Positions 1-64,000 of a stretch of DNA of 64,000 nt are shown here, piece by piece. The stretch is from Candidatus Omnitrophota bacterium (lineage in GTDB: Bacteria > Omnitrophota > Gorgyraeia > Zapsychrales > Zapsychraceae). The translations under genes were made by a program, and so were the position numbers. The notes under the pieces were generated by a model, which was given only the letters and a program-made list of their open reading frames with translations, was not told where the DNA came from and made no database searches. Position 1 is the first letter of the stretch. Every line of letters begins with the position of its first letter. Location of the stretch: the NCBI GenBank assembly GCA_018062515.1, contig JAGOSC010000005.1:880-64879 (forward strand). The letters are read 5' to 3'.

Positions 1-2
1 TT

Positions 3-128
3 AGCCGAATGGAAAATAATAAATTAACAGGGAGCATTAAAACCTATATTGCGATTGCGAATGTATTAGGCTTTCGATTAAGTGAGATGTTTGCCATGAT
101 TGAACAGATTGAAAAAAGTCGAAATTAA
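3..128 (+). CDS. 3' end of an ORF cut by the window edge; possible XRE-type HTH protein tail
   Basis: Frame 3 is open from the edge to TAA at 126-128 (..NKLTGSIKTYIAIANVLGFRLSEMFAMIEQIEKSRN*). The IANVLG..LSEMF stretch resembles the end of XRE-type HTH domains. Too short to be sure. Confidence 0.25.
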   Translation, partial: SRMENNKLTGSIKTYIAIANVLGFRLSEMFAMIEQIEKSRN

Positions 129-144
129 AAGGAAAGGTATTACC

Positions 145-699
145 ATGACAAAGAAAGAGTCAGCAGAAAACGCGGTTAATTTAATACCCCACGAAAAAAT
201 TGAAAATAATATTTATTTAATTAGGGGCAGAAAAGTAATGCTTGATGAAGAATTAGCCGAACTATATGGTGTCCCAACAAAGTCGTTAAATTTGGCAGTT
301 AAACGAAATTTGACGCGTTTCCCGTCGGATTTTATGTTTCAATTAAATGAAAAAGAGAGCCAGTTTTTGAGGTTTCAAAATGAAACCTCAAATAAAGGCC
401 GTGGTGGTCGCAGATACTTACCTTATGTTTTTACTCAAGAAGGCGTTGCTATGCTTTCGAGTGTATTAAACAGTGAAAGGGCCATTCAAGTCAACATCCA
501 GATTATGCGGGCGTTCGTAAAGCTTCGAGAATTGATGATTTCACATAAGGGATTAGCCCAAAAAATCAATGAATTGGAAAAAAAATTTAAGGATCATGAC
601 AAAAGTATCGCCTTGATTTTTAGGGCAATCAAGGAATTATTGGAAAACCCACCTGAACAGGATAAATCTAAGCAAGGAATTGGTTTTCATGTGAGGTGA
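145..699 (+). CDS. ORF6N / KilA-N-like DNA-binding domain protein (phage or island accessory gene)
   Basis: IYLIRGRKVMLDEELAELYGVPTKSLNLAVKRNLTRFPSDFMFQL...RYLPYVFTQEGVAMLSSVL matches the ORF6N-type pattern as I remember it. ATG at 145 is preceded by AAGGAAAGG, so I prefer it to the TTG at 100 in the ORF track. Confidence 0.6.
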   Translation: MTKKESAENAVNLIPHEKIENNIYLIRGRKVMLDEELAELYGVPTKSLNLAVKRNLTRFPSDFMFQLNEKESQFLRFQNETSNKGRGGRRYLPYVFTQEGVAMLSSVLNSERAIQVNIQIMRAFVKLRELMISHKGLAQKINELEKKFKDHDKSIALIFRAIKELLENPPEQDKSKQGIGFHVR

Positions 700-702
700 A
701 AT

Positions 703-897
703 ATGGCTGTCAGTGTAAACAAAAGGTTTTTAAACGTGGAAGAATTAGCTGAGTTTTTGGGAATTGCTGAAGGCACCGTTTATGTTTGGGTCTGTCATCG
801 AAAAATACCGTTTTTAAAAGTTGGACGTTTGGTTAAATTTGATCTTAGGAAGATAGAAAAATGGCTAGAACAAAAATCAGTTGAAATGTATAATTAA
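703..897 (+). CDS. Excisionase/AlpA-family helix-turn-helix DNA-binding protein
   Basis: 64 aa. LNVEELAEFLGIAEGTVYVWVCHRKIPFLKVGRLVKF is the classic Xis/MerR-type HTH_17 pattern. It sits immediately upstream of the integrase. Confidence 0.7.
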   Translation: MAVSVNKRFLNVEELAEFLGIAEGTVYVWVCHRKIPFLKVGRLVKFDLRKIEKWLEQKSVEMYN

Positions 898-929
898 TCA
901 TTAACTTTTAATATATATATTGATTAATT

Positions 930-2012
930 ATGGGCGTATATTTTAAAAATCAAAATTGGCATATTGACTATCGTTTGAAAAACGGCATACGTAGGCGTGA
1001 GAAAGTTGGAACGAGTAAAAAGCTTGCAGAAACCGTTTTAGCAAAACGCAAAGTTGAGATCGCTGAAGATAAATTCTTAGATGTAAATAAAAAAGAAAAA
1101 ATTCGTTTTGAAGAATTTTCAATCGAATTTTTAAACATTCATTCCAAACCAAATAAAAAAAGCTGGATTTCGGATTTATACAATATAAATCGTTTAAAAA
1201 AATCCTTTAAAGGTAAATATATTTTTAGTATTACTTTAAAAGATATCGAAAAATATAAAGCTGATCGCAATGAAGAAGTTTCTTCTGCCACTGTAAACCG
1301 TGAATTGGCAACTTTAAAAACAATGTTATCTAAAGCTGTTGCGTGGGGAAAATTATCTTCAAATCCAGCTCAGAATGTTAAGTTTCTCAAAGAACCTAGT
1401 GGGCGTCTTCGTTTTTTAGAACGTGAAGAAATCTTAAAACTACTCACCAATTGCAATAAACACATGAAATCGATTGTTATACTTGCCTTAAACACCGGAA
1501 TGCGAAAAGGTGAAATTTTAGGACTTAAATGGCGGGATATAGATATTAAACGTAATATAATTACTATATTAGATACAAAAAACGGTGAAAAAAGAGAAAT
1601 TTATATGAATGAACAGGTGAAAACGGCCTTGATTAGAACCCCGAAGCATCCTGATAGCCAATTTATTTTTTGTAAAGAAGATGGTAAACCGCGTCAGGAT
1701 ATACGCAAATCATTCTTTACAGCCCTACGCAAATCTGGTATAAAAGAATTTCGTTTTCATGATTTGAGGCATACTTTTGCAAGTCAATTGGTTATGTCTG
1801 GTACAGATATTAATACTGTAAGAGAATTATTAGGACATAAGGATATTAGAATGACACTTCGATATAGCCACTTGTCACCAAGTTATAAGCAACGGGCGAT
1901 TGATATTTTGGGCAGAAAAATGGACACTTTTTGGACACTTGGCCAATCACAGGTTATTTCTGAAAATTCTGAATTATCACAAACCCTTGATAATAAATCA
2001 TTAACAGTTTAA
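930..2012 (+). CDS. int: Tyrosine recombinase / phage-type integrase
   Basis: The catalytic pattern is present: ALNTGMRKGEILGLKW (Arg), HDLRHTFAS (His-x-x-Arg), LLGHKDIRMTLRYSHL (His, Tyr). There is also an N-terminal SAM-like core-binding region. Confidence 0.9.
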   Translation: MGVYFKNQNWHIDYRLKNGIRRREKVGTSKKLAETVLAKRKVEIAEDKFLDVNKKEKIRFEEFSIEFLNIHSKPNKKSWISDLYNINRLKKSFKGKYIFSITLKDIEKYKADRNEEVSSATVNRELATLKTMLSKAVAWGKLSSNPAQNVKFLKEPSGRLRFLEREEILKLLTNCNKHMKSIVILALNTGMRKGEILGLKWRDIDIKRNIITILDTKNGEKREIYMNEQVKTALIRTPKHPDSQFIFCKEDGKPRQDIRKSFFTALRKSGIKEFRFHDLRHTFASQLVMSGTDINTVRELLGHKDIRMTLRYSHLSPSYKQRAIDILGRKMDTFWTLGQSQVISENSELSQTLDNKSLTV

Positions 2013-2086
2013 CGGGGCGTAGCGCAGCTGGCTAGCGCACTTGTATGGGGTACAAGAAGTCGTGAGTTCAAATCTCACCGCCCCGA
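2013..2086 (+). tRNA. tRNA-Pro (anticodon GGG), no encoded CCA
   Basis: Hand-folded cloverleaf. Acceptor CGGGGCG/CGCCCCG; D stem GCGC/GCGC; anticodon stem CTTGT/ACAAG with loop ATGGGGT; T stem GTGAG/CTCAC with loop TTCAAAT; discriminator A. Followed by TTT. Confidence 0.85.
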
Positions 2087-2114
2087 TTTTAATTTAAAAC
2101 TAAAAGGAGCTATT

Positions 2115-2501
2115 ATGCTTCCCAAGAAAAAAGAAGAATCCTTTACTGAAAAACGTAAATACAAACGTTTCCGAAAGCATTTCTTATTACGTTATTACGA
2201 CATTAGGACCCCACAAAATAAGGAAGAGCTAACGCAGTTAAAAAATATTAGCCAAGGCGGAATGTGTTTTGTCACAACATCAGCGTTTCCCATCGGCACG
2301 CACATGGGTGTTGAATTGAATACACCTTTTATTACCGGCACGACCATACTTGAAGGCATTGTTCGCGGCAGTAATGAAAAAGTCAAAAATATGATCTATG
2401 AAACACGCTTGGAATTTGAAAACCTAAATACCGAGGCATTGGTTGTCCTCGATAAGTTGATTACCTTTTTTAATCGGGCTGAAGGAGCTACACATGATTA
2501 A
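2115..2501 (+). CDS. PilZ domain protein (putative c-di-GMP receptor)
   Basis: RKYKRFRKHF (RxxxR-type motif) followed by NISQGGMCF (D/N-x-S-x-x-G motif). AAGGAG lies upstream of the ATG. Confidence 0.65.
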   Translation: MLPKKKEESFTEKRKYKRFRKHFLLRYYDIRTPQNKEELTQLKNISQGGMCFVTTSAFPIGTHMGVELNTPFITGTTILEGIVRGSNEKVKNMIYETRLEFENLNTEALVVLDKLITFFNRAEGATHD

Positions 2502-3804
2502 ACACCGCAAAATTTCAGATCGAATGAACGTTGGGCTCGTCGGATATGGTGTTGTCGGCCAAGGAGTGGTTCAAATTTTAAAGAAAAACAGACGAACCTT
2601 CCAAGAAACGTATAACACGGATTTTAATCTCGTCGCTATCTGTGACCGCAGTATTCACAAAAAAAACACATCCGGCCTAACTGGAGTTAAGAGGACAAAA
2701 AATATTGATGATGTCCTCAATGATCCTAATATCGATATCGTGATTGAACTTATCGGTGGAAAACAGCCGGCTAAACAAATTGTTGAACGGGCCTTGAAAA
2801 ATGGCAAGGACGTTATCACCGCGAATAAAGATTTAATCGCGAATCATGGCCTCGAGTTATTTAAACTTGCCCAAGACAATGGCCGGCATCTTTACTATGA
2901 ATCTGCCGTTGGTGCTGGTATTCCGATCATCAAAATGATTTCTGAAACGATTGCCGGAAATTCCTTTAAAGGTCTTTACGGAATTATCAACGGGACATGC
3001 AACTTTATCCTCGATGAAATGACCACCAAACATTGTTCCTTTCAAGACGCTTTAAAAGATGCTCAAGCCAGAGGTTACGCGGAGTCTGATCCGACGCTGG
3101 ATGTCAATGGGATGGACACTACCCATAAACTCGCCATTTTAACTTTTCTTGCCTTCGGAAAAATGTTTCCGGTTAAATCTATTTATACAGAAGGGATCAG
3201 TGATATTTCTCACATTGATATTACTTATGCCGAAAGCCTTAATTTATCGATCAAATTACTCGCCATTGCAAAAGAAACAAAAGGAAACTTGGAAGTACGC
3301 GTTCATCCGACGCTGATTTCTAAAAACCATCCATTGTCGACGGTACGCGGAATTTTCAATGCTGTGTATTTAAACACAGATCCTCTGGGAAATGTGATGG
3401 TTTCCGGCGAAGGAGCCGGCCAAATGGCCGCTGCCAGCGGCGTTGTCGCCGATCTTATCAATGCGGCGAATGCTCCCAACAATCCTATGTATTGTAACCG
3501 TTATGTGCAATCAAAAGGCATACGGCTCAGAACCATTGATCATATTGAAACAAAATTTTATATACGTATTCTCGCCGCTGATAAGCCGGGCGTTTTGTCA
3601 CAGGTAACCGGTATTCTCGGTCGCGCTGGTATCGGCATCAATTCGGTAACACAGCAAGCCCATGATGCAGATTTGAAGGCCGTTCCGGTTATTATGTTGA
3701 CCGATTATTCGACGGAAAAAGCGTTACGGAGCGCGCTAAATAAGATTGAAAAATTATCCAGCGTTAAAAGCAAACCTGTAGCAATCAGGATGGAGCAATT
3801 ATAA
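2494..3804 (+). CDS. hom: Homoserine dehydrogenase with C-terminal ACT domain
   Basis: NVGLVGYGVVGQGV Rossmann motif, VITANKDLIA, ESAVGAGIPII, and a C-terminal ACT-like FYIRILAADKPGVLSQVTGILG. An alternative start at ATG 2524 (MNVGLVG) is at least as likely. Confidence 0.9.
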   Translation: MIKHRKISDRMNVGLVGYGVVGQGVVQILKKNRRTFQETYNTDFNLVAICDRSIHKKNTSGLTGVKRTKNIDDVLNDPNIDIVIELIGGKQPAKQIVERALKNGKDVITANKDLIANHGLELFKLAQDNGRHLYYESAVGAGIPIIKMISETIAGNSFKGLYGIINGTCNFILDEMTTKHCSFQDALKDAQARGYAESDPTLDVNGMDTTHKLAILTFLAFGKMFPVKSIYTEGISDISHIDITYAESLNLSIKLLAIAKETKGNLEVRVHPTLISKNHPLSTVRGIFNAVYLNTDPLGNVMVSGEGAGQMAAASGVVADLINAANAPNNPMYCNRYVQSKGIRLRTIDHIETKFYIRILAADKPGVLSQVTGILGRAGIGINSVTQQAHDADLKAVPVIMLTDYSTEKALRSALNKIEKLSSVKSKPVAIRMEQL

Positions 3805-4862
3805 TGAGTTACAAAGGCCTCATTCATCAATACAGAAAATTTTTACCACCGATCAAAGATGAAAACATCGTGACTCTTTTGGAATGCAACACCCCATTGA
3901 TTTATTCCGAGGATTTATCTAAACGCACCGGTTTAAATGTTTATCTTAAATATGAAGGGCTTAATCCGACGGGATCGTTTAAGGACCGCGGAATGACCAT
4001 GGCTATTTCGATGGCCAAGGAAAAAAACGCCAAGATCGTTATGTGCGCCTCGACGGGAAATACATCTGCCTCCGCGGCTGCATACGCCGCTAAAAGCGGG
4101 AGCATGGAATGCGTGGTTCTTATTCCCGAAGGTAATATTTCCCTCGGTAAATTAGCGCAAGCGATGATTCATAATGCCAAAGTCATACAGATTAAAGGAA
4201 ATTTTGATCACGCGCTTGAATTGGTCAAAAAAATTGCCGACGAGTTTCCCGTCGAATTGGTTAATTCGATTAATCCTTATCGCATTGAAGGTCAGAAAAC
4301 AGCGGCATTTGAGATTTGTGATGTACTCGGCGACGCGCCGCATTTTCATGCCATTCCCGTCGGAAACGCAGGAAATATCACCGCGTATTGGAAGGGTTAT
4401 AATGAATACGAACAGGCATGTATCAGCGAAAGGTTGCCGAAAATGCTTGGATTTCAAGCCGCAGGGTCAGCGCCGATTGTTCATAATAAAATTATTGAGA
4501 AGCCGGAAACAATCGCAACAGCGATTAAAATAGGAAACCCGGCGAGCTGGAAACAGGCTGTTGCCGCGCGAGATGAGTCTGGCGGATTAATTGAAGCTGT
4601 CACCGACGAAGAAATTCTTGAGGCTTATAAAATTTTAGCTAATTACAGCGGTGTGTTTTGCGAACCAGCGTCGGCAGCTAGCGTCGCAGGTGTTCTCAAA
4701 TTACATAAACGTGGTTATTTTAAGAATGATTCAGAAGCAAATTTAGTGTGCACCTTGACGGGACATGGACTAAAAGACCCGACTTCTGCTATTAATCTCA
4801 TTGGTAAACCAGTAACGGTTGAGGCTGATATATCGGCTGTACTTAAAGAAATAGGATTATAG
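3804..4862 (+). CDS. thrC: Threonine synthase
   Basis: PLP-lysine motif NPTGSFKDRGMT, ASTGNTSAS, GNAGNITA. Its ATG overlaps the hom stop by 1 nt (TAATG). Confidence 0.9.
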   Translation: MSYKGLIHQYRKFLPPIKDENIVTLLECNTPLIYSEDLSKRTGLNVYLKYEGLNPTGSFKDRGMTMAISMAKEKNAKIVMCASTGNTSASAAAYAAKSGSMECVVLIPEGNISLGKLAQAMIHNAKVIQIKGNFDHALELVKKIADEFPVELVNSINPYRIEGQKTAAFEICDVLGDAPHFHAIPVGNAGNITAYWKGYNEYEQACISERLPKMLGFQAAGSAPIVHNKIIEKPETIATAIKIGNPASWKQAVAARDESGGLIEAVTDEEILEAYKILANYSGVFCEPASAASVAGVLKLHKRGYFKNDSEANLVCTLTGHGLKDPTSAINLIGKPVTVEADISAVLKEIGL

Positions 4863-4929
4863 AAGTCACAAGACACAAAGTCACAAGTCACATCTGACCT
4901 TGTGACATGTGTCCTGTGACATGTGACTT
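4863..4929. repeat. GTCACA-rich imperfect palindrome, copy 1 (two arms of ~31 nt)
   Basis: Left arm is AAGTCACAAGACACAAAGTCACAAGTCACAT. Right arm is CTTGTGACATGTGTCCTGTGACATGTGACTT, and its reverse complement matches the left arm with mismatches and one indel. It fills the thrC-coaB gap and ends 5 nt before the coaB ATG. Confidence 0.8.
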
Positions 4930-4933
4930 ATAG

Positions 4934-5575
4934 ATGAGTAAACTTAAGAACAAATCAGTGCTGATCACATGCGGGCCCACATGGGTTCCGATTGATGATG
5001 TGCGGGTCATTAGTAATATATCGACGGGTGAAATGGGACAAACTCTTGCGCTCGAATGCAAAAAACGAGGAGCTAAAGTTACTTTAATTGAAGGTCCCGT
5101 CGAACGTCGCTTAGTCTCCAAGGGAATTAATGTTAAACCATTTAAATATTTTACCGATTTGGCAAAAATCATTCGGAAAGAATTGAAGAAAAATTACGAT
5201 GTCATCTTTCATGCGGCAGCGGTGAGTGATTACGCCGTGAATAAACCGTCTAAAAACAAAATCAAATCGGATCGATCACGTTTAACTTTGAACTTAGTTC
5301 CATTACCAAAATTGATCCAGTCATTACGGAAATTTAGCCCTAAAGCATTCATTGTTGGATTTAAACTGGAATCTGACATGACGGAAAAAACCGCACTGGA
5401 GTCGACTCGCGGATTATTTAAAAAATCATTTTGTGATCTTGTCATCGCGAACACCGTCCGGAAACAGAAATATCTGGGTTATATTGTTGAGCAAGATAAA
5501 GTTTTAGCGAAGGGAATCACATCGCGCTCGGCAATGGTTAAAAAAATATTAAATACGGTTGAAAATAAAATATGA
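4934..5575 (+). CDS. coaB: Phosphopantothenate-cysteine ligase (CoaB-only DFP-family protein)
   Basis: VLITCGPTWVPIDDVRVISNISTGEMG matches the CoaB pattern ITAGPT.E.IDPVR.I.N.SSGKMG as I recall it. 213 aa, with no CoaC flavoprotein half. Confidence 0.75.
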   Translation: MSKLKNKSVLITCGPTWVPIDDVRVISNISTGEMGQTLALECKKRGAKVTLIEGPVERRLVSKGINVKPFKYFTDLAKIIRKELKKNYDVIFHAAAVSDYAVNKPSKNKIKSDRSRLTLNLVPLPKLIQSLRKFSPKAFIVGFKLESDMTEKTALESTRGLFKKSFCDLVIANTVRKQKYLGYIVEQDKVLAKGITSRSAMVKKILNTVENKI

Positions 5576-6774
5576 AATACGTCGTGATTGTGCCGGATGG
5601 TATGTTCGATCATCCGCTGGAAAATTTTGATAATCGTACACCTCTGGAAATCGCTCGCACACCGAACATGGATTATCTCGCGAGAAATGGAATGAGCGGT
5701 TTGGTGCAGACTATTCCTGATAAGCTTCCCCCAGGGTCTGACGTCGGAAATATGGCCATACTTGGTTATAATCCTGAAATTTCTTTGACTGGGCGATCGC
5801 CGCTGGAAGCTGCGAACATGGGCATCGATTTAAAGGAAGATGAGATTGCATTTCGCTGCAATATGATTACCGAAATGAATGGAATCATGGCAGATTACAG
5901 CGCCGGGCATATCCGGACAGAAGAAGCAGCAATTTTGATCGAAGCGTTAAAAAACCACCTCGGAACTAGAGAGGTAAAATTTTACGCGGGAAAAAGTTAC
6001 CGCCACATTATGGTTCTAAAAACCACGAATCTTAATGAATTTCTAGCGATTAAAACTGTGCCGCCGCATGACATCATCGACCAACCCATTGAAAAGTATT
6101 TGCCGCATGGCCCATTAGCGGATAAACTCATCGGTATTATGGAACAATCCAAAGCGATTTTTGCGGAAAATTCCATTAATCAAGTCCGCATTGATTTAAA
6201 AGAAAATCCGGCGACGATGATTTGGTTGTGGGGACAAGGGACGAAACCAAATCTTATACCTTTTAAAAAAAAATATGGGATTAGCGGATCCATTATTTCC
6301 GCCGTGGATCTTGTCAACGGTTTAGGACGATTGGCCGGATTAAATGTGATTGATGTCCCAGGCGCGACGGGTTACTACGATACCAACTACCAGGGAAAAG
6401 CGGATTATGCGATGGAATCGTTAAAGAAACATGATTATGTCTATATTCACATTGAATCACCCGACGAAGCTGGCCATAACGGAGATGCGCAAGCGAAAAT
6501 TGAAGCGATTGAAAAAATTGATAAGTATGTCGTCGGAACTGTATTAAATCACTTTGGGGACCATCCGGATGCGCGTATCCTAGTTTTACCAGATCATCCG
6601 ACGCCAGTTGTATTACGTACTCATACTCATGAGCCGGTCGGTTTTGCTATGTACGGGCGCGGCATTCCACCCAGCGGTGTAGATTCATACACTGAATCAT
6701 CGACACAAGAAATAGGAATGAAATTCAAGAGTGGCGAAGAAATGATTGAATACTTTATTAAGAAAAATTTATAA
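5572..6774 (+). CDS. Cofactor-independent phosphoglycerate mutase (ApgM) family protein; by context likely the proposed alternative homoserine kinase
   Basis: MKYVVIVPDGMFDHP...RTPNMDYLARNG...LPPGSDVGNMAILGY...IHIESPDEAGHNGD fits the ApgM/metalloenzyme superfamily. It is embedded among hom, thrC and lysC, and no GHMP-type thrB is present. The ATGA overlap with coaB suggests coupling. Confidence 0.7.
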   Translation: MKYVVIVPDGMFDHPLENFDNRTPLEIARTPNMDYLARNGMSGLVQTIPDKLPPGSDVGNMAILGYNPEISLTGRSPLEAANMGIDLKEDEIAFRCNMITEMNGIMADYSAGHIRTEEAAILIEALKNHLGTREVKFYAGKSYRHIMVLKTTNLNEFLAIKTVPPHDIIDQPIEKYLPHGPLADKLIGIMEQSKAIFAENSINQVRIDLKENPATMIWLWGQGTKPNLIPFKKKYGISGSIISAVDLVNGLGRLAGLNVIDVPGATGYYDTNYQGKADYAMESLKKHDYVYIHIESPDEAGHNGDAQAKIEAIEKIDKYVVGTVLNHFGDHPDARILVLPDHPTPVVLRTHTHEPVGFAMYGRGIPPSGVDSYTESSTQEIGMKFKSGEEMIEYFIKKNL

Positions 6775-6776
6775 AT

Positions 6777-6832
6777 GACACAAGATACAAAGTCACAAGT
6801 CACATGTGTCATTGTGACCTGTGTCTTGTGTC
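6777..6832. repeat. GTCACA-rich imperfect palindrome, copy 2
   Basis: GACACAAGA (6777-6785) pairs with TCTTGTGTC (6824-6832), and GTCACAA (6792-6798) pairs with TTGTGAC (6812-6818). The 28-nt core at 6779-6806 matches 4866-4893 at 26 of 28 positions. Confidence 0.8.
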
Positions 6833-6856
6833 TGATATGAAAGGACATAATCACTC

Positions 6857-8083
6857 ATGAAAAAAGATATTGTCGTGCTAAAATTCGGCGGTTCTTCCGT
6901 CGCAAATATTGACCGCATTAAAAACGTAGCCCGGCGCATTGTCGACTCAAAAACGAAAACGAATAATTTAGTCGTTGTCGTTTCGGCCCTGGGAGATACG
7001 ACGGATGAATTAGAAGAAATGGCCTTTAAACTCTGTGATAATCCGCCGGACCGTGAAATGGATTTACTCATGTCAACTGGCGAACAAATTTCTTCTGCGC
7101 TTGTGGCTATGGCGATTAAATCACTGGGTCTTGACGCCATTGCCTTTACCGGCCCGCAAGTCGGAATTAAAACCGATAAATCGCATACAAACGCACGGGT
7201 CATGTCGATAGAATCGCCGCGCATCAAAAAAGCGCATCAGCAAAATAAAATTGTCATCGTCGCCGGTTATCAGGGAATTACCGAGGATGATGAGATTACA
7301 ACACTTGGGCGAGGCGGATCGGATCTGACAGCCGTTGCTTTAGCCGTCGCTCTTAAAGCCAAGGTATGTGAAATTTATACCGACGTGACCGGCATCTTCA
7401 CGACGGATCCACGCAAAGTTAAAGATGCGCGTAAAATAAAAACCATCACGTTTGAAGAAATGCTCGAAATGGCTTCTCTGGGCGCGCAGGTTATGCAGGC
7501 CCGCTCAATCGAAGTCGCCAAACGTTTTAATGTGCCAATCCATGTTCGATCAAGTTTTTCTAAGGAGGAAGGAACCATGATAGTGAAAGACGCACCTAAA
7601 ATCGAAGATATCGCCGTACGCGGCATTACCAGCAATACATCTGAAGCAAAAATTACCATACACGCCGTTCCTGATCAAACAGGTATCGCGGCGAGTATAT
7701 TTACGGAGATTTCTAAAAAAGGTGTCAACGTCGACATTATCGTCCAGAATGTTTCTAACACAGGCTTGACGGATATTTCTTTCACGGTTCCAAAAAAAGA
7801 ATTAGGGAAAGCTTTAGACGCATCCAATAATGTCGCCAAAAAAATTAAAGCCGGGCAAGTTACGTCGGCATCCAACATTGCCCGCGTGTCAATTATCGGT
7901 TCAGGCATGCGCTCGCATAATGGTATTGCAGCTAAGATGTTTGACACATTGGCTAAATTAAAAGTCAATATTGAAATGATTTCCACGTCGGAAATAAGCA
8001 TTTCTTGTATCATTAACGAAAAGCACGCCGAAAAGGCAACACTGGGATTACATAAAGCGTTCGCGCTCGATAAAATAAAATAA
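6857..8083 (+). CDS. lysC: Aspartate kinase with tandem ACT domains
   Basis: VLKFGGSSVA, LGRGGSDLTA, IYTDVTGIFTTDPR. The C-terminal half has two ACT-like repeats. Confidence 0.92.
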   Translation: MKKDIVVLKFGGSSVANIDRIKNVARRIVDSKTKTNNLVVVVSALGDTTDELEEMAFKLCDNPPDREMDLLMSTGEQISSALVAMAIKSLGLDAIAFTGPQVGIKTDKSHTNARVMSIESPRIKKAHQQNKIVIVAGYQGITEDDEITTLGRGGSDLTAVALAVALKAKVCEIYTDVTGIFTTDPRKVKDARKIKTITFEEMLEMASLGAQVMQARSIEVAKRFNVPIHVRSSFSKEEGTMIVKDAPKIEDIAVRGITSNTSEAKITIHAVPDQTGIAASIFTEISKKGVNVDIIVQNVSNTGLTDISFTVPKKELGKALDASNNVAKKIKAGQVTSASNIARVSIIGSGMRSHNGIAAKMFDTLAKLKVNIEMISTSEISISCIINEKHAEKATLGLHKAFALDKIK

Positions 8084-8120
8084 TCAATCCATACAAATTC
8101 TATTTGGAGGATTTTCATAC

Positions 8121-9689
8121 ATGCAACGATTTATCATTTATGACACGACATTACGCGACGGCAGTCAAACCGAGGGTGTCAGTTATACGGTAAGCGACAA
8201 AATCAAGATCACCCACAAACTCGACGAGCTGGGCGTGCATTATATCGAAGGCGGTTGGCCGGGTTCTAATCCAAAGGACCAGGAATATTTCGCGCATTTT
8301 AAGGGCAAGAAATTAAAAAGCGCCGTTATTACCGCGTTTGGTTCGACTCGACGGGCTAAATCACCGACGGCAAAAGACGCGAATATCCGCGCACTCATTC
8401 AATCCGGAGCCAAGACCATTTGTATTTTCGGTAAATCGTGGGATTTGCATGTGACCGATGTCATCAAAACAACACTCGAAGAAAATCTAAGCATGATTTA
8501 TGATTCGGTTCAATATCTTAAAAAACAAAAGAAAGAAGTCTTCTACGACGCTGAACATTTTTTTGACGGGTTTAAAAATAATCCGGAATACGCGCTTAAG
8601 GCCGTCTTAACCGCCCAGAAAGCAGGGGCCGATTGTATTATTTTCTGCGATACCAATGGCGGAACCCTTCCAAGTGAAGTTTATAAAATCATCAGCGAAA
8701 TCAAACATCACTTTGATATCCCTTTGGGTATCCATTGCCATCATGATATGGAATTAGGTGTAGCGAATTCAATTGCAGCCGTCGAGGCTGGATGTAAACA
8801 AATTCAAGGAACATTTAATGGTTTAGGCGAACGTTGTGGAAACGCGAATCTTGCGACAATCATCGGCATTTTGCAAACAAAAATGAAATTCGAATGTTTA
8901 CCCAAAGCTAATTTAAACAAGTTAATGGACACTTGTTATTTTATCAGTGAAATCTCGAACAATCTTATTCCGAACAATGCCGCGTTTGTCGGTCATTCAG
9001 CATTCGCGCATAAAGGTGGCGTGCATATTGATGCCATGATGAAAAATCCGCTCGCGTATGAGCATATTGATCCTAAGCTCGTTGGAAATCACAGCCGATT
9101 TATCACATCGGAACTCGCCGGAAAAATGCCGATTGTTAAAAAAGCTGAACAGATGAATGTTGTACTCGATAAAAAGTCCCCTCAAACGAAAAAATTGATG
9201 AAACAACTGCAAGATAAAGAACACAGTGGTTATCAATTTGAAGCGGCGGATGCATCTTTTGAACTGTTTTTGAAACGCCAATTGAAAAAATATAAACCAT
9301 TTTTTATCCTCGAAGGTTTCCGAACCTATTCTGAAAAACGTCAGGATGGACGAGTGTTTGCGGAAGCGACTGTACGCTTAAGTGTTGACGGTCAGGAAAA
9401 GTACGCGGCCGTTGAAGGCGATGGCCCCGTCGACGCATTGGATAAGGCTTTACGGCAAGCATTAAATCCTTTTTATCCCAAGCTCCAGGAAATGCGTTTG
9501 TCTGATTATAAAGTCCGGGTGTTAGATACTAAAGAAGGAACGGGCGCTAAGGTGCGGGTCTTAATCGAAACACATGATGAACATGATTCTTGGACCACCG
9601 TCGGAGTTCATGAAAATATCATTGAAGCCTCGTGGGAAGCCTTAACCGATGCAATCGAATATAAATTATTAAAAGACCAAAAGAAATAG
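8121..9689 (+). CDS. cimA: Citramalate synthase / 2-isopropylmalate synthase family (CimA-type)
   Basis: IYDTTLRDGSQTEGVSYTV, HYIEGGWPGSNPKD, HCHHDMELGVANS. The ~520-aa length with a LeuA-dimer-like C-terminus fits the CimA subgroup. Confidence 0.8.
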   Translation: MQRFIIYDTTLRDGSQTEGVSYTVSDKIKITHKLDELGVHYIEGGWPGSNPKDQEYFAHFKGKKLKSAVITAFGSTRRAKSPTAKDANIRALIQSGAKTICIFGKSWDLHVTDVIKTTLEENLSMIYDSVQYLKKQKKEVFYDAEHFFDGFKNNPEYALKAVLTAQKAGADCIIFCDTNGGTLPSEVYKIISEIKHHFDIPLGIHCHHDMELGVANSIAAVEAGCKQIQGTFNGLGERCGNANLATIIGILQTKMKFECLPKANLNKLMDTCYFISEISNNLIPNNAAFVGHSAFAHKGGVHIDAMMKNPLAYEHIDPKLVGNHSRFITSELAGKMPIVKKAEQMNVVLDKKSPQTKKLMKQLQDKEHSGYQFEAADASFELFLKRQLKKYKPFFILEGFRTYSEKRQDGRVFAEATVRLSVDGQEKYAAVEGDGPVDALDKALRQALNPFYPKLQEMRLSDYKVRVLDTKEGTGAKVRVLIETHDEHDSWTTVGVHENIIEASWEALTDAIEYKLLKDQKK

Positions 9690-9698
9690 AAAAATAAC

Positions 9699-9793
9699 TA
9701 AGTGGTAAGTGGTAAGTGGTAGGTGATAAGTGATATGAAATTTTACTAACCACTCACTGATGACTTACCACATATCACTTACCACTTATCACT
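9699..9793. repeat. AAGTGGT heptamer-based hairpin between cimA and valS
   Basis: (AAGTGGT)x3 then AGGTGATAAGTGATATG at 9700-9737. The reverse complement of 9771-9793 matches 9715-9737 at 20 of 23 positions (33-nt loop). Alternative 12-bp perfect pairing: 9700-9711 with 9776-9787. Confidence 0.8.
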
Positions 9794-9798
9794 CTAAT

Positions 9799-12408
9799 AT
9801 GGAACTAGATAAACGTTTTGATTTTAAAACTGTTGATGCCAAGTGGACGGCTTACTGGGAAAAGAATAATTGTTTTCACGCCACACCCAGCGATAAGAAG
9901 CCTTATGTCATCACCATCCCGCCCCCGAATGTTACCGGTATTCTTCACATGGGACACGCACTCAATAATACTTTGCAAGACATTCTCATCCGTTACAAAC
10001 GCATGCAAGGTTTTGAAACCTGCTGGATGCCGGGAACGGACCATGCTGGGATCGCCACGCAAAACGTCGTCGAGAAACAGTTAGCCAAAGAAGGGACTAA
10101 CCGTCATGCGGTCGGGCGGGAAAAACTTCTGCAACGCTTGTGGGAATGGAAACAGCAGTATGGGGACACCATCATCAATCAACTTAAAGCTATTGGCGCG
10201 TCCTGCGATTGGCCCCGCGCCGCCTTCACGATGGATGAACAATACAGCGAAGCCGTTAAAAAAGTTTTTATTGAGCTTTACAAAAAAGATCTCATTTATC
10301 AAGGCGAGCGAATTATCAATTGGTGCCCGCGTTGCCGCACCGCTTTATCTGATGAAGAAAGCGAACACGAAGAAAAACAGGGCACGTTAACGCATATCAA
10401 ATATCCGCTTAAAGATGATCCAAATCAATTTATTACGGTAGCGACCACCCGTCCTGAAACCATGTTAGGAGATACCGCCGTCGCTGTTCATCCGAATGAT
10501 GAACGCTACAAAAACCTTCATGGTAAAACACTTATTTTACCTATATTACGTCGAGAAATTCCTATTATTACCGATGAATTCGTGGATCCGACATTCGGCA
10601 GCGGAGCTGTCAAAGTAACGCCAGCGCATGATCCCAATGACTTTGATATGGGACGTCGCCATAATCTTAAATTTATCCGTGTCATGAATGAAGATGGAAC
10701 AATGAATGAACAAGCCGGCCCTTTTGCTGGTCAAGACCGTTTTGTCGCCCGCAAAGGTGTCCTCGAAGCTCTTAAAAATGAAGGCGTGTTTGTGAAACAA
10801 GAAGACCACACACATTCAGTCGGGCATTGTTATCGATGTCACTCAATCGTTGAACCTTATTTATCCAAACAATGGTTTGTCCGTATGGAACCGTTGGCTC
10901 GTCCAGCCATTGAAGCTGTCCGTTCCGGAGAAATAAAATTTCATCCCGCGCGTTGGGAAAAAGTCTACATGAACTGGATGGAAAATATCCGGGACTGGTG
11001 TATTTCTCGTCAGATTTGGTGGGGCCATCGCATTCCAGTTTGGTACGATGAACAAGGCAATCCTTATGCGGCGAATAATGAAGAAGAAGCGATCAAACTT
11101 TCCGGAAAGAAAAATTTACGCCAAGATGAAGATGTTCTCGATACCTGGTTCTCGTCGTGGTTATGGCCATTTGCCACGTTTGGTTATCCCAACAAAAATA
11201 AAGATTTGGAATTTTTTTATCCAGGCGATGCGCTTTTTACCGCCTCAGAAATTATCTTTTTTTGGGTGGCGCGTATGATCATGGCCGGATATGAATTCAT
11301 GGGCGATTTACCATTTAAAGACGTTTTCATTCATGGAACCGTGCGCGATGCACAAGGTCGTAAAATGAGCAAATCGCTAGGCAATGCCATTGATCCTCTG
11401 GAAATCGTCGACGAATATGGCGCCGATGCTTTAAGATTTTCTTTGATTCATAATTCCGGGCAAGACTTGTATATATCCAAAGATAATTTTGAGGTAGGAC
11501 GAAACTTTGCGAATAAAATTTGGAATGCTTCACGCCTTATATTAATGAATGTAGAATCCCGCGAATCCAAAAACACGAGTTCACTTGTTCCTATCGATGG
11601 AGATTTGGCCAGCAAGTGGATCGTTTCCCGGTTTTATTCAACATTAAAAAATGTGGAGGAAGCCATCGAGAATTTTCGTTATTCCGAGGCTGAACATTTG
11701 ATTTATGAATTCTTCTGGACGAATTTATGTGATTGGTATTTCGAAATTATTAAAAGTCAAAATCGATGGAATGAACCAGCTGTACAAAGATTGGTAGTAC
11801 AAATTCTCGAAGAATCCTTAAAGATGATGCATCCGTTTATTCCCTTTGTCACCGAGGAGATTTGGGAACATTTAAACAAAGAAAAAGGGCCACTATGCCT
11901 TCAAGATTGGCCTAAAGTTAATCAACAATTCATCAATGCTGAAATTGAGTCAGACATGCAGCAATATATCATGAACACGACTATTGCTATACGTGATATC
12001 CGAGCCACGCGGAATATTCCTCTCAAAAAAAATATACCCGTTAGCTATGATGGAGAGACCGAAGACATTGAACGTTTTCTGAAAAACCAAGATATTGTCA
12101 CATCCCTTACAAACTCTACAGTAAGTCTGGGACGAATAGTAACGGTTAACTGTGCTACTGCAATCGTCGGTAAAATCACATTGACCGTTCCCTTGGAAAA
12201 TCTTATCGACAATGAGGCCGAAAAAAATCGCATCCAAAAACAAATGGACACAGCGACAAAAAGTTATGATTCGTTGAAAAACCGACTCTCCAATGAAAGC
12301 TTTCTCGCTAAAGCCCCCGAAGATGTAGTCAAGAAAGAACAAGAGCGCTTAAAGACGTTAGAACATGAAATTACTGAATTTCAAAACGTTTTAAAAAACT
12401 TGAAATAG
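9799..12408 (+). CDS. valS: Valyl-tRNA synthetase
   Basis: PPPNVTGILHMGHA (HIGH), KMSKSLGN (KMSKS), an editing-domain insertion and a C-terminal coiled coil. I chose the start at ATG 9799 (MELDKRFDF...) because the 13 extra codons from 9760 simply translate the hairpin repeat. Confidence 0.93.
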   Translation: MELDKRFDFKTVDAKWTAYWEKNNCFHATPSDKKPYVITIPPPNVTGILHMGHALNNTLQDILIRYKRMQGFETCWMPGTDHAGIATQNVVEKQLAKEGTNRHAVGREKLLQRLWEWKQQYGDTIINQLKAIGASCDWPRAAFTMDEQYSEAVKKVFIELYKKDLIYQGERIINWCPRCRTALSDEESEHEEKQGTLTHIKYPLKDDPNQFITVATTRPETMLGDTAVAVHPNDERYKNLHGKTLILPILRREIPIITDEFVDPTFGSGAVKVTPAHDPNDFDMGRRHNLKFIRVMNEDGTMNEQAGPFAGQDRFVARKGVLEALKNEGVFVKQEDHTHSVGHCYRCHSIVEPYLSKQWFVRMEPLARPAIEAVRSGEIKFHPARWEKVYMNWMENIRDWCISRQIWWGHRIPVWYDEQGNPYAANNEEEAIKLSGKKNLRQDEDVLDTWFSSWLWPFATFGYPNKNKDLEFFYPGDALFTASEIIFFWVARMIMAGYEFMGDLPFKDVFIHGTVRDAQGRKMSKSLGNAIDPLEIVDEYGADALRFSLIHNSGQDLYISKDNFEVGRNFANKIWNASRLILMNVESRESKNTSSLVPIDGDLASKWIVSRFYSTLKNVEEAIENFRYSEAEHLIYEFFWTNLCDWYFEIIKSQNRWNEPAVQRLVVQILEESLKMMHPFIPFVTEEIWEHLNKEKGPLCLQDWPKVNQQFINAEIESDMQQYIMNTTIAIRDIRATRNIPLKKNIPVSYDGETEDIERFLKNQDIVTSLTNSTVSLGRIVTVNCATAIVGKITLTVPLENLIDNEAEKNRIQKQMDTATKSYDSLKNRLSNESFLAKAPEDVVKKEQERLKTLEHEITEFQNVLKNLK

Positions 12409-12413
12409 TCTCT

Positions 12414-13196
12414 ATGGAATACTTGATCGTATGCTTAGCATCACTCCTCGCCTCGGGATTAACATTATTTTCCGGGTTTGGTTTAGGGACTATTCTTACG
12501 CCGGTATTCGCCATATTCTTTCCCGTTCCCGTCGCTATTGCCGCCACCGCCGTTGTCCATTTAGCCAATAATATTTTTAAATTATTTTTAGTCGGCCAGA
12601 ACTCAAATAAAAAAATCCTAATCCGTTTTGGCATACCCGCCGTCGTTGCCGCCTTTTTGGGGGCATTTCTTCTCAAGTATGTGAGCGCTTTTCCTGTTCT
12701 TTGGTCTTATTCCATAGCTGAACACAGACATGAAATTACGCTCGTTAAATTAATCATTGGATTTGTTATTATTCTTTTTTCTGCCCTTGAACTTAACCCG
12801 CATTTCCAAAAAAAATCGATCGACGAAAAGTATATGCCGATCGGCGGAATATTATCCGGTTTCTTTGGCGGCCTGTCTGGTCATCAAGGCGCGCTAAGAT
12901 CTATGTTTTTAATTCGCGCCGGGCTTAGCAAAGAAGAGTTTATTGGGACCAACGTGGCATTAGCCATCATGGTCGATATGGGAAGACTTATCGTCTATGG
13001 AATGGGGTTTTATTCCTCAAAATTTTTAGCGATGGACGATATAAAGGGCCTGGTGTTGGCTGCTACTTTTTTCGCCTTCATCGGCGCGTATATCGGAATG
13101 AAATTCTTTAAAAAGGTGACTTTAACTGTTATACAAAATCTCGTCGGAATTATGCTGATTTTTCTTGGGTTGGGATTAAGCACTGGCCTGTTATAA
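12414..13196 (+). CDS. TauE/SafE (TSUP) family membrane transporter
   Basis: Polytopic hydrophobic protein with the duplicated glycine-rich motifs FSGFGLGTILTP and LSGFFGGLSGHQGAL, which are typical of TSUP. Confidence 0.65.
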   Translation: MEYLIVCLASLLASGLTLFSGFGLGTILTPVFAIFFPVPVAIAATAVVHLANNIFKLFLVGQNSNKKILIRFGIPAVVAAFLGAFLLKYVSAFPVLWSYSIAEHRHEITLVKLIIGFVIILFSALELNPHFQKKSIDEKYMPIGGILSGFFGGLSGHQGALRSMFLIRAGLSKEEFIGTNVALAIMVDMGRLIVYGMGFYSSKFLAMDDIKGLVLAATFFAFIGAYIGMKFFKKVTLTVIQNLVGIMLIFLGLGLSTGLL

Positions 13197-13214
13197 TAAA
13201 ACCCGGAGGTGGTG

Positions 13215-13622
13215 ATGATAAAACATTTTTTTATTCTGTCATTTTTATTTCTTTTTTCCTCAACAGCTCAGGCTGAACCACAAACCTATGGAGCATTTGA
13301 TCTACACCTTGAATCTTCTAAAAAAGCATTTGCCGTAGAGGAAAATTTAAATATCAAAATAGTTATCTCACACTCGTATCCAGCTGCCTTGCCAGGAACA
13401 TTTAAGGTCGAGCTTTTTCATGATGGAATTAAGTGGTCGGAAAATTTAATTAATCTCGAGGCCATTTTGCCCGGAGAAAATGATTTTACTCTTAAAGAAT
13501 TTAATATTCAGCCATTTAATCGCGACAATTCCAGCGTCGGAAACTGGCGCATCCGTATTTTTCCTATAACGGATGAAAAAAAAGCGCAAGAGATACGGAT
13601 AACCATTCATCCACAAAATTAA
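13215..13622 (+). CDS. Small secreted hypothetical protein
   Basis: GGAGG lies upstream of ATG 13215. The leader MIKHFFILSFLFLFSSTAQA|EP looks like a signal peptide. No recognisable domain. Confidence 0.5.
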   Translation: MIKHFFILSFLFLFSSTAQAEPQTYGAFDLHLESSKKAFAVEENLNIKIVISHSYPAALPGTFKVELFHDGIKWSENLINLEAILPGENDFTLKEFNIQPFNRDNSSVGNWRIRIFPITDEKKAQEIRITIHPQN

Positions 13623-13646
13623 TTGTTTTTTAAAAATGATTTGCGT

Positions 13647-13720
13647 GCGGGTGTAATTCAGTGGCAGAATGTAAGCTTCCCAAGCTTAATACGACGGTTC
13701 GATTCCGTTCACCCGCTCCA
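13647..13720 (+). tRNA. tRNA-Gly (anticodon CCC), CCA encoded
   Basis: Acceptor GCGGGTG/CACCCGC; D stem ATTC/GAAT; anticodon stem TAAGC/GCTTA with loop TTCCCAA; T stem GACGG/CCGTT with loop TTCGATT; then T-CCA. Confidence 0.85.
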
Positions 13721-13751
13721 TTAACAAATGTAAATCAACCGAAGGAGAGAT

Positions 13752-14213
13752 ATGTATAATTTGACTTTATTCGTTCATTCATGGTTACGCTGGGTGATTG
13801 TTATTTTATTAATTCTTTTAGCGGTTAAGTCATGGAGAGGATGGCGGAGTAATAGCACGTATACGAAATCAGATAATATTCTTCGCTTAGTCACCGTTTT
13901 AGTTTTTGATCTGCAAGCTCTCGTGGGAATTTATCTGTATTTTTTTCTCAGTCCCGTCGTGAAAGCGGCTTTTGAACCGAACAGTCATTTCATGAAAGAT
14001 TCACAATTAAGATTTTATGCGGTCGAACATATATTTTTGATGACCATAGCTTTGGTTATTTTGCATGTCGGGAACTTCTTGTCTAAAAAGGCACTGCAAC
14101 CACAACAAAAATTCAAAAGGATGGCGATAACCATTGCCTTGATTTTAATTTCCGTTTTAATATCGATTCCATGGCCGGGCCTGCCATATGGACGTCCGTT
14201 ATTACGATTCTAA
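13752..14213 (+). CDS. Hypothetical integral membrane protein (4 predicted TM segments)
   Basis: GGAGAG lies upstream of the ATG. Four hydrophobic stretches; no family recognised. Confidence 0.45.
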   Translation: MYNLTLFVHSWLRWVIVILLILLAVKSWRGWRSNSTYTKSDNILRLVTVLVFDLQALVGIYLYFFLSPVVKAAFEPNSHFMKDSQLRFYAVEHIFLMTIALVILHVGNFLSKKALQPQQKFKRMAITIALILISVLISIPWPGLPYGRPLLRF

Positions 14214-15388
14214 ACAAATTGAGCGGCGGCATGGCCTGACGACCAGGCCCATTGAAAATTATAACCTCCCAGATGGCCGGTCACATCCACCACTTCACCG
14301 ATAAAATAAAGACCTTTGACTTTATGCGATTCCATAGTCTTAGATGATAGTTCGTCGGTGTCAATACCACCGAGCGTTACTTCTGCTTTTGAATATCCTT
14401 CCGTCCCGGCTGGATAGATATCCCAACGATGTAAACGCTGCTCAATCTCGGTTAACTCTTTAACCGAATACTGATTCAATGGTTTATTATCTAAATACAA
14501 TTCACAAAAAACTTCAGTAAACCGCTTAGGAAGATGATTAGCGAGAAAATTTTTAAGAGTAATTCTTGATGAAGAGGATGATTTAAAAAGTTTATCTTTT
14601 TTATTAGGAAGAAGATCGACGAGAATGGGCTGGTTCTTATTCCAATAAGAGGAAATTTGCAGGACAGCCGGGCCGCTTAAACCACGGTGAGTAAAAAGTA
14701 AATTTTCTCTAAACCTTATTTCAGGCACGGAGACATCAGCGTCGAATGATAGGCCAGACAGTGCTGCGAAATGCGCTAAATCAGCTTTACTTAAAGTTAA
14801 AGGAACAAGGCCTGGTAGACGAGGGCGGAGCTTGATACCAAATTGATCCGCCAATTTATATCCAAAATCAGAAACACCCAAAGGGGGAATGGAAAGACCT
14901 CCGGTAGCAACGACGAGACTTTGACATAAAATACTTCCCTGATCCGTGTGAACTAAAAACTTATCCGTCTTAACAACTTCTTTAACACGTGTGTTTAATT
15001 GGATTTTAACCTTAACAGCCGCGCATTCTTTTAATAACATATCGATAATTTGCTGCGCGCTTTCATCACAAAAGAGTTGGCCAAGCTTTTTTTCATGAAA
15101 ACGGATATGATTTTTTTGTACGAGTTGAATAAAATCCTGCGGAGTATAACGAGAGAGGGCCGAACGAGCAAAATCTGAATTTCCGCTTAGATATTGTGCA
15201 GAACCGGCATAGACATTCGTAAAATTACAACGGCCGCCTCCGGAAATACGAATTTTTTTACCGACTTTGTCATTGTGTTCGAGAAGAAGAACCGATCGCC
15301 CGCGCTGCCCGGCTTGCATGGCACACATTAATCCAGCAGCACCAGCGCCGATAATCACGACATCATATTGTTTTTTTTGTTCAGACAT
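14210..15388 (-). CDS. HI0933/BaiN-family NAD(P)/FAD-dependent oxidoreductase
   Basis: YDVVIIGAGAAGLMCA dinucleotide-binding motif, ISGGGRCNFTN, and C-terminal GGYNFQWAWSSG. These are typical of the family. Confidence 0.8.
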   Translation of the reverse strand: MSEQKKQYDVVIIGAGAAGLMCAMQAGQRGRSVLLLEHNDKVGKKIRISGGGRCNFTNVYAGSAQYLSGNSDFARSALSRYTPQDFIQLVQKNHIRFHEKKLGQLFCDESAQQIIDMLLKECAAVKVKIQLNTRVKEVVKTDKFLVHTDQGSILCQSLVVATGGLSIPPLGVSDFGYKLADQFGIKLRPRLPGLVPLTLSKADLAHFAALSGLSFDADVSVPEIRFRENLLFTHRGLSGPAVLQISSYWNKNQPILVDLLPNKKDKLFKSSSSSRITLKNFLANHLPKRFTEVFCELYLDNKPLNQYSVKELTEIEQRLHRWDIYPAGTEGYSKAEVTLGGIDTDELSSKTMESHKVKGLYFIGEVVDVTGHLGGYNFQWAWSSGHAAAQFV

Positions 15389-15566
15389 AATTATCCTAAT
15401 AACCCGCGCTCATTGTAATCATTCACCTCAAAAGATCAATAAAAAATTAGCACCAATTCCACCTAATAAAACATTTGATATGTTTATATAACAAAAATAA
15501 ACTTTGTAGTAAAATTTTTATATGTTGATTTTATTTAATTAATTATTATTTTATTTTTCGAAACTT

Positions 15567-17228
15567 ATGACCGTTCATTATAAACCTTCGATCATTTTAC
15601 TCAGCATTATTGTCCTGGCCGCTTTTGCCATCCGGATCTCCTATCTAAACGCACTCAAAACCCATCCGCTCCCGATTCTTGCCAATCACGCGGATGAATT
15701 TGACCAATCACGCTTTATGAATCTTGCTGATAAAATAAGCGCGGGAAAATGGGAAGAGGCAGGTAAATCATTTTTCTCACCCGTCTATTCGATCTTAATA
15801 AGTCTGATTTTTTATTTCTTTGGCCACGATTTTTATAATGTATTTCTTTTTCAAAGCATCATCGCTTGTCTATCGATCATTACGGTTTATAAAACCGCGG
15901 AATTAGTATACAACAATCCGAGGATAGGCATTATTGCCGCATTCCTCATGGCTTTCTACGGGCCACTGATTTATCATGACAGTAAAATTGAGCGAGGCGC
16001 TTTAATCGCTTATTTAAATCTAACAAGCTTTTATTTCCTGGTAAAATTTCTCCAATTTAAAAATAAAATTTTTTTAGTTCTTTCCGGATTTGTGACGGGA
16101 TTATCCTTCATTATGAGAGACAATTTTTTGCCTTTTGTGGTTTTACCGTATCTTTTTATTAACGTGGATAAAAATTTTAAGGATAGAATTCTTTCTTGCG
16201 TACTTTTTTTATCAATTTTAGCTATTCCGATCGGATCCTTAATTATATTGCAAAAAACCTCTGAAAATAAAGGGATATTCACGACTCAAGGTTCTTCAGT
16301 TTTTTGGATTGGAAATACTCCGGATGCGATGGGAATCGGCCTTTACCGGTCACCGATACGGGAAGTTTATGATCAAAAAACCGAAGGAAAAGCATTAAAA
16401 ACCATCGGTCTTTTTTTAAATGAAGTTGTACATAATCCTTCGGTCTATTCAAGATTATATTGGCGTAAAATTCAAATGTATTTCAATGGTTATGAAATTC
16501 CCGGCAATTTAAGCTTTGACCTTTTCCGTGAAGATATAAAAATACTTCGTATAGGATTTGTTACTTTTACTTTTATTTGCCCTTTAGCACTTATGGCGAT
16601 GTTGATTGGCTGGAAAAAATTTGCTTATCATCGGCTTTTGGTTCTGTTCACGTTCGTTTTAAGCATGTCGGTCATTGCTTTTCATATTCAGGGACGTTAC
16701 CGTATTCCTTCCATACCATTTTTTATTTTATTAGCTGCTTTTACGATTGAATGGTTTATTCAAAAACTCGGCAATAAACAAACACTGAAGCTTATAATTG
16801 GAAGCGTAGTGTTCCTTTTATTGTTTAATTTCTGTTCTCCCAATGAGAGGATTATAAAAACATACTTCGGGGATAAAGTACGTCCGCTTGATTACGTTAA
16901 TACCGCCATTGCCTATCATTATTTACTTTTAACATATCCAGAGCGGTATCCATCTTCCCAAAAAGCAATCATTTATCAAAAAGTGATTGAATATTTTTCG
17001 AAGGCAATCGAAAGCACCCCCGGTACAGCAAAAAACTTTCGAACGGATCTTTATATCAATAAAGGATTGTTTGAAAAGTTGACCGGCCAAGAAAATGCCG
17101 CCGAAAAATCTTTTCAGGAAGCCTTGAGCCTTAATAAAGGAAAAGAAGACACGATATGGACAAATATCAAGGAAAGATGGCGCGTGTTATCCATTAGCCC
17201 TCAAGACACACAATACGTATATTTTTAA
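15567..17228 (+). CDS. GT-C-type (ArnT/PMT-like) membrane glycosyltransferase with C-terminal TPR-like region
   Basis: About 11 hydrophobic segments followed by a soluble helical-repeat tail (..AIESTPGTAKNFRTDLYINKGLFEKLTGQENAAEKSFQEALSLN). The architecture fits, but I could not verify catalytic motifs. Confidence 0.45.
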   Translation: MTVHYKPSIILLSIIVLAAFAIRISYLNALKTHPLPILANHADEFDQSRFMNLADKISAGKWEEAGKSFFSPVYSILISLIFYFFGHDFYNVFLFQSIIACLSIITVYKTAELVYNNPRIGIIAAFLMAFYGPLIYHDSKIERGALIAYLNLTSFYFLVKFLQFKNKIFLVLSGFVTGLSFIMRDNFLPFVVLPYLFINVDKNFKDRILSCVLFLSILAIPIGSLIILQKTSENKGIFTTQGSSVFWIGNTPDAMGIGLYRSPIREVYDQKTEGKALKTIGLFLNEVVHNPSVYSRLYWRKIQMYFNGYEIPGNLSFDLFREDIKILRIGFVTFTFICPLALMAMLIGWKKFAYHRLLVLFTFVLSMSVIAFHIQGRYRIPSIPFFILLAAFTIEWFIQKLGNKQTLKLIIGSVVFLLLFNFCSPNERIIKTYFGDKVRPLDYVNTAIAYHYLLLTYPERYPSSQKAIIYQKVIEYFSKAIESTPGTAKNFRTDLYINKGLFEKLTGQENAAEKSFQEALSLNKGKEDTIWTNIKERWRVLSISPQDTQYVYF

Positions 17229-17355
17229 TAGAAAGATATGCCTACATATATAGGAAATTTTTAATACACATAAAAAATCAATGGAATAACCACCCCGGAT
17301 ATGTTGTAATGAAATTTAGTATTTCGAAACCTCCTCATAAAACGGCATATTCAAC

Positions 17356-17835
17356 ATGACAAATCTGTTCGACTTTATTCAATCAACCCTGTATGGAATT
17401 TTTCCACATCCGGATATTACCGGTTTTTATGGAAACAGCCATGTTATTTACTTTGTAATTTACACACAGATCGTTTTACTTACTTTACTCATCAGTTTCT
17501 TTAAACCCTTACAAAAATATTTTGATCCATTTTTAATCTGCTTCTATCACGGCTGGAGAAACTATTTCTTTTCCCTTTTTATTTTCTTTTTTCTTCTGAT
17601 TTCTTTTACTCAGATCAGCATGCATGTTCGGTATTTTTCAAACCGCTATACCCGCCTGGTCAGTTTTGGCCCAGGCTATTTTAATAATTCCACACGCATC
17701 AAAAATTTTGCAAATGGATGTCAGCAATTTTTTGGGAAAGAACGCTTAAAAGGAAAGCTGATCACTGATTTAGACATAACGGATGATCCCGGTATGATTA
17801 TGCATAAGAATTTGCGTACCAAGCTTACCCGGTGA
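17356..17835 (+). CDS. Hypothetical membrane protein
   Basis: ORF with 2-3 hydrophobic segments. No family recognised. Confidence 0.35.
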   Translation: MTNLFDFIQSTLYGIFPHPDITGFYGNSHVIYFVIYTQIVLLTLLISFFKPLQKYFDPFLICFYHGWRNYFFSLFIFFFLLISFTQISMHVRYFSNRYTRLVSFGPGYFNNSTRIKNFANGCQQFFGKERLKGKLITDLDITDDPGMIMHKNLRTKLTR

Positions 17836-17982
17836 TCAATATTCGTGCGCACAATCGGCAGGAACAACCGGATTGCCTCGTCTATTTTTATAAGCTTAAT
17901 GCCCAACAATTCATTCCAGATGGATACGAAATTAAGTATAAATTTGATGAAATAAACATGATCGCGATGAAAAAAGAATCCA

Positions 17983-19344
17983 ATGGAAATCCTTAAACTT
18001 ATTTACAGCCTATCTTTACCCTGGTGGATGGGATATCAAATTTTATTCTTGATAGGTGGAAGAAATAAATTAGATTGGACCGTTTCCTCAGCTATTGCTT
18101 TCGGGATTGGATTCGGCATTTTGAGCCAAATCATGCTCATATTAGGTATTTTGAATGTTGAATTTTCCGTTTTTAATATTAGCGCTGTGCTTATTTTTCT
18201 AGGAGGAGGGAGCTGGCTGATTAAAAAAATAAGAACGTCCGGTAAAGAGGTTATGCCCATTATCCTTCCACATAAATTATTCACCGGCTATGATATTTTA
18301 AGTCCGTCCATGATCATTCTGATCAAGGCGATTATCGTTTACTATATTGTATACGTATTTTGGAATGCTATCAGTTTTCCTGTATACGAATGGGATTCCG
18401 TTTCGACCGCTATTTATAATGCCAAAGTTATATACTTTGACCGGTCATTAAAATCATTTGAATTTTTAGCTCATCGGGCTTACCCATTGCATATTCCATT
18501 TCTGACGGTATGGATTTCCACTAATTTAGGATTCTGGACAGAACAAACCTTTAAGATTATTTTTCCATTAACCCTGTGCATGTTTACCGGAGTGTTTTAT
18601 CAATATTTAGCGTCTCAAACCAATAAAAACTGGTCGCTGTTGGGTGTTTTTATGCTTTTTTCATCGAACTTGCTTATCTTTCACGCCAGTGCGACTTACC
18701 GTGATTTATCACTCATGTTTTATAACTGTTCCGCGATTATTTTTTTGCTCATCTGGAAAGATCAAAAACAAGACACATTTCTCATTTTGGCTGCGCTATT
18801 TTCCGGATTTGGTACTTTCATCAAGCAGGAAGGCACTGCCTATCTTTTAGTACATATTCTGGTTATGTTGACGATATTGATAAAATATAAGACCGAAAAT
18901 AATAAAGCGAAGGCGGTAAAGGCGGCAATTTTTTTAATTTTGACTTTAGGAATTTACTCGCTGTTTTTCGGCTATAAAATCCTGAATGGTTATAATACGA
19001 CGGAGTATTTGAGCTTTAATTTTTATTCTGCCTTTCAGCAGATTCCATTGATCCTTGTAGCATTTATCAAAGCCCTTTTTTTCACGGCTAATTGGAACAT
19101 ATTGTGGGCGCTTCTCTTTGTAAGCGCTGCCTTTAATATTAGAAAAATTAAAAACGATTCAAATATTCAGGTATTACTGATCACGATCACTTTATTCTTT
19201 GCTTTACTCATGTCTTTGAGTTTGGTAGTTGAAAAGGGACTCATTATTAATGTCTATAATATCTCAAGAATTTTACTTCATTTTTTCCCACTGTGCCCTT
19301 TAGCAATCATTCTTTTGATTAGTCGCTCCGATGAACAGCCTTGA
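17983..19344 (+). CDS. Polytopic membrane protein (GT-C / O-antigen-polymerase-like architecture)
   Basis: 453 aa, more than 10 hydrophobic segments. Neighbour of the GT-C-like gene. No specific motif verified. Confidence 0.4.
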   Translation: MEILKLIYSLSLPWWMGYQILFLIGGRNKLDWTVSSAIAFGIGFGILSQIMLILGILNVEFSVFNISAVLIFLGGGSWLIKKIRTSGKEVMPIILPHKLFTGYDILSPSMIILIKAIIVYYIVYVFWNAISFPVYEWDSVSTAIYNAKVIYFDRSLKSFEFLAHRAYPLHIPFLTVWISTNLGFWTEQTFKIIFPLTLCMFTGVFYQYLASQTNKNWSLLGVFMLFSSNLLIFHASATYRDLSLMFYNCSAIIFLLIWKDQKQDTFLILAALFSGFGTFIKQEGTAYLLVHILVMLTILIKYKTENNKAKAVKAAIFLILTLGIYSLFFGYKILNGYNTTEYLSFNFYSAFQQIPLILVAFIKALFFTANWNILWALLFVSAAFNIRKIKNDSNIQVLLITITLFFALLMSLSLVVEKGLIINVYNISRILLHFFPLCPLAIILLISRSDEQP

Positions 19345-19492
19345 TAAAATCTTTATTTATCCGCGCCCAGATAAAGATGATTTATCTTTTAAAAAATCGT
19401 TCTTATCTTTTTAGGATAATCTGCTAAGATAGTTCGTTGTATTTTAGAATAATCGCCACACATAGCATTAACCATAGAGAAAGAGGTCATAT

Positions 19493-19867
19493 ATGCAAAA
19501 CCCGCTGGTAGTTACCTTTCATGATCTTCCGCATTATCCCCAAATTGAAAAACTTATATCCGAAAAATTTGCTAAACTTCAAACTATCAACTCCGACGTG
19601 ACTAAATGCCATGTCATCCTCGAAAAATTGAGCAAACATCATCAAAAAGCCAACTCATCGTGCGTGCGCCTCGACCTGAAAGTGCCGCATTTAGATGATA
19701 TTGTTATTACCGAGAAATGCAGCGATGACGAAGCGGATCTTGCTTCAAATGTCATCAAAGTTTTTAAACTCGGACAATTGTCAATGCGCGAAGGAATTAA
19801 ACGTAAGCAAGATCGTCAGCGCGTCCCACGGCCAAATCTGGTAGAATCTGTCGAGGAACCTGAATAA
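19493..19867 (+). CDS. hpf: HPF/RaiA-like ribosome-associated (hibernation) factor
   Basis: Its size and pattern are colinear with short HPF/YfiA proteins as I recall them (..IEKLISEKFAKLQTINSDVTKCHVILEK....VRLDLKVPHLDDIVITEKC.D...A...VIKVF.KL..Q). AGAGG lies upstream of the ATG. Confidence 0.5.
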   Translation: MQNPLVVTFHDLPHYPQIEKLISEKFAKLQTINSDVTKCHVILEKLSKHHQKANSSCVRLDLKVPHLDDIVITEKCSDDEADLASNVIKVFKLGQLSMREGIKRKQDRQRVPRPNLVESVEEPE

Positions 19868-19883
19868 AATTACAGATACGAAC

Positions 19884-20201
19884 ATGCGTACAGATTTATC
19901 CCGGGAAGAAATCCTTAAATTCCGTCAAGACCGAACGAATTATATTTACGGCGGAACGGTGTACGCGTGCAAATCGGATCCATACGTCATTCTCCCTAAA
20001 AAAATAAAGTGGATGGGATGGACCATCAACATGGGGCATCATGACGCCCTTGCAACGTTGATGCTTATTATTTTATGGACGACGATCCCGGTTCTTTTGG
20101 TGATTTTCTTGTTTCAAAATGTACTCGCTATTTTTATCGCCGTTGTTATCGATACAATTTTATTATGTGCGTGGTGTGCCAAGAAGGCCAAGCTCACGTA
20201 A
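19884..20201 (+). CDS. Small hypothetical membrane protein
   Basis: 105 aa with two C-terminal hydrophobic segments. No family recognised. Confidence 0.35.
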   Translation: MRTDLSREEILKFRQDRTNYIYGGTVYACKSDPYVILPKKIKWMGWTINMGHHDALATLMLIILWTTIPVLLVIFLFQNVLAIFIAVVIDTILLCAWCAKKAKLT

Positions 20202-20207
20202 ATTTTT

Positions 20208-20444
20208 TTGAATGGAAAAACAGACTTTCTTATGGACAACTCATTATTAGAAAAAAAGATTATTGAACTGGAAAAACAAACGGCATTTTTAGACCAATCC
20301 GTCGATGAGCTTACCGAAGTAGTCAATAGTCAGAAGAAATTAATTGATTCCTTAGAAAAGAAGATTGAACAGCTCAGCATGCAGATGAGTGACGAACGTT
20401 TGGTTCGTCCGCTGGATGAAGAAGATAAACCACCGCATTATTGA
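20208..20444 (+). CDS. slyX: SlyX-family coiled-coil protein
   Basis: LEKKIIELEKQTAFLDQSVDELTEVVNSQKKLIDSLEKKIEQL matches the SlyX heptad pattern. The start may be the internal Met at 20232. Confidence 0.6.
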   Translation: MNGKTDFLMDNSLLEKKIIELEKQTAFLDQSVDELTEVVNSQKKLIDSLEKKIEQLSMQMSDERLVRPLDEEDKPPHY

Positions 20445-20453
20445 GAAATTTAT

Positions 20454-21782
20454 ATGACCGTGGATTTCCAAAAAATTAAAAAGTATTTAACAGACGATAT
20501 CTGGCGCATCCGTAAAAGTCAATTGAGTGGACGGCATTCGATGTGGATCAATCAATTACGGATCATGATGTTGGCTGTCCGCCGATTTGACGAGAACGAT
20601 TGCCAGCTGCGCGCCTCGGCCTTGACATTTTATTCTTTGTTATCCATTGTTCCCGTCGTGGCCATGGCCTTTGGCATCGCGAAAGGTTTTGGATTTGAAA
20701 AACTTTTGGAAACACAGCTGTATGAAAAGTTGAGAGGACAAGAAGAAGCTGTTCGTCAAATTCTGGCCTTTTCAAATTCACTTTTACAGAATACACAAGG
20801 AGGAGTCATTGCCGGAGTGGGCGTCGCCATCCTTTTCTATACAGTCATTAAAGTGTTGGGGAATATTGAAAATTCTTTCAACATTATTTGGGGTGTTAAA
20901 AAAGCCCGCTCATTCAGCCGTAAATTCAGCGACTATATGTCGATTATGATGATTTGTCCGATTCTGTTGATCATGTCGAGCAGTTTAACGGTGTTCATGA
21001 CGAGTCAAGTCACCCTCATCGTGGCAAAACTATCTTTTTTAGGGCCCGTCGGGGAAATCCTTTTATTATGTCTTAAAATTTTACCCTTTTGTGTGATGTG
21101 GGCTGTTTTTACTTTTATCTATATATTTTTGCCCAATACAAAAGTTAATTTTAAAGCTGGCCTGGTCGGAGGAATTATTGGAGGAACATTCTACCAACTC
21201 GGGCAATGGATTTACATTAAATTTCAAGTGGGTGTAGCCAGTTATGGCGCGATTTACGGAAGTTTTGCGGCTCTGCCGCTTTTTTTAATTTGGTTACAAA
21301 CCAGTTGGCTCATCGTTTTATTCGGGGCTGAACTTTCTTTTGCGGAACAAAATGTGGATACATATGAATTTGAACCCGACAGCTTAAAAGCCAGCCGGAA
21401 GTTCAAACAAATTGTCGCATTAGGCATAGCTCAAGTATCCATCAAAAGATTTTATCAAGCTGAAGTTCCTTTAACAGCCAATCAAATCGCCCAATCCCTT
21501 GAACTGCCCATACGCTTAGCGAATCAAGTTATTTTTGAAATGACTGAAGCGGGAATTCTCGCCGAGGTAAAATTCAATGAAGGAAAAATTGTCGCCTATC
21601 AGCCCGCCCGGGATATACATCAATTGACTATCCATCAAGTTTTACGTTTGATGGAAGAGAATGGACTATCCAATATTCCCTATGCGGAAACAGCGGAGAT
21701 TAAAAAGATCAAAGAATCCTTGGAATCTTTGTCGAGAAAAATCCAAAGCGCCCCGGAAAATCAGCTCCTCAAAGATATTTAG
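20454..21782 (+). CDS. YihY/BrkB-family membrane protein with C-terminal winged-helix-like extension
   Basis: DCQLRASALTFYSLLSIVPVVAM..., six hydrophobic segments, then a soluble ~130-aa tail. Confidence 0.7.
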   Translation: MTVDFQKIKKYLTDDIWRIRKSQLSGRHSMWINQLRIMMLAVRRFDENDCQLRASALTFYSLLSIVPVVAMAFGIAKGFGFEKLLETQLYEKLRGQEEAVRQILAFSNSLLQNTQGGVIAGVGVAILFYTVIKVLGNIENSFNIIWGVKKARSFSRKFSDYMSIMMICPILLIMSSSLTVFMTSQVTLIVAKLSFLGPVGEILLLCLKILPFCVMWAVFTFIYIFLPNTKVNFKAGLVGGIIGGTFYQLGQWIYIKFQVGVASYGAIYGSFAALPLFLIWLQTSWLIVLFGAELSFAEQNVDTYEFEPDSLKASRKFKQIVALGIAQVSIKRFYQAEVPLTANQIAQSLELPIRLANQVIFEMTEAGILAEVKFNEGKIVAYQPARDIHQLTIHQVLRLMEENGLSNIPYAETAEIKKIKESLESLSRKIQSAPENQLLKDI

Positions 21783-21822
21783 TTAATTAGTATATCAGTA
21801 TAGATAATTGTTAAAAATATTT

Positions 21823-21851
21823 TTGACAATGGATCGACTTTAATGTATACT
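21823..21851 (+). promoter_or_regulatory. Sigma70-type promoter for the giant-gene operon
   Basis: TTGACA (21823-21828), 17-nt spacer, TATACT (21846-21851). It lies ~170 nt upstream of the ORF A ATG in the only sizeable intergenic gap before the 30-kb cluster. Confidence 0.6.
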
Positions 21852-22018
21852 CGTTTCAATTCAATAAGTAGTTCCAAATTCCCCAATCTTTAGAAGTTAA
21901 ATTTCACCCAACTTTAGTTAATTTTATTTTTTGCAGCGCGTCTTTTTTTTGATGCCCTTTATATTTTTTTGTCAAATTTAGATAAAAATTTGTTTAAACT
22001 ATTGAGAGGAAATGAGTT

Positions 22019-23090
22019 ATGATGATTTTTAAAAGAAATAAAAGAAATTTAACCCGAAAAATAACTTCCACCTTTGTCTTATTTTCATTTATTTTCTCAT
22101 CAATACTACCTCCTCAAGTCTCGGCGCAGAGCGTATTCCATTTACCTATACCTGGGACCCTGTTTAATGTTACAAATACCTTTAATCCTTTTATCATTCA
22201 AGGGCTTACTGTAGATCCGCAAAATCCTCTTCATTTCAGTTTTATTATTGACACCGGCGACACGCAAACAAACGATCCAGACGCTTTCCGCTTAGAATCT
22301 ACAAAACTAGTCAAATATTTCTTAGCATCCTTAACCGTTCCCGAAGATCAAATGTGGGTTAACCTTTCTCCGTATGAAGGCAACCGCATTATTTCGGACA
22401 CATTTGGTCAAACCGAAATGGGCCGTGACTTATTAGCTCAAGATTATATTCTCAAACAAATGTCGGCTTCTTTAACGTATTCAGAAGAAGAATTGGGTGA
22501 AAAATTTTGGCACAGGGTCCACCAACGCGCAAAAAAAGAATACGGCGTTAAAGATATTCCTTTAAATACTTTTAATAAAGTATGGATCATTCCTCAGAAG
22601 GCAACCGTTTATGAACATGACGGCAGCGCGTATGTCGTCAATAGCCGGTTAAAAGTAATGATGGAAGAAGATTACTTAGCCTTAAACAAAAATATCGGTG
22701 AGCAAGCTTTTGGTATGAATAATGTCAAGCAAGATGAGGCGGAATCCACGAGTAAAGTTACTTCCGCCATCATTAAAGAAATTATTATCCCGGAACTCGA
22801 GAAAGAAGTGAATGAAGGCAGCCATTTTGCCAATTTGCGTCAAATTTATCAGTCGATGATTTTAGCGACCTGGTACAAAGTGAATTTAAAAGAATCACTT
22901 TTAGGAAAAGTTTATATTGATCAAAATAAAGTCCAAGGAATTGATTTAAACGACAAAAACGCGAATCAGAAAATTTATGAACAATATTTAGCCGCCTTTA
23001 AAAAAGGTGTTTACAACTATATTAAGGAAGACTACGATTCAGCCACTCATAAGTCAACACCTCGTCAATATTTCGCCGGCGGATTTGTTC
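22019..23090 (+). other. Leader plus shared N-terminal module, copy A (unknown family)
   Basis: MMIFKRNKRNLTRKITSTFVLFSFIFSSILPPQVSA|QS, then LPIPGTLFNV...GLTVDPQNPLHFSFIIDTGD...FLASLTVPEDQMWVNLSPYE...FGQTEMGRDLLAQDYILKQ...NLRQIYQSMILATWYK...AFKKGVYNYIKEDYD...PRQYFAGGF. Colinear with the same region of ORFs B, C and D. Confidence 0.85.
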
Positions 23091-26000
23091 CAAAAACCGA
23101 AGATAATGCGACTTTAGCAGAATTGATCACACGAGAGAAGACCACTCGTTTAGCCGCTACGGATCAGGCAGCTTTAACTCCGAAAGGAAACCAGATTCGA
23201 GCTGATTTCGCTTTATTAGAAGACTTAACCGATGAAGATGCTCCAAAGGTACAAAAACCGATTGAAAAAATTGAAGACGCGCAGATAGCTGTGGACCCTA
23301 ATTGGGTTGAGGACTATTTGGAAAATCTTTTCCCTGAAAACAGCTTTCCTAAACCAGTCAAACAAGAACCAGTCATTATCAGCAAAGAAAGAAAAGAATT
23401 AGAAGACGAATTAATCGCCAATCGTTCTCAATTCTCGGGCTCTAGAATAAATCGGAATATTAAGGAAAAAACAGGGCTTGACGTTCCCGAGGACACTGTC
23501 GATTATTTCGTCGAGCATAGTGGAACCCTCCCTGGATTAAATCACCGTGCTGACCGTTCCCAGGTTATAGGGCAACTTATCCGCAATCATCGTCCTTATG
23601 AAATCTCTAAATTATTTGCCTTATCAGAATCCAAAAATTTTGAAAGAAAATATTATCCTGCCTGGATCCAAGCTTTATCAAAAATATTTACTTTTTTGAA
23701 AGATAAAAATTCAACCATTAATACAGAATTAACCGTTCAAGTCAATTTAGACGGAATTCTTTTAATTAAAGACGGCTCGGGAGAAGAACTCAAGGCGTTT
23801 CAGAAATTGGATCAATTGCACACGGAAAAAGCTTCCGTCGGTGCACTGGCCCTTCAAATTGTCAAATTATTAACCCATGATTACGACGGTTTGGAACTCA
23901 CCAACACTAAAGAATTGTCAGATGATTTAGTATCCATCTTTAATATTTTCGGAATCAAGCCGACGGTGATTAATGATGCGTGGATGCAAACTGTCCTGGG
24001 ATACGGAGATTCTTCATTAAATCTTCAAGCTCTAAAAGAAGGCGTTGAAGTAACTGAAGCTGATGTCGACACTTATCTTTTCCGTCTGGACACAGAAAAA
24101 AGTTTAGCTCGTCAAGCCGGAGAGACTGTATATCTTTCTACGCGCTCAGAAGCCGTCGCTGAAATGATTAAAGAAAATAAATATGATTCTGCTCTTTTAG
24201 CCTCCATCGATGAAAAGGCTTTAACACCGGAAATTCTTACTGCTTTTGGCGGAAATGTAACGGCCGCACAAACGGTCGTGGCCGAGCGTCTTGAGGCTAT
24301 GCGCGTCGCTGATCCGAATGCCACCGTCGAGCAAGCTGTCGCCCGTTTAGCTTGGGAATATAAGCCGCGCGATATTCAAAACGTTTTTCCTGGAGACAAC
24401 TGGAAATTTATGTTTTTGGCCGCCAAAGCCGGCATGAAAGCTCCGATTCTTTTATTAGACTTGGAAGACGCAGTTGCGACAACTCGTAAAGAAATTGCCC
24501 GCGGTGTTATCGTACAATTGATCCGGGCTTTTAAAGGTGAAGGATTAACACAAGATGAATTTGATTTCTTGCAGAAGAACGCGCTTCAGGCTGATGATGA
24601 AAAATATCCGATGACTAGTTTCTTTACACAAAGTCTTGTCGACGGAAAAACTGTTTATACGTTAAATCCTGAAAATCAATTCCATAAAGATCAAATGGTT
24701 CTTTTCCGCCCGAATAATTTAAGAACAAAGTGGTCGGCAGGGGATTATTCTCAAGTTTTTCGTAAAGTCGGTCATTTGGTAGACGGTATTTATATGCCTA
24801 AAGTAGAAGGCCCAGAAGATATCAAAATCGGCGCGTCTATTTTACGCGCCATTCAGAAAGAACAAAACTGGGTCGTTGGTCGTCACAAAATTTTTGTTTT
24901 AACCGAACTTCCCGGCGCTGTTTTGACCGCTGAAAATATTTTAAAAATAGCTCCTGAAGTTGAAGAAGTTCAATTAGGAGTCGTCGATTACACCGCAGCG
25001 ACGGGTGGAAAAAATCAAGTTCAAATCGAACAATTTCCATTTATGCGTTATGCCTTATTACGCTTGGTTGAAGCCGCTAATAATATAGGGAAATCCGCCG
25101 GTTTAGGTATTACCGTTCAATTTACTCCAGAAGCAACAGCCGAGGATACAGTCAAGGCTATTAATATTGGCCTTCATCGCAAATGGAGCGTTCATCCAGC
25201 GCATTTGAAAGGCATGGAATCATTCATCGGAAAATTCCCAAAGATTGTCCGAAAAGATATTCAATATGATGAACTACAAGGATTTGATTTGGTACAGCTA
25301 GATCAATACGCTAGTGAAAGCCGTCCAATTTTAGCTCCTAAAGTTTTAACACCTAAAGATGTGGTTTTATCCAGAGCTGTGGTCACTGTTTCATCCGGAA
25401 ATATTGATGGGCTTAAAAAAGCTCTGGATTCAAATGCTGATACTATTATTTTGGATTTCGGGAAAAAAGAAAATTTGTCTGAAATTAAAAAAATATTAGT
25501 TCAGGCTAAAACAACAAAGAGTATTCTTGTTGTCGATGAGCTTGATTCCCTACAATCAATTAAACAAATTGTAACTGAGTTAAATGGATATTTTCAAGGA
25601 TTTAACCTGAATAACATACAGAATGCATCAACAGTAAGAGATGTGGATGGATTGTTATCAGAAGCAGAAAGTGATTTGGGATTAAACGCAGGCAGCTTAA
25701 AAATTGCCGTCAGCTTTAATGACCCGCAAGTGGTCGAGGAGCAATCCCGCTATCTCGGCACCGATCCAGCTAAAGCTCTTTTGTATTCCAGTCAACGCCT
25801 CAGCTGGGCCATCTTGAATTTGCCTACCATGCCGACTGAAGATTTAGATGATCCGGAAACGAGAGGATACAATTATTATCATTCTTTATTTATTGCCATG
25901 ACCGCTCATGCCGAAGTCGATTCCATCGACGGTTATAGCGCGGATGAGAATTTAACAGAACAAGTTGCGACCTCAGCCATTTGGGGATTTCAAGGAAAAC

Positions 26001-29000
26001 TAGCTAACTTGAATCAAGTTGATGAAATTACTGAAGCCATGAGCCCGCAGCGAGCTGGAATTATGCCAGAATTTTCTACTCCAGAGGAACGTAAAGCTTG
26101 GTTAGCTACTGCCGAAGGAAAAATTTATGTAGCACGTTGGAAAAATTCATTAGAACGAGATTTGGAACTGATGGATCTGTATGCCGAAGCGGATCAAGAA
26201 CGGCAATTAGGTGCGGTAGGTTATAAGGATCCTTTAACCGGCGCTATTGAAATCGTCGACGCTGCTTCAGCTCGAATTCCATTCCGACAATTAGAAAAAG
26301 CTTTAAAGACAAATCAATTAACCGATACGGAAAAAGTTCGATATGCAAAATCACGAGAAAAATTACTTTTAGCCATGCGTCCAGGCGGACGAGAAGGCAG
26401 CGGTGAAAAAGTTTTTGCCGGGCAAAAAATTACAGCTCCGGCCATTGTGATGCGTCCTTGGATGGTTAATGCGTTTGCTAAAGATGGCGATCAAAACCGT
26501 TATCATTTAGATGAAGCTTATGCCAACGCCTCAAAATTTAAAGGATTAGTTGCTCATGGATTATTGACGGTAACTAAGGCTTTAAGTTCTTTAAAAGCTC
26601 AATTACCGGCTTATAAAATTGAAGAAGTCGACGACGCTAAATTCTTAGCTCCTGTACGCTTTAATGATACGATTACCCCGGTCATTGATGTTACGAGTGT
26701 CGACAATGAAAAAGCCAATGTAAAAATTAGTGTAATCAATCAAGACGGAAAAACAGTCAGTGAAATCAAAGTTTTATTAATAGAAAGCACTGATTCTCAA
26801 ATCATTCCAAAAATTAATAATGATTCTTTAAAATCAGCAGAAAAGGTGCCGGCTTCTATTCCGGCCGTCATTTACGATTTTACTGATCCACAAAGTCCTC
26901 GAGAACAAACGTTCAAGCAGGAAATCACATCCAGTTATTTAGAAAATGTTCAAGGATCTAATTTGATTACAAGCCGGGATTTATTAAGTCAATTAGCTGC
27001 CTTTAAAATGATGGCCGGTACTTCCGCCAATGCCGTCCCAGGCCACATATTATTGAATGCAACAAATGTAAAATTCGGAGCTGAAATTCATTTAGGTGAT
27101 GTATTGACCGCCAAAGCTACTGTTCCTGCAGCTGATCAAATTAAATTGACTAAAGACAATCTTCCTAAAGTTCCAGTCACGATTGAAATCACGAATCAAA
27201 ATGGAGAAATGGTTTTAAAAGGACAAGTATTAAAACTCATGGAACCGGGTAAAGATCGAGCGATGCTGGCCAAAAAACCATACCTTCTGCCAAGAGGAAA
27301 AATTGTTACATCGCCGGATGAACTTCCAACACATATGGAAGCATATGTAGTCCGACGCGGTGAGCATGGTGACCCAATTGATGCGTTTAAAAAATCCATT
27401 CAACCCGTTCCCGATGTGGGCGATTATGAAGTCCTTGTCCAAGTTATGGCTGGAGGATTAAATTTTAATGGAACATGGGCCCTTCAAGGTCTTCCCATTT
27501 CTCCATTTACTTATCCTTTGAATAAATTCCACGATGAACAACGCTTAGGTAGTGATGCTTCAGGCATTGTTGTGGCCGTTGGCAAACATGTCACACAATA
27601 TAAAATTGGTGATCAGGTTGTTATGGCTACCGGTGAAGATGACCGCGCTGAAAAAGATCCTGATCATGGCGATACCATGCAAAAACGAACGTTTGTTATC
27701 ACCGGGTATGAAACTCCGGATGGAACGTTCGGTCAATTTGTCGCTTTGGATGAACGTCAAGTACATCCGAAAGAGGCAAATATGACTTGGGAACAAGCCG
27801 CCAGTTATCATTTAGTCGCCGACACAGCTTGGCGAGATATGAAATACAAACTGGGTGTTAAAAAGGGAGATACTGTATTAATCTGGGGGGCATCAACAGG
27901 AGTAGGAGCTTTTAATGTCCAGATCGCTAAATATTTAGGAGCCAAGAATATTGTGGCGGTTGTTTCCAGTGCTTCAAGAGCGGAACAAGCCAGAAAATTC
28001 GGGGCCACTCAAGTGATTAATCGAACTGAACTTCCTAAAATTTTGGGATACAGTGATGCTGAAATTTGGGGTGAACTCTCTAACAATCCCCAAAAGCAGC
28101 AAAAACAAATTGAAATGTTAAATAAGTTCAGAGAATATTTTCTTTCTCTAACGGGTGGTGAATTAGCCGATGCCGTTGCGGAACAAATCGGCCAAACAAC
28201 TTATCCAATTAGTCAATATTTAGCTAAAGATTCCGGAAAAGTCACTCATTTTGCCGGAACATTTGGTTTCAAATTTACCTTTATGGGAAAAGATTTACCG
28301 TTGGATGAGAATACAAAAAAGCAAAAAACGCCACTTCAAATGTTAGAAGAAGCTGGTGTACGCGACGCTAAACGAGTGCTGATATATGGTGCTGATCAAC
28401 TTTCTAAAGAAATTTTTGAGGAAGTTAAAAAATACAGCACTAATATTGCTTTCATCGTTAAAAGCCAAGAAGAACAAAATACAGTCGAAAACTGGGATTT
28501 AGAAAAGACATATATCAAAGGTATTGTAGATTTAAATCCGATTTCTTTTCCTGAAGATATGCCTACACCTCCTCATCCAGACATCCCGGCAGATAAACAG
28601 GCAAAAAATCTTGAAGAATTTAATGAGTATCGTATCAAAGTACTGGATCCAATCCGAGGATCGGTTGTAAAAGCTTTAGGCGGTCAGCCCGACTTAATTG
28701 TTGAAAGAGCGGGGAACAAAAATACTTTGGATATCAGCGTATTTGTCGTGCGTCCTCATGGCGTCGTAACATATGTTGAATCAACAAAAGGAAAACGTTT
28801 AGTCTTTGATGCCCGATTTATTTGGATGTTCCAAAAGCAAATTTATCCTTGGGTTCTTGGGACTCATTATGCGAACCACACACAAACCAAGGAATTAAAT
28901 GATTTAGTTTTAAAAGGCATCATAAGCGTACCTGAACCCGAAGTATTTTCTTGGGATGAATTACCCTTAGCCCAGCAGAAAATGTATGAAAATAAATTAA

Positions 29001-29941
29001 TCGCAACCAAAGCGTCTGTTCTTATCGGAGCTGTTAAACCAGGACTGAAAGGTCTGCCCGAAGAAACTGCGGCAGAACTGCCCATAAAAAACGAAGAGGG
29101 ATTGCTTCCGGCTTTCATGATTACCTCAAAAATCATAGAACCCACCATTTCTGATAATCAAATCAATCTTTATAAGAATCCGGCCATTGATCTATCTGAG
29201 AAATTCGCAATATTAGCTGCTAAATCAAAATTTAAAGACCCAAATAGCGCCCTAGGAATGTATGCCTTGGAAACAAAGGCATTTATACCTGCCATTGTTG
29301 AAAAAGTTTTCGGGAACACGGCGGAATTAGGGGAATTTAAATTAAAGGGGTTTACATCATTTGCTCCTAGCGGATTAGATGCTAATGATCAAATTCGAAC
29401 GACATTGCAAGTAAGCCGCAATTTTAAGATCGACGGGGATGATGTATACCTTAATGCCCGTATATCTTTGGATAAATTTTTTGTCGATTCCGGAAAATGG
29501 AAAGAGTTGTTGGTCGGAAATCAAATACTAAAAATGCCAATTAACGACTTAAACTCTTTAGGTTTTTACTTACCGTCTGAAAAAATTGACTCCGCTTTGA
29601 TTGGAGAAAAAAACGATGTTAGCCTGAATAATAATATCGCTGAATCCAAAAAAGAATACGGCGGTATTGACTTTAATTCAAAATTTTTGAATCTTCAGAT
29701 CAAGCGTGATGGACGAGGAATTCCATTGCCGGTGAATCAGCAGCCATTGATGAACATTCACATCAATGGATTTTATCCGGTTCTCATTGAAACAATGCCG
29801 ATTAATTTACCATTGATTCTCGGTTTAGAGACGGAAGAAGAAGATTCGAATTCAAGAACTCAACAAAGTTCACTTGATCCTTTGCATAAACAAGAAGACA
29901 TACGTATCGAAGATTTAGAAACAGCCAGCATACTAAACTAA
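22019..29941 (+). CDS. Giant fusion protein A (2640 aa): leader + shared N module + 2x CitE/HpcH-like lyase + 2x MaoC hot-dog + crotonyl-CoA carboxylase/reductase-like MDR + shared C module
   Basis: Uninterrupted 7.9-kb ORF in AT-rich DNA. GAGGAA lies 8 nt upstream of the ATG. Domain motifs are listed in the sub-features. Confidence 0.9.
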   Translation: MMIFKRNKRNLTRKITSTFVLFSFIFSSILPPQVSAQSVFHLPIPGTLFNVTNTFNPFIIQGLTVDPQNPLHFSFIIDTGDTQTNDPDAFRLESTKLVKYFLASLTVPEDQMWVNLSPYEGNRIISDTFGQTEMGRDLLAQDYILKQMSASLTYSEEELGEKFWHRVHQRAKKEYGVKDIPLNTFNKVWIIPQKATVYEHDGSAYVVNSRLKVMMEEDYLALNKNIGEQAFGMNNVKQDEAESTSKVTSAIIKEIIIPELEKEVNEGSHFANLRQIYQSMILATWYKVNLKESLLGKVYIDQNKVQGIDLNDKNANQKIYEQYLAAFKKGVYNYIKEDYDSATHKSTPRQYFAGGFVPKTEDNATLAELITREKTTRLAATDQAALTPKGNQIRADFALLEDLTDEDAPKVQKPIEKIEDAQIAVDPNWVEDYLENLFPENSFPKPVKQEPVIISKERKELEDELIANRSQFSGSRINRNIKEKTGLDVPEDTVDYFVEHSGTLPGLNHRADRSQVIGQLIRNHRPYEISKLFALSESKNFERKYYPAWIQALSKIFTFLKDKNSTINTELTVQVNLDGILLIKDGSGEELKAFQKLDQLHTEKASVGALALQIVKLLTHDYDGLELTNTKELSDDLVSIFNIFGIKPTVINDAWMQTVLGYGDSSLNLQALKEGVEVTEADVDTYLFRLDTEKSLARQAGETVYLSTRSEAVAEMIKENKYDSALLASIDEKALTPEILTAFGGNVTAAQTVVAERLEAMRVADPNATVEQAVARLAWEYKPRDIQNVFPGDNWKFMFLAAKAGMKAPILLLDLEDAVATTRKEIARGVIVQLIRAFKGEGLTQDEFDFLQKNALQADDEKYPMTSFFTQSLVDGKTVYTLNPENQFHKDQMVLFRPNNLRTKWSAGDYSQVFRKVGHLVDGIYMPKVEGPEDIKIGASILRAIQKEQNWVVGRHKIFVLTELPGAVLTAENILKIAPEVEEVQLGVVDYTAATGGKNQVQIEQFPFMRYALLRLVEAANNIGKSAGLGITVQFTPEATAEDTVKAINIGLHRKWSVHPAHLKGMESFIGKFPKIVRKDIQYDELQGFDLVQLDQYASESRPILAPKVLTPKDVVLSRAVVTVSSGNIDGLKKALDSNADTIILDFGKKENLSEIKKILVQAKTTKSILVVDELDSLQSIKQIVTELNGYFQGFNLNNIQNASTVRDVDGLLSEAESDLGLNAGSLKIAVSFNDPQVVEEQSRYLGTDPAKALLYSSQRLSWAILNLPTMPTEDLDDPETRGYNYYHSLFIAMTAHAEVDSIDGYSADENLTEQVATSAIWGFQGKLANLNQVDEITEAMSPQRAGIMPEFSTPEERKAWLATAEGKIYVARWKNSLERDLELMDLYAEADQERQLGAVGYKDPLTGAIEIVDAASARIPFRQLEKALKTNQLTDTEKVRYAKSREKLLLAMRPGGREGSGEKVFAGQKITAPAIVMRPWMVNAFAKDGDQNRYHLDEAYANASKFKGLVAHGLLTVTKALSSLKAQLPAYKIEEVDDAKFLAPVRFNDTITPVIDVTSVDNEKANVKISVINQDGKTVSEIKVLLIESTDSQIIPKINNDSLKSAEKVPASIPAVIYDFTDPQSPREQTFKQEITSSYLENVQGSNLITSRDLLSQLAAFKMMAGTSANAVPGHILLNATNVKFGAEIHLGDVLTAKATVPAADQIKLTKDNLPKVPVTIEITNQNGEMVLKGQVLKLMEPGKDRAMLAKKPYLLPRGKIVTSPDELPTHMEAYVVRRGEHGDPIDAFKKSIQPVPDVGDYEVLVQVMAGGLNFNGTWALQGLPISPFTYPLNKFHDEQRLGSDASGIVVAVGKHVTQYKIGDQVVMATGEDDRAEKDPDHGDTMQKRTFVITGYETPDGTFGQFVALDERQVHPKEANMTWEQAASYHLVADTAWRDMKYKLGVKKGDTVLIWGASTGVGAFNVQIAKYLGAKNIVAVVSSASRAEQARKFGATQVINRTELPKILGYSDAEIWGELSNNPQKQQKQIEMLNKFREYFLSLTGGELADAVAEQIGQTTYPISQYLAKDSGKVTHFAGTFGFKFTFMGKDLPLDENTKKQKTPLQMLEEAGVRDAKRVLIYGADQLSKEIFEEVKKYSTNIAFIVKSQEEQNTVENWDLEKTYIKGIVDLNPISFPEDMPTPPHPDIPADKQAKNLEEFNEYRIKVLDPIRGSVVKALGGQPDLIVERAGNKNTLDISVFVVRPHGVVTYVESTKGKRLVFDARFIWMFQKQIYPWVLGTHYANHTQTKELNDLVLKGIISVPEPEVFSWDELPLAQQKMYENKLIATKASVLIGAVKPGLKGLPEETAAELPIKNEEGLLPAFMITSKIIEPTISDNQINLYKNPAIDLSEKFAILAAKSKFKDPNSALGMYALETKAFIPAIVEKVFGNTAELGEFKLKGFTSFAPSGLDANDQIRTTLQVSRNFKIDGDDVYLNARISLDKFFVDSGKWKELLVGNQILKMPINDLNSLGFYLPSEKIDSALIGEKNDVSLNNNIAESKKEYGGIDFNSKFLNLQIKRDGRGIPLPVNQQPLMNIHINGFYPVLIETMPINLPLILGLETEEEDSNSRTQQSSLDPLHKQEDIRIEDLETASILN
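24360..25230 (+). other. CitE/HpcH-family (malyl-CoA lyase / citrate lyase beta-like) domain 1
   Basis: APILLLDLEDAVA, LFRPNNL, IYMPKVEGPEDI, IFVLTELPGAV, LGVVDYTAATGG, WSVHPAHL. This is colinear with CitE-family motifs from memory. Boundaries are approximate. Confidence 0.6.
25350..26060 (+). other. Second, degenerate CitE-like domain
   Basis: SRAVVTVSSGNIDGLKKALDSNADTIILDFGKKEN, where the DLEDAV-type motif is replaced, and later IWGFQGKLANLNQVDEITEAMSP (compare GF.GK..IHP.QV). Boundaries are approximate. Confidence 0.45.
26400..27240 (+). other. Tandem MaoC-like hot-dog (enoyl-CoA hydratase/dehydratase) domains
   Basis: DGDQNRYHLDEAYANASKFKGLVAHGLLT is the MaoC signature D.NP.H.D...A....F...IAHG. 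A second hot-dog-like half follows (...GHILLNATNVKFGAEIHLGDVLTAKATV). Confidence 0.65.
27330..29040 (+). other. Crotonyl-CoA carboxylase/reductase-like medium-chain reductase domain with an internal insertion
   Basis: EVLVQVMAGGLNFNGTWAL, LGSDASGIVVAVGKHVTQYKIGDQVV, ETPDGTFGQFVALDERQVHPK, GDTVLIWGASTGVGAFNVQIAKYLGAKNIVAVVSSASRAEQARKFGA. All are colinear with Ccr-type sequences as I remember them. It is ~120 aa longer than stand-alone Ccr. Confidence 0.65.
29657..29835 (+). other. Shared C-terminal module, copy A
   Basis: YGGIDFNSKFLNLQIKRDGRGIPLPVNQQPLMNIHINGFYPVLIETMPINLPLILGLE, followed by a polar/acidic ~35-aa tail. Confidence 0.85.
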
Positions 29942-29957
29942 TAAGGGACGCAGCTAA

Positions 29958-31000
29958 GTGATTAATCAATTTAAGAAGTTTCAGCCACGATTTGCTTATA
30001 AATTATTCTGTGCGGTCATCAATGTTGCGTTTATTTCAACTTCGGTTCTCCCACCGAGTTATGCTCAGGTTTTACCAACCGCATTTGCATTACCGCAACC
30101 CGGGGCAATGGTTAACCTAACGGAGAAGTTTATGCCGGTCATCGTGCGCGGCATAACCATTCATCCTGAAAATCCGCTTATGTTTGATTTTATGGTGGAT
30201 CAAGGCGACACAACTCTTGATGCGACCGCCCTCAAAAACGAATCGTTAAAACTAATTAAATACTTTCTCGCTTCCTTGACCATTCCAGAAAAGGAAATGT
30301 GGGTCAATCTTTCTCCGACGGAAAAAGATAGAATTATTCCTGATTCGTTTGGAGAAACCGAAATGGGACGGGATCTCTTAGCCCAAGATTATGTTCTCAA
30401 ACAGTTGACGGCCTCTTTGATGTATCCGGAAAAAGAATTAGGCCAAAAATTCTGGCAGCGCGTCCGTGAACGGGCGAAATCCGAATATGGTCTAACAGAT
30501 ATTCCGATGGATACATTTAATAAGGTATGGATTGTGCCTAAATCAGCGGTTGTTTTTGAAGGTAAAAATTCTGCCTTTGTCGTTGAGAGTGAGTTGGACG
30601 TCATGCTTGAAGAAGAGTATTCCCAGTTAGATGGTGTCATCCAGGCTCAAGGTTCCTCGTCGATAAAAAGTAGTTCAGCAAAAGAAATTATTAAAGAAGT
30701 CATTTTACCGGAAATCAAAAAAGAAGTTAACACGGGAGAGACTTTTGCGAATTTGCGTCAGATTTATAATTCCATGATCTTGGCTTCCTGGTATAAAGAT
30801 AATTTAAAAAAGAGTCTTTTAGGACAAGTATACGTCGATCAGAATAAAATACGCGGCATTGATGTTGAGGATAAAAATGTCAAACTAAAGATTTACGACC
30901 AATATATGAAGGCCTTTAAAAAAGGTGTTTACAACTATATAAGAGAAGATTATGACTCAGCATCTAAGAAAATGGTTCCGAGAAGATATTTTTCCGGTGG
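29958..31000 (+). other. Leader plus shared N-terminal module, copy B
   Basis: ..INVAFISTSVLPPSYA|QV, LPQPGAMVNL..GITIHPENPLMFDFMVDQGD..FLASLTIPEKEMWVNLSPTE..FGETEMGRDLLAQDYVLKQ..NLRQIYNSMILASWYK..AFKKGVYNYIREDYD..PRRYFSGG. Confidence 0.85.
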
Positions 31001-34000
31001 GGAAACATTTACAAATTTAAAAATCACTCGCCAGGATATAGATGATTCCGGGATGCTAAGCGCTTCACAAAAAGATGCAATGAATCCGGGTAATACCGAC
31101 GTCATTGTGACAGTAGCGTTAGCTGACTTTGGAAGCAATGTCGATACGACAACTTTAAAACAAGCCGCAAAAGAACTCAATGAAGATCAATCCATGGTTG
31201 GCGAAAATCCTGAGAATAAAAAGGGAATAACCGGAGGATTTTTAACGGACGGCAATTTGGTTGTATATGATAATCCTAAAATTGTCCTTTATCCGGAAAA
31301 TGTTAAAGATCATCCTGATGTCGACACAATGTATCAAATGTTTGAATCCATCTTGGGTCAAAATTCTGAAATTGTACAATCAGTGGGTGAAAGGATTGAC
31401 ACGAAAGAAATTCACGTCGAAGAACCATATGAAGTTACCGTTAACGGGAAAAATGAATCACGAGAAAGTTTAATTAAACAATTAGGCGGTTTAGGTCTTT
31501 TAGGCATGTCGGTACCGGCTGAATATCGAACCGTTGAACTCGGTGGTGATGGTAAAAAGGCCTTCCCTAAAATTGTTAAATCATTGGCGGATAAATGGGC
31601 ATGGTATGGGAACGCGTCTATTGGATCGCTGGTGCGTGTTCATGGCGGCGTGTCTACATTTCCAATTTTAATTTACGGAACGGAAGAACAAAAGAAAAAA
31701 TATTTGCCAAAATTAGCCTCGGGAGAAATGATCGGCGCTTATGCGTTGACGGAATCGAATCATGGGTCTGATACTCTTAATCAGGAAACTGTATTTGATA
31801 CCACCGGGGTTATCGTCGAGCAAGATGGCAAAAAGTATGTAAAAATAAATGGTTCAAAACAATATATTACCAATACACGTTTTGCGGATATTTTCACCGT
31901 GTTTGTGTCTGTCCAAAATCCTGAATGGAATAAGGATCAACCAGACGCAGCCCCACAATGGTTAAAAAGCGTTTTTGTCGTTGAGAAGAAAGATTCCACA
32001 CCGGATACTTTTTCATTTGGACCCGAAATGGAAAAAATTGGGCTTCCCGGATCTGCGACCCAAGAAATATTTTTTAATGATTTACTGATACCGATGGACA
32101 ACCTTTTAGGCAAATTAGGCCAAGGCGATAAAATCGGCATGAGTATTCTTAATTATGGACGATTAGCGATTGGCGCCGGATCTTTAGGCGGAAGCCAACG
32201 TATTCTCGATGAGAGTATACGCTGGATCCTTACTCGTCAGCAATTCGGACATCCCTTGGCCGACTTTAGCGCTGTTCAAACCAATATCGCCGAAATGGAA
32301 GCGAATATTTATGCGATGGAAGCCTTGGTTTATGCCGTCAGCGCGTTATTAGATAACAATGAAGCACCGGGGTTAGAAGCATCAATAGCCAAGGTCTGGG
32401 GGTCCAACACATTTCAGAAAATTGCCCAGATGGGTGTCAATCTGCGTGATGATGAAGGTTTTCTCAAATCAACGCATGTTAACCGCATACTCGGTGATTC
32501 CGTTGTCATGTCTATTTTTGAAGGGGCGAATGAAGTTCTTTCGTCACAGGTCATCGCCGCTTTATCCATGAAATACTTAGACAAAAAAGATAAATTATTA
32601 GGCAGCTGGACAATCCCTCAAGATAGCCCTGTTTACGACGAGAGTTTGCATATAAAACAGGCTGCCGAAACAATTATGCAAGCCAAGGATAAATTGATTA
32701 AAACCTACGGAACGACGTCGGTCTTGCGGGAGCGCGGGAAAGAACATCTTCAAGAATATTTTAATGCATTTGGATTAATGATCGCCGATCTGTACGTATT
32801 AGTGAATACGCTTAATCGAACACATCATTTGCTTTTGTCAAATCCTCAATCACAACATGAAAGGAATTTAGCTAAATTGGTTGTTGAAGAAGGTATTCGT
32901 CGAATCGAAAGCAATGCCGGGCTCATCTTGACTCAGGATGAAATTAAACTAGTTAATCTGGGTACCGAAAGCCCTGTGGAGCTCAAAATACAAGTAGCAA
33001 AACATATTTTAGAGAATAATAAATTTATGACGTGGACCCCTGCGACAGCCACCGACGAAGAAATAGTGAGTACGGAAGGCGCAAAACCGGTATCAACATT
33101 CCTCTTTAGTGGTCAAAAAGGTGAATACCCGGAATCAGCTTTACCATTTATGGAAGATAATGAGCAGTTTGCTGAAGGCCCGATGTACGAAGGTCTTAAA
33201 GAAATTTTCGCGGATATGGTCGTTTCTAAACAGATTAATAAAAATTTGGATGAAGGCCATTTAAAACTCACGCAGATTTGGGACGAACTGAAAGAATTAG
33301 GCCTTTTTGATCCGGAATACTCTACCATTGTAAAAAATTGGGTGAATCAATTTGCGGCATATGCCAGCCCGTCGCTAGGACTTACTTTAGCCGTTCATAA
33401 CGGCGTAGGTTCTATGCCCATTAAACTTTTTGGAAGTGATGCGCAGAAGGAAAAATATTTACCGCTATTTAACTCTGGTGAAAATATCGCGGCCATGGCC
33501 ATCACGGAAAAAGAGCATAACTCAGATATTTATTCTGACAATACGGTATTAGAAACGACCGCCACGCCCATCACCGACGAGAATGGAACGATTGTTTCTT
33601 ACCAAATCAAGGGTTCAAAAGATTATGTGATTAATGCGAGTGACAACAGCATATATATTATCTTAGCTTCGGTTTTGAATGAATCACAAGGAAAACAAAA
33701 ATCTTTATTTATCGTCGAGCATAACGATACTGGAAAAATTTCGGTCACAGAACAAAAAAATAAAATGGGTTTGAGATCAGCTATGACCGCGGTTGTTGAT
33801 TTTAATATCACCGTTCCGGCAGACCGCATGATCGGTGAGGCGGATCAAAGCGATATGATCAACCAAAACATTCAAGGTTATACGTGGACTGCTTTGGGTT
33901 CCATTTATTTAGGCGCCAGTGACATTGCGTTTAAAGAAACTTTAAAGTACGTAACTCAGCGCAAACAATTTTCCTACAAAAAAGATAATGTTTTAAAAAG

Positions 34001-35141
34001 AAAATTCATCGCGGATTTCGGTGCCGTACAAATATCCTTAGCCAACTCAGAAGCCATGTTATACGCCTTGGAATCGATGGTCTATGCTGTCAATGCAGAA
34101 TTTGATAGCGGCCGTAATCCCGTTTTTGAATCAGCTATTTTGAAAGTGATCGGGACAAACACATTCCAGGATATTGCCCGTCAAGGTGTGCAAAAACACG
34201 GCGGCATGGGTTTCGGGCGGGAAACGGAAGTCGCTAAATATTTCGAAGATTCCATCGCACTCGCGCAGATTGGCGGATCAAATAATGTCCTATTAGGTGT
34301 TGTTATCGGCCCCTTGGGATTAACGGCTTTAAAAGAAAATTCCGGCCTGAGCATTTTGGAAAACTGGAATATTCCGGAAGGCCCGTTGACGGATGATGTC
34401 CTTAGAATAAAAGTAGCCGCTAAAACTATTTTGAATATGGTGAGTGAATTTGAAAAACGCGGCATTACGAAAAATAACCCTTCCGCCAGTATATATTTTC
34501 ACCTGCTTGGAGAAATGTTTGTCCAACTCTATGTGATGACCACGACGGTGAACCGCACTCAACATCGTTTAGATAAGGGCATGGATTCTGCGCATGAAAT
34601 TGGTTTAACAAAAACCATTGTCATTGACGGGATACAAAAAATACAAAAATTAGCGCAAGAATTACGTATTTCTGCGCCATCCACGCCATCCCTAAACAGT
34701 GATCAATTGGTGGCCTTGAAAACAGAAATCGCGGAATCAACATTAGAACGCACGACCGATTGGGAAAAACCACAAACAGAAAAAGATATAGCCATGGTGG
34801 CAGAAACCGAAGATCCATACTTGATGAATAAAGCAGATCTCAATACACCGTCGACAAAAGATAAGGTAGGGGGTATTAATTTAGACCGTTCCTTACTGAA
34901 TATGCAAATCCTCCGGGATGAGGGCGGTGTTCCTCTTCCGCTCGACGATCAACCGCTTTTGGAAATGAATATCGAAGGGTTTATTCCGGTGATCATTCAA
35001 ATTACACCGGCTCTAAATGTGCCTTTATTGTTGGGGTTAGCCGGTGAAAAGAAAGATTCAAATTCAAACAGCCAACGCGGTTCGCTAGACCCTTTGCAAA
35101 AAAAAGAGCATATGCTTGTAGAATATGAGGAACGCAGCTAA
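29958..35141 (+). CDS. Giant fusion protein B (1727 aa): leader + shared N module + two acyl-CoA dehydrogenase units + shared C module
   Basis: GTG start 16 nt after the ORF A stop, preceded by AGGGA. 5.2-kb open frame. Motifs are in the sub-features. Confidence 0.88.
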   Translation: MINQFKKFQPRFAYKLFCAVINVAFISTSVLPPSYAQVLPTAFALPQPGAMVNLTEKFMPVIVRGITIHPENPLMFDFMVDQGDTTLDATALKNESLKLIKYFLASLTIPEKEMWVNLSPTEKDRIIPDSFGETEMGRDLLAQDYVLKQLTASLMYPEKELGQKFWQRVRERAKSEYGLTDIPMDTFNKVWIVPKSAVVFEGKNSAFVVESELDVMLEEEYSQLDGVIQAQGSSSIKSSSAKEIIKEVILPEIKKEVNTGETFANLRQIYNSMILASWYKDNLKKSLLGQVYVDQNKIRGIDVEDKNVKLKIYDQYMKAFKKGVYNYIREDYDSASKKMVPRRYFSGGETFTNLKITRQDIDDSGMLSASQKDAMNPGNTDVIVTVALADFGSNVDTTTLKQAAKELNEDQSMVGENPENKKGITGGFLTDGNLVVYDNPKIVLYPENVKDHPDVDTMYQMFESILGQNSEIVQSVGERIDTKEIHVEEPYEVTVNGKNESRESLIKQLGGLGLLGMSVPAEYRTVELGGDGKKAFPKIVKSLADKWAWYGNASIGSLVRVHGGVSTFPILIYGTEEQKKKYLPKLASGEMIGAYALTESNHGSDTLNQETVFDTTGVIVEQDGKKYVKINGSKQYITNTRFADIFTVFVSVQNPEWNKDQPDAAPQWLKSVFVVEKKDSTPDTFSFGPEMEKIGLPGSATQEIFFNDLLIPMDNLLGKLGQGDKIGMSILNYGRLAIGAGSLGGSQRILDESIRWILTRQQFGHPLADFSAVQTNIAEMEANIYAMEALVYAVSALLDNNEAPGLEASIAKVWGSNTFQKIAQMGVNLRDDEGFLKSTHVNRILGDSVVMSIFEGANEVLSSQVIAALSMKYLDKKDKLLGSWTIPQDSPVYDESLHIKQAAETIMQAKDKLIKTYGTTSVLRERGKEHLQEYFNAFGLMIADLYVLVNTLNRTHHLLLSNPQSQHERNLAKLVVEEGIRRIESNAGLILTQDEIKLVNLGTESPVELKIQVAKHILENNKFMTWTPATATDEEIVSTEGAKPVSTFLFSGQKGEYPESALPFMEDNEQFAEGPMYEGLKEIFADMVVSKQINKNLDEGHLKLTQIWDELKELGLFDPEYSTIVKNWVNQFAAYASPSLGLTLAVHNGVGSMPIKLFGSDAQKEKYLPLFNSGENIAAMAITEKEHNSDIYSDNTVLETTATPITDENGTIVSYQIKGSKDYVINASDNSIYIILASVLNESQGKQKSLFIVEHNDTGKISVTEQKNKMGLRSAMTAVVDFNITVPADRMIGEADQSDMINQNIQGYTWTALGSIYLGASDIAFKETLKYVTQRKQFSYKKDNVLKRKFIADFGAVQISLANSEAMLYALESMVYAVNAEFDSGRNPVFESAILKVIGTNTFQDIARQGVQKHGGMGFGRETEVAKYFEDSIALAQIGGSNNVLLGVVIGPLGLTALKENSGLSILENWNIPEGPLTDDVLRIKVAAKTILNMVSEFEKRGITKNNPSASIYFHLLGEMFVQLYVMTTTVNRTQHRLDKGMDSAHEIGLTKTIVIDGIQKIQKLAQELRISAPSTPSLNSDQLVALKTEIAESTLERTTDWEKPQTEKDIAMVAETEDPYLMNKADLNTPSTKDKVGGINLDRSLLNMQILRDEGGVPLPLDDQPLLEMNIEGFIPVIIQITPALNVPLLLGLAGEKKDSNSNSQRGSLDPLQKKEHMLVEYEERS
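31330..32580 (+). other. Acyl-CoA dehydrogenase domain 1
   Basis: LGLLGMSVPAEY, GAYALTESNHGSD, INGSKQYITN, RQQFGHPLADF, IFEGANEV (the Y-E-G-T-type position keeps the Glu). Boundaries are approximate. Confidence 0.7.
33200..34330 (+). other. Acyl-CoA dehydrogenase domain 2 (divergent)
   Basis: ELGLFDPEYS, AAMAITEKEHNSD, IKGSKDYVINA, RKQFSY. The C-terminal motif reads AQIGGSNNV, where ACADs of the MCAD type have Y-E-G-T. Confidence 0.6.
34866..35045 (+). other. Shared C-terminal module, copy B
   Basis: VGGINLDRSLLNMQILRDEGGVPLPLDDQPLLEMNIEGFIPVIIQITPALNVPLLLGLAGE, followed by a polar tail. Confidence 0.85.
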
Positions 35142-36200
35142 GTGATTATTCAGTTTAAAAAATTCCAGTTAAAATTTACCTATAAATTTCTTTGTACGGT
35201 TATCAATATTGCGTTTATCTCGACTTGTGTTCTACCGCCGAGCTATGCTCAGGTTTTATCTTTACCCCAACCTGGAACCATGCTGAATGTAAGCCCGGTT
35301 TATACTCCGCCCATGATCAAAGGACTGACCATTGATCAAGAAAACCCGCTGCATTTTCAATTTATTATTGATACTGGAAATGAACAATATAAAGATAATG
35401 ATCAGCTTCGAGAAGAATCAACACGCTTAATTAAATATTTCCTTGCTTCGTTAACAGTTCCTGAAAATGAAATGTGGGTGAACCTTTCACCCCATGAAAA
35501 AGACCGCATTATTCCCGACGGGTTCGGCCAAACCGAAATGGGCCGTGACCTTTTAGCCCAGGATTATATTTTAAAACAACTCACCGCGTCATTGATTTAT
35601 CCTGAAAAAGAATTAGGGGCTGAGTTTTGGAAAAAAGTGCATGACCGCGCTTGGAAAGAATTTAAAACAAAAGAAATTCCATTGGATACATTTAATAAGG
35701 TTTGGATTGTTCCGGAAAAAGCAGTGATTTATGAACATGAAAGAAGCGCTTATGTTCTGGAAAGTCATTTAAAGGTCATGTTGGAAGAAGATTATCAAGC
35801 ACTTATATCCAATACTTCGTCGACATCCGCGGACAATCAAAAATTAAAAGATGATAATCGGCAACTGACAGCGTCGATCATGAAAGAAATTATTATTCCG
35901 GAAATCGAACGGGAAGTTAATGAAGGTAAAAATTTCACAAATCTACGCCAAATTTACCAGTCGATGATTTTAGCGACGTGGTACAAGATGAACTTAAAAG
36001 AGTCATTACTTGGACAAATTTACGTCGATCAGAATAAACTCATAGGGATTGATCTCGACGATAAGAATGTTAAAGACAAAATTTACGCGCAGTATATAGA
36101 AGCCTTTAAAAAAGGTGTTTATAACTATATCAAAGAAGATTATGATCCTGACCAGCAAAAGACCGTTCCTCGTCAATACATTTCGGGCGGTTTCTCGACG
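35142..36200 (+). other. Leader plus shared N-terminal module, copy C
   Basis: ..INIAFISTCVLPPSYA|QV, LPQPGTMLNV..GLTIDQENPLHFQFIIDTGN..FLASLTVPENEMWVNLSPHE..FGQTEMGRDLLAQDYILKQ..NLRQIYQSMILATWYK..AFKKGVYNYIKEDYD..PRQYISGGF. Confidence 0.85.
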
Positions 36201-39200
36201 GTAGGAAAAGATAACGCAACGCTCGTTGATCTCGTTGGCCGAGAAATCATTAAGTCCAGCGCCGGCTATGTGAGCGCGGATCAATATAAACGTATTTCCA
36301 AAGGACTTAAACCCAGCGGTGATCAATTCAGAACAGATGTTCAATTATTAGAAAACGGAAATAATGGAATTATTAACGCCGATCAATCCATGCTGGTTAA
36401 GATCGACGATGCTTTACAAAAAAATCCTTCTCAAAAAGTTCATACGGTTAAAGGATACACACCGGCTGGAAATCCAATTGAAGATGTTCTTACATATCAG
36501 GATATCAGCGACCAATCCAATCAATTTGCCCATGTATTAAAAAATGCGGGGATTGAAAAAGGCGACCGTGTGGCTGTTATGTCGCCGGTCTCAGGTTTGG
36601 AAATGATCGCGTCTTTGGGAATTTGGAAAGCCGGGGCAGTACGTGTACCGTTTAAAACCCAATGGACGTCGAATGAAATTAAAAAATATTTGACCCAAAC
36701 CACGCCTGAAGCGATGGTTATTCTAAATGTGTATTACGATCAACATTTATTGTCAATTTTAAATGAATTTAAAGATTTAAAAGTTTATATCATTTCTTCC
36801 GGCGAAACTATTTCTTCAACACCTCACGTCATGACTTTTCAAAATAGTTTAATCAATCAAACAACGGATTTCTTAAATATTTCTTCCGATCCGAGGGATT
36901 TAGTCCAATTGGCTATTTCCACCGGAACAACCGGTGAATCAAAAATTGTAAAGCAAACACAAGAAAACTTTTATTTCAGTACGCAAGAGTATAGTGAGTG
37001 GCTTGATGATGCTCCTCAAGGCCCTGTCGTCAGCACTTTACCGCCGGGAACGTACGGAAGCCATAGTATTTTAGGAACTGTTCTGCGAGGACGTCCGTTA
37101 TATATCGTTCCCCGTTTACCCAAAAATCAAACGACCGATGAATATACCCAGACATTATCGGAAACATTGAAGAGAACAAACGCGAAAATTTTATTCGGCG
37201 TTCCAACGCAATTTCAGGCTTTAGCCATGACGGGAGAAAAATTCCCCGGCCTTATTGGTTTAAGCCGAGGAGCCGCGTTAAGAGATGTAAAACAATTATT
37301 TGAGTCGGTGACCGGAGGACGGGTTATCGAAGGTTATGGATTGACAGAAGGAACCAGTTCAGTCACCAATCCGATTAATAGAGATAAGCCGGGTACCGTC
37401 GGAATTCCGTCAAAAGATACGACATTTAAAGTCATTAATCCATCCACGCAAAAAGAACTTCCCATTGGTGAAGAAGGTGAATTAGTGTTAAAAGGCCCGC
37501 AGGTTATGGCCGGATATTGGGAAGATCCTGTGGGCACTAAAGCCGCTTTTACAGAAGATGGATTTTTAAGGACCGGCGATTTGGGCTCCATCGACAAAGA
37601 TGGTTATATAAAAATCACCGGCCGCTTAAAAGACATTATTATTTCCGGCGGTGATAATGTCATTCCGTCGGAGGTAGAAAAAATTATTAAAACCAACGCC
37701 GCTATCGAAGAAGTTACCGTCGTCGGTATAAGTGATCCTGGCCGTTTTCCTGATGATCCGGCATTTGCTGAGCTCGTTGAACATTGGGGGGAAGTTGTTG
37801 TCGCGTTTGTCGTCCCGAAAAAGGGCATGAATACTTTAAATTTAGAGCCATCCATACGAGAATTTGCCAAAAAGAATTTGGCTGCTTATAAAGTCCCCAA
37901 AAAAGTTGTTGTCCTCAATAAACTGCCTCTGCTAGGAGACCTTTTTAAAATTGACCGTCAACAACTCATCCGAGGCGACAATGACAATGCTGTTTTAGTT
38001 ATTCCTTCAGCCATCAAGAATATAGAAAATATAAAAGCCAAATTAGTGTTAAATTTTATGATAAATGAGACTTTAAGAAATGGTTTAATTTCCCAAATTG
38101 ATGGCGAAAAACTTATTCCTTCTGTGGCCATTGATGATGAACAAATAACAGTTGCAAAAAAAGTCAGCGATGAAGAATATGAACTATCCGGAACGAAGGC
38201 GGCTGTTGTCAATGGAGGCCGGGCTTCTTTTTATATTGTATTTGCGCAGCTCAACGGAAAATCAAAAGCGTTCTTAGTCGACAATCCAAAAGGGATAACC
38301 AAAAAATCTGTTCCCACCATGGGCTTGGCTGAAAATAATATTGCTCAAGTTCAGTTTAACCGTGTTAGAGCCAAACTCATCACTGATAATTTAGACGATT
38401 CCGAAATACTTAAAGCTGTACAAAATAAAGAAAATAAAATCATTCGAGCCCTGGCTATTTCCGAAGCCCAAAGGATATATAAAATGGGCGAGAAATATGC
38501 CGCCGAAAGACGCGCCTTTGGACAATCCATCAATAAATTCCCATCTTTAAAACGATTAATGGATGGTATTCAAACGGATGTAGAAAACATCAATGCATCC
38601 CCGAATCCAACCGCCATGCTGGTTGATATAGCCAACCGTGTCCTTCAAATTTTTGCGGCGCGCGGATTTGAAAATAATACGCCGGCTGTAAAAATCTGGC
38701 GTGAGGCACAGGCCCTACATGCCATTGTCACTTATCGGCAATCTTTAACAAAAACAACTCCGGAAAACATATCTCTTGACCCTGAAGAGGTATTTAAAAA
38801 AGGTTCATGGGAAGATTTTGGATTAACACCGGATCAGATTTCTCTAAAATCGAAAATTCGCAATTTTGCGGAAAATATCGTCGCGCCAATGTATGAAGAG
38901 CTTGATCGTGATGGACAGTATCCGCTTTCTATATTGAAGAAAATGGGGGATGCCGGCATTACAAAACCCGGTTATCCAAAAGAAGTTGGCGGTGAAGAAG
39001 CTGACACATTAAGCTGGGCCATCGTCGTCGAGGAACTGGTTAAAGCGGCTCCGGCCTTCGGTATATTTTCCGGTGTTCCGCACACGGCTTCCGTTCCAAT
39101 TCTCAAATCCGGCACTCCCGAACAGAAAGAAATTGTCGCGCAAGTTGTCCGCGGAGAAATTCCTCTATCTTACGGACAGAGCGAACCTCACAGCGGATCG

Positions 39201-42200
39201 GACGTTGGCGGAATTAAGACAACGGCTCATTTAACAAAACGTGATGGTGTTGAAGGTTATGTTATTAACGGTGAAAAAATTTGGATTGGAAGCGCGACCG
39301 TAGCTCCGTGGTTGGTATTATTGGCAAAAACAGGCGAGGCTACTGATCGAGATTTAAATAAATTTGCATTTTTCCTAGTCCCGTTTCGGGATCAAGATGG
39401 TAAATTCCAAAAAGGAATTGAAGTTCATGAAATGGATTTATTGGGAATGCGGGGAATTGGCAACAGCCATATCATTATGAAAGATGTATTTATTCCCAAA
39501 GAAAATATATTAGGTGAAGTTGGTAAAGGATTTAAAACCGCTATGCACGCCATGGATAGCGGGCGTATTTTTGTTTCCTCTCGAGGATTGGGCGTGATAA
39601 GCCACGCGGTGGAGAATGCCAAAGAAGCTTTAAAAGAAGCATTGCGAGAAAATCCGAACTTGCCCCACGCTCAAAATTATATTTCTCAGATTGACTTAAT
39701 GGAAGCCGAACGGCTAAGCGTGCGGGCTATGCTGCAAAAAACATCTGACATGAATGACCGAGGCAAACGCATGACTTATGAAACGGCGATCATGAAATGG
39801 ATTGCCGGAGAAGTTGCTGCCGACATTGCTCAGCGTTCCTACGATCTAATTCACACCATCTCATATAATCCATCACGATGGGCGCATTCCGAACGGGTTT
39901 TGCGGGATTCGCGGCAAATTCGTATCGGCGAAGGGACGCCGCAAATTATGCAACGTATCGCTGGTCTTAAAATCCGACGTCAAATGAAAAAAAAGTTAAC
40001 ACATTTATCAAGTGACATTATTTTACAGGATGCCCTAAAACAAATTCTCGACGAAAAAGAAAATGATTCTGTGCCTACCCGTCTGAATATTCTGTTTAAT
40101 ATAGCTCTGGCCGCATACCTCAAAGCGATTAAAGATGGACAATTTGATATTACGCCCGTCGAGCCATATGGCATTGAATTGGATTTGGCTAATTTAGAAG
40201 CCTTGCGTATGCGTGTGAATGATTTTCAAAAAATGCTCACACAAATGGCGCAATCTGGACAACCTTTTCCTTATGGAAATGCTGTTCAGATATTTATGAA
40301 TCAGAAGTATGTCGAAGCTGAGACGATAGTTCATAATATTTTTACACAATTAAGTTTTAAGACCGAATTGGAAGAAATAAAAGACTATGCTATGATCGCT
40401 TCACTGCAAGTCGAAGAGCTTCGCAAACGTTTTAAAGAAACCGGCGGAGCGATCACACGGGAAGAAGCGCAACAAATAGTAAAAGGTGCAAAGCCAGAAG
40501 AGGTTGCAGTTGTCCTTGAGCAAATAGCATATCAGTCAAGCCTTTATGGGCCTGTCAACGATCCTGCCATTAACAGAGTTGATCCAAAAATTTATGAATC
40601 TTTAATTGGAATTCCTGGTCAAGCGCCGTTTGTCCGCGGATTGTTTCCTTCAGTTACGCAGCGCGCTGCTGGCCGATGGCCGACGGTACGACGTTATGGT
40701 TCGTATGGAACTGCGGAAGAATCAAACGCCAATCTTAAAAAACAATTAGAAGCGGGTGTTACTGGATTTAGTATTGCTTTTGATTTACCGACTCAAAATG
40801 GTTATGACACAGGTCATCCTTTAGCTGTTGGAGAAGCTGGCCGCGTCGGTATCGCCATTAACACATTGCAAGATATGGAAGATCTTTTTGATGGACTGCC
40901 TTTAGAGAAAATTAGTACATCAATGACCATTAATCCAACCGCGCCAATTCTTTTTGCCATGTATGTGGCTGCAGCGCGTAAGAAAGGCGTGCCAGACAAA
41001 TTAATTGCCGGAAGCGTTCAAAATGATAGCTTGAAAGAATACACGGCGCGTAATACGTATGTTCTACCTTATAAAGGTATGATGCGCATGACCACAGATG
41101 TATTTCGTTGGACGAAAGACAATTTGCCGCGATTTAATACGATTACGATTTCTGGTTATCATATCCGTGAATCCAACGTCGATGCGGTTAAAGAAATTGC
41201 TTTTACGATAACGAACGCGCTTCAATATGTCGCCGAATTAAAACGCAAAGGTCTAAGCCGTGATGAAATCGCCGGATCATTGGCCACGATGGCTTGGTTT
41301 ATCAATTTGAAAATGAATACGTTTGAAGAAGTCGGAAAACTTCGCGCACTCCGACGGGTATGGTCGAAAATTGTCCGTGATGGATTAGGCATTAAACCTG
41401 AAAATGTGACTGATCCTAAGCTCAAAGATGTGTATCAAAAAGCAACGAACGCCCGGGTTGCAACCTGGTCGGGTGGAAGCGAAGTCCGGTTACCGTACGC
41501 AACGACACTGAATTTTGCCCGTAACGCTATCCGTGCTTTTAACGCACCGTTAAGCGGCGTTCAAAGTTGGGACGGAGCAGCCTTTGATGAATCCATCGGA
41601 ATACCGACGGATTTTGCTCAAGAAGAAGCTATGCTTCGGCTTTTCGCGGCACAGTCGGAAACAGGCCTTATGGAATTAGATGATCCATTCGGCGGATCAT
41701 ATTTCTTGGAAGCTGAGACAAATCGAATTGAGCAAGGAATTTGGAATGAATTATCTGAATTATCACAAAAAGATTCATTCTTGGATGTTCTCCAATTTAT
41801 GGTCGATGAACGAACGCGCTTAACTGATCAGGACCGAATAGATTTAGAAGGGGGACAACGAAAAATCGTCGGGTACAACATTTCCACCGACGGGGCAGAT
41901 GCTTATCCTCAACCCAAAGCTCGGCCGATGAACACCGAAAATTTCGATGTAAAACAGGGCAAAAGATTAAAGAAAGTTTTGGAAACTCGCGATAATGACG
42001 CTGTACAATCCGCCTTGGATGAACTTGAAAAAGCATTAAAAAATGAAACTGAAAATGTCCTGCCATATATTTTTAAAGCCGTCGAAGTTTACGCTACGGT
42101 TGGAGAGATTAGTGACCGCATGCGACGCATATATGGCGCCTCCGACGGAAAGACTCCATGGAATGCGCAACCTGTTTGGAAAGATTTGAAAGACAAAGAA

Positions 42201-45200
42201 TGGACTCCTCCAATACAAGAGAAGCCAGAAATTTTTGATCAAGATATACGGAACTTTATCGAAACACAAAAAAATCTTATTGGGAATAGCTATCAAGAAA
42301 TTTATGACCGAGGGATTGCCCGCGGATATTTCTTGGCTGGCGACATGCCATATGTTAGACATTTGCATGTTGAAGAGCGCCCCGGGGAGTATCCATATAC
42401 ACGCGGAATTATTAAGCAGCGACCAGAAAAATTAAATAACATTAGTGGATATTTATTAAGAGAAGCTGGGATGGATGGAATGCAGGAATTGGCTTTGAGT
42501 TTATTTGCTGCTAAAAAGGAAATTGAAAAAGGAAATACTCCCAGCGAACGTGCAGACATTGCCAATCAAATCCGTATTGTGCTTTCTTCCAGCGATAATT
42601 TTATGGAAGAAACCGCTCGAATATTTTTAGCACGTAGAATGTGGGCTGAAATGCTCAAAGAAATGGGAATCACCGATGAAAATGCATTGCAATTGATCGT
42701 CGGTGTTAAAACCGATGCAACCACATACACGGAAGATAAACATTGGCTGAATATTAGCCGCGGCACACGTCAAGCATATCAAGCTTATTTAGCCGGTGTT
42801 GATCCGCAAGATATTATCATTACCCGTTTTGATGCTCCTTATGGCCATACAGATCAAACTCGATTAGCCGAACAAATTGCCAAAGATACTCTCGATGTAT
42901 TCCGTTATGAATTACCCAAAAAAGTTCAAAATCCTTTAAGCGGAATGTTTGCTTTAGAAGCTAAGATCGAAACAATGGAAGGTGAATTAAAAGCTGAATT
43001 AACAAAACTTGAAGATTTGTCATCTGATAAAAAATCAATATCTATTTCCGCAGAATCTGAAATGAAAGCCCTTATACCTGTTACCAATGTTACTGGATCC
43101 ACGGGTGTTCCAACTTGGTTAACTCCGTCATTAGCGAATTATCTGATCACTTCACTTTTACATTCGCAGGCTGTTCAGCTAGCCAAAGTTACCGCCGGAT
43201 TGACTCCAAAAGTAGGCGAGAATATTAAAACCAGTTCGACGAAATATTTTCCGCCAATGAATACCGAGGCCATGGGTATGAAACTTCTACCGCCATCAGA
43301 ACAAGTCACCATTGATGCCTTAGCCTCTGATTCAGAGGATTTAAGAATTGCAATTGCGGACGCATGGTTCAATCAAGCTGCAAATTTATATACAAAACTT
43401 TTAGGCGCGCTTCATCTTAATAACAGTAATCGTCATATTACAAAACTCCTCAGAGGTTTAGCAGCGGCTAATTTAAGTGTGAATGCTGAACAATTTTCAA
43501 AAATTGCTGAAAAATGGTCAATTATTTCTGAAGGCGATCAATTCACTATTCAGACGGATAATGGATCACAACTGAATATTATCCGTGATACTGATCACCA
43601 AGGGAAAATGGGCATTGAATTGGCGGGAAATGTTTCAGAAATAATGCGGTATGTTTCACAGTATACACTAAAAAATAAAATGACTAAAAAAGATAAATTA
43701 CGTATTCTCGTCGCTAAACCAGGACTTGATGGTCATGATGTCGGTGCACGAACAATCGCCAATGGCTTTCGTGACGCCGGCTTTGATGTAATTTATACGG
43801 GATTGCAAAACACCCCGGAACAAATTGTGGAAACAGCTCGCCAAGAAAATATTGATGTCATTGGGTTAAGCATTCTTTCTAACGCTCATAATTCGATTGG
43901 ACCAAAAGTCGCTAGCCTTTTAAATAAGAATGGAATGGATGATGTTTTTGTCGCCATGGGCGGAATGATTCCTGACGATGATCAGCGTAATTTATTTCGA
44001 AAAAGCGCGGTCAACGCAATCTATATTGCCGGTACAACCATGCAAAAGATTGTTGACGATATCAACCATTGGAATGAATGGCGGGGGAAATCAGATAAAA
44101 TAAAAATCACAAATGATCATCAGTTTACGGCAACATTATTCGATGGAAGTTCAGTCGAAGTTGTTGTCATCAATAAGGAAATTCCAACAGCTAAACCGGT
44201 CACGGACGTAGAAGAAACGGAAATTCCTCAAACTGCTTTAGCCGTGCCAACAAAACTAGGCCCATTGCATCGATCAAATATTCCCGTCGTTGAAGGCGTT
44301 TGGAGCGATGATCCAGAAATTCGAAACCGTGCTCTACAACACTATGCTTTAGCTGGAGACATATTGTTAGAACAGGTCATAAAAACGAGTCCAGTACTGG
44401 GACGATTTATTATTCCGGTTTCGAATGCCGTTTCTCCTCATATTGAACACGCCACTGTTGCCTCAGCTGGAATTGCTTTAACACCCGAACATTTTGAACA
44501 AGCCTGGGAGGCTAATGGAAACCCTCATCGTTCCAATGTACCGGAAGACGTCCGTGCAGAAGAATTTGAAGTTATAGTAACAATGCCCGATGGAAGTAAG
44601 CGAATTTTGGATATTCTTCGTGATAAAAAGGATGACTTTGAAGCTGGCGATATTGTCCGAAGAAAGATAGACGTCTCACACACGTTGGTTGAAGCATGGA
44701 ATAAAAAAGCTAAAACCAACCCTAAAGCCAAAGATCAAGAAGCAGAATGGTTAAATATGACCATAAAACAAATTCTTAATCCGCCGTTTGCTTCAAATAT
44801 TTTTCCAGCTAATGCGATTGTGATAAAGGTTCAAAACAGAAATAGTGAATTGGACCGAGGTATTATTGAACTTGATCAAGAATTAAATATTTACGTGAAG
44901 GTTCTCGACGTCACCCCATTTAATCAACAAACTGTCGACGGAAAATCATTCATTAAAGCGGATGTCATCGTTAAAGATAAAGAAGAAAACATTCTCATCG
45001 ACAGTATCGTCACAGTCATGAAACCGCTGACCATCGCTCGTCATATTAATGAATACAGTGAAGCGGTGATTCAGCAAGTTGAAGTTTGGACCGACGACAT
45101 TCAAGCGGCTCACAAAGCGATTTCCGCAGCGGCTAAAGATAAAACAAATGGTATTAATGTCGTACTGCCTGTCCGTGACGGAGCGAATGGAACAAAGGTT

Positions 45201-45560
45201 TTCTTTACGATGGTGACAATCGAAGGCGGCGTCAAAGTTCTCGTTGAGTTAATTCAAAATCCAAAAGCCGCGGTTGATAACGCTTCGCTCAGCCAATACG
45301 GCGGTATCGACCTTAATCCAGCGCATTTGGATTTGCAAATCAAGCGTGATGGACGAGGAATTCCGCTTCCGGTTAATCAACAGCCAATCATCAATATGCA
45401 TATCGACGGTTTTTATCCGATTATTATTGAAATGACGCCAGTGAATTTGCCGATGTTGCTCGGTTTCGCGGATGAAAATATGCCTGCGGATGAAACAGAT
45501 GATTATTCTCAATCAGAATTAAACGCCAGAGAACCTGAAGATTTAAGTTATTTAAATTAA
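35142..45560 (+). CDS. Giant fusion protein C (3472 aa): leader + shared N module + acyl-CoA synthetase + partial ACAD + ACAD + B12-dependent acyl-CoA mutase barrel + truncated second barrel + B12-binding domain + unassigned region + shared C module
   Basis: The GTG start directly abuts the ORF B TAA, with GAGGAA upstream. 10.4-kb open frame. Motifs are in the sub-features. Confidence 0.88.
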   Translation: MIIQFKKFQLKFTYKFLCTVINIAFISTCVLPPSYAQVLSLPQPGTMLNVSPVYTPPMIKGLTIDQENPLHFQFIIDTGNEQYKDNDQLREESTRLIKYFLASLTVPENEMWVNLSPHEKDRIIPDGFGQTEMGRDLLAQDYILKQLTASLIYPEKELGAEFWKKVHDRAWKEFKTKEIPLDTFNKVWIVPEKAVIYEHERSAYVLESHLKVMLEEDYQALISNTSSTSADNQKLKDDNRQLTASIMKEIIIPEIEREVNEGKNFTNLRQIYQSMILATWYKMNLKESLLGQIYVDQNKLIGIDLDDKNVKDKIYAQYIEAFKKGVYNYIKEDYDPDQQKTVPRQYISGGFSTVGKDNATLVDLVGREIIKSSAGYVSADQYKRISKGLKPSGDQFRTDVQLLENGNNGIINADQSMLVKIDDALQKNPSQKVHTVKGYTPAGNPIEDVLTYQDISDQSNQFAHVLKNAGIEKGDRVAVMSPVSGLEMIASLGIWKAGAVRVPFKTQWTSNEIKKYLTQTTPEAMVILNVYYDQHLLSILNEFKDLKVYIISSGETISSTPHVMTFQNSLINQTTDFLNISSDPRDLVQLAISTGTTGESKIVKQTQENFYFSTQEYSEWLDDAPQGPVVSTLPPGTYGSHSILGTVLRGRPLYIVPRLPKNQTTDEYTQTLSETLKRTNAKILFGVPTQFQALAMTGEKFPGLIGLSRGAALRDVKQLFESVTGGRVIEGYGLTEGTSSVTNPINRDKPGTVGIPSKDTTFKVINPSTQKELPIGEEGELVLKGPQVMAGYWEDPVGTKAAFTEDGFLRTGDLGSIDKDGYIKITGRLKDIIISGGDNVIPSEVEKIIKTNAAIEEVTVVGISDPGRFPDDPAFAELVEHWGEVVVAFVVPKKGMNTLNLEPSIREFAKKNLAAYKVPKKVVVLNKLPLLGDLFKIDRQQLIRGDNDNAVLVIPSAIKNIENIKAKLVLNFMINETLRNGLISQIDGEKLIPSVAIDDEQITVAKKVSDEEYELSGTKAAVVNGGRASFYIVFAQLNGKSKAFLVDNPKGITKKSVPTMGLAENNIAQVQFNRVRAKLITDNLDDSEILKAVQNKENKIIRALAISEAQRIYKMGEKYAAERRAFGQSINKFPSLKRLMDGIQTDVENINASPNPTAMLVDIANRVLQIFAARGFENNTPAVKIWREAQALHAIVTYRQSLTKTTPENISLDPEEVFKKGSWEDFGLTPDQISLKSKIRNFAENIVAPMYEELDRDGQYPLSILKKMGDAGITKPGYPKEVGGEEADTLSWAIVVEELVKAAPAFGIFSGVPHTASVPILKSGTPEQKEIVAQVVRGEIPLSYGQSEPHSGSDVGGIKTTAHLTKRDGVEGYVINGEKIWIGSATVAPWLVLLAKTGEATDRDLNKFAFFLVPFRDQDGKFQKGIEVHEMDLLGMRGIGNSHIIMKDVFIPKENILGEVGKGFKTAMHAMDSGRIFVSSRGLGVISHAVENAKEALKEALRENPNLPHAQNYISQIDLMEAERLSVRAMLQKTSDMNDRGKRMTYETAIMKWIAGEVAADIAQRSYDLIHTISYNPSRWAHSERVLRDSRQIRIGEGTPQIMQRIAGLKIRRQMKKKLTHLSSDIILQDALKQILDEKENDSVPTRLNILFNIALAAYLKAIKDGQFDITPVEPYGIELDLANLEALRMRVNDFQKMLTQMAQSGQPFPYGNAVQIFMNQKYVEAETIVHNIFTQLSFKTELEEIKDYAMIASLQVEELRKRFKETGGAITREEAQQIVKGAKPEEVAVVLEQIAYQSSLYGPVNDPAINRVDPKIYESLIGIPGQAPFVRGLFPSVTQRAAGRWPTVRRYGSYGTAEESNANLKKQLEAGVTGFSIAFDLPTQNGYDTGHPLAVGEAGRVGIAINTLQDMEDLFDGLPLEKISTSMTINPTAPILFAMYVAAARKKGVPDKLIAGSVQNDSLKEYTARNTYVLPYKGMMRMTTDVFRWTKDNLPRFNTITISGYHIRESNVDAVKEIAFTITNALQYVAELKRKGLSRDEIAGSLATMAWFINLKMNTFEEVGKLRALRRVWSKIVRDGLGIKPENVTDPKLKDVYQKATNARVATWSGGSEVRLPYATTLNFARNAIRAFNAPLSGVQSWDGAAFDESIGIPTDFAQEEAMLRLFAAQSETGLMELDDPFGGSYFLEAETNRIEQGIWNELSELSQKDSFLDVLQFMVDERTRLTDQDRIDLEGGQRKIVGYNISTDGADAYPQPKARPMNTENFDVKQGKRLKKVLETRDNDAVQSALDELEKALKNETENVLPYIFKAVEVYATVGEISDRMRRIYGASDGKTPWNAQPVWKDLKDKEWTPPIQEKPEIFDQDIRNFIETQKNLIGNSYQEIYDRGIARGYFLAGDMPYVRHLHVEERPGEYPYTRGIIKQRPEKLNNISGYLLREAGMDGMQELALSLFAAKKEIEKGNTPSERADIANQIRIVLSSSDNFMEETARIFLARRMWAEMLKEMGITDENALQLIVGVKTDATTYTEDKHWLNISRGTRQAYQAYLAGVDPQDIIITRFDAPYGHTDQTRLAEQIAKDTLDVFRYELPKKVQNPLSGMFALEAKIETMEGELKAELTKLEDLSSDKKSISISAESEMKALIPVTNVTGSTGVPTWLTPSLANYLITSLLHSQAVQLAKVTAGLTPKVGENIKTSSTKYFPPMNTEAMGMKLLPPSEQVTIDALASDSEDLRIAIADAWFNQAANLYTKLLGALHLNNSNRHITKLLRGLAAANLSVNAEQFSKIAEKWSIISEGDQFTIQTDNGSQLNIIRDTDHQGKMGIELAGNVSEIMRYVSQYTLKNKMTKKDKLRILVAKPGLDGHDVGARTIANGFRDAGFDVIYTGLQNTPEQIVETARQENIDVIGLSILSNAHNSIGPKVASLLNKNGMDDVFVAMGGMIPDDDQRNLFRKSAVNAIYIAGTTMQKIVDDINHWNEWRGKSDKIKITNDHQFTATLFDGSSVEVVVINKEIPTAKPVTDVEETEIPQTALAVPTKLGPLHRSNIPVVEGVWSDDPEIRNRALQHYALAGDILLEQVIKTSPVLGRFIIPVSNAVSPHIEHATVASAGIALTPEHFEQAWEANGNPHRSNVPEDVRAEEFEVIVTMPDGSKRILDILRDKKDDFEAGDIVRRKIDVSHTLVEAWNKKAKTNPKAKDQEAEWLNMTIKQILNPPFASNIFPANAIVIKVQNRNSELDRGIIELDQELNIYVKVLDVTPFNQQTVDGKSFIKADVIVKDKEENILIDSIVTVMKPLTIARHINEYSEAVIQQVEVWTDDIQAAHKAISAAAKDKTNGINVVLPVRDGANGTKVFFTMVTIEGGVKVLVELIQNPKAAVDNASLSQYGGIDLNPAHLDLQIKRDGRGIPLPVNQQPIINMHIDGFYPIIIEMTPVNLPMLLGFADENMPADETDDYSQSELNAREPEDLSYLN
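36440..37980 (+). other. AMP-dependent acyl-CoA synthetase/ligase domain
   Basis: TYQDISDQSNQFAHVLKNAGIEKGDRVAV, ISTGTTGESKIV (a divergent SGTTG.PKG), EGYGLTEG, LRTGDLGSIDKDGYIKITGRLKDIIISGGDNVIPSEVE, AAYKVPKKVVVLNKLP. Confidence 0.75.
38000..38700 (+). other. Partial/degenerate acyl-CoA dehydrogenase-like unit (middle and C-terminal parts only)
   Basis: YELSGTKAAVVNGGRASFYIVFAQLNG..AFLVD, PTMGLAENNIAQVQFNRV, AERRAFGQSINKFPSL. No clear N-terminal helical domain. Confidence 0.45.
38800..39980 (+). other. Acyl-CoA dehydrogenase domain (complete)
   Basis: FAENIVAPMYEELDRDGQYP, MGDAGI, SYGQSEPHSGSDVGG, INGEKIWIGSA, DLLGMRGIGNSHIIMKDVFIP, IGEGTPQIMQRIAG. Confidence 0.75.
40590..42140 (+). other. 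Adenosylcobalamin-dependent acyl-CoA mutase catalytic (TIM-barrel) domain, methylmalonyl/ethylmalonyl-CoA mutase type
   Basis: PGQAPFVRG, WPTVRRYGSYGTAEESNANLKKQLEAGVTGFSIAFDLPTQNGYDTGHPLAVGEAGRVGIAI, ISTSMTIN, LKEYTARNTYVLP (Arg retained where I recall isobutyryl-CoA mutases having Gln), ISGYHIRESN, YATVGEISDRMRRIYG. Confidence 0.8.
42300..42990 (+). other. Truncated second mutase-barrel-like segment (beta-subunit-like remnant)
   Basis: PGEYPYTRGI jumps directly to LREAGMDGMQELALSLFAAKKEI...NFMEETARIFLARRMWAEMLKEMG...TDATTYTEDKHWLNISRGTRQAYQAYLAGV. It is colinear with the start and the last third of a mutase barrel; the middle is missing. Confidence 0.5.
43690..44060 (+). other. Cobalamin-binding (B12) Rossmann-like domain
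   Basis: LRILVAKPGLDGHDVGARTIANGFRDAGFDVIYTG contains the D-x-H-x-x-G motif (43728-43745). Then IDVIGLSILS and FVAMGGMIP. Confidence 0.8.
45295..45475 (+). other. Shared C-terminal module, copy C
   Basis: YGGIDLNPAHLDLQIKRDGRGIPLPVNQQPIINMHIDGFYPIIIEMTPVNLPMLLGFADE. A 26-nt run (45339-45364) is identical to 29699-29724 in copy A. Confidence 0.85.
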
Positions 45561-45566
45561 TAAACC

Positions 45567-46600
45567 ATGAAAAAGAAAATTTTCCTTATGAAAAAGTTTG
45601 TGTCTATATTAATTCTTTGCGCATTTACAATGAACACCATTGTTCCGCCGAGTTTGGCGCAGAGCATATCGTCAACGATCCTACCGCCGGTAGGTTCAAT
45701 GCTAACCATGACACCATCGTTTGTTCCGATACAAATCAAGGGTCTAACCATCGATCCCGAAAATCCTTTGCATTTTGAATTTATCATCGATACCGGCGAT
45801 TCAAAAATTGTAAACGATGAAGAATTGCGCGCCGAAACAACAAAACTGGTTAAATATTTTCTTACATCGCTGACCGTTCCGGAAGAAGATATGTGGGTCA
45901 ATCTTTCTCCTTATGAAGGAAATCGTATTGTTACCGACGGATTCGGACAAACGCAAATGGGTCAGGATCTCTTAGCGCAAGATTATATTCTAAAACAAAT
46001 CACCGCATCATTAATGTTCCCTGAAAAAGAGTTGGGCAAAAAGTTCTGGGATAAAATTTATCAGAGAGCAGAACAAGAATACGGAACTAAAGATATTCCA
46101 ACGAATACATTTAATAAAGTATGGATCATTCCGGAAAAAGCCACGGTTTATGAGCATGACGGCAGTGTTTTTGTTATCGAAAGCCGTTTAAAGGTTTTAT
46201 TGGAAGAAGATTATTTTGCCCAAAGAAAATCTGAAGGAGCCTCCGTCGATCCAAATAAATCTGTGTATACCGACATCGTTCGAGAAATTTTAATTCCGGA
46301 GATTGAAAAAGAAGTCAATGAAGGACAGCATTTTGCCAAACTGCGTCAAATTTATAATGCGATGATCTTAGCGACTTGGTATAAAACCAATCTGCAAAAA
46401 TCCGTCTTAGGACAAATTTATGTTGATCAAAATAAGTTGGAAGGCATTAACGGCGAGAATAAAAACGCTAAGTCAGATATTTATAATCAATATCTCAAGG
46501 CTTTTAAGGCCGGCGTTTATAACTATATTAAAGAAGACTATGATTCGACAACTCGGTCAACGATTCCCCGACAGTACTTCTCCGGTGGATTTGCCGCTAC
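45567..46600 (+). other. Leader plus shared N-terminal module, copy D
   Basis: MKKKIFLMKKFVSILILCAFTMNTIVPPSLA|QS, LPPVGSMLTM..GLTIDPENPLHFEFIIDTGD..FLTSLTVPEEDMWVNLSPYE..FGQTQMGQDLLAQDYILKQ..KLRQIYNAMILATWYK..AFKAGVYNYIKEDYD..PRQYFSGGF. Confidence 0.85.
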
Positions 46601-49600
46601 TTCAGATAAAGCGGCATTATCCACCGTAGTTAAGGAATCAAACCTGGGTCAAAACAACACGCCGTTATCCGACGAGGACTCAGCACTCATCGCAGATGCA
46701 TTATCCGCGCGAGGCAAACAGTTTAATACAGATATCCTCCTTAGAGAAGCCGTCTCGGGGATAACTTCCGGCGATGAAGCTATTCTTAGTTCTTTTACTG
46801 AAGATGAAATTGTGTCACGAATTCTAAATACTCCATATGATCCGATAAAAATTGGTCAGCAAATGCGGGCATGGTACGCTGATGGTAACCTCGACGCTGA
46901 TATCTTAAAAGCAACCTTGACCAATTTAAGCCGCCGTGTTGTGTACGTAAAAAGTACAGCTGATTTAAAAGACTATGAAAAAATGAAGCCTTTTTTGATC
47001 AAGACCTGGGCGCTGCTTAAAGAAGCGAATGACTCTCAGTATACCGAAAGCATTTCGATCATTGAGAGAACCATGGCCTACTCCTTATATATTTCGGATC
47101 CAAAATTATTTTATGCCGAACCGATTGAATCCATGGTCGCTGATTTAAGAAAAATTAAAGACAGCACCGCGGATGAACGTATTAAATTTGATGAAGCTTG
47201 GACACTGATTTCCAAACGCTACAGCCAAAAAAATCCGCGAGATATTTTTTATATCGCCCGGGCGATGAAACGTCCCAAGGCCTCAGATATTGTTAAAAGT
47301 TCTTTATTTAAAGATTTCATGGAATTGCGGGATGCCAAAGATCCGCTCGACCCTCAAAAAAATGAACGTTACACGCCGACGGAAAATGAGATTCAAGAGG
47401 CCATGTCGATCGGGTTCAAAGATAAATTAGAAGCCCGTGAATATGTCATTGCCAAACGAGACGCCCAATATGATGACGCATCCGTACTTACGGGAATAGG
47501 GACTTTTGTGGATCCAAAAACCGGAAAAGAGACAAAAGTTATGGTTGTTGCTTTACAAAATGGAAGTGATATTAAGGAATTATTTGAAAGAAATGCCGGT
47601 TTAAACCGCCCGTGGGGATATTGGAAAGCGATCCGCGCTTTTCGTTTGGCGGAATCTACAGAGTATAGAATTCCAATTGTCACTTTTGTTGACACGAAGG
47701 GGGCGGATAACACATTACCGTCGGAAATCGCCAATCAATCGGGCGTGGTTTCCTACGCCATACAAGTTCAACAAGAGCTGACGGTTCCGTTTATTTCCAT
47801 CATCAATATCGACGGCGTAAGTGCTGGAGGCATGGTTGTCACTCAAGGCGGCGCATTATATATGATGGATTATTCGAATCGATATTTAGCTGCTCCGGCA
47901 GGGTCTTTAGATATTATCGGCAAAGCAAAAACGACTATTCCCGTCGCTGAGCAACGCGGCGTGAAAGATACAATCGGAATGCAAATCATTGAAAAAGAAG
48001 TGCAAAGTGTGTGGGGAGATGCTTTTCATGCGGACGCGAAAAGATCATTGGAAGAATTAAAAACCATTTCCGGAATTATCCCTGAAGCGCTCGGTGGTGC
48101 GCATCGATTCCCTGAACTTTCTTATGAAATGATAGGCGATGTCATTCACAATTACTTAAAGGAAAATGCCAACAAAACAGTTGCGCAGCTTAAAGCCCAG
48201 CGTCATGACTTTTTCCGTCGATTAGGTGGAATTCCTGAAAAAGATTTTAGAATCGTCGACGATCAAGATGTCCCAACCTTGACCAAATCCATCATCACAC
48301 CGGATGAATTTGCACAGTTGGTGGAAACTATTCTTGACAATAAACAAAATACCGAACGTATGCTCCATGCGTATCGCCAGTACACTTTTACACTGAAATC
48401 AGCGAAACAAAAAAAAGAGGTTGTCGCTGTATGGATGAAAGTTTTTAGAGCTAACCGCAGCTGGTTTGATAATCGCTGGATGGTCAAAGTTTTAAATGCT
48501 TCGTTAACAGAATTTGAAAAGAAGGGAACGCAAAATGCTAAAACTCTTAAAGAGGCGATGATCAAGAGTTTCTTTCCGGAACCGCGCAGTATTGCTGATC
48601 GTCTCGAACAATTTGTCGACCGCAAAAAAGATGGAAGTTTGGAGATTATTGAAGAATTAAATGCGAATTTAGCCGAGACACCCATCATCGATTTTGATGA
48701 AACCATTCATGAAGCCTATCCCTTTTTGAAGATTGATGGCCAGGATATTGCGGCCAAGTTTGACCAATTCCGCAAATTAACCGGCTCATTAACCGGCGTT
48801 TGGACCGGTTATGTTAAAATCGGCGGAGTAAAGACGATGCTGGTTTTAAAAGATCCACGCTGGTTGAACGCCAGCGCAACAACGGCCGTCATCGGCGAGA
48901 AAGTGACCCGCGCCTTGGAAGATGTGCGTCAAAAATTTGATAAAACCAAAGAAAAAATTCCCGTGATCATGTTGACGACGGCGAGCGGTGCTCTTCAGCA
49001 AGAAGGCCAGCGCGCTATGGACCCGTTAAATAAAAAACTCGCTGGATTGGTTGAATTGAAGGAACGAAATATTCCCGTCGTGATTTTAGGTGCCTACGAA
49101 GTTTTCGGTGGTGATAGCGCCTCCGACGCGACATATCAAGATGCTGATCTTTTACTATTAGAAAAAGGGACAAGAAAAGGATTCACCGGCCACCCGACGC
49201 TGACCGGAGAAAATGATCGACGTAAGAAAAAAGGTGTTAAAGATACTTCGCAAAATGAGGTTGTGCCATTAACCGTTTTGCCTTTTCCATATCAGACTGA
49301 TCAGTTCTTAGACCGGCTTGGATTTATCGATGGAATTGTGACTGTCGAGCAAGAAACGCCTTTATTACAAGCTTTCTTACAAGACGTGACTAATAAAGAA
49401 CTGACTGTTAAATCCGAAGAAATTAAAGAACTTTTAAAAACCTTTAAAGACAAACGTGAAATGCGAGTAAAGCTTGTACGCGCCTTGGAACGAAAACCAT
49501 TTAAGACGACGTTTCAAAATGGAAATGAGGCTGAAGTTTTTAATCTGCGAAATAAGGCAAGACTATTGATGAATCAGCCAGGCATTGGCTGGCGTTATGA

Positions 49601-52088
49601 AAAGCCCGCAACAGGCCAAGAAACGGTGAATTCAGATGAAGCCATGCTGACCAACGTTTATGAAAATGCTGAAACGATGTATCAAAATTTGCCGCAAGAT
49701 ATTGAAAAATTTATGATGAGTACGGCATCGAAAATTAACGGCGGTGAAGCTGTAATGAATGATCAAAAAGCGATTACGGACATGATGTCCTTAATCGGAG
49801 AAATTTATGAAAAAGAAATGGACGGCCTGACGACGAAAAATTATCACAATCATATGCATAATCTTTCTGTCTCATTTGGAAGTTTAATTCTCGCCCAAAA
49901 TGCAAATTTAATTAAAGATAAGAATGATTTGATTATCGTCTTTTTAGGATCATTGTTTCATGATTTTCATGTGCGCGATGTCCGTCCTTTGCGTGAACGC
50001 GGCCCGGCAACGCCCGCCTTGGTTAATGAAACATTAGGTATTGAAGGATCAGGTGGGCAGCTCCCTGATTTATTAGCAATAGATGGATTCGTTTATAAAA
50101 ATCCAGCTATTGCCAATGCGCGTTATGGAGTGGTCGGAACCGATGTTAAAAAATCGGCCCGGGAAATCTATCAAACTTTAACTGGTAATGATGGTTCAAA
50201 TGGAATTTATAATGAAATTGCCGCCATTATACGGCGAACTGATTTTTCATCGGATCTCCCGCCAGCTATCGATAAGTATAAAAACCGTACTTTTGTTGTC
50301 CGCGATTTTATGGATGCAAAGGTTAATGAATGGTCACAAACGAAATCAGAAATATCCGACACTGATTTAACGCAACTCATTAATCAGGTGGAAAAACAAT
50401 ACCAGGATATTTATACTGATATGGCTCGGGACAAAGAATTGACTCCTGTAGGAAAAAGGGAAGTTTCCGAGAAGTGGGTAACACGTCAGCGTAATATTGA
50501 ACTGGCCTTCTTAAATGCTTTAACTAAAGTCAGATCTTCTCGACGATTAAATGTTTACCAAATAGCCAATCGTGTTGAGCTGGCCGATCAATCTGTTGCC
50601 TCGTGGATCGGATCCCCGGATATTGCCAAAAATATCACGTTAGGACTTAAAGAGGAACTGCCTTTTGTCAGCATCGAAGCTAATTATCCCTTATTTTATA
50701 CACCGCAATTATTACCCACACGGGTTTTATCACGCTTAAGAGATCTTCCCCTCAATTTAAGAATTAATTTCTTAAAAAATATGGAATATTTTGCCAGTTA
50801 TAGTACTGATTTCGCTAAAAATCTGAATGATGAGCAGAAAACGAAAATAAATGAATTTGTTTATAAGATGATGTTAAATTCTTTAGGAGAGTGGGACAAG
50901 ATTGAAGAAGATGTCCTTATGGAATTACGACTATATGTAGATGAAGAAGGTCAGATTAAACAACAAAGAATGGATCCTGAAGTAGTGCAGGGACTGAGAA
51001 AATCTATTATCGGAACAGTCTTTAACCTACGTGACATACATTCAATGGTTGCACAAAGAACAGTGAAAAAAATAAACTTGGCAGCAAATCAAACGATCAT
51101 TGAAGAAGGTGATGTCATTAATCACAAGAATTCAGAAGGTCTTTACATTATTATTTCCGGGGAAGTTAAGGTTATTGTCGGTGGAAGTCCTGTGGCAACG
51201 CTTAAGGCGGGGGACCATTTCGGAGAATTGGCCATCATCAGTCGCCTACCGCGCAATGCCACTGTTGTTTCCACTAGTCCTACAGTATTGGTTAAAATGC
51301 CGAGCAGATTTTTACATGGATTAAGATTAGTCAGCGATGAATTTAGTGATGCATTATATGCTGAAGCCAGAGCTAAAACGCGAAAAGGAACATCGATTCT
51401 GCCATATTGGGTTGAATCAGAAATTGTCATGAAAATGGCGCGGTCAAACCAAATATTAAATGAACAATCTAAAATTTTAGCTTGGCAGATGCCACAGTTT
51501 GTTAGGGGAAATGAAAATAAGAGCGAACGTTTAACACTCCAAAGCGTATATGACCGTTTACCAGCTGCCCTTTATGAATTTGAAAATGATTATCCTGAAA
51601 TAGGACCGATTAAGCTTGTTGGAATTGCCTCTAACGGACCGTCCGTCAGTGTTTATGTGGATCCGATTGACCATAAGTCGATTGTGGTTTTCTCCGATGA
51701 TTTCTTTAAGAGAGACTTGGACAACTTTAATCAACGTATAAAAACGGCTTTGCAGACTGCGATGAATGACGCGGCCATGTTCGCTGATGATGAATCTCCC
51801 AACGCTTTAACCAAAGGTGGTATTGATTTAAATCCCCAGGCGCTGGACCTAAAAATTAAAAATACCGGCACACAAATTCCTTTTCCCGTCGATGAGAACA
51901 TCGAACAGTTTATCGATATCAAAGGATTTTCTCCTGTCATTATTAATATAACCCCGATCCACAATCTTCCGCTTATTTTAGGAATCATTGATGGGAAGAA
52001 TGACCAATCTCCCCAAGTTAAAAGTGATCATTTTCCGTTATATAACGTGAAAGGTCGTTTTGAATCCGTCGAGGATTATCCTTCCTAA
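45567..52088 (+). CDS. Giant fusion protein D (2173 aa): leader + shared N module + AccA-like and AccD-like carboxyltransferase halves + HD domain + cyclic-nucleotide-binding domain + shared C module
   Basis: ATG 6 nt after the ORF C stop. 6.5-kb open frame. Motifs are in the sub-features. Confidence 0.88.
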   Translation: MKKKIFLMKKFVSILILCAFTMNTIVPPSLAQSISSTILPPVGSMLTMTPSFVPIQIKGLTIDPENPLHFEFIIDTGDSKIVNDEELRAETTKLVKYFLTSLTVPEEDMWVNLSPYEGNRIVTDGFGQTQMGQDLLAQDYILKQITASLMFPEKELGKKFWDKIYQRAEQEYGTKDIPTNTFNKVWIIPEKATVYEHDGSVFVIESRLKVLLEEDYFAQRKSEGASVDPNKSVYTDIVREILIPEIEKEVNEGQHFAKLRQIYNAMILATWYKTNLQKSVLGQIYVDQNKLEGINGENKNAKSDIYNQYLKAFKAGVYNYIKEDYDSTTRSTIPRQYFSGGFAATSDKAALSTVVKESNLGQNNTPLSDEDSALIADALSARGKQFNTDILLREAVSGITSGDEAILSSFTEDEIVSRILNTPYDPIKIGQQMRAWYADGNLDADILKATLTNLSRRVVYVKSTADLKDYEKMKPFLIKTWALLKEANDSQYTESISIIERTMAYSLYISDPKLFYAEPIESMVADLRKIKDSTADERIKFDEAWTLISKRYSQKNPRDIFYIARAMKRPKASDIVKSSLFKDFMELRDAKDPLDPQKNERYTPTENEIQEAMSIGFKDKLEAREYVIAKRDAQYDDASVLTGIGTFVDPKTGKETKVMVVALQNGSDIKELFERNAGLNRPWGYWKAIRAFRLAESTEYRIPIVTFVDTKGADNTLPSEIANQSGVVSYAIQVQQELTVPFISIINIDGVSAGGMVVTQGGALYMMDYSNRYLAAPAGSLDIIGKAKTTIPVAEQRGVKDTIGMQIIEKEVQSVWGDAFHADAKRSLEELKTISGIIPEALGGAHRFPELSYEMIGDVIHNYLKENANKTVAQLKAQRHDFFRRLGGIPEKDFRIVDDQDVPTLTKSIITPDEFAQLVETILDNKQNTERMLHAYRQYTFTLKSAKQKKEVVAVWMKVFRANRSWFDNRWMVKVLNASLTEFEKKGTQNAKTLKEAMIKSFFPEPRSIADRLEQFVDRKKDGSLEIIEELNANLAETPIIDFDETIHEAYPFLKIDGQDIAAKFDQFRKLTGSLTGVWTGYVKIGGVKTMLVLKDPRWLNASATTAVIGEKVTRALEDVRQKFDKTKEKIPVIMLTTASGALQQEGQRAMDPLNKKLAGLVELKERNIPVVILGAYEVFGGDSASDATYQDADLLLLEKGTRKGFTGHPTLTGENDRRKKKGVKDTSQNEVVPLTVLPFPYQTDQFLDRLGFIDGIVTVEQETPLLQAFLQDVTNKELTVKSEEIKELLKTFKDKREMRVKLVRALERKPFKTTFQNGNEAEVFNLRNKARLLMNQPGIGWRYEKPATGQETVNSDEAMLTNVYENAETMYQNLPQDIEKFMMSTASKINGGEAVMNDQKAITDMMSLIGEIYEKEMDGLTTKNYHNHMHNLSVSFGSLILAQNANLIKDKNDLIIVFLGSLFHDFHVRDVRPLRERGPATPALVNETLGIEGSGGQLPDLLAIDGFVYKNPAIANARYGVVGTDVKKSAREIYQTLTGNDGSNGIYNEIAAIIRRTDFSSDLPPAIDKYKNRTFVVRDFMDAKVNEWSQTKSEISDTDLTQLINQVEKQYQDIYTDMARDKELTPVGKREVSEKWVTRQRNIELAFLNALTKVRSSRRLNVYQIANRVELADQSVASWIGSPDIAKNITLGLKEELPFVSIEANYPLFYTPQLLPTRVLSRLRDLPLNLRINFLKNMEYFASYSTDFAKNLNDEQKTKINEFVYKMMLNSLGEWDKIEEDVLMELRLYVDEEGQIKQQRMDPEVVQGLRKSIIGTVFNLRDIHSMVAQRTVKKINLAANQTIIEEGDVINHKNSEGLYIIISGEVKVIVGGSPVATLKAGDHFGELAIISRLPRNATVVSTSPTVLVKMPSRFLHGLRLVSDEFSDALYAEARAKTRKGTSILPYWVESEIVMKMARSNQILNEQSKILAWQMPQFVRGNENKSERLTLQSVYDRLPAALYEFENDYPEIGPIKLVGIASNGPSVSVYVDPIDHKSIVVFSDDFFKRDLDNFNQRIKTALQTAMNDAAMFADDESPNALTKGGIDLNPQALDLKIKNTGTQIPFPVDENIEQFIDIKGFSPVIINITPIHNLPLILGIIDGKNDQSPQVKSDHFPLYNVKGRFESVEDYPS
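47200..48225 (+). other. Carboxyltransferase alpha (AccA-like) domain
   Basis: IARAMKRPKASD, NRPWGYWKAIRAFRLAESTEYRIPIVTFVDTKGA, SGVVSYAIQVQQELTVPFISIINIDGVSAGGM, IIPEALGGAHRFPE. It is colinear with E. coli AccA as I recall it, but the glycine-rich GEGGSGGA motif is altered. Confidence 0.7.
48690..49330 (+). other. Carboxyltransferase beta (AccD-like) domain, divergent, no zinc ribbon seen
   Basis: GYVKIGGVKTMLVLKD, AVIGEKVTRALE, IPVIMLTTASGALQQEG, IPVVILGAYEVFGGDSASDA, KGFTGHP, YQTDQFLDRLGFIDGIV. It is colinear with AccD. FMGGSMG is replaced by WLNASAT. Confidence 0.6.
49790..50300 (+). other. HD-domain (metal-dependent phosphohydrolase-type)
   Basis: NYHNHMHNLSVSFGSLILA....VFLGSLFHDFHV gives the H...HD pattern. 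Confidence 0.55.
51010..51330 (+). other. Cyclic-nucleotide-binding (CAP/PKA-type) domain
   Basis: NQTIIEEGDVINHKNSEGLYIIISGEVKVIVGGSPVATLKAGDHFGELAIISRLPRNATVVSTSPTVLVKM is the classic beta-roll with the FGE(L/I)A...R.A(T/S) phosphate-binding cassette. Confidence 0.75.
51813..51990 (+). other. Shared C-terminal module, copy D (most divergent)
   Basis: KGGIDLNPQALDLKIKNTGTQIPFPVDENIEQFIDIKGFSPVIINITPIHNLPLILGIIDG, followed by a polar tail. Confidence 0.8.
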
Positions 52089-52179
52089 AATAATTCGTTA
52101 AAAATATTAGTATAATCCTGAATATTTTCGTTATAATACTACACAAAAGTTATTCCAACCTATAACGTCAGGATTATAT

Positions 52180-52773
52180 ATGAACCCATCGATCAATTTC
52201 AGCGACCTACGAAAATCTCTGGATGAAGCAATCACGTTCGCCGAGCTCGAAAAAGCCGAACAAATTGCCGATCAAGGTTTAGAATTTGCCCTTTTTAAAG
52301 AAGACTTGGGCGAAATTATGTACTTCCAAGCACAACACGCCATTCTCGATGAGAATTTTAATCTCGCTATTCGATTTCTAAAAGAAGCGGTTGAATATAA
52401 CCCCTTCGACGGAGCCGCGTACAATGATATTGCTTTGTGTATGATTGAAATCGAAGAAGATGTTCACGAAACAATGTCTTATTTCGACATTGGCATAGAA
52501 GTAGAACCCGACTATGCCACCATTTTCCATAATAAAGGTTGGTTTTTGAATCAACTCGGACGCCCGCAAGAGGCAATTGCCTATTTAAATAAGGCATTAA
52601 CGATTGAACCAGATAGAGCGGTGACTTTCGAGAATTTAGCCGACGTTTATATAAAACTCGGTGAAACCGCCAAGGCCATCTCGGCCTATCAGACGTCCTT
52701 ACGTCTTCTCGATCAATCCTATCCTGATATTCGTCAGCAAATTTTCGAAAAACTCAAAATCCTGATGAGCTAA
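52180..52773 (+). CDS. Tetratricopeptide-repeat protein
   Basis: Repeated A..Y...G/A..A...Y..AL...P helical pairs (e.g. AAYNDIALCMIEIEE, FHNKGWFLNQLGRPQEAIAYLNKALTIEPD, FENLADVYIKLGETAKAISAYQTSL). Confidence 0.65.
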   Translation: MNPSINFSDLRKSLDEAITFAELEKAEQIADQGLEFALFKEDLGEIMYFQAQHAILDENFNLAIRFLKEAVEYNPFDGAAYNDIALCMIEIEEDVHETMSYFDIGIEVEPDYATIFHNKGWFLNQLGRPQEAIAYLNKALTIEPDRAVTFENLADVYIKLGETAKAISAYQTSLRLLDQSYPDIRQQIFEKLKILMS

Positions 52774-52780
52774 TCTTTGT

Positions 52781-53143
52781 ATGATTCATATTCCCGATAC
52801 TTTTCTCCCCAGGGATGAAAACGGACAAATCATCTGTCCAAAATGTAAACTTCCGACAAATAAATGTCAATGTCCTTCTTACGATCCGACACAGCCTAAA
52901 ACGGAACGCTATAGTCCGACGATCAAGTTAGAGAAGGCAGGCCGTTCAGGAAAAATTGTTTCGGTTATTCAGCATTTACCCAATGATGAGGCCTACTTGA
53001 AACGATTGATAAAAATAATTAAAACGAGGACAGCCAGCGGCGGAACCTTTTATATCCTCGACGCTGAAGGTGTCATCGAAATTCAAGGCAATCATCAAGC
53101 GATCATTGAAAAAATATTAGGTGATGAAAATTTTTCAGTGTAG
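52781..53143 (+). CDS. yciH: SUI1/YciH-family translation initiation factor-like protein
   Basis: The C-terminal RSGKIVSVIQHLP....LKRLIKIIKTRTASGGTF......IEIQGNHQAIIEKIL fits the SUI1 fold pattern. An N-terminal CPKC...C.C zinc-knuckle-like segment is present. Confidence 0.7.
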   Translation: MIHIPDTFLPRDENGQIICPKCKLPTNKCQCPSYDPTQPKTERYSPTIKLEKAGRSGKIVSVIQHLPNDEAYLKRLIKIIKTRTASGGTFYILDAEGVIEIQGNHQAIIEKILGDENFSV

Positions 53144-53157
53144 GAAAAATTAATCCC

Positions 53158-53814
53158 GTGGAAAAAATCCAATTTGATTTAGCGCAACACGACGGTAAAT
53201 TAAGTTTATTGTTTGCGGATGAACTTAAAATTAAACCAATTTCTGTTGATTTTACGTCGGACGTTTTGAATTATCGCCTCAAACATGGAGGCGGAAAAAA
53301 ACAATTAATCGCCCGCGCCGTCGGGATAAAATCAGGAAAAGATCTTCCCACCATCTTGGATGCCACGGCGGGTTTTGGACGTGATGCCTTTGTTTTGGCT
53401 TCGTTGGGATGCCGAGTACACATGCGAGAACGTTCAGCGGTAATTCGGGCTTTATTAGAAGACGGTTTGAACCGCGCTAAATTGGATCCTAAAATCGGCA
53501 GTTGGGTGGAAGAGCGTTTAAGTTTAGCATTGAATGATTCACAAAAAATACCGTTTAAACCGGATGTTGTTTATCTTGACCCTATGTATCCAACTAAAAA
53601 AAAATCAGCGCATGCTAAACAGGAAATGCGGATCATTAAAATGGTGGTGGGTGAGGATCCTGATGCGGATGAATTGCTGGAACCGGCCTTAAAAATAGCT
53701 TTAAAGAGAGTGGCTGTCAAACGTCCGGCCTATGCGGGCTGGTTGGCTGACCGAAAACCCGACGCTGTGATCGAATCTAAAAACAGCCGATTTGATATTT
53801 ATATGATTAAATAA
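53158..53814 (+). CDS. rsmJ: 16S rRNA m2G1516 methyltransferase RsmJ-like SAM-dependent methyltransferase
   Basis: ILDATAGFGRDAFVLASLGCRV (SAM motif I) and VVYLDPMYP (motif IV, D-P-M-Y/F). Confidence 0.75.
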   Translation: MEKIQFDLAQHDGKLSLLFADELKIKPISVDFTSDVLNYRLKHGGGKKQLIARAVGIKSGKDLPTILDATAGFGRDAFVLASLGCRVHMRERSAVIRALLEDGLNRAKLDPKIGSWVEERLSLALNDSQKIPFKPDVVYLDPMYPTKKKSAHAKQEMRIIKMVVGEDPDADELLEPALKIALKRVAVKRPAYAGWLADRKPDAVIESKNSRFDIYMIK

Positions 53815-53840
53815 TACCAAAGATCGTGATAGATTCTGTG

Positions 53841-53869
53841 TTGACGATGTGTACAATATCAATTATATT
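53841..53869 (+). promoter_or_regulatory. Candidate sigma70 promoter for the serpin gene
   Basis: TTGACG (53841-53846), 17-nt spacer, TATATT (53864-53869). This argues against the GTG 53849 start given in the ORF track. Confidence 0.4.
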
Positions 53870-53908
53870 ATTTACACATATCCACGGTCTAAACGCTTAA
53901 AAAAATTC

Positions 53909-55177
53909 ATGAATAAAATGCGAAAATCAATTTTTATTATGGGCAGAAAATTTACGATTTTATTATCCTTATTTTTAATTTTCTTAACATGTCAAGAAAG
54001 CTGCGTATTCGCTTCACAGGAAGAAGACATCAAGACGGTCGCTGAAAATAATCAGCAATTTGCCTTTGATTTGTATTCTCAAATTAAAAACAATGATGAC
54101 AATCTGTTCTTTTCTCCATTTAGTATTTCGATGGCTTTGGCCATGACCTACGCTGGCGCCCGCGGAAATACAGAAAAGCAAATGGCGGAAACTCTCCATT
54201 TTTCTCTCAACCAAGATGAGTTACATCCGATTTTCCTAAAAATCAACCGGGATTTACAAGCTGATCAAGGGGAAAAAGGTTTTGAACTTTCGATTGCGAA
54301 TGCCCTATGGGGAGAAAAAAGTTTTAAATTTCATAAGTCTTTTATCGATCTAACAAAAAATTATTATGAAGCCGGGTTTAAAGAAGCTGATTTTAAAAAC
54401 AACGCCGAACCCGAACGTCAAACGATCAATAGCTGGGTTGAAAAACAAACCAAAGATAAGATCAAAGACTTACTTCTCCCGAGAGTTTTGACAGAAATAA
54501 CAAAATTGGTTTTAGTAAATGCCATTTACTTTAAAGGACATTGGATATATCCATTTGAGAAAGAATACACACAACCAAGAAAATTTGAATTAATAAGCGG
54601 AGAGCAAATTGAAGTGCCGACGATGAATCAGGAAAGTTCGTATGGATATTCGGAAAATGAAACGCTTCAAATTCTTGAAATGCCTTACAAAGGCGATGAG
54701 CTGTCTATGGTTATTTTTCTTCCTAAAAAAGCGGGCGGAATAAAAGAATTAGAGGCTTCGCTTAAAACAGAGAATGTCCGAAATTGGCTTTCAAAATTAG
54801 AGAAACAAGAAGTCACTGTATTTTTACCAAAATTTACAATGACCAGAGAATTTTCTTTAAAAGAAAACTTTGAATCACTCGGAATGACCGATGCGTTTAA
54901 TCCATACGCGGCTGATTTTTCCGGTATGTCTCCGCTAGCCTTAGATACAGAATATCATTTATGCATATCGGAAATAATTCATAAAGCCTTTGTGGATGTG
55001 AATGAAGAAGGTACTGAGGCTGCTGCCGCGACCGCTGTTGTCATGGTCAAGATGACTGCCGCAGCCGTAGAACCAAAACCTATTTTTAACGCTGACCATC
55101 CGTTTATTTTTATTATTCGTGATAAGATTTCCGATAATATTTTATTTATCGGCCGGGTAATGGACCCTTTAAAATAA
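53909..55177 (+). CDS. Serpin-family protease inhibitor with signal peptide
   Basis: FSPFSISMALAMTYAGARGNT, VLVNAIYFKGHW, and a hinge/reactive-centre loop EEGTEAAAATAVVMVKMTAAAVEP followed by FNADHPFIFIIRD. Hydrophobic leader FTILLSLFLIFLTC. I chose the start at ATG 53909. Confidence 0.88.
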   Translation: MNKMRKSIFIMGRKFTILLSLFLIFLTCQESCVFASQEEDIKTVAENNQQFAFDLYSQIKNNDDNLFFSPFSISMALAMTYAGARGNTEKQMAETLHFSLNQDELHPIFLKINRDLQADQGEKGFELSIANALWGEKSFKFHKSFIDLTKNYYEAGFKEADFKNNAEPERQTINSWVEKQTKDKIKDLLLPRVLTEITKLVLVNAIYFKGHWIYPFEKEYTQPRKFELISGEQIEVPTMNQESSYGYSENETLQILEMPYKGDELSMVIFLPKKAGGIKELEASLKTENVRNWLSKLEKQEVTVFLPKFTMTREFSLKENFESLGMTDAFNPYAADFSGMSPLALDTEYHLCISEIIHKAFVDVNEEGTEAAAATAVVMVKMTAAAVEPKPIFNADHPFIFIIRDKISDNILFIGRVMDPLK

Positions 55178-55178
55178 T

Positions 55179-55496
55179 ATGAACTCAAACAATAAAGAAG
55201 TCAAAGAAGTTGACATCAATCAAGCCAAAGAAATGCTCGGGCGGGATGACACCATCATCATCGATATTCGTCATATATCCGATTATGAAGCCGGAAATAT
55301 CGAAGGCTCTCAACATCTAACGCCTGAAACATTCAAAGATTTTCTCGAATTAACTGATAAAACAAAAACAATATTATGTTATTGTTATCATGGAATCAGC
55401 AGCCTGGACGTATGCGAAACTTTGAAGGATCATGGATTTCAAAATCCTATCAGCCTCAAAGGCGGCTTCAGTGCCTGGCAGACAAATCAACCCTAA
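55179..55496 (+). CDS. Single-domain rhodanese sulfurtransferase
   Basis: ~105 aa with an active-site loop CYCYHGISS (C-x-x-x-G-x-x-S/R type). Confidence 0.75.
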   Translation: MNSNNKEVKEVDINQAKEMLGRDDTIIIDIRHISDYEAGNIEGSQHLTPETFKDFLELTDKTKTILCYCYHGISSLDVCETLKDHGFQNPISLKGGFSAWQTNQP

Positions 55497-55508
55497 AAGG
55501 AAATACCT

Positions 55509-55991
55509 ATGCAAATTGCGGATAAAAAAGTGGCTCAGTTTCATTTTTCTTTAAAGAATGATCAAGGTGAAATACTGGATTCTTCTAAAGGAGAAACACC
55601 ATTAGGATATATTCACGGTCAAAATAATTTAATGCCCGGGCTTGAAAAGGCGCTGGCTGGCCACAAAAAAGGCGACAAATTCAGCGTTAAACTTGATCCG
55701 GAAGACGCTTTTGGGTCTTACGCGGAAGAATTAATCAAAGAAGTACCGCTCAATGAATTTGAAAACCCAAAAGAATTAAAGCCGGGAACAAAAATGCAGG
55801 TCCACAGCCAACAAGGCGACCAAATCGTTACAGTTCTCGATATCGTTGGAGAAACGGTGCGCGTTGATTTTAATCATCCGTTTGCCGGCCAAACATTACA
55901 GTTTGATATTGAAGTTCTTGAAGTTAGAGATGCGACCGCGGATGAATTATCTCACGGCCATTTGCACGGAGACGGCGGTTGCTGTCATTAA
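55509..55991 (+). CDS. slyD: FKBP-type peptidyl-prolyl isomerase SlyD with short His/Cys metal-binding tail
   Basis: V.FHF.LKND.GE..DSS....PL.YIHGQNNLMPGLEKAL.GH..GDKF, an IF-domain insertion, NHPFAGQTL.F.IEVLEVR, and the tail HGHLHGDGGCCH. Confidence 0.85.
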   Translation: MQIADKKVAQFHFSLKNDQGEILDSSKGETPLGYIHGQNNLMPGLEKALAGHKKGDKFSVKLDPEDAFGSYAEELIKEVPLNEFENPKELKPGTKMQVHSQQGDQIVTVLDIVGETVRVDFNHPFAGQTLQFDIEVLEVRDATADELSHGHLHGDGGCCH

Positions 55992-56049
55992 TTTTTATTT
56001 ATCAGCGTCGATCATTTGAAAAATAATTGTCAATGAAAGGATCAATAAG

Positions 56050-56475
56050 ATGAGTTTAAACAGTGTCAATATGCTGGGGAATTTGACCCGGGATCCGGAA
56101 ATGCGCTTTACCACCGCCGGGCGTCCGGTCTGCAATATATCCATCGCGAATAACCGTATTTATACAAAAGACGGACAAAGAGTCCAGGAAGTATCTTACT
56201 TTGACGTTGAGGTATGGGGCACGATGGCGGAAAATTGTAATAAATATTTATCCAAAGGCAGCGGAATTGTCGTCGAAGGCCGGCTCAAACAAGACCGTTG
56301 GGAAAAAGACGGCAAAACACAAACCCGCGTGCGGATTGTCGCTAACAATATCCATTTTCTACCTAAGAAAAGTGGAGATAATTCAGCCCCGTCGGGAAAT
56401 GACTATCAACCAGAAGCTCAAATGGCCCCGGCCGCTCAAGATCCTGGCTATGATACAACCTCATGGGACGGATAA
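56050..56475 (+). CDS. ssb: Single-stranded DNA-binding protein
   Basis: An OB-fold pattern NSVNMLGNLTRDPEMRFT..G..V.N.SIA.N......G...E.VSYFDVEVWG..AEN...YL.KGS.IVVEGRL, then a Gly/Pro/Gln-rich linker. The C-terminal tip is atypical. Confidence 0.85.
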   Translation: MSLNSVNMLGNLTRDPEMRFTTAGRPVCNISIANNRIYTKDGQRVQEVSYFDVEVWGTMAENCNKYLSKGSGIVVEGRLKQDRWEKDGKTQTRVRIVANNIHFLPKKSGDNSAPSGNDYQPEAQMAPAAQDPGYDTTSWDG

Positions 56476-56478
56476 TTC

Positions 56479-56856
56479 GTGAGTGAACAGTATCAACATC
56501 CCAGTTTTATTGCTCAAGAAGTAGATGACCTGATCATTGTTCGCCTCTACGGTGATTTCAATCAGCATACGCTGCATCAATCACGGAAAATGATTGATGA
56601 AATGATGCGTATTCATCAAATCAATGAACGGCATAATCTCAGCATCATCATCGACTATCAAAATGTCAATGATGTTGATTCCTCGACGATAGCGGACATC
56701 TTGGAACATATTGAAGAGAACAGTGAGCATTCGCATAAAGTGGCATTCATCAATGTTCCGGACGAATTTATTAAATTACTGGAAATCTATAAGCTCCAGG
56801 ACAAAATCCTCGTTTTCAAAACAGAAAAAGAGGCTATCAAAGCTCTGCAACAATAA
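56479..56856 (+). CDS. STAS-domain protein (anti-sigma-factor-antagonist-like)
   Basis: GTG start. IIVRLYGDFNQHTL......IIIDYQNVNDVDSSTIADIL......KVAFINVPDEFIKLLEIYKLQDKILVFKTEKEAIKAL fits the SpoIIAA/STAS layout. Confidence 0.5.
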   Translation: MSEQYQHPSFIAQEVDDLIIVRLYGDFNQHTLHQSRKMIDEMMRIHQINERHNLSIIIDYQNVNDVDSSTIADILEHIEENSEHSHKVAFINVPDEFIKLLEIYKLQDKILVFKTEKEAIKALQQ

Positions 56857-56877
56857 TACATATCAATCTTTCACAGG

Positions 56878-57336
56878 ATGAATGTAAAACCACAATCAAT
56901 AACCGCAAAAACCTTCCGATCATATGGAAAATTGATTGAATATCCTGATCAAAATAAAAAGGGAACGGTAAGGAATTTGTGGCGGATAATCCATCGGGCG
57001 CCGAATAAAAATGGCTGGCGCGTTGCCTATCTGATTTTACGTGATCGTTCTATCGGCCGTTTGGAATGCCATCCAACCAGTGACGAAACATTCGAACCCA
57101 TTAAAAACAGCGCCTTATTTTTTGTATCTAAAACTAAAAACATTGACGACATTGAATGTTTTATCCTCGACCGTCCCATTATTTTATATAAAGGAATTTG
57201 GCATGGGCTCATCACGCAGGGAAATGAAGCCGAAATTAAAATAACCGAAAATTTAAATATTTCCAGCCGTTACTGGCCGTTTGGTTTCCGTATTAAAAAT
57301 TTAACTGATTTAAACCGAAAAAGGACAAGAACATGA
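56878..57336 (+). CDS. Ureidoglycolate-lyase-like (AllA/cupin-type) protein
   Basis: F..YGKLIE........LECHPTSDETFEPI....LFFV........ECFILD.PIILYKGIWHG is colinear with the AllA family as I recall it. Weak call. Confidence 0.4.
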   Translation: MNVKPQSITAKTFRSYGKLIEYPDQNKKGTVRNLWRIIHRAPNKNGWRVAYLILRDRSIGRLECHPTSDETFEPIKNSALFFVSKTKNIDDIECFILDRPIILYKGIWHGLITQGNEAEIKITENLNISSRYWPFGFRIKNLTDLNRKRTRT

Positions 57337-57716
57337 ACAAAACAATTATTCTTTCCACAAACGCACCGCAACCCGTCGGTCCTTATAGCCAAGCCGTTAT
57401 GTCGGGTCAATTCATCTTTCTGGCCGGACAGATTCCTTTGACGAAAGAAGGCAAGAAGATCGACGGTGGCATCACTGAGCAAACCGAACAGGTCATTACC
57501 AATATTATTGCCGTTCTCGCCGCCGGGGGAACAACGCTGGAAAGAGTCGTTAAGGTGACAGTGTTTCTACAAGATATGAATGACTTTAAAGCCATGAATG
57601 AAGTGTATGCCAAATATTTTAAGCCAGGCTATGCGCCGGCCCGCTCAACCGTTCAGGTCGCGCGTTTACCCATGGACAGCCTGGTCGAAATTGAAGCCAT
57701 AGCTGAAATCAGTTAA
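57333..57716 (+). CDS. ridA: RidA/YjgF-family reactive-intermediate deaminase
   Basis: APQPVGPYSQAV..GQFIFLAGQIPL, ...KVTVFLQDMNDF.AMNEVYAKYF....PARSTVQVARLP....VEIEAIA. Confidence 0.88.
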   Translation: MNKTIILSTNAPQPVGPYSQAVMSGQFIFLAGQIPLTKEGKKIDGGITEQTEQVITNIIAVLAAGGTTLERVVKVTVFLQDMNDFKAMNEVYAKYFKPGYAPARSTVQVARLPMDSLVEIEAIAEIS

Positions 57717-57744
57717 TCAAGCAGTCTAAAGAAAGGACGCTACG

Positions 57745-59502
57745 TTGATTAAAAATTTACTAAAGGATACGTCAGCCAAATTCATTCATATTTCCGCATT
57801 AATGATCATTGGCCTCATTATCTATGCGAATTCACTCCATGGTGAATTTATAGCTGATGATTTTGGTTCCATTCTCGCGCACGCGAAAGCACTTTCAACG
57901 TTTAATCTTATTGAACTTTGGCAAGCCTACAGCACACGTCTCATCGGAGGCCTGACTTTCGCGATTAATTATCAGCTTAGCCATGAAGATGTGCTTAGTT
58001 ATCATTTTTTTAATGTCATGATACATATCCTCAATGCCGTCCTGTTTTATCATTTTATTCTGCAGATATTCACAACACCCGTCGGGAAAAAATCATCAAT
58101 AGTCGATCATGCCGGCGGCGTAGCTTTCTTAAGCGCGGTTTTATTCCTTGTCCATCCAATCCAGAGCCAAGCGGTGGCTTACATCGTCCAGAGATATATT
58201 TCGCTGGCGACTTCTTTATGCCTGGCATCAATCTTGTTTTATGGGAAAGCCCGATTGATGGGAGATAAAAAATATTATTTTATTTCATTTCTATTTTTGG
58301 TTTTCGCCATGTTCACCAAAGAGTCGGCATACCCATTTTTCATTTTAATTATTTTGTACGATATTATTTTCTGGGGAAAGACAACGGCTTCACTAAAAAG
58401 GGTAGGGGCTTACGGGCTTTCGGCGCTGCTTTTTATTAGTTATATGCTTCGGTTGTCAACGTCTCGCGTTGAACAAAATCTTTTCGTGGATTATCCATCC
58501 TCTTCCATGCCCAGCCTTTGGAATCTTTTTTTAACTCAACTGAATGTTCTACGCACATATTTCCGTCTGCTTATTTTGCCCTATAAACAATCCTATTCCT
58601 ACGACTATAACATTGTTTCTCATTTGGATTTGAACACTTTGGTTTCGATTATTTTATTGTCATCCATTGGTATTCTGGCTGTATATCTATATAAGAAAAA
58701 TAAATTAATTCCGTTTTTTACTATTCTTTGGTATTTTTTAACGCTTTCGATTCATGCTTTATTTGTGATCGTTTATGGCCAAAACGGCGACGGGTTACTA
58801 AACGATCATTGGCTATATTTACCCACGGCCGGTTTCGCTTTATTTATTGTTTATACTCTGGTCGACTTGGTTAACATTAAAAATGCACGGCGAATACTGT
58901 TTATGGTCCTGATTGTTTTTTGTGTACTGACATTCCAACGGAATAAAGTCTGGCGGTCCAGTACTACATTATGGGAAAATGTCGTCAAGAATAACCCGGA
59001 TCGTTTTTACCATACTCTGGGGCTGGGAGGAAGTTATCAAGCGAAAGGTTTAACGGAAAAAGCTTATTCAGTCTATACAGAAGCATTATATCAGCATCGA
59101 TTCGAATCGATTAAAGACATGTTGCCCGCCCAACAGTTTTACATGGCGCAAATGTATTTTAATTTAGGATTAGCGGCAAATGGTCTGGGAAAAAAAGATG
59201 AATTTATTTCATCATTACATGCGGCCGTAGCTATTGCCCCGAAAGAACCTTTCTACACGTACCATTTAGGAATAGCCTATTATCAGTTATCCATACCGGA
59301 AAAAGCGATTTTCTACTTAAATCAGGTTGAAAAAAGATTTCAAAACGCCCCCTATTTGCATTATTATCTAGGCTCCGCGTATCTCCAAATAAACAACAAA
59401 GTTTTAGCGAAAGAACATTTGGACCACGCTTTGACCTTATTCCATGCGGCGGGAGATGTGGTCAAAGAGCAAGAGGTGGAAGCGATGGTCAAAAAACTAT
59501 AA
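57745..59502 (+). CDS. Polytopic membrane protein with C-terminal TPR domain (GT-C/PMT_2-like architecture)
   Basis: TTG start. ~10 hydrophobic segments, then TPR-like repeats (GLGGSYQAKGLTEKAYSVYTEAL; MAQMYFNLGLAANGLGKKDEFISSLHAAVAIAP; YHLGIAYYQLSIPEKAIFYLNQV). Confidence 0.55.
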   Translation: MIKNLLKDTSAKFIHISALMIIGLIIYANSLHGEFIADDFGSILAHAKALSTFNLIELWQAYSTRLIGGLTFAINYQLSHEDVLSYHFFNVMIHILNAVLFYHFILQIFTTPVGKKSSIVDHAGGVAFLSAVLFLVHPIQSQAVAYIVQRYISLATSLCLASILFYGKARLMGDKKYYFISFLFLVFAMFTKESAYPFFILIILYDIIFWGKTTASLKRVGAYGLSALLFISYMLRLSTSRVEQNLFVDYPSSSMPSLWNLFLTQLNVLRTYFRLLILPYKQSYSYDYNIVSHLDLNTLVSIILLSSIGILAVYLYKKNKLIPFFTILWYFLTLSIHALFVIVYGQNGDGLLNDHWLYLPTAGFALFIVYTLVDLVNIKNARRILFMVLIVFCVLTFQRNKVWRSSTTLWENVVKNNPDRFYHTLGLGGSYQAKGLTEKAYSVYTEALYQHRFESIKDMLPAQQFYMAQMYFNLGLAANGLGKKDEFISSLHAAVAIAPKEPFYTYHLGIAYYQLSIPEKAIFYLNQVEKRFQNAPYLHYYLGSAYLQINNKVLAKEHLDHALTLFHAAGDVVKEQEVEAMVKKL

Positions 59503-61166
59503 TGAACAAACAAAACGATTATAAATCAAATAAAATCACTGAATGGAAGAAGAAACTAGCACGTCCGACGAACCCGGTAAGCCTGGCTTGTTTCCGTATC
59601 GGCTTCGGTATATTCATGTTTTTTCACATTTATCTATACCAAACACCGGATGTGATTAATGCTGTTTATTTATCACCGGATTTTCACTTTACCTTTCCTT
59701 TATTTGATTGGTTACATCTACCGATCCCAACAGCGGTGAGCATTTCCATTTTACTAAAAATAATAGCTGTTTCAGCTTTATGTATTGCCATAGGGCTATT
59801 GACCCGTATATCGGCCGGTATTTTTTTCATCACGTTCGGTTACATCTTTCTCCTCGAGAAATCAGAATACAGCCAATATTATTATTTGGTTTTGCTATTA
59901 TCCTTTTTATTTATGATAACCAACGCGAACCGGTTTTTTTCCGTCGACAATCTTATATTCAAGCAATCAAAGAAAAATGCTATTCCCTATTGGAACCTTT
60001 TCTTATTTCAGTTTCAGTTTATTTTGGTGTACTTTTTCGGTGGCATAGCCTATTTGAATAATGATTGGATCAGCGGACGGGTGGTTCAATCGATTTTTGA
60101 AGGGGCGGGCGATTTATTTTTCTTTGCGACTTCGATCAGCGCATTGCTCATCCTGCTCAGCGCTCCGTTAATGTTAATTTATAAACCGTTAAAATATGCC
60201 GGAATCTTGCTTTTGGTGATTTTCAATGCATTTATCAAATATAGTCTTGGTTTTGGAATTTTTCCATATTTGATGATTATCTCGTCGGTGTTATTCATTC
60301 ATTTAGAGGAAATAAGAGGCCTTTCCCGTTTATTCCGTCCTAAGAAGGCTGCGGCAACTATTCAACCGGAAATGGCTCATTCCGAGGCGATAAAGCCGGG
60401 AGTTTGGTTATTTATTATCACTTATGTTTTCTTTCAATTTTTTATCCCCTTACGATTTTTATTAGAAAAAGGACCTGTACAGTGGACACTCAATGGCAGC
60501 CGTTTTTCCTGGAGATTGTTGGCACAAAATAATCTTGGCCATATTGATTTTTTTGTCACCGATATAGTGACGGGAGAAACAAAAGAGGCGCCCCGATTAA
60601 AAGGGATAACCGTTAGCTCTTATCTTCAAATGGCTTGTCACCCCGACATGATTATTCAATATGCAAGGTACCTGCACGACGTTTATCAAAAACAGGGAGT
60701 TTATAATCCCATTATCACGTCAAATTCTTTTGTTTCATTTAACGGCCGGCCTTTTTCTCTATTCATTAATCCTGAATTCAATTTAGCTCACCCCACGATT
60801 CATCCGAACAGCGACAATCTTCTCACGCCCGCGCCTTTTGTAAGGCAAGACACTATGATCACACCAAAAAATGTCGGACGGTTTTTCCCTCCTGAGTATC
60901 AGTTAGCGGTTATCGAAGAGGAGAGTTTACTGCCGGGTGATCATCCGACCGTTGGTGTCATGAACGATTTAATTTATCAATTGATCGGTGACCCGACGGT
61001 GAGCCCGGCTGAGATTTCAGATACCGTCGTAGAACTTCACAATATGCTTTATTCAAAATATGGCCGGCATTTCACCATCAAACAGATTCTGGAGACACTG
61101 TATGATAAAGCCGGTCAAATGACAACTGTACCTTCCATCGACGAACTCATAAAATATTTTCTTTAA
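59502..61166 (+). CDS. HTTM-domain (vitamin-K-dependent gamma-carboxylase-like) membrane protein
   Basis: N-terminal PVSLACFRIGFGIFMFFHI..., multiple TM segments and a ~250-aa soluble C-terminal region, as in bacterial HTTM proteins. Its ATG overlaps the upstream stop (ATAATG). Confidence 0.6.
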   Translation: MNKQNDYKSNKITEWKKKLARPTNPVSLACFRIGFGIFMFFHIYLYQTPDVINAVYLSPDFHFTFPLFDWLHLPIPTAVSISILLKIIAVSALCIAIGLLTRISAGIFFITFGYIFLLEKSEYSQYYYLVLLLSFLFMITNANRFFSVDNLIFKQSKKNAIPYWNLFLFQFQFILVYFFGGIAYLNNDWISGRVVQSIFEGAGDLFFFATSISALLILLSAPLMLIYKPLKYAGILLLVIFNAFIKYSLGFGIFPYLMIISSVLFIHLEEIRGLSRLFRPKKAAATIQPEMAHSEAIKPGVWLFIITYVFFQFFIPLRFLLEKGPVQWTLNGSRFSWRLLAQNNLGHIDFFVTDIVTGETKEAPRLKGITVSSYLQMACHPDMIIQYARYLHDVYQKQGVYNPIITSNSFVSFNGRPFSLFINPEFNLAHPTIHPNSDNLLTPAPFVRQDTMITPKNVGRFFPPEYQLAVIEEESLLPGDHPTVGVMNDLIYQLIGDPTVSPAEISDTVVELHNMLYSKYGRHFTIKQILETLYDKAGQMTTVPSIDELIKYFL

Positions 61167-61171
61167 TCTGA

Positions 61172-62569
61172 ATGAATCTAAAATATTTCAAAATTATTTT
61201 TCTTATTCTCAGTTTGCAAATGATATATATCCATCCGGCCGTATCTCAGGAATATCCGCCGCTGCCGAAAATTCTCCCTGAAGACCGTATATTAATTATC
61301 GCGCCTCATCCCGACGATGAAACCATCGCCGCCGCCGGTGTTATTCAGAACACACTAGAAAGTAAATCCCAACTTCGAATGGTATGGCTGACGAACGGAG
61401 ACAGCAATGAATATGCGTTTCTCCTCTACAAGAAAAAACCCGTCCTTAAGCGTTCCGCCGTTATAAAAATGGGGACTTTACGACGGAAAGAAGCTATTGA
61501 CGCCATGAAGGTGTTAGGCGTTGATGAAAGCCAACTGACTTTTTTGGGTTATCCGGACTTCGGCACCATGAGTATTTTTAAAGACTTTTGGAAAAGTTCA
61601 AAATCTCTGAAGAGTGTATTAACTCGGGTGCGAAGCGTTCCTTATTACAGCAGCCCATCATTCGGCAAGCCGTATATTGGAGACAGCATTCTCGAGGATA
61701 TGATCCGCATCCTCATTGAATTTAAGCCGACGAAAATATTCGTGACTTTATCGTCCGACTTAAATTCTGACCATCAAGCCGCTTTTCTTTTTTTGCAGGT
61801 CGCTGTTTGGGAAATAAAGGATCTGATCGGAGAGCCGGAAATTTATTCTTATCTCGTCCATTCCGCCCGTTGGCCAAAACCAAAAGGCTATCATCCCGAA
61901 TTGGCGTTTGAACCACCTAAACGGTTTAGTACATCGAGCATTCAGTGGTATACATTAAAATTAAATCCTGAACAAATCGAAAAAAAAAGAGAGGCAATAT
62001 TAAAATATAAATCTCAACGCTACAAGCCTGGTTATCTTTTAGCGTTTGCGCGCAGTAATGAATTATTCGGACAGTATCCCGATATTAAACTTTATGATAA
62101 AGAAGAATCACTTGATTGGAATTCCGTCGAGAAAGAAATGAATATTGAATCCCAAATCTATGATGAAGACTATCCGGGAAGTAATACCATCGAGGAAGTA
62201 CTTTACGCCAAAACGGCCGATTCACTGTATGTAAAAATCAAATCACCGACGTATAAGAGCCGATTATTCGGCGTTAATTTATTCTTGTATGGGTATAAGA
62301 AAGACAAACATTTTAGTGAAATGCCTAAACTGCGTTTTCATTTCCAACGTCCGAATAAAGTGGTTATTTATGATAAACGTCATCCCGTTATGTTGCCGGA
62401 TATTAAATATGAGTACAAAAAAAGAGAGATTGAGGTCCGGATTCCATTGAAATTATTGGATAATCCGGAAATGATCCTGACCAGCGTCTCGTCGTGGCTG
62501 CGCGGAATTCCTCAAGAAACAACGGCTTGGCGTGTATTGGAATTTCCATCGGAAGAGGACAATCCATAA
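61172..62569 (+). CDS. Secreted PIG-L/LmbE-family deacetylase with C-terminal extension
   Basis: A signal-like leader, then ILIIAPHPDDETIAAAG (P-D-D motif) and SDLNSDHQAA (H-x-D-H-type metal site). Confidence 0.75.
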   Translation: MNLKYFKIIFLILSLQMIYIHPAVSQEYPPLPKILPEDRILIIAPHPDDETIAAAGVIQNTLESKSQLRMVWLTNGDSNEYAFLLYKKKPVLKRSAVIKMGTLRRKEAIDAMKVLGVDESQLTFLGYPDFGTMSIFKDFWKSSKSLKSVLTRVRSVPYYSSPSFGKPYIGDSILEDMIRILIEFKPTKIFVTLSSDLNSDHQAAFLFLQVAVWEIKDLIGEPEIYSYLVHSARWPKPKGYHPELAFEPPKRFSTSSIQWYTLKLNPEQIEKKREAILKYKSQRYKPGYLLAFARSNELFGQYPDIKLYDKEESLDWNSVEKEMNIESQIYDEDYPGSNTIEEVLYAKTADSLYVKIKSPTYKSRLFGVNLFLYGYKKDKHFSEMPKLRFHFQRPNKVVIYDKRHPVMLPDIKYEYKKREIEVRIPLKLLDNPEMILTSVSSWLRGIPQETTAWRVLEFPSEEDNP

Positions 62570-62570
62570 C

Positions 62571-63215
62571 ATGAATGTCATCATTCGTCCCTACGAATCG
62601 AACGATTTAGAAGCGTTACGTCAAATCGCCTGCGATACGGTCTTTATGGGAAAACCCTATCACCACATCGTATCGAATGCCGAAGTTGTTGCCGACGTGA
62701 TAACCCTTTGTTATACGCAGTACGAACCTGAATCCTGTCTTGTCGCGGAAATTGGAGGTAAGGTCGTCGGTTATCTTATCGGGACAAAAGATATACGACG
62801 AATGAACAAAATAAAAGCAAAAATGATACCCCGCATAACGCTTAAAATCATCCGGTATGGTTTATTGTTTAACAAAAAAAATTTAAAATTTCTTTGGTTT
62901 AATTTATTTAGTTTTTTTAAAGGAGAAACTCGGAAGGAAGACTATGCGATAGAATACCCGGCGACAGGTCATATTAATATTGACGCTCAATATCAATCCA
63001 GCGGTATTGCGAGCAAACTACTGGGGGAATCTCTCCATTACTTACGAAAAAATAATATTCCCGGCGTACAAGTATCGATCAACACCGAAGCCGGAAAGAA
63101 ATTCTTTTTAAAGCATAAATTCAATTTTTTATATAGTCAAAAGAGAAGTGAGTTACGATATCTCATTCATCAAGACTTCACCAATTACATTTATGGACTG
63201 AAACTTTCCGAATGA
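62571..63215 (+). CDS. GNAT-family N-acetyltransferase
   Basis: MNVIIRPYESNDLEALRQI..., VAEIGGKVVGYLIG, IDAQYQSSGIASKLL (the Q/R-x-x-G-x-G/A acetyl-CoA motif). ATG 62571 sits 2 nt after the upstream stop, so I prefer it to the overlapping 62532 start. Confidence 0.75.
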   Translation: MNVIIRPYESNDLEALRQIACDTVFMGKPYHHIVSNAEVVADVITLCYTQYEPESCLVAEIGGKVVGYLIGTKDIRRMNKIKAKMIPRITLKIIRYGLLFNKKNLKFLWFNLFSFFKGETRKEDYAIEYPATGHINIDAQYQSSGIASKLLGESLHYLRKNNIPGVQVSINTEAGKKFFLKHKFNFLYSQKRSELRYLIHQDFTNYIYGLKLSE

Positions 63216-63236
63216 TGGTCGGGCAGGAAATAAAAA

Positions 63237-63326
63237 TGGCGGAGAGGCAGGGGTTCGAACCCTGGGTCCCGTTTCCAGGACAACTGCTTAGCAGGCAGCT
63301 GCAATCGACCACTCTGCCACCTCTCC
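63237..63326 (-). tRNA. tRNA-Ser (anticodon GCT), long variable arm, CCA encoded
   Basis: On the reverse complement: acceptor GGAGAGG/CCTCTCC; D stem GCAG/(C)TGC; anticodon stem GCTGC/GCAGT with loop CTGCTAA; ~18-nt variable arm; T stem CAGGG/CCCTG with loop TTCGAAC; then G-CCA. Confidence 0.85.
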
Positions 63327-63446
63327 GACAATATTTTATGGTAATACTTTGGCTAGATATTTAGTTAGGAAAATAACGAGAACTCTTTATACCAGACTTT
63401 ATCTTCAGTGTAAAGAGCGAAGTTTCGGAATCAAGGAAGAATGTAA

Positions 63447-63573
63447 GAGTTATTGAGTTATTTGTGTTTATTGCGTTTGCTGAGTTAAACACGGCAACTC
63501 AAAAACTCAATCAACCCAATCAACTCGACCAACTCAATTAACTCAATTAACTCAAGAAACTCAACAAACGCAA
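63447..63573. repeat. AACTCAA/TTGAGTT short-period repeat tract with inverted flank
   Basis: About eight AACTCAA-containing units of 7-11 nt at 63496-63565 (e.g. TTAACTCAA x2). The left flank GAGTTATTGAGTTA...TTGCGTTTGCTGAGTT carries the reverse-complement motif. 63471-63486 pairs with 63558-63573 at 15 of 16 positions. Confidence 0.75.
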
Positions 63574-63576
63574 GTT

Positions 63577-63597
63577 TATTTGACATTTCGTCAAATA
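63577..63597. other. Small perfect hairpin (8-bp stem, 5-nt loop)
   Basis: TATTTGAC-ATTTC-GTCAAATA. AT-rich, with no clear U-tract, so its function is unknown. Confidence 0.4.
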
Positions 63598-63707
63598 TAG
63601 TTTATTCTTTCTTCAGGTAATCGCCTCCCCAATAGTTCTACCCATAAACAGGCAAGCCTACGAAGGGTGTTAACATTACAAGTCTAATAATTCGGAATAA
63701 CCTGTTT

Positions 63708-64000
63708 ATGTTCAAAAATCCTATTCTTAAAATCATCCTTCTGATCGCAGCGGTTTTGTCCTTTTATATAAGGGAAGCCGACGCGATGAAACAAATCGAA
63801 CCCCGCGATAATAAAGTCCTAATCAACTTTACCCACAACGGAACTTGGCAAACCGTCAATCTTACGCCAATTCTTAATTTCAGCGGTTCTACCAAATTGG
63901 TAACAATCATGATTGTTTCAAGCGCGGACAGAAAGGTCGGGATCCGTCCGACGGGAACAACGTTCGGGGACGATAAGACCCGCTGGAGAACTGATCCGAC
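63708..64000 (+). CDS. 5' part of a hypothetical secreted protein (runs off the window)
   Basis: ATG 63708 opens a frame to the window end: MFKNPILKIILLIAAVLSFYIREADA|MKQIEPRDNKVLINF... with a signal-peptide-like leader. No domain recognised. Confidence 0.4.
   Translation, partial: MFKNPILKIILLIAAVLSFYIREADAMKQIEPRDNKVLINFTHNGTWQTVNLTPILNFSGSTKLVTIMIVSSADRKVGIRPTGTTFGDDKTRWRTDP

Follow-up and report, generated by a model that had tools for sequence, protein, structure and literature searches.

A giant Omnitrophota protein combining a lyase-hydratase cassette with an enoyl-CoA carboxylase/reductase, a possible core of an ethylmalonyl-CoA-like route

We analyzed a 64,000-nt stretch of Candidatus Omnitrophota DNA (contig JAGOSC010000005.1, hereafter the window), in which ORF A is read, with a probability of about 0.5, as a multi-enzyme protein of CoA-ester metabolism that places two ready-made cassettes between Omnitrophota end modules and forms the core of an ethylmalonyl-CoA-like route. 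The reading draws on the domain identities, conserved catalytic residues, cassette origins and operon content that we observed. ORF A is 100% identical to NCBI MBP9853540.1, a protein of a Candidatus Omnitrophota MAG annotated there as 'zinc-binding dehydrogenase'. A preliminary description had placed fused lyase, hydratase and carboxylase/reductase-type domains at positions 24360-29040. This segment corresponds to aa 781-2340 within the single ORF A, and the proposed domain order holds: a CitE/malyl-CoA lyase (Mcl)-type barrel, a degenerate copy, a catalytic MaoC hot-dog, a second hot-dog and an enoyl-CoA carboxylase/reductase (ECR), all with matches far above chance level (Table 1). The Mcl-type lyase and the reductase of the crotonyl-CoA carboxylase/reductase (Ccr)/ECR family were likewise upheld, but the mesaconyl-CoA hydratase (Mch) identity and the novelty of the lyase-hydratase fusion were not.

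Table 1. Coordinates of the features identified in and around ORF A.
Feature	Position	Strand	Remarks
Sigma-70-like promoter match	21823..21851	+	TTGACA-17-TATACT, 11/12; by consensus alone; ~170 nt upstream of ORF A
ORF A	22019..29941	+	One uninterrupted ORF, 2,640 aa
N-module, aa 1-425 of ORF A	22019..23293	+	ORFs B-D share it at 50-57% identity
Sec-type signal-peptide-like N-terminus	22019..22129	+	Read from sequence: basic n-region, 16-aa hydrophobic core, PPQVSA|Q
Orphan spacer, aa 426-726 of ORF A	23294..24196	+	Without family match
Cassette 1, aa 727-1745	24197..27253	+	Colinear with ~1,010-aa 'aldolase/citrate lyase family protein'
CitE/Mcl-type TIM barrel, presumed catalytic	24359..25303	+	Key residues in text
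Degenerate second CitE-like barrel	25304..26368	+	ILDFGKKE at 1144; NNIQNAS at 1198 for PKVEG
MaoC hot-dog	26381..26818	+	Hydratase-2 motif intact, GDQNRYH, aa 1490-1496
Second hot-dog	26861..27253	+	Without hydratase motif; forms double hot-dog with first
ECR, aa 1764-2345	27308..29053	+	N1817, Y1897, E1898, H2283; GASTGVG 1957-1963
ECR insertion, ~175 aa	28280..28801	+	Homologous to insertion of the propionyl-CoA synthase reductase (6eqo) and of other insertion-bearing ECRs, mostly fused
Third hot-dog, degenerate, probable	29054..29563	+	YKNPAID for GDDNPVH; transitive homology through P0180
C-module	29576..29938	+	GGIDFN...GFYPVLIETMPINLPLILGL plus acidic tail; common to ORFs A-D
ORF B, 1,727 aa	29958..35141	+	N-module, two acyl-CoA dehydrogenase (ACAD) domains, C-module
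ORF C, 3,472 aa	35142..45560	+	N-module, AMP-forming acyl-CoA synthetase, ACAD, B12 acyl-CoA mutase, B12-binding domain, C-module
ORF D, 2,173 aa	45567..52088	+	N-module, AccA-like and AccD-like carboxyltransferase, cNMP-binding domain, C-module

The first barrel matches Pfam HpcH_HpaI/CitE (PF03328) over aa 878-1025 of ORF A (57.4 bits versus a cut-off of 25), and its key residues are D814-L-E816-D817-A-V, R897, E963, D990 and KWSVHP at 1055. R897, E963 and D990 align with R76, E141 and D168 of Mcl (5ugr), and in this alignment the metal and substrate residues are intact. These results bear out the earlier assignment of a CitE/malyl-CoA-lyase-like domain. Mcl1 and the barrel have in common the DLEDAV motif, the substrate Arg and both Mg ligands, Glu and Asp. 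Mcl1 (5ugr, 4l9y, 4l80) is the best solved relative, at a distance of 35 bits for the single sequence and 86 bits for the family profile; the profile scored 86.4 bits against 5ugr, 74.7 against 4l9y and 45.5 against 4l7z, compared with at most 39.5 against CitE-type chains over the first barrel. By these scores the barrel resembles malyl-CoA/β-methylmalyl-CoA lyases more than citrate lyase beta. In the NCBIfam search it fell short of the Mcl equivalog model NF041626 (32.9 bits versus a cut-off of 500), and no bacterial Mcl model was among the matches listed for ORF A. Unlike Mcl1, the barrel has a ~55-aa insertion after the first strand and is followed by the degenerate second barrel where Mcl has its C-terminal lid. 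The second barrel had been described as a degenerate CitE copy that has lost DLEDAV, and profile-profile comparison of aa 781-1095 with aa 1096-1450 confirms this (probability 96.4%, E 1.3e-9, 214 aligned columns), with ILDFGKKE in place of DLEDAV and NNIQN in place of PKVEG. Its best alignments are with CLYBL and acyl-CoA lyase beta chains, and a stand-alone homologue of cassette 1 has two PF03328 matches. The second barrel is probably an inactive duplicate that serves as a built-in partner subunit of the first.

The Pfam MaoC model matches aa 1468-1567 of ORF A (43.4 bits versus a cut-off of 27). The two hot-dogs of cassette 1 are related at 88% probability (hhalign), and an AlphaFold model of aa 781-1760 (pLDDT 84.8, pTM 0.86) shows a double hot-dog downstream of two beta/alpha barrels. 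The preliminary description had likened the two hot-dogs to Mch. The double hot-dog stands, but a match specific to Mch does not: Mch (4e3e, 8hgn) gave no match at E <= 0.01 in sequence and profile searches of the PDB, and a fold search returned Mch structures among many other double hot-dogs, which it cannot tell apart. Like Mch/MeaC, ORF A has a double hot-dog fold with one hydratase-2 motif; unlike them, its hot-dogs are nearest in sequence to PhaJ-type (R)-hydratases, with AF1124 and HTD2 also among the PDB matches. The MaoC part best fits a generic (R)-specific enoyl-CoA hydratase, and an Mch identity is not established. The ~200 residues ahead of the C-module, left unassigned previously, are probably a degenerate third hot-dog.

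The lyase-pseudolyase-hydratase block was not invented in ORF A, because it exists as a ~1,010-aa stand-alone family (CitE-CitE'-MaoC-hot-dog), found mostly in Methylomirabilota (NC10) and also in Anaerolineae and Nitrospinota. About 44 of 60 matches cover at least 98% of aa 781-1760, mostly at 44-50% identity, and most of the remaining matches (41-46% identity, 58-68% coverage) are without the MaoC part. The similarity reaches ~50 aa further upstream, to about aa 727. Members of the family have the same four domains, colinear in ORF A; unlike ORF A, they stand alone, without end modules or ECR, and for most of the Methylomirabilota genes the surrounding 10 kb hold no pathway partners.

The reductase has an MDR fold, composed of a GroES-like ADH_N domain (PF08240; aa 1802-1918, 46 bits) and a Rossmann ADH_zinc_N domain (PF00107; aa 1961-2079, 61.8 bits), both above cut-off, with a glycine-rich NADPH motif. 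Its best NCBIfam model is TIGR01751, crotonyl-CoA carboxylase/reductase, at 341.7 bits, and the next model scores 81.6, ~260 bits lower. The CO2-pocket residues of KsCcr are N81, F170 (or Y), E171 and H365 (PMC6628652). The four pocket residues of ORF A (N1817, Y1897, E1898, H2283) align with those of 4gi2, 6eqo and other Ccrs, so that 4/4 are kept in the alignment that had been proposed as a check, and the earlier view that the reductase tracks Ccr rather than generic alcohol dehydrogenases is supported by both the score and the intact pocket. Fold, pocket residues and NADPH motif are thus shared with Ccr (M. extorquens 4gi2, K. setae 6owe), which is also the best PDB match. Identity of the ECR core is 39.7% with M. 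extorquens Ccr and 30.3% with propionyl-CoA synthase (PCS). After the pocket Asn, both ORF A and M. extorquens Ccr have a Gly, where PCS has an Asp. Unlike Ccr, a stand-alone enzyme of ~420-450 aa, the ORF A ECR makes up one part of a 2,640-aa protein, and it carries an insertion of ~175 aa that is absent from 9/9 canonical Ccrs compared. The TIGR01751 cut-off of 378.55 was not reached, the match being split in two by the insertion. Because of this score and the insertion, the ORF A reductase is, as judged from sequence, a member of the Ccr/ECR family but no canonical Ccr.

The insertion is preceded by the AGTxG(F/Y) strand and followed by the FDAR...W segment. The PCS structure of Erythrobacter sp. 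NAP1 (6eqo) aligns with the ECR in one stretch over 537 residues (query 28-564), and the insertions of the two are identical at 44/156 positions. The same insertion is common to P0180, L018 and L030. The insertion-bearing ECRs examined are mostly fused to (de)hydratases and include PCS-length proteins of ~1,800 aa, an ECH-ligase-ECR fusion (P0323), an ECR-ECH fusion (P0318) and a 3HCDH-ECR-MaoC fusion (P0421); one further protein (P0389) has two additional SDR domains like those of malonyl-CoA reductase. Cassette 2, aa 1764-2520 of ORF A, consists of the ECR and the decayed hot-dog. P0180, in which the ECR is directly followed by a catalytic MaoC, matches across all of cassette 2, and the stand-alone P0300 matches over the ECR only.

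ORFs A-D are four tandem giants, each with an N-module and a C-module, and are separated by gaps of 16, 0 and 6 nt. The first ACAD of ORF B is nearest to VLCAD-type enzymes and that of ORF C to butyryl-CoA dehydrogenase. No ACAD like methylsuccinyl-CoA dehydrogenase (Mcd) is present in the window, Mcd structures scoring just ~110 bits against the ORF B/C ACADs, and a search of ORFs A-D for an epimerase (VOC) domain detected none. The ORF C mutase scored 520 bits, below the 876-bit equivalog cut-off for methylmalonyl-CoA mutase, and may be of the ethylmalonyl-, methylmalonyl- or isobutyryl-CoA subtype. The window holds no biotin carboxylase or BCCP partner for the ORF D carboxyltransferase, and the ORF A-D operon holds no CoA-transferase. 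From the ethylmalonyl-CoA set, the operon contains an ECR, a B12 mutase, ACADs, a MaoC hydratase and an Mcl-type lyase; an Mcd-type ACAD and an epimerase were not found.

Similar enzyme sets occur in other genomes. In an Elusimicrobia cluster (L030), a mutase is followed by a 2,162-aa CitE-3HCDH-ECR-MaoC fusion, and the ACAD matches (2S)-methylsuccinyl-CoA dehydrogenase (8ciw) with 532 bits and an E of 1e-158. An unclassified MAG (L018) has an ECR, mutase, 3HCDH, ligase, cassette 1 and ACAD on one 5,176-aa polypeptide. Locus L031 has unfused genes close by one another for an ACAD, a 1,009-aa CitE-MaoC protein, an insertion-type ECR, a ligase and a biotin carboxylase, with a VOC (epimerase-like) gene directly after the ECR. 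In two related Omnitrophota loci (L001, L002), CitE-MaoC is accompanied by domains for ACAD, mutase, B12, MeaB and carboxyltransferase. The enzyme set is fused independently in Omnitrophota, Elusimicrobia and the third, unclassified MAG, and these independent fusions constitute Rosetta-stone evidence for an ethylmalonyl-CoA-type route, for which we found no report in the literature on these phyla.

We infer the substrates, direction, channelling and cellular location of the pathway as follows. The ECR of cassette 2, NADPH-dependent and with an intact CO2 pocket and a PCS-type insertion, would reductively carboxylate an enoyl-CoA (crotonyl-CoA); the mutase would rearrange the product, an ACAD would re-oxidize it, the MaoC domain would hydrate the resulting compound, and the lyase would cleave it to glyoxylate and propionyl-CoA. 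The co-transcribed ORFs B, C and D contribute the acyl-CoA synthetase, three ACADs, the B12 mutase and the carboxyltransferase, and the fusion, together with the common end modules, would hold reactive enoyl-CoA intermediates near the next active site, as in propionyl-CoA synthase. Mch and Mcl catalyze consecutive steps of the ethylmalonyl-CoA pathway; of the three non-consecutive steps previously ascribed to ORF A, only that of Ccr is therefore non-adjacent. Counted against the ethylmalonyl-CoA-like reading were the missing Mcd-like ACAD, epimerase, Mch-specific signal and, in the window, biotin carboxylase/BCCP; the scores of ECR and mutase below their cut-offs; the scarcity of pathway partners beside the Methylomirabilota cassette-1 genes; the cleavable-looking signal peptide; and the occurrence of the junction on one contig.

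PCS is reportedly a ligase-dehydratase-reductase fusion that sequesters acrylyl-CoA (Bernhardsgruetter et al. 2018, Nat Chem Biol), and ORF A could harbor a pair of this kind, which we consider unlikely but worth serious attention. The MaoC domain would then dehydrate a 3-hydroxyacyl-CoA (3-hydroxybutyryl- or 3-hydroxypropionyl-CoA) and the insertion-type ECR, in a chamber common to both, would simply reduce the enoyl-CoA to the saturated acyl-CoA. The pair would belong to a route of fermentative or 3-hydroxypropionate type, leaving the lyase barrel for a separate malyl- or citramalyl-CoA step. The shared insertion, the fusion of most insertion-type ECRs examined to dehydratases and the two SDR domains of P0389 are consistent with this, as are the position of a catalytic MaoC directly upstream of the ECR (directly downstream in P0180, the closest relative) and the presence on ORF C of the missing ligase and a Bcd-like ACAD. 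The four pocket residues, conserved in PCS as well, are all present in ORF A, which counts against such a pair, as do the Gly after the pocket Asn in place of the PCS Asp and a core nearer to Ccr than to PCS. ORF A also differs from PCS in that its dehydratase is a MaoC hot-dog instead of a crotonase fold, its AMP-forming ligase is on another polypeptide (all parts of PCS being on one) and a lyase block is added. In the stand-alone family, moreover, the MaoC is permanently attached to the lyase, not to an ECR, and the bona fide methylsuccinyl-CoA dehydrogenase of the homologous Elusimicrobia cluster counts against plain reduction, since it needs a carboxylating ECR upstream.

The end modules, ~400 aa (N) and ~100 aa (C; GGID...LPLLLGL), are common to at least 119 other Omnitrophota multi-enzyme proteins of 1.5-4.4 kaa. 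In all of those checked (119/119), the N-module starts within the first ~100 residues, the C-module ends <=69 residues from the C-terminus, and the two bracket cytoplasmic-type enzymes; glycolytic, gluconeogenic and glyoxylate-shunt-type enzymes are included in the cargo. The N-module has no Pfam, NCBIfam or PDB fold match, and no description of the architecture was found in the literature searched. The signal-peptide-like N-terminus is conserved across the N-module family; its cleavable appearance is hard to square with enzymes that need NADPH, CoA, ATP, FAD and B12. As a speculation to which we give low odds, the modules may form a phylum-specific targeting or assembly system that puts whole pathways on a common scaffold or beyond the cytoplasm (the envelope or a host-cell contact site, for instance), the cargo here being a CO2-fixing ethylmalonyl-CoA-like module on four co-transcribed giants. 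If true, ORF A would be one subunit of a naturally tethered metabolon for carbon assimilation, in a nanobacterium believed to depend on a host.

It is improbable that ORF A is exported, its enzymes acting beyond the cytoplasm (periplasm, cell surface, inside or on a host cell), or that it is a non-catalytic scaffold; cytoplasmic pathway logic would fail either way. Export would agree with the conserved Sec-type N-terminus ending in VSA|Q, the lack of internal transmembrane segments in ORFs A-D and the proposed host dependence of Omnitrophota (PMC10066038). It would also agree with two preprints on Omnitrophota giants, according to which most topologies are of the signal-peptide or membrane kind and sugar-metabolism domains are predicted to lie outside the cell (bioRxiv 10.64898/2026.06.07.730766; 10.1101/2023.11.21.568195). 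As far as the passages searched go, these giants are of the same phylum and likewise carry many enzyme domains per signal-peptide-bearing polypeptide, but they are much larger (one preprint treats proteins of >=10,000 aa, the other Archaeovorin-class proteins with tens of thousands of residues) and, unlike ORF A, have many transmembrane helices and mostly sugar-metabolism domains; neither the N-/C-module architecture nor a CoA-ester/ethylmalonyl-CoA-type set is described in those passages. The putative signal peptide of ORF A is itself read from sequence, and the conserved catalytic and cofactor-binding residues argue for active enzymes. The enzymes of ORFs A-D need NADPH, CoA thioesters, FAD, ATP and adenosylcobalamin, which to our knowledge are unavailable outside cells.

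Catabolism of C5-dicarboxylates (itaconate, mesaconate or citramalate) is a highly doubtful alternative, in which the hot-dog would hydrate itaconyl-/mesaconyl-C4-CoA to citramalyl-CoA, the CitE-type barrel would cleave this to pyruvate and acetyl-CoA, and the ECR would be an accessory reductase. Itaconate degradation likewise pairs a CitE-type lyase with a MaoC hydratase, the weak NCBIfam matches include RipC/Ccl (32.5 bits) beside Mcl (32.9 bits), and for the second barrel the best alignments, as noted above, are those with CLYBL and beta chains of acyl-CoA lyase. The catalytic barrel, however, is far nearer to Mcl (86 and 75 bits) than to CitE/CLYBL (<=40), the operon is without a CoA-transferase, and the recurrent partnership of ECR, B12 mutase and Mcd in other lineages would be left unexplained. 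An assembly or gene-calling artefact uniting separate genes is scarcely credible: the exact protein and the exact cassette 1-ECR junction are known from this one contig of one MAG only, but the 7,923 nt are unbroken and of uniform composition, the single N-module and single C-module are placed as in 119/119 relatives, the closest relative, P0002, shows the same layout of N-module, cassette 1 and C-module at 58-60% identity and lies on an independent contig (the spacer, aa 426-726, has no homologue among the proteins compared, P0002 included), and the same domains are fused independently in other lineages.

No CO2-fixing enzymes are known to be faster than ECRs, and CETCH and other synthetic cycles are built around them. 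An ECR covalently linked to a hydratase and a malyl-CoA-type lyase would be a ready-made natural design for substrate channelling, in which ORF A takes the PCS principle, an insertion-bearing ECR fused to a dehydratase, into another pathway. An ethylmalonyl-CoA-type route would also give a role to the ~1,010-aa, mostly Methylomirabilota family, and the common signal-peptide N-module and C-module on these enzymes bear on how Omnitrophota organize their metabolism.

The lyase, hydratase and reductase domains that the preliminary description placed on one polypeptide lie in a single giant gene, ORF A, whose product is 100% identical to MBP9853540.1, an NCBI protein of a Candidatus Omnitrophota MAG automatically annotated as 'zinc-binding dehydrogenase'. 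Downstream of it, in the same orientation, lie three further giants, ORFs B, C and D, with successive gaps of 16, 0 and 6 nt, and a near-consensus sigma-70-like site (a consensus match only) is located ~170 nt upstream of ORF A. ORF C combines an AMP-forming acyl-CoA synthetase, a butyryl-CoA-dehydrogenase-like acyl-CoA dehydrogenase (ACAD), a B12 acyl-CoA mutase (PF01642, 492 bits) and a B12-binding domain. ORF D carries AccA-like and AccD-like carboxyltransferase halves together with a cyclic-nucleotide-binding domain, which suggests cNMP control of the ORF A-D module. Jointly, ORFs B-D contain three acyl-CoA dehydrogenase domains (window 29958-52088); no domain is assigned to several long parts of them, among these aa 950-1220 and 2360-2840 of ORF C and aa 1290-1800 of ORF D.

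Coordinates of the giant genes, their parts and the loci compared (window positions unless a contig is named)
Feature	Position	Strand	Description
ORF A	22019-29941	+	2,640 aa, one uninterrupted ORF; encloses 24360-29040
ORF B	29958-35141	+	1,727 aa; two acyl-CoA dehydrogenase domains
ORF C	35142-45560	+	3,472 aa
ORF D	45567-52088	+	2,173 aa
N-modules of ORFs A, B, C, D	22019-23293, 29958-31250, 35142-36430, 45567-46850		~400 aa
C-modules of ORFs A, B, C, D	29576-29938, 34785-35138, 45285-45557, 51732-52085		~100 aa, GGID...LPLLLGL
Spacer of ORF A (aa 426-726)	23294-24196	+	~300 aa
Cyclic-nucleotide-binding domain (ORF D aa 1837-1917)	51075-51320		near C-terminus of the carboxyltransferase giant
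L018	143-15673, CAYLXA010000009.1		unclassified MAG; 5,176-aa ORF
L030	7406-20005, JACQJO010000058.1		Elusimicrobia MAG
L031	1-21776, JAHFDA010000004.1 (GCA_023249225.1)		unfused neighbourhood

The genes around ORFs A-D are ordinary chromosomal ones (homoserine dehydrogenase, threonine synthase, aspartate kinase, ValRS and others), and an Rfam search of the window returned three tRNAs only. A full-length serpin (PF00079, 425 bits; window 53849-55177), of a kind uncommon in bacteria, is encoded shortly after the giant operon, behind the genes of a TPR protein and a SAM-dependent methyltransferase. At 59502-61166, one protein combines an HTTM domain with a vitamin-K-dependent gamma-carboxylase lumenal domain, and neighbouring genes encode a TPR protein and a PIG-L family deacetylase. 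At the other end, the stretch at 100-2086, with an ORF6N-domain protein, a tyrosine integrase, a tRNA and a G+C content of 0.33 versus about 0.41 elsewhere, probably marks the border of an integrated element.

The reductase of ORF A (ADH_N at aa 1802-1918, ADH_zinc_N at aa 1961-2079, both above the Pfam cut-off) had been likened to crotonyl-CoA carboxylase/reductase (Ccr) rather than to generic alcohol dehydrogenases, and this was borne out by NCBIfam, where the top model, TIGR01751, scored 341.7 bits versus 81.6 for the next. The best PDB match of this enoyl-CoA carboxylase/reductase (ECR) was M. extorquens Ccr (4gi2, 246 bits), aligned in two stretches ~175 residues apart, whereas the second best, propionyl-CoA synthase (PCS; 6eqo, 195 bits), aligned in one stretch across these residues. 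In the alignment, the insertion (aa 2088-2261) is common to PCS, to the ORF A relative P0180 and to the ECRs of loci L018 and L030, and is absent from all nine canonical Ccrs aligned. The CO2 pocket of ECRs is defined by four residues, with Phe or Tyr allowed at the second position (PMC6628652). All four are present in ORF A, as N1817, Y1897, E1898 and H2283. The pocket Asn is followed by Gly in ORF A and M. extorquens Ccr but by Asp in PCS, and the identity of the ECR core is 39.7% to Ccr compared with 30.3% to PCS. A rival reading is a PCS-like dehydratase-reductase pair without carboxylation; the shared insertion is to be weighed on its side, and the pocket and core identity on the other.

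Searched exhaustively, 1.84 billion cluster representatives yielded only 56 ECR homologues at E <= 1e-30, and the insertion was spanned by about 20 of the best 150 matches. Most of the insertion-spanning ECRs examined are fused to (de)hydratases, a principle known from propionyl-CoA synthase. They include ECH-ligase-ECR (P0323, a permuted PCS), ECR-ECH (P0318), 3HCDH-ECR-MaoC (P0421) and the malonyl-CoA-reductase-like combination ECR-ECH-2xSDR (P0389). P0302 and P0300 have an ECR and no further Pfam domain; PCS-length proteins (~1,800 aa) were also among the matches. The same search returned a 6,910-aa protein, P0319. The ORF A reductase thus belongs to a rare insertion-bearing, dehydratase-coupled ECR branch, with its carboxylase pocket intact.

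The predicted CitE/malyl-CoA-lyase-like domain was recovered by Pfam above the cut-off (HpcH_HpaI/CitE, aa 878-1025), and the degenerate second copy proposed behind it was supported by profile-profile comparison of aa 781-1095 with aa 1096-1450 (96.4% probability, E 1.3e-9, 214 columns) and by two PF03328 matches in one stand-alone homologue. The second barrel has ILDFGKKE in place of DLEDAV and NNIQN in place of PKVEG, and its family profile aligns with citrate-lyase-beta/CLYBL chains. A confident AlphaFold model of aa 781-1760, built from a 32-sequence alignment (pLDDT 84.8, pTM 0.86), contains two beta/alpha barrels, a helical connector and a double hot-dog, and in a PDB fold comparison it matched malyl-CoA lyases and hydratases of the double hot-dog type. 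In a single-sequence search the best solved relatives were all malyl-CoA/beta-methylmalyl-CoA lyases, at a weak 35 bits. The family profile of the lyase raised this to 86.4 bits for M. extorquens Mcl (5ugr), 74.7 bits for R. sphaeroides Mcl1 (4l9y) and 45.5 bits for Chloroflexus MCLC (4l7z), with CitE-type chains at no more than 39.5 bits over the first barrel. The DLEDAV motif corresponds to D814-V819, and R897, E963 and D990 align with R76, E141 and D168 of Mcl. Because the only Mcl equivalog model matching ORF A failed its cut-off (32.9 bits versus 500), the first barrel is designated Mcl-type by sequence, and not as a proven Mcl.

Two MaoC-type hot-dogs follow, as had been anticipated: MaoC was matched above the Pfam cut-off at aa 1468-1567, and both hot-dogs are related with 88% probability. 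The hydratase-2 motif GDQNRYH (aa 1490-1496) is kept in the first and missing from the second. The suggested likeness to mesaconyl-CoA hydratase (Mch) held for the fold and not for the sequence. In a fold search the Mch structures 4e3e and 8hgn appeared among many double hot-dogs, all equally good, but when solved structures were searched by sequence and by profile, PhaJ-type (R)-specific enoyl-CoA hydratases came up and no mesaconyl-CoA hydratase at E <= 0.01. The Mch identity is therefore suggested solely by the permanent fusion of the hydratase to the Mcl-type lyase. Catabolism of itaconate or citramalate is a rival reading, to be set against these lyase and hydratase assignments.

Neither the N-module, the spacer, the second barrel nor the C-terminal region of ORF A had a Pfam or NCBIfam match at E <= 1. 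The spacer has no homologue among about 450 proteins compared, including P0002, the closest ORF A relative, in which the N-module is joined almost directly to the lyase-hydratase block (cassette 1, aa 727-1745); aa 727-780 are the N-terminal ~50 aa of this cassette. A stand-alone ~1,010-aa family, found mostly in Methylomirabilota (NC10) among species-representative genomes, is 44-50% identical to aa 781-1760 over 98% of its length, and therefore the lyase-pseudolyase-hydratase fusion is older than ORF A. Additional homologues of ~720-760 aa do not have the hot-dogs, and the Methylomirabilota neighbourhoods of the stand-alone genes revealed no consistent pathway partners. For the reductase block (cassette 2, aa 1764-2520), one close relative, P0180, covers the whole length (45% over 95%; 2.2-kb contig); the similarity of a second one, the 591-aa stand-alone P0300, is confined to the ECR (43%). 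The C-terminal domain of P0180, a MaoC (hhalign 95.8%; PF01575) with the catalytic motif GDDNPVH, aligns with aa 2346-2515 of ORF A (E 2e-10). A direct profile comparison of aa 2346-2515 with MaoC was not significant, and only the transitive link via P0180 holds. This region is probably a third hot-dog, and a decayed one, since YKNPAID replaces GDDNPVH.

The most puzzling aspect of ORF A is its end-module architecture. The N-module (aa 1-425) begins like a Sec-type signal peptide (basic residues, hydrophobic core, VSA|Q), and the C-module (aa 2520-2640) reads GGIDFN...LPLILGL, followed by an acidic tail. Among ORFs A-D, the only four genes in the window with these modules, identity is 50-57% for the N-module and 36-55% for the C-module. 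The C-module matches none of the sorting-signal models of Pfam and NCBIfam (E <= 1). Neither module has a PDB fold match, Foldseek with a mediocre N-module model (pLDDT 63) having given none at E <= 0.001, and ORFs A-D have no internal transmembrane-type hydrophobic segments. A whole-protein search retrieved over 100 proteins, 1.5-4.4 kaa long, that match by the N-module only; the organism-named matches are all from Omnitrophota, except two from a hydrothermal-vent metagenome. All 119 related Omnitrophota proteins checked carry the N-module at the N-terminus and the C-module at the extreme C-terminus. According to precomputed Pfam annotations, their cargos include phosphoglycerate kinase, enolase, glucose-6-phosphate isomerase, phosphoglucomutase, UTP-glucose-1-phosphate uridylyltransferase, GAPDH, TPI, isocitrate lyase, malate synthase, PEPCK, response regulators and HEAT repeats. 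Passages of two preprints (bioRxiv 10.1101/2023.11.21.568195, 10.64898/2026.06.07.730766) describe multi-enzyme Omnitrophota giants, mostly much larger and with sugar-metabolism domains, and discuss the same location paradox; neither the end-module architecture nor the CoA-ester set appears in the passages retrieved from these preprints and from the main phylum paper (PMC10066038). Export of ORF A, with action outside the cytoplasm, is a rival reading: the putative signal peptide speaks for it and conflicts with the cofactor needs of the enzymes. The exact ORF A protein was found on one contig only; that the fusion is an assembly artefact is nevertheless unlikely, because it has one N-module and one C-module at canonical positions and an independent relative, P0002. 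A polyketide synthase, suggested by four giants with 'dehydratase plus enoyl reductase', was dropped because Pfam shows CoA-ester enzymes only, with no KS, AT or ACP domains.

The same enzyme set, differently arranged, was found in other genomes. In two Omnitrophota relatives, CitE-MaoC giants are paired with ACAD-mutase-B12 giants (L001) or with MeaB-mutase-B12-carboxyltransferase giants (L002), the latter adjoining ACPS, ligase, MAT, MaoC, CitE and ECH giants. Locus L018 encodes a single polypeptide with ECR-like, mutase, 3HCDH, ligase (45% identical), cassette 1 (49%) and ACAD (45%) parts, free of the Omnitrophota end modules. Beside a 603-aa B12 mutase and a 2,162-aa CitE-3HCDH-ECR-MaoC fusion, L030 encodes a bona fide (2S)-methylsuccinyl-CoA dehydrogenase, a 552-aa ACAD whose entire length aligns with structure 8ciw of that enzyme (532 bits, E 1e-158). 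Judged by sequence, this locus gives the clearest signature of the ethylmalonyl-CoA pathway and is an apparent cluster for it in Elusimicrobia. L031 contains an ACAD, a 1,009-aa CitE-MaoC protein and a stand-alone 591-aa insertion-type ECR, directly followed by a VOC-family gene weakly similar to methylmalonyl-CoA-epimerase, as well as a KAS III-like gene, an acyl-CoA synthetase/ligase and a biotin carboxylase/BCCP gene.

What was observed of ORFs A-D comprises domain identities, residues and gene content only; on this basis they most likely represent an ethylmalonyl-CoA-like module, for which we infer substrates, direction and channelling. An acid would be activated and oxidized to its enoyl-CoA by ORF C, and the ECR of ORF A would then carboxylate the enoyl-CoA reductively. 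The B12 mutase of ORF C would rearrange the carbon skeleton, and one of the ACADs in ORFs B and C would oxidize the product, leaving hydration to the MaoC of ORF A and cleavage into glyoxylate and propionyl-CoA to its lyase. The fusion may serve to hand reactive CoA esters from site to site. Several points count against the ethylmalonyl-CoA-like module besides the location conflict. ORFs B and C have no Mcd-type dehydrogenase, no epimerase was detectable in ORFs A-D with the VOC protein of L031 as query, the NCBIfam models do not separate the subtype of the ORF C mutase, the window has no biotin carboxylase/BCCP partner for the carboxyltransferase, and most Methylomirabilota cassette-1 genes are without pathway neighbours.

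The enzyme families of ORFs A-D are known already. The literature searched held nothing relevant on a natural Mcl-Mch(-Ccr) fusion or on the ethylmalonyl-CoA pathway in Omnitrophota, Elusimicrobia or Methylomirabilis. Also not found there were a polypeptide joining an Mcl-type lyase block to an ECR that is CO2-competent by sequence, the spread over four end-module giants of a set resembling the ethylmalonyl-CoA pathway, and its independent recurrence in Elusimicrobia and another lineage. The ORF A-D system is of clear interest for workers on CO2-fixing reductases and C2 assimilation.

What the first reader, a model, noticed from the sequence alone, without database searches (positions are those of the whole stretch)
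24360..49330. Collectively the cargo domains cover most steps of an ethylmalonyl-CoA / propionyl-CoA-type route
The families present are: Ccr-like (A), a possible epimerase (C, tentative), an ECM/MCM-type mutase (C), ACADs as candidate methylsuccinyl-CoA dehydrogenases (B, C), a double MaoC hydratase (A), malyl-CoA-lyase-like (A), carboxyltransferase (D) and acyl-CoA synthetase (C). That is the enzyme-family list of the ethylmalonyl-CoA pathway plus propionyl-CoA assimilation, as established in alphaproteobacteria and actinomycetes. Many of the same families recur in the 3-hydroxypropionate bi-cycle, where one known tri-domain fusion (propionyl-CoA synthase) encloses intermediates. Placing all of them on four co-translated scaffold proteins suggests a channelling metabolon for reactive or toxic CoA esters. 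Substrate identities are inferred from family membership only.
Basis: inference. Interest (0 to 1): 0.8.

Follow-up and report, generated by a model that had tools for sequence, protein, structure and literature searches.

The report
Exported giant proteins carrying acyl-CoA pathway
Four neighbouring giant genes of an uncultured Omnitrophota bacterium each place acyl-CoA enzymes between the same two carrier modules; together the enzymes match the core of the ethylmalonyl-CoA pathway, yet a secretion-type signal and a total lack of cysteine suggest they work outside the cytoplasm, which would be very unusual.

Summary

The reductase is a true enoyl-CoA carboxylase/reductase with its CO2-pocket residues, plus an insertion otherwise seen in propionyl-CoA synthase. 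The B12 mutase keeps the residues that bind a carboxylated acyl-CoA but forms its own clade. The lyase is closest to malyl-CoA lyases.

The same families recur together in five other loci. One looks like a plain operon (L027) and one has ordinary-sized genes plus a fusion (L031). So the cargo mirrors a real pathway module of ethylmalonyl-CoA type.

Not supported: the ACADs as methylsuccinyl-CoA dehydrogenases, and a propionyl-CoA-carboxylase-type carboxyltransferase.

The scaffold is not specific to CoA esters. The N-module defines more than 8,000 protein clusters, those with source names almost all Omnitrophota, carrying glycolysis, glyoxylate-cycle and other pathway sets. It has no fold relative in the PDB and follows a Sec-type signal peptide. 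The mature giants contain no cysteine in about 9,800 residues, against 0.83% in neighbouring genes. Family members keep almost only catalytic cysteines. This points to active, exported enzyme arrays rather than a cytoplasmic metabolon for toxic CoA esters.

The parts
21823..21851 (+). Candidate sigma-70 promoter (TTGACA-17-TATACT, 11 of 12) about 170 nt upstream of gene A. Gaps between A-B, B-C and C-D are 16, 0 and 6 nt, consistent with one operon.
   Evidence: a consensus match only
22019..29941 (+). Gene A (2640 aa): signal peptide, N-module, lyase-hydratase block, PCS-type ECR, C-module, acidic tail.
22019..23218 (+). A signal-peptide-like segment (aa 1-37, ...PPQVSA/Q) plus carrier N-module (aa 38-400).
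24206..27328 (+). A aa 730-1770: a captured whole-gene lyase-hydratase block. It holds a malyl-CoA-lyase-like HpcH barrel with LDLEDAVA (aa ~800-1040), a lyase C-terminal part plus a second degenerate barrel (aa 1040-1460), a MaoC hot-dog with GDQNRYH (aa 1460-1590) and a second hot-dog (aa 1591-1770).
27317..29038 (+). A aa 1767-2340: enoyl-CoA carboxylase/reductase domain. CO2-pocket positions are kept (NFN, GYETPDG, GTH), the NADPH loop reads GASTGVG, and it has the ~170-aa PCS-type insertion.
29651..29842 (+). A C-module (aa 2545-2608), followed by a 32-aa acidic tail.
29958..35141 (+). Gene B (1727 aa): signal peptide + N-module (to ~31208); VLCAD/FadE-type ACAD with catalytic Glu (FEGA) plus helical extension (31410-33197); second ACAD whose catalytic Glu is replaced (IGGS) plus extension (33210-34802); C-module (34860-35054).
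35142..45560 (+). Gene C (3472 aa): signal peptide + N-module (to ~36413), then the cargo listed in the following rows, then the C-module (45294-45482).
36432..37961 (+). C aa 431-940: AMP-forming acyl-CoA synthetase (ANL family; motifs STGTTGESK, YGLTE, TGD). The best PDB match is malonyl-CoA synthetase, but specificity is not resolved.
38148..39971 (+). C aa 1003-1195: partial, degenerate ACAD. C aa 1225-1610: full Bcd/SCAD/AcrC-like ACAD with catalytic Glu (GEGT).
40599..44096 (+). C aa 1820-2985: AdoCbl acyl-CoA mutase. Active barrel (Tyr89, Arg207, Tyr243, His244 and Glu equivalents kept; DLPTQ as in ECM), then a second degenerate MutA-like barrel (aa 2341-2850), then a B12-binding domain with DGHDVG (aa 2851-2985).
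44421..45269 (+). C aa ~3094-3376: methylmalonyl-CoA-epimerase-like VOC domain, split by a ~130-aa insertion (aa ~3167-3296). GEG-HH-IAF of epimerases reads GEG/EA-IQQ-VEV.
   Evidence: profile hit 6wf6 E=3.5e-9; the AF2 model was too poor to use
45567..52088 (+). Gene D (2173 aa): signal peptide + N-module (to ~46787); AccA-like (47193-48227) and AccD-like (48672-49328) carboxyltransferase halves; a Pfam-silent block with an HD-like motif seen by eye (49842-49976); cNMP-binding domain (51075-51317); C-module (51810-52001).

Best explanation
The four genes form one apparent operon in an Omnitrophota genome. Each encodes a member of a very large carrier-cargo family with this layout: Sec-type signal peptide, ~360-aa N-module of unknown fold, variable enzyme cargo, ~65-aa C-module, short acidic tail.

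The cargo here is a functionally linked set of catalytically competent acyl-CoA enzymes, derived from a gene cluster that also exists outside this carrier family. The most likely chemistry is an ethylmalonyl-CoA-type core:
1. The ECR domain (A) reductively carboxylates an enoyl-CoA (crotonyl- or acrylyl-CoA).
2. The epimerase-like domain (C) inverts C2.
3. The B12 mutase (C) rearranges the carboxylated acyl-CoA.
4. An ACAD (C or B) oxidises the product to an enoyl-dicarboxyl-CoA such as mesaconyl-CoA.
5. The double hot-dog hydratase and malyl-CoA-type lyase (A) hydrate and cleave it to glyoxylate plus propionyl-/acetyl-CoA.
6. The ligase (C) activates a free acid, and the AccA/AccD-type carboxyltransferase (D) serves a (methyl)malonyl-CoA step.

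Enzymes that normally work as oligomers are present as an apparently intact copy followed by a degenerate copy (ACAD, mutase barrel, lyase barrel, hot-dog). These probably act as built-in pseudo-dimers.

The N- and C-modules, not the CoA chemistry, determine where the proteins go. The signal peptide and the complete purge of cysteine indicate they function outside the cytoplasm (envelope, cell surface, or host/prey-facing), where shared carrier modules could co-localise them.

Shown: the domain families, the motifs, the recurrence of the set in other loci, the signal-peptide features, the cysteine exclusion.
Inferred: the substrates, the order of steps, co-assembly, the location.
For: Architecture:
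- N- and C-modules shared by A-D.
- N-module family of 8,252 clusters at 50% identity; the module is N-terminal in all 150 listed matches.
- A single C-module lies a median of 29 residues from the C-terminus in 225 proteins.

Cargo identity:
- Ccr equivalog E=4e-103, with CO2-pocket residues as in a synteny-defined Ccr and the PCS-type insertion.
- Lyase best matches are malyl-CoA lyases 4l7z, 5ugr, 6kin and 4l9y, with LDLEDAVA kept.
- Double hot-dog with Asp/His kept.
- Mutase keeps Tyr89, Arg207, Tyr243, His244, Glu and DxHxxG, and shares DL(P/S)TQ with a ccr-linked ECM, not the DLATH of MCMs.
- Epimerase profile hit E=3.5e-9.
- Catalytic Glu in two ACADs.

Functional linkage:
- Orthologous or shuffled fusions in L005 and L004.
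- L027 operon ECR-KASIII-ACAD-mutase-lyase/hydratase, and the L031 cluster with a lyase-ECR-epimerase-hydratase fusion, both with normal cysteine content.
- L018: one ORF of more than 5,257 aa with 3HCDH, ECR, mutase, epimerase, ACS, lyase-hydratase and ACAD.
- The A 730-1770 block equals a whole free-standing ~1,010-aa gene of Methylomirabilota.

Activity and location:
- Signal-peptide features in 162 of 166 members.
- 0 Cys in ~9,800 mature residues against 0.83% in 25 other ORFs of the window. A Poisson expectation of ~81 gives P about e^-81.
- Family giants 0.038% Cys; many of the survivors are recognisable catalytic Cys (GAPDH SCTTN, ICL KKCGH, PPDK, UDPGDH).
- Cysteine exclusion is documented for exported proteins (PMC2823432).
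- Enzyme domains in larger Omnitrophota giants were predicted to be extracellular (bioRxiv 10.1101/2023.11.21.568195).
Against: - The mutase is only 30-39% identical to ECM, MCM or HCM references and forms its own clade (bootstrap for grouping with ECM 0.05). Its HxQT motif is altered.
- The ACADs resemble Bcd/SCAD and VLCAD far more than Mcd 6es9.
- The carboxyltransferase is AccA/AccD-type rather than PccB-type, and no biotin carboxylase or BCCP was found.
- The epimerase-like domain has Gln in place of the His metal ligands, and an insertion.
- No thiolase, 3-hydroxyacyl-CoA dehydrogenase, crotonase, ETF or MeaB lies in the window.
- An extracytoplasmic location is hard to reconcile with the need for ATP, CoA, NADPH, FAD re-oxidation and AdoCbl.
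- Consecutive steps sit on different polypeptides, and co-assembly is not shown.
- The rest of the genome could not be examined.
Confidence: 0.55

Rival explanations
1. The cargo is a 3-hydroxypropionate-bi-cycle-like or propionate/glyoxylate module rather than an EMC route. The ligase, hydratase and PCS-type reductase would make propionyl-CoA from 3-hydroxypropionate. The carboxyltransferase, epimerase and mutase would take it to succinyl-CoA. The lyase and hydratase would condense propionyl-CoA with glyoxylate to give mesaconyl-CoA.
For: - The reductase shares the insertions specific to the PCS reductase domain.
- The best lyase match is the Chloroflexus trifunctional MCL 4l7z.
- The carboxyltransferase is of acetyl-CoA-carboxylase type.
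- The epimerase profile hits methylmalonyl-CoA epimerases, and the mutase keeps the carboxylate-binding Arg.
- In L004 the mutase, B12 domain and carboxyltransferase are fused together with MeaB.
Against: - No malonyl-CoA reductase or CoA-transferase domains (Smt, Mct) were detected.
- The three or four ACAD domains have no role in that cycle.
- The hydratase belongs with the lyase as one captured gene, not with the reductase.
- The hydratase is MaoC-type, whereas PCS uses a crotonase-fold dehydratase.
- The CO2-pocket residues of a carboxylating ECR are kept.
- L027 has a canonical Ccr-sized ECR in the same cluster.
Confidence: 0.2
2. The cargo is ordinary fatty-acid or short-chain acyl-CoA catabolism (ligase, ACADs, hydratase), plus a methylmalonyl-CoA branch for propionate or succinate fermentation (mutase, epimerase, carboxyltransferase). 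It would not be a single EMC-like route.
For: - The ACADs are generic FadE/VLCAD- and Bcd-like, and the ligase matches long-chain and malonyl-CoA ligase families about equally.
- Mutase, epimerase and carboxyltransferase are the trio of the methylmalonyl-CoA pathway.
- SdhA/SdhB genes lie near the L005 cluster.
Against: - No thiolase or 3-hydroxyacyl-CoA dehydrogenase lies in the window.
- This reading leaves the ECR and the malyl-CoA-type lyase unexplained, yet these are the most consistently co-clustered partners of the mutase and ACAD in L027, L031, L018, L004 and L005.
- The carboxyltransferase is not the 12S/PccB/MmdA type used in those fermentations.
Confidence: 0.12
3. The enzyme-like domains are not working enzymes. 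They are structural or decoy building blocks of a secreted coat or adhesin, so the pathway-like composition has no metabolic meaning.
For: - Signal peptide, cysteine-free sequence and a predicted extracellular location fit a surface coat.
- Many cargo copies are degenerate: second ACAD, second mutase barrel, second lyase barrel.
- Cofactor supply outside the cell is problematic.
Against: - At least one copy of each family read keeps its catalytic and cofactor-binding residues.
- Across the family, many of the few cysteines left are the catalytic ones of GAPDH, isocitrate lyase, PPDK and UDP-glucose dehydrogenase. That implies selection for catalysis.
- Cargo sets are coherent by pathway and match gene clusters found outside this carrier family.
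Confidence: 0.08

Closest known systems
Ethylmalonyl-CoA pathway core of Alphaproteobacteria and Actinomycetes (Ccr, Epi, Ecm, Mcd, Mch, Mcl1/Mcl2)
   Same: The same six enzyme families are present: an ECR with CO2-pocket residues, an MCE-type epimerase, an AdoCbl mutase with the Tyr/Arg that bind a carboxylated acyl-CoA, ACADs, a double hot-dog hydratase, and malyl-CoA-type lyase barrel(s). The same set also occurs as an operon in L027.
   Different: - The mutase lies in a separate clade, 30% identical to a ccr-linked ECM.
- The ACADs are not Mcd-like.
- The ECR carries the PCS-type insertion.
- Lyase and hydratase are one pre-fused ~1,010-aa unit.
- The entry enzymes are absent from the window.
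- All domains are cargo on signal-peptide-bearing, cysteine-free carrier proteins.
Propionyl-CoA synthase (PCS) of the 3-hydroxypropionate bi-cycle (PDB 6eqo). From own knowledge: a ligase-dehydratase-reductase fusion that encloses acrylyl-CoA.
   Same: It is a multi-enzyme fusion of CoA-ester enzymes. A's reductase aligns along the whole PCS reductase domain, including the ~170-aa insertion and the 'IY..GTH' insertion that stand-alone Ccr lacks.
   Different: - The ligase is on another polypeptide (C).
- The hydratase is MaoC-type and belongs to the lyase block.
- No evidence for a closed reaction chamber was obtained.
- The N-terminal half of A's reductase is closer to Ccr (E=9e-72) than to PCS (E=3e-56).
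Omnitrophota giant proteins ('Archaeovorins', at least 30,000 aa) described by West-Roberts et al., bioRxiv 10.1101/2023.11.21.568195
   Same: Same phylum. These are very large proteins that contain central-metabolic enzyme domains (TIM, PGI, FBPase, PGM, FBA, PPDK) predicted to be extracellular.
   Different: - The proteins here are 1.7-3.5 kaa with one defined layout (signal peptide, N-module, cargo, C-module).
- No transmembrane-rich or HEAT/GT regions were found.
- The searches I made of that paper found no mention of acyl-CoA enzymes or cysteine, and its N-terminal passages do not describe these modules.
Cellulosome scaffoldin/dockerin systems and other extracellular multi-enzyme assemblies (own knowledge)
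   Same: Secreted proteins in which a shared non-catalytic module is attached to varied enzymes. This would allow co-localisation outside the cell.
   Different: No cohesin or dockerin domains were detected in A-D. The cargo is cofactor-dependent intracellular-type metabolism rather than hydrolases. Assembly through the N- or C-modules is hypothetical.

Membership tests
Ethylmalonyl-CoA pathway | Crotonyl-CoA carboxylase/reductase (ECR family with the Asn/Phe-Glu/His CO2 pocket) | tested here: met
   TIGR01751 E=4e-103, 345 bits against a cutoff of 378, with the match split by an insertion. NFN, GYETPDG and GTH are kept, as in a synteny-defined Ccr.
Ethylmalonyl-CoA pathway | Ethylmalonyl-/methylmalonyl-CoA epimerase (VOC fold) | tested here: met
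   Family level only. A profile of 4 copies hits methylmalonyl-CoA epimerases: 6wf6 E=3.5e-9, 6bu2, 3oa4, 1jc4. The His ligands are replaced by Gln and the C copy has an insertion. Activity is unknown.
Ethylmalonyl-CoA pathway | Mutase belonging to the ECM clade | tested here: inconclusive
   It forms its own clade with the L005, L018 and L031 mutases; bootstrap for grouping with ECM is 0.05. It shares DL(P/S)TQ with the single ECM reference and keeps Tyr89/Arg207.
Ethylmalonyl-CoA pathway | Methylsuccinyl-CoA dehydrogenase (Mcd-type ACAD) | tested here: not met
   Mcd 6es9 scores E about 1e-30, against 4e-61 (2z1q) for B and 7e-49 (5ol2_C) for C.
Ethylmalonyl-CoA pathway | Mesaconyl-CoA hydratase (double MaoC hot-dog) and malyl-CoA/beta-methylmalyl-CoA lyase (CitE-like) | tested here: met
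   Family level: MaoC plus a second hot-dog. The lyase's top PDB hits are malyl-CoA lyases, with LDLEDAVA kept. Substrates were not tested.
Ethylmalonyl-CoA pathway | Entry enzymes: thiolase, acetoacetyl-CoA reductase, crotonase | tested here: not met
   None found in A-D or the flanking genes. Related loci carry 3HCDH (L018), a KASIII-like enzyme (L027) and ECH (L004).
Propionyl-CoA carboxylase branch | PccB-type carboxyltransferase with biotin carboxylase and BCCP | tested here: not met
   The carboxyltransferase matches AccA (E=6e-38) and AccD (E=5e-11). There is no Biotin_lipoyl or biotin carboxylase domain and no convincing AMKM motif.
Propionyl-CoA synthase (PCS) | Single chain with ligase, crotonase-fold dehydratase and reductase forming one chamber | tested here: not met
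   The ligase is on C and the reductase on A, and the hydratase is MaoC-type. Only the reductase insertion is shared.
3-hydroxypropionate bi-cycle | Malonyl-CoA reductase and the CoA transferases Smt and Mct | tested here: not met
   No such domains appeared in Pfam or NCBIfam scans of A-D. Some Pfam-silent blocks remain.
Sec-exported proteins showing cysteine exclusion | N-terminal signal peptide (basic n-region, hydrophobic core, small residues at -3 and -1) and depletion of Cys relative to the proteome | tested here: met
   162 of 166 members have the n/h/c pattern ending PP(S/G)YAQ. 0 Cys in mature A-D against 0.83% in neighbouring genes; family-wide 0.038%. No signal-peptide predictor and no experiment were available.
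Substrate-channelling metabolon | Physical assembly of sequential enzymes with protected transfer of intermediates | not testable with these tools
   Only co-expression and shared modules are shown. The model of the minimal carrier gives no information on oligomerisation.
Archaeovorin-type giant proteins | At least 30,000 aa, many TM helices, HEAT and GT domains, N-terminal C39 or S8 peptidase | tested here: not met
   Sizes are 1,727-3,472 aa. Outside the N-terminus, the only hydrophobic segments passing the 19-residue threshold lie near the C-termini of B, C and D. None of those domains was found. Criteria taken.

The most novel reading that the evidence does not exclude
Omnitrophota export whole blocks of cofactor-dependent central metabolism on a phylum-specific carrier of unknown fold. 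The blocks include an ECR/B12-mutase acyl-CoA route here, and glycolysis, the glyoxylate cycle, glycogen and PPDK modules elsewhere. The enzymes have been stripped of every non-catalytic cysteine. They would therefore work outside the cytoplasm: in an envelope compartment, on the cell surface, or inside or against a host or prey cell. That would be an extracytoplasmic, possibly host-directed, metabolism with no described precedent. A further, less supported possibility: with ECR, epimerase, mutase, ACADs, hydratase and lyase together, the module could be part of a natural ECR-based CO2-assimilating route.
Probability: 0.4. Interest if true: 0.95.

Novelty: new variant of a known kind. Interest (0 to 1): 0.85.

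Why it matters
1. It points to a variant EMC-type acyl-CoA module (PCS-type ECR, a new mutase clade, a pre-fused lyase-hydratase, a divergent epimerase) in uncultured anaerobe-rich lineages. These include Omnitrophota, an Elusimicrobia MAG and two unclassified MAGs, where this chemistry was not expected.

2. The 'scaffold' belongs to a family of more than 8,000 clusters that carries much of Omnitrophota central metabolism. Published metabolic reconstructions of the phylum may have counted these exported-looking, cysteine-free copies as ordinary cytoplasmic enzymes.

3. Signal peptide, cysteine purge and retained catalytic cysteines together make a directly testable prediction about where these enzymes act. 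Omnitrophota are suspected parasites or predators, so this bears on how they exploit hosts.

4. The intact-plus-degenerate tandem domains and the modular carrier are natural examples of enzyme-array design, which could interest synthetic pathway engineers.

Tried and rejected
- **Epimerase by standard methods.** Pfam at E<=0.05 and E<=10, NCBIfam at E<=0.01, and a single-sequence PDB search of concatenated silent blocks all found nothing. Only the four-copy profile worked.
- **AF2 of the C tail block.** With a 2-sequence alignment it gave mean pLDDT 34 and was not used for fold search.
- **Block 'Y' (A 1591-1770) as the epimerase.** Rejected: it is a second hot-dog domain.
- **Labelled ECM references.** A tblastn of the plasmid collection gave about 35%-identical, mostly 'scpA' or unannotated hits. 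I defined one ECM and one Ccr by ccr-ecm synteny in Tritonibacter instead.
- **Papers on ECM signature residues.** The Erb 2008 paper is not held, and PMC2847961 had no residue table.
- **Literature on the carrier family.** Nothing found. Only West-Roberts touches on enzyme domains in larger giants.
- **Biotinyl domain.** The only 'VMKM' (D 1954) lacks the usual context and has no Pfam support.
- **Cobalamin riboswitch or other RNA elements near the operon.** None; only three tRNAs in the window.
- **Flanking genes.** None is related to acyl-CoA metabolism.
- **L018 as a control outside the carrier family.** Rejected: it is itself a cysteine-free giant whose N-terminus lies outside the fetched locus.
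- **NC10 neighbourhoods of the free-standing lyase-hydratase.** These gave only a PduO adenosyltransferase link.

Full report
**1. What is there**

The window holds four head-to-tail + strand ORFs: A 22019-29941 (2640 aa), B 29958-35141 (1727 aa), C 35142-45560 (3472 aa) and D 45567-52088 (2173 aa). A near-consensus sigma-70 promoter match lies about 170 nt upstream of A. The gaps between genes are 16, 0 and 6 nt, so they look like one operon of four separately translated proteins.

All four share a ~420-aa N-terminal region (48-57% identical) and a ~65-aa module near the C-terminus. No other copy of either module occurs in the window. The same B protein is also found on an independent Logan assembly contig. 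NCBI source names mark the contig as a 'Candidatus Omnitrophica' MAG contig of 64,894 bp. The flanking genes (ValRS, TauE, BrkB, TPR proteins, serpin, HTTM and others) have no link to acyl-CoA metabolism.

**2. Check of the domain list**

Pfam finds HpcH_HpaI, MaoC and ADH_N/ADH_zinc_N in A, and two ACADs in B. In C it finds AMP-binding, ACAD, MM_CoA_mutase and B12-binding. In D it finds ACCA/Carboxyl_trans and cNMP_binding. Scanning the silent stretches added a partial ACAD (C ~1003-1195) and a second partial mutase barrel (C ~2433-2625).

*Reductase.* It is not a generic MDR. It matches the crotonyl-CoA carboxylase/reductase equivalog TIGR01751 at E=4e-103. Aligned with a Ccr that I identified by ccr-ecm synteny in Tritonibacter (L003), it keeps the contexts of the CO2-pocket residues: NFN, GYETPDG, GTH. 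It also carries a ~170-aa insertion and a short 'IYPWVLGTH' insertion. These align only with the reductase domain of propionyl-CoA synthase 6eqo, not with stand-alone Ccr.

*Lyase.* Its best PDB matches are the malyl-CoA/beta-methylmalyl-CoA lyases 4l7z, 5ugr, 6kin and 4l9y, and LDLEDAVA is conserved. Its NCBIfam hits are a haloarchaeal malyl-CoA lyase, RipC/Ccl and CitE.

*Hydratase.* Iterative searches among the giants show that A 1591-1770 is a second hot-dog domain homologous to the MaoC domain. This confirms the 'double MaoC'. The Asp/His pair of the hydratase motif is kept (GDQNRYH).

*Mutase.* It keeps the equivalents of Tyr89, Arg207, Tyr243, His244, the Glu, and DxHxxG. That fits a substrate with a free carboxylate (MCM/ECM type) and not the ICM/HCM type.

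*Epimerase.* It was invisible to Pfam, NCBIfam and single-sequence PDB searches, and AF2 on a two-sequence alignment failed (pLDDT 34). However, the conserved tail block of C recurs in L005, L018 and L031. A profile of these four copies hits methylmalonyl-CoA epimerases specifically: 6wf6 E=3.5e-9 over residues 33-140 of 146, then 6bu2, 3oa4 and 1jc4. In all four copies the 'GEG-HH-IAF' histidines read 'QQ', and the copy in C has a ~130-aa insertion. So family membership is supported, but activity is open.

*Carboxyltransferase.* It matches AccA (E=6e-38) and AccD (E=5e-11), not the PccB type. No biotin carboxylase or BCCP was found.

*ACADs.* They are VLCAD/FadE-like (B) and Bcd/SCAD/AcrC-like (C). 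The structurally characterised methylsuccinyl-CoA dehydrogenase 6es9 scores far lower.

*Ligase.* It is a generic ANL-family enzyme whose best PDB match is malonyl-CoA synthetase.

**3. Are the active sites intact?**

At least one copy of each family I could read is intact: the ECR pocket and NADPH loop, LDLEDAVA, GDQNRYH, the mutase residues and DGHDVG, the catalytic Glu in B-ACAD1 (FEGA) and C-ACAD (GEGT), and the ligase motifs. I did not read the carboxyltransferase motifs.

Other copies are degenerate. B-ACAD2 has Gly for the Glu. The C partial ACAD, the second mutase barrel and the second lyase barrel (ILDFGKKE) are also degenerate. The recurring pattern is an intact copy next to a degenerate copy of enzymes that normally form oligomers. 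I read this as built-in pseudo-dimers (inference).

**4. Is the set a pathway?**

Comparative evidence says the domains belong together.

- L005 (another Omnitrophota MAG) encodes an orthologue of A without the ECR: N-module, lyase 70%, X 58%, MaoC 54%, hot-dog 54%, C-module. It also encodes an orthologue of C without the ligase.
- L004 encodes a PCS-type ECR, a protein with MeaB x2, mutase, B12 domain and AccA/AccD, and a protein with ligase, MaoC, HpcH and ECH.
- The whole A 730-1770 block equals, end to end (97% coverage, 44-48% identity), a free-standing ~1,010-aa gene. That gene is mainly from Methylomirabilota, with two HpcH barrels and a double hot-dog. In two NC10 genomes it lies beside a PduO-type cobalamin adenosyltransferase.
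- Scanning the flanks of 25 such loci found two clusters outside this carrier family, both with normal cysteine content. L027 has ECR (421 aa), a FabH/KASIII-like enzyme, ACAD, mutase and lyase-hydratase. L031 (Elusimicrobia MAG) has a mutase, a second barrel, a 2,162-aa fusion of lyase, PCS-type ECR, epimerase-like piece and hydratase, and an ACAD.
- L018 is one ORF of more than 5,257 aa holding 3HCDH, ECR-like, mutase, epimerase-like, ligase, lyase-hydratase and VLCAD-type ACAD.

ECR, epimerase, carboxyl-acyl-CoA mutase, ACAD, hot-dog hydratase and malyl-CoA-type lyase are exactly the core families of the ethylmalonyl-CoA pathway (established knowledge). This repeated clustering is hard to explain as beta-oxidation.

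Limits:
- In a small NJ tree the window's mutase groups with those of L005, L018 and L031. It is only 30-39% identical to ECM, MCM or HCM.
- It does share DL(P/S)TQ with the ccr-linked ECM, rather than the DLATH of three MCMs.
- Only one ECM reference was available.
- Substrates remain inferred.

**5. The scaffold is general, and it changes the interpretation**

*Size and range of the family.* A profile of the four N-modules finds 8,252 clusters at 50% identity, 6,516 of them at E<=1e-30. The module is N-terminal in all 150 listed matches. Where sources give names, they are almost all Omnitrophota.

*Cargo is coherent by pathway.* Examples:
- enolase + FBA + GAPDH + PGK
- FBPase + TIM + PGI
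- isocitrate lyase + malate synthase (± PEPCK)
- PPDK
- glycogen enzymes
- response regulators

*The C-module.* It occurs once, a median of 29 residues from the C-terminus. It is followed by an acidic tail with a recurrent [DE][LI]S[YF] motif.

*Signal peptide.* Of 166 members with complete N-termini, 162 start with a basic stretch, a ~15-residue hydrophobic core and PP(S/G)YAQ. That is a Sec-type signal-peptide pattern.

*Cysteine exclusion.*
- The mature parts of A-D contain no cysteine in ~9,800 residues. Their four cysteines all lie in the signal segment.
- The 25 other ORFs of the window have 76 Cys in 9,184 residues, or 0.83%. The expected count in the giants is ~81, so the Poisson probability of zero is about e^-81.
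- 120 family giants have 0.038% Cys.
- Free-standing homologues of the lyase-hydratase cargo have 0.41%.
- The recognisable motifs among the cysteines that remain are catalytic ones: GAPDH SCTTN, isocitrate lyase K(K/R/M)CGH, PPDK CGE(Q/H)G and UDP-glucose dehydrogenase GGYCIPKD.

So the cargo is under selection for catalysis and, at the same time, against free thiols. That is the signature described for exported proteins in bacteria (PMC2823432). West-Roberts et al. likewise found sugar-metabolic domains of much larger Omnitrophota giants predicted to be extracellular. Seymour et al. do not describe this family.

**6. Most likely mechanism**

See the best explanation for the step-by-step version. 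In short, this is an EMC-type acyl-CoA module, copied from a gene cluster that also exists outside this carrier family, and mounted on four carrier proteins. The carriers' shared modules and signal peptides probably send them to a common extracytoplasmic site.

- The fusion logic is real and recurs, but the carrier is not specific to CoA esters.
- Sequential steps are split between polypeptides: ECR on A, epimerase and mutase on C, ACAD on B or C, hydratase and lyase on A.
- The export signals argue against a cytoplasmic channel.

The main unresolved tension is how enzymes that depend on ATP, CoA, NADPH, FAD and AdoCbl could work outside the cytoplasm. Acting in or against a host or prey cell is one possibility, but it is speculation.

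**7. Verdict**

- Observation: confirmed.
- Interpretation: partly supported.
- Novelty: a new variant of known kinds (EMC-type module; multi-enzyme fusion; Omnitrophota giant proteins), with a substantial chance that the carrier system is a new biological principle.
- Interest: high.

Noticed in passing
window 22019-52088 (mature parts of A-D); family members P0001-P0240: Complete cysteine exclusion: 0 Cys in ~9,800 mature residues against 0.83% in the 25 other ORFs of the window. Family giants have 0.038% Cys, and the recognisable motifs among the survivors are catalytic cysteines (GAPDH, ICL, PPDK, UDPGDH).
   Followed up: yes
L018:1-17000 (MAG contig CAYLXA010000009.1): One ORF of more than 5,257 aa, running off the 5' end of the locus, with zero Cys. 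It carries 3HCDH, ECR, mutase, epimerase-like, ACS, lyase-hydratase and ACAD, but no N- or C-module. It ends in 'SELR' repeats, and the next ORF has a signal peptide followed by similar 'SELR' motifs. This may be a second, analogous carrier system in another lineage.
   Followed up: partly
window 49842-51317 (D aa ~1426-1917): An HD-like motif (YHNHMHN ... LFHDFH), seen by eye in a Pfam-silent block, lies upstream of a clear cNMP-binding domain. It may be a cyclic-nucleotide regulatory or phosphodiesterase unit on the carboxyltransferase carrier. Part of the block is conserved in P0236 and P0123.
   Followed up: partly
window 33210-34802, 38148-38726, 42162-43691, 25136-26398: Each oligomeric enzyme family appears as an apparently intact domain plus a degenerate duplicate: ACAD without its catalytic Glu, a partial ACAD, a second mutase barrel, a second HpcH barrel reading ILDFGKKE. 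These look like built-in pseudo-dimer partners.
   Followed up: partly
window 29925-29975 and 35120-35160: The A-B and B-C junctions share the sequence ACGCAGCTAAGTGATTA. This spans the stop codon (at A-B, an in-frame TAA just downstream of A's stop) and the GTG start. The 5' ends of B and C, with their upstream nucleotides, look like tandem duplicates.
   Followed up: no
C-terminal tails of 225 family proteins (e.g. window 29843-29938, 45483-45557): After the C-module there is a short acidic tail (median 29 aa) with a recurrent [DE][LI]S[YF] motif, often ending ...(S/L)(Y/L/I)LN. It could be a sorting or processing signal.
   Followed up: partly
L006:4657-9250 and L007:7512-13024: In two NC10 genomes the free-standing lyase-hydratase gene sits in a conserved neighbourhood: NUDIX, HhH-GPD, PduO-type cobalamin adenosyltransferase, HAD. 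This hints at a link to AdoCbl-dependent chemistry.
   Followed up: partly
L004 (P0123, P0126) and L005:18604-22026: Related Omnitrophota carriers also bear AprA-like methyltransferase (MT2) domains, two MeaB GTPases, a PPTase-like ACPS domain and an acyltransferase. The acyl-CoA module may therefore connect to malonyl/methylmalonyl-ACP chemistry in some genomes.
   Followed up: no
window 53849-55177 and 59502-61166: Downstream genes encode a bacterial serpin (Pfam E=3e-127) and an HTTM / vitamin-K-dependent gamma-carboxylase-like protein with its lumenal domain. Both are unusual in bacteria and apparently unrelated to the operon.
   Followed up: no
[not shown]
   Followed up: partly
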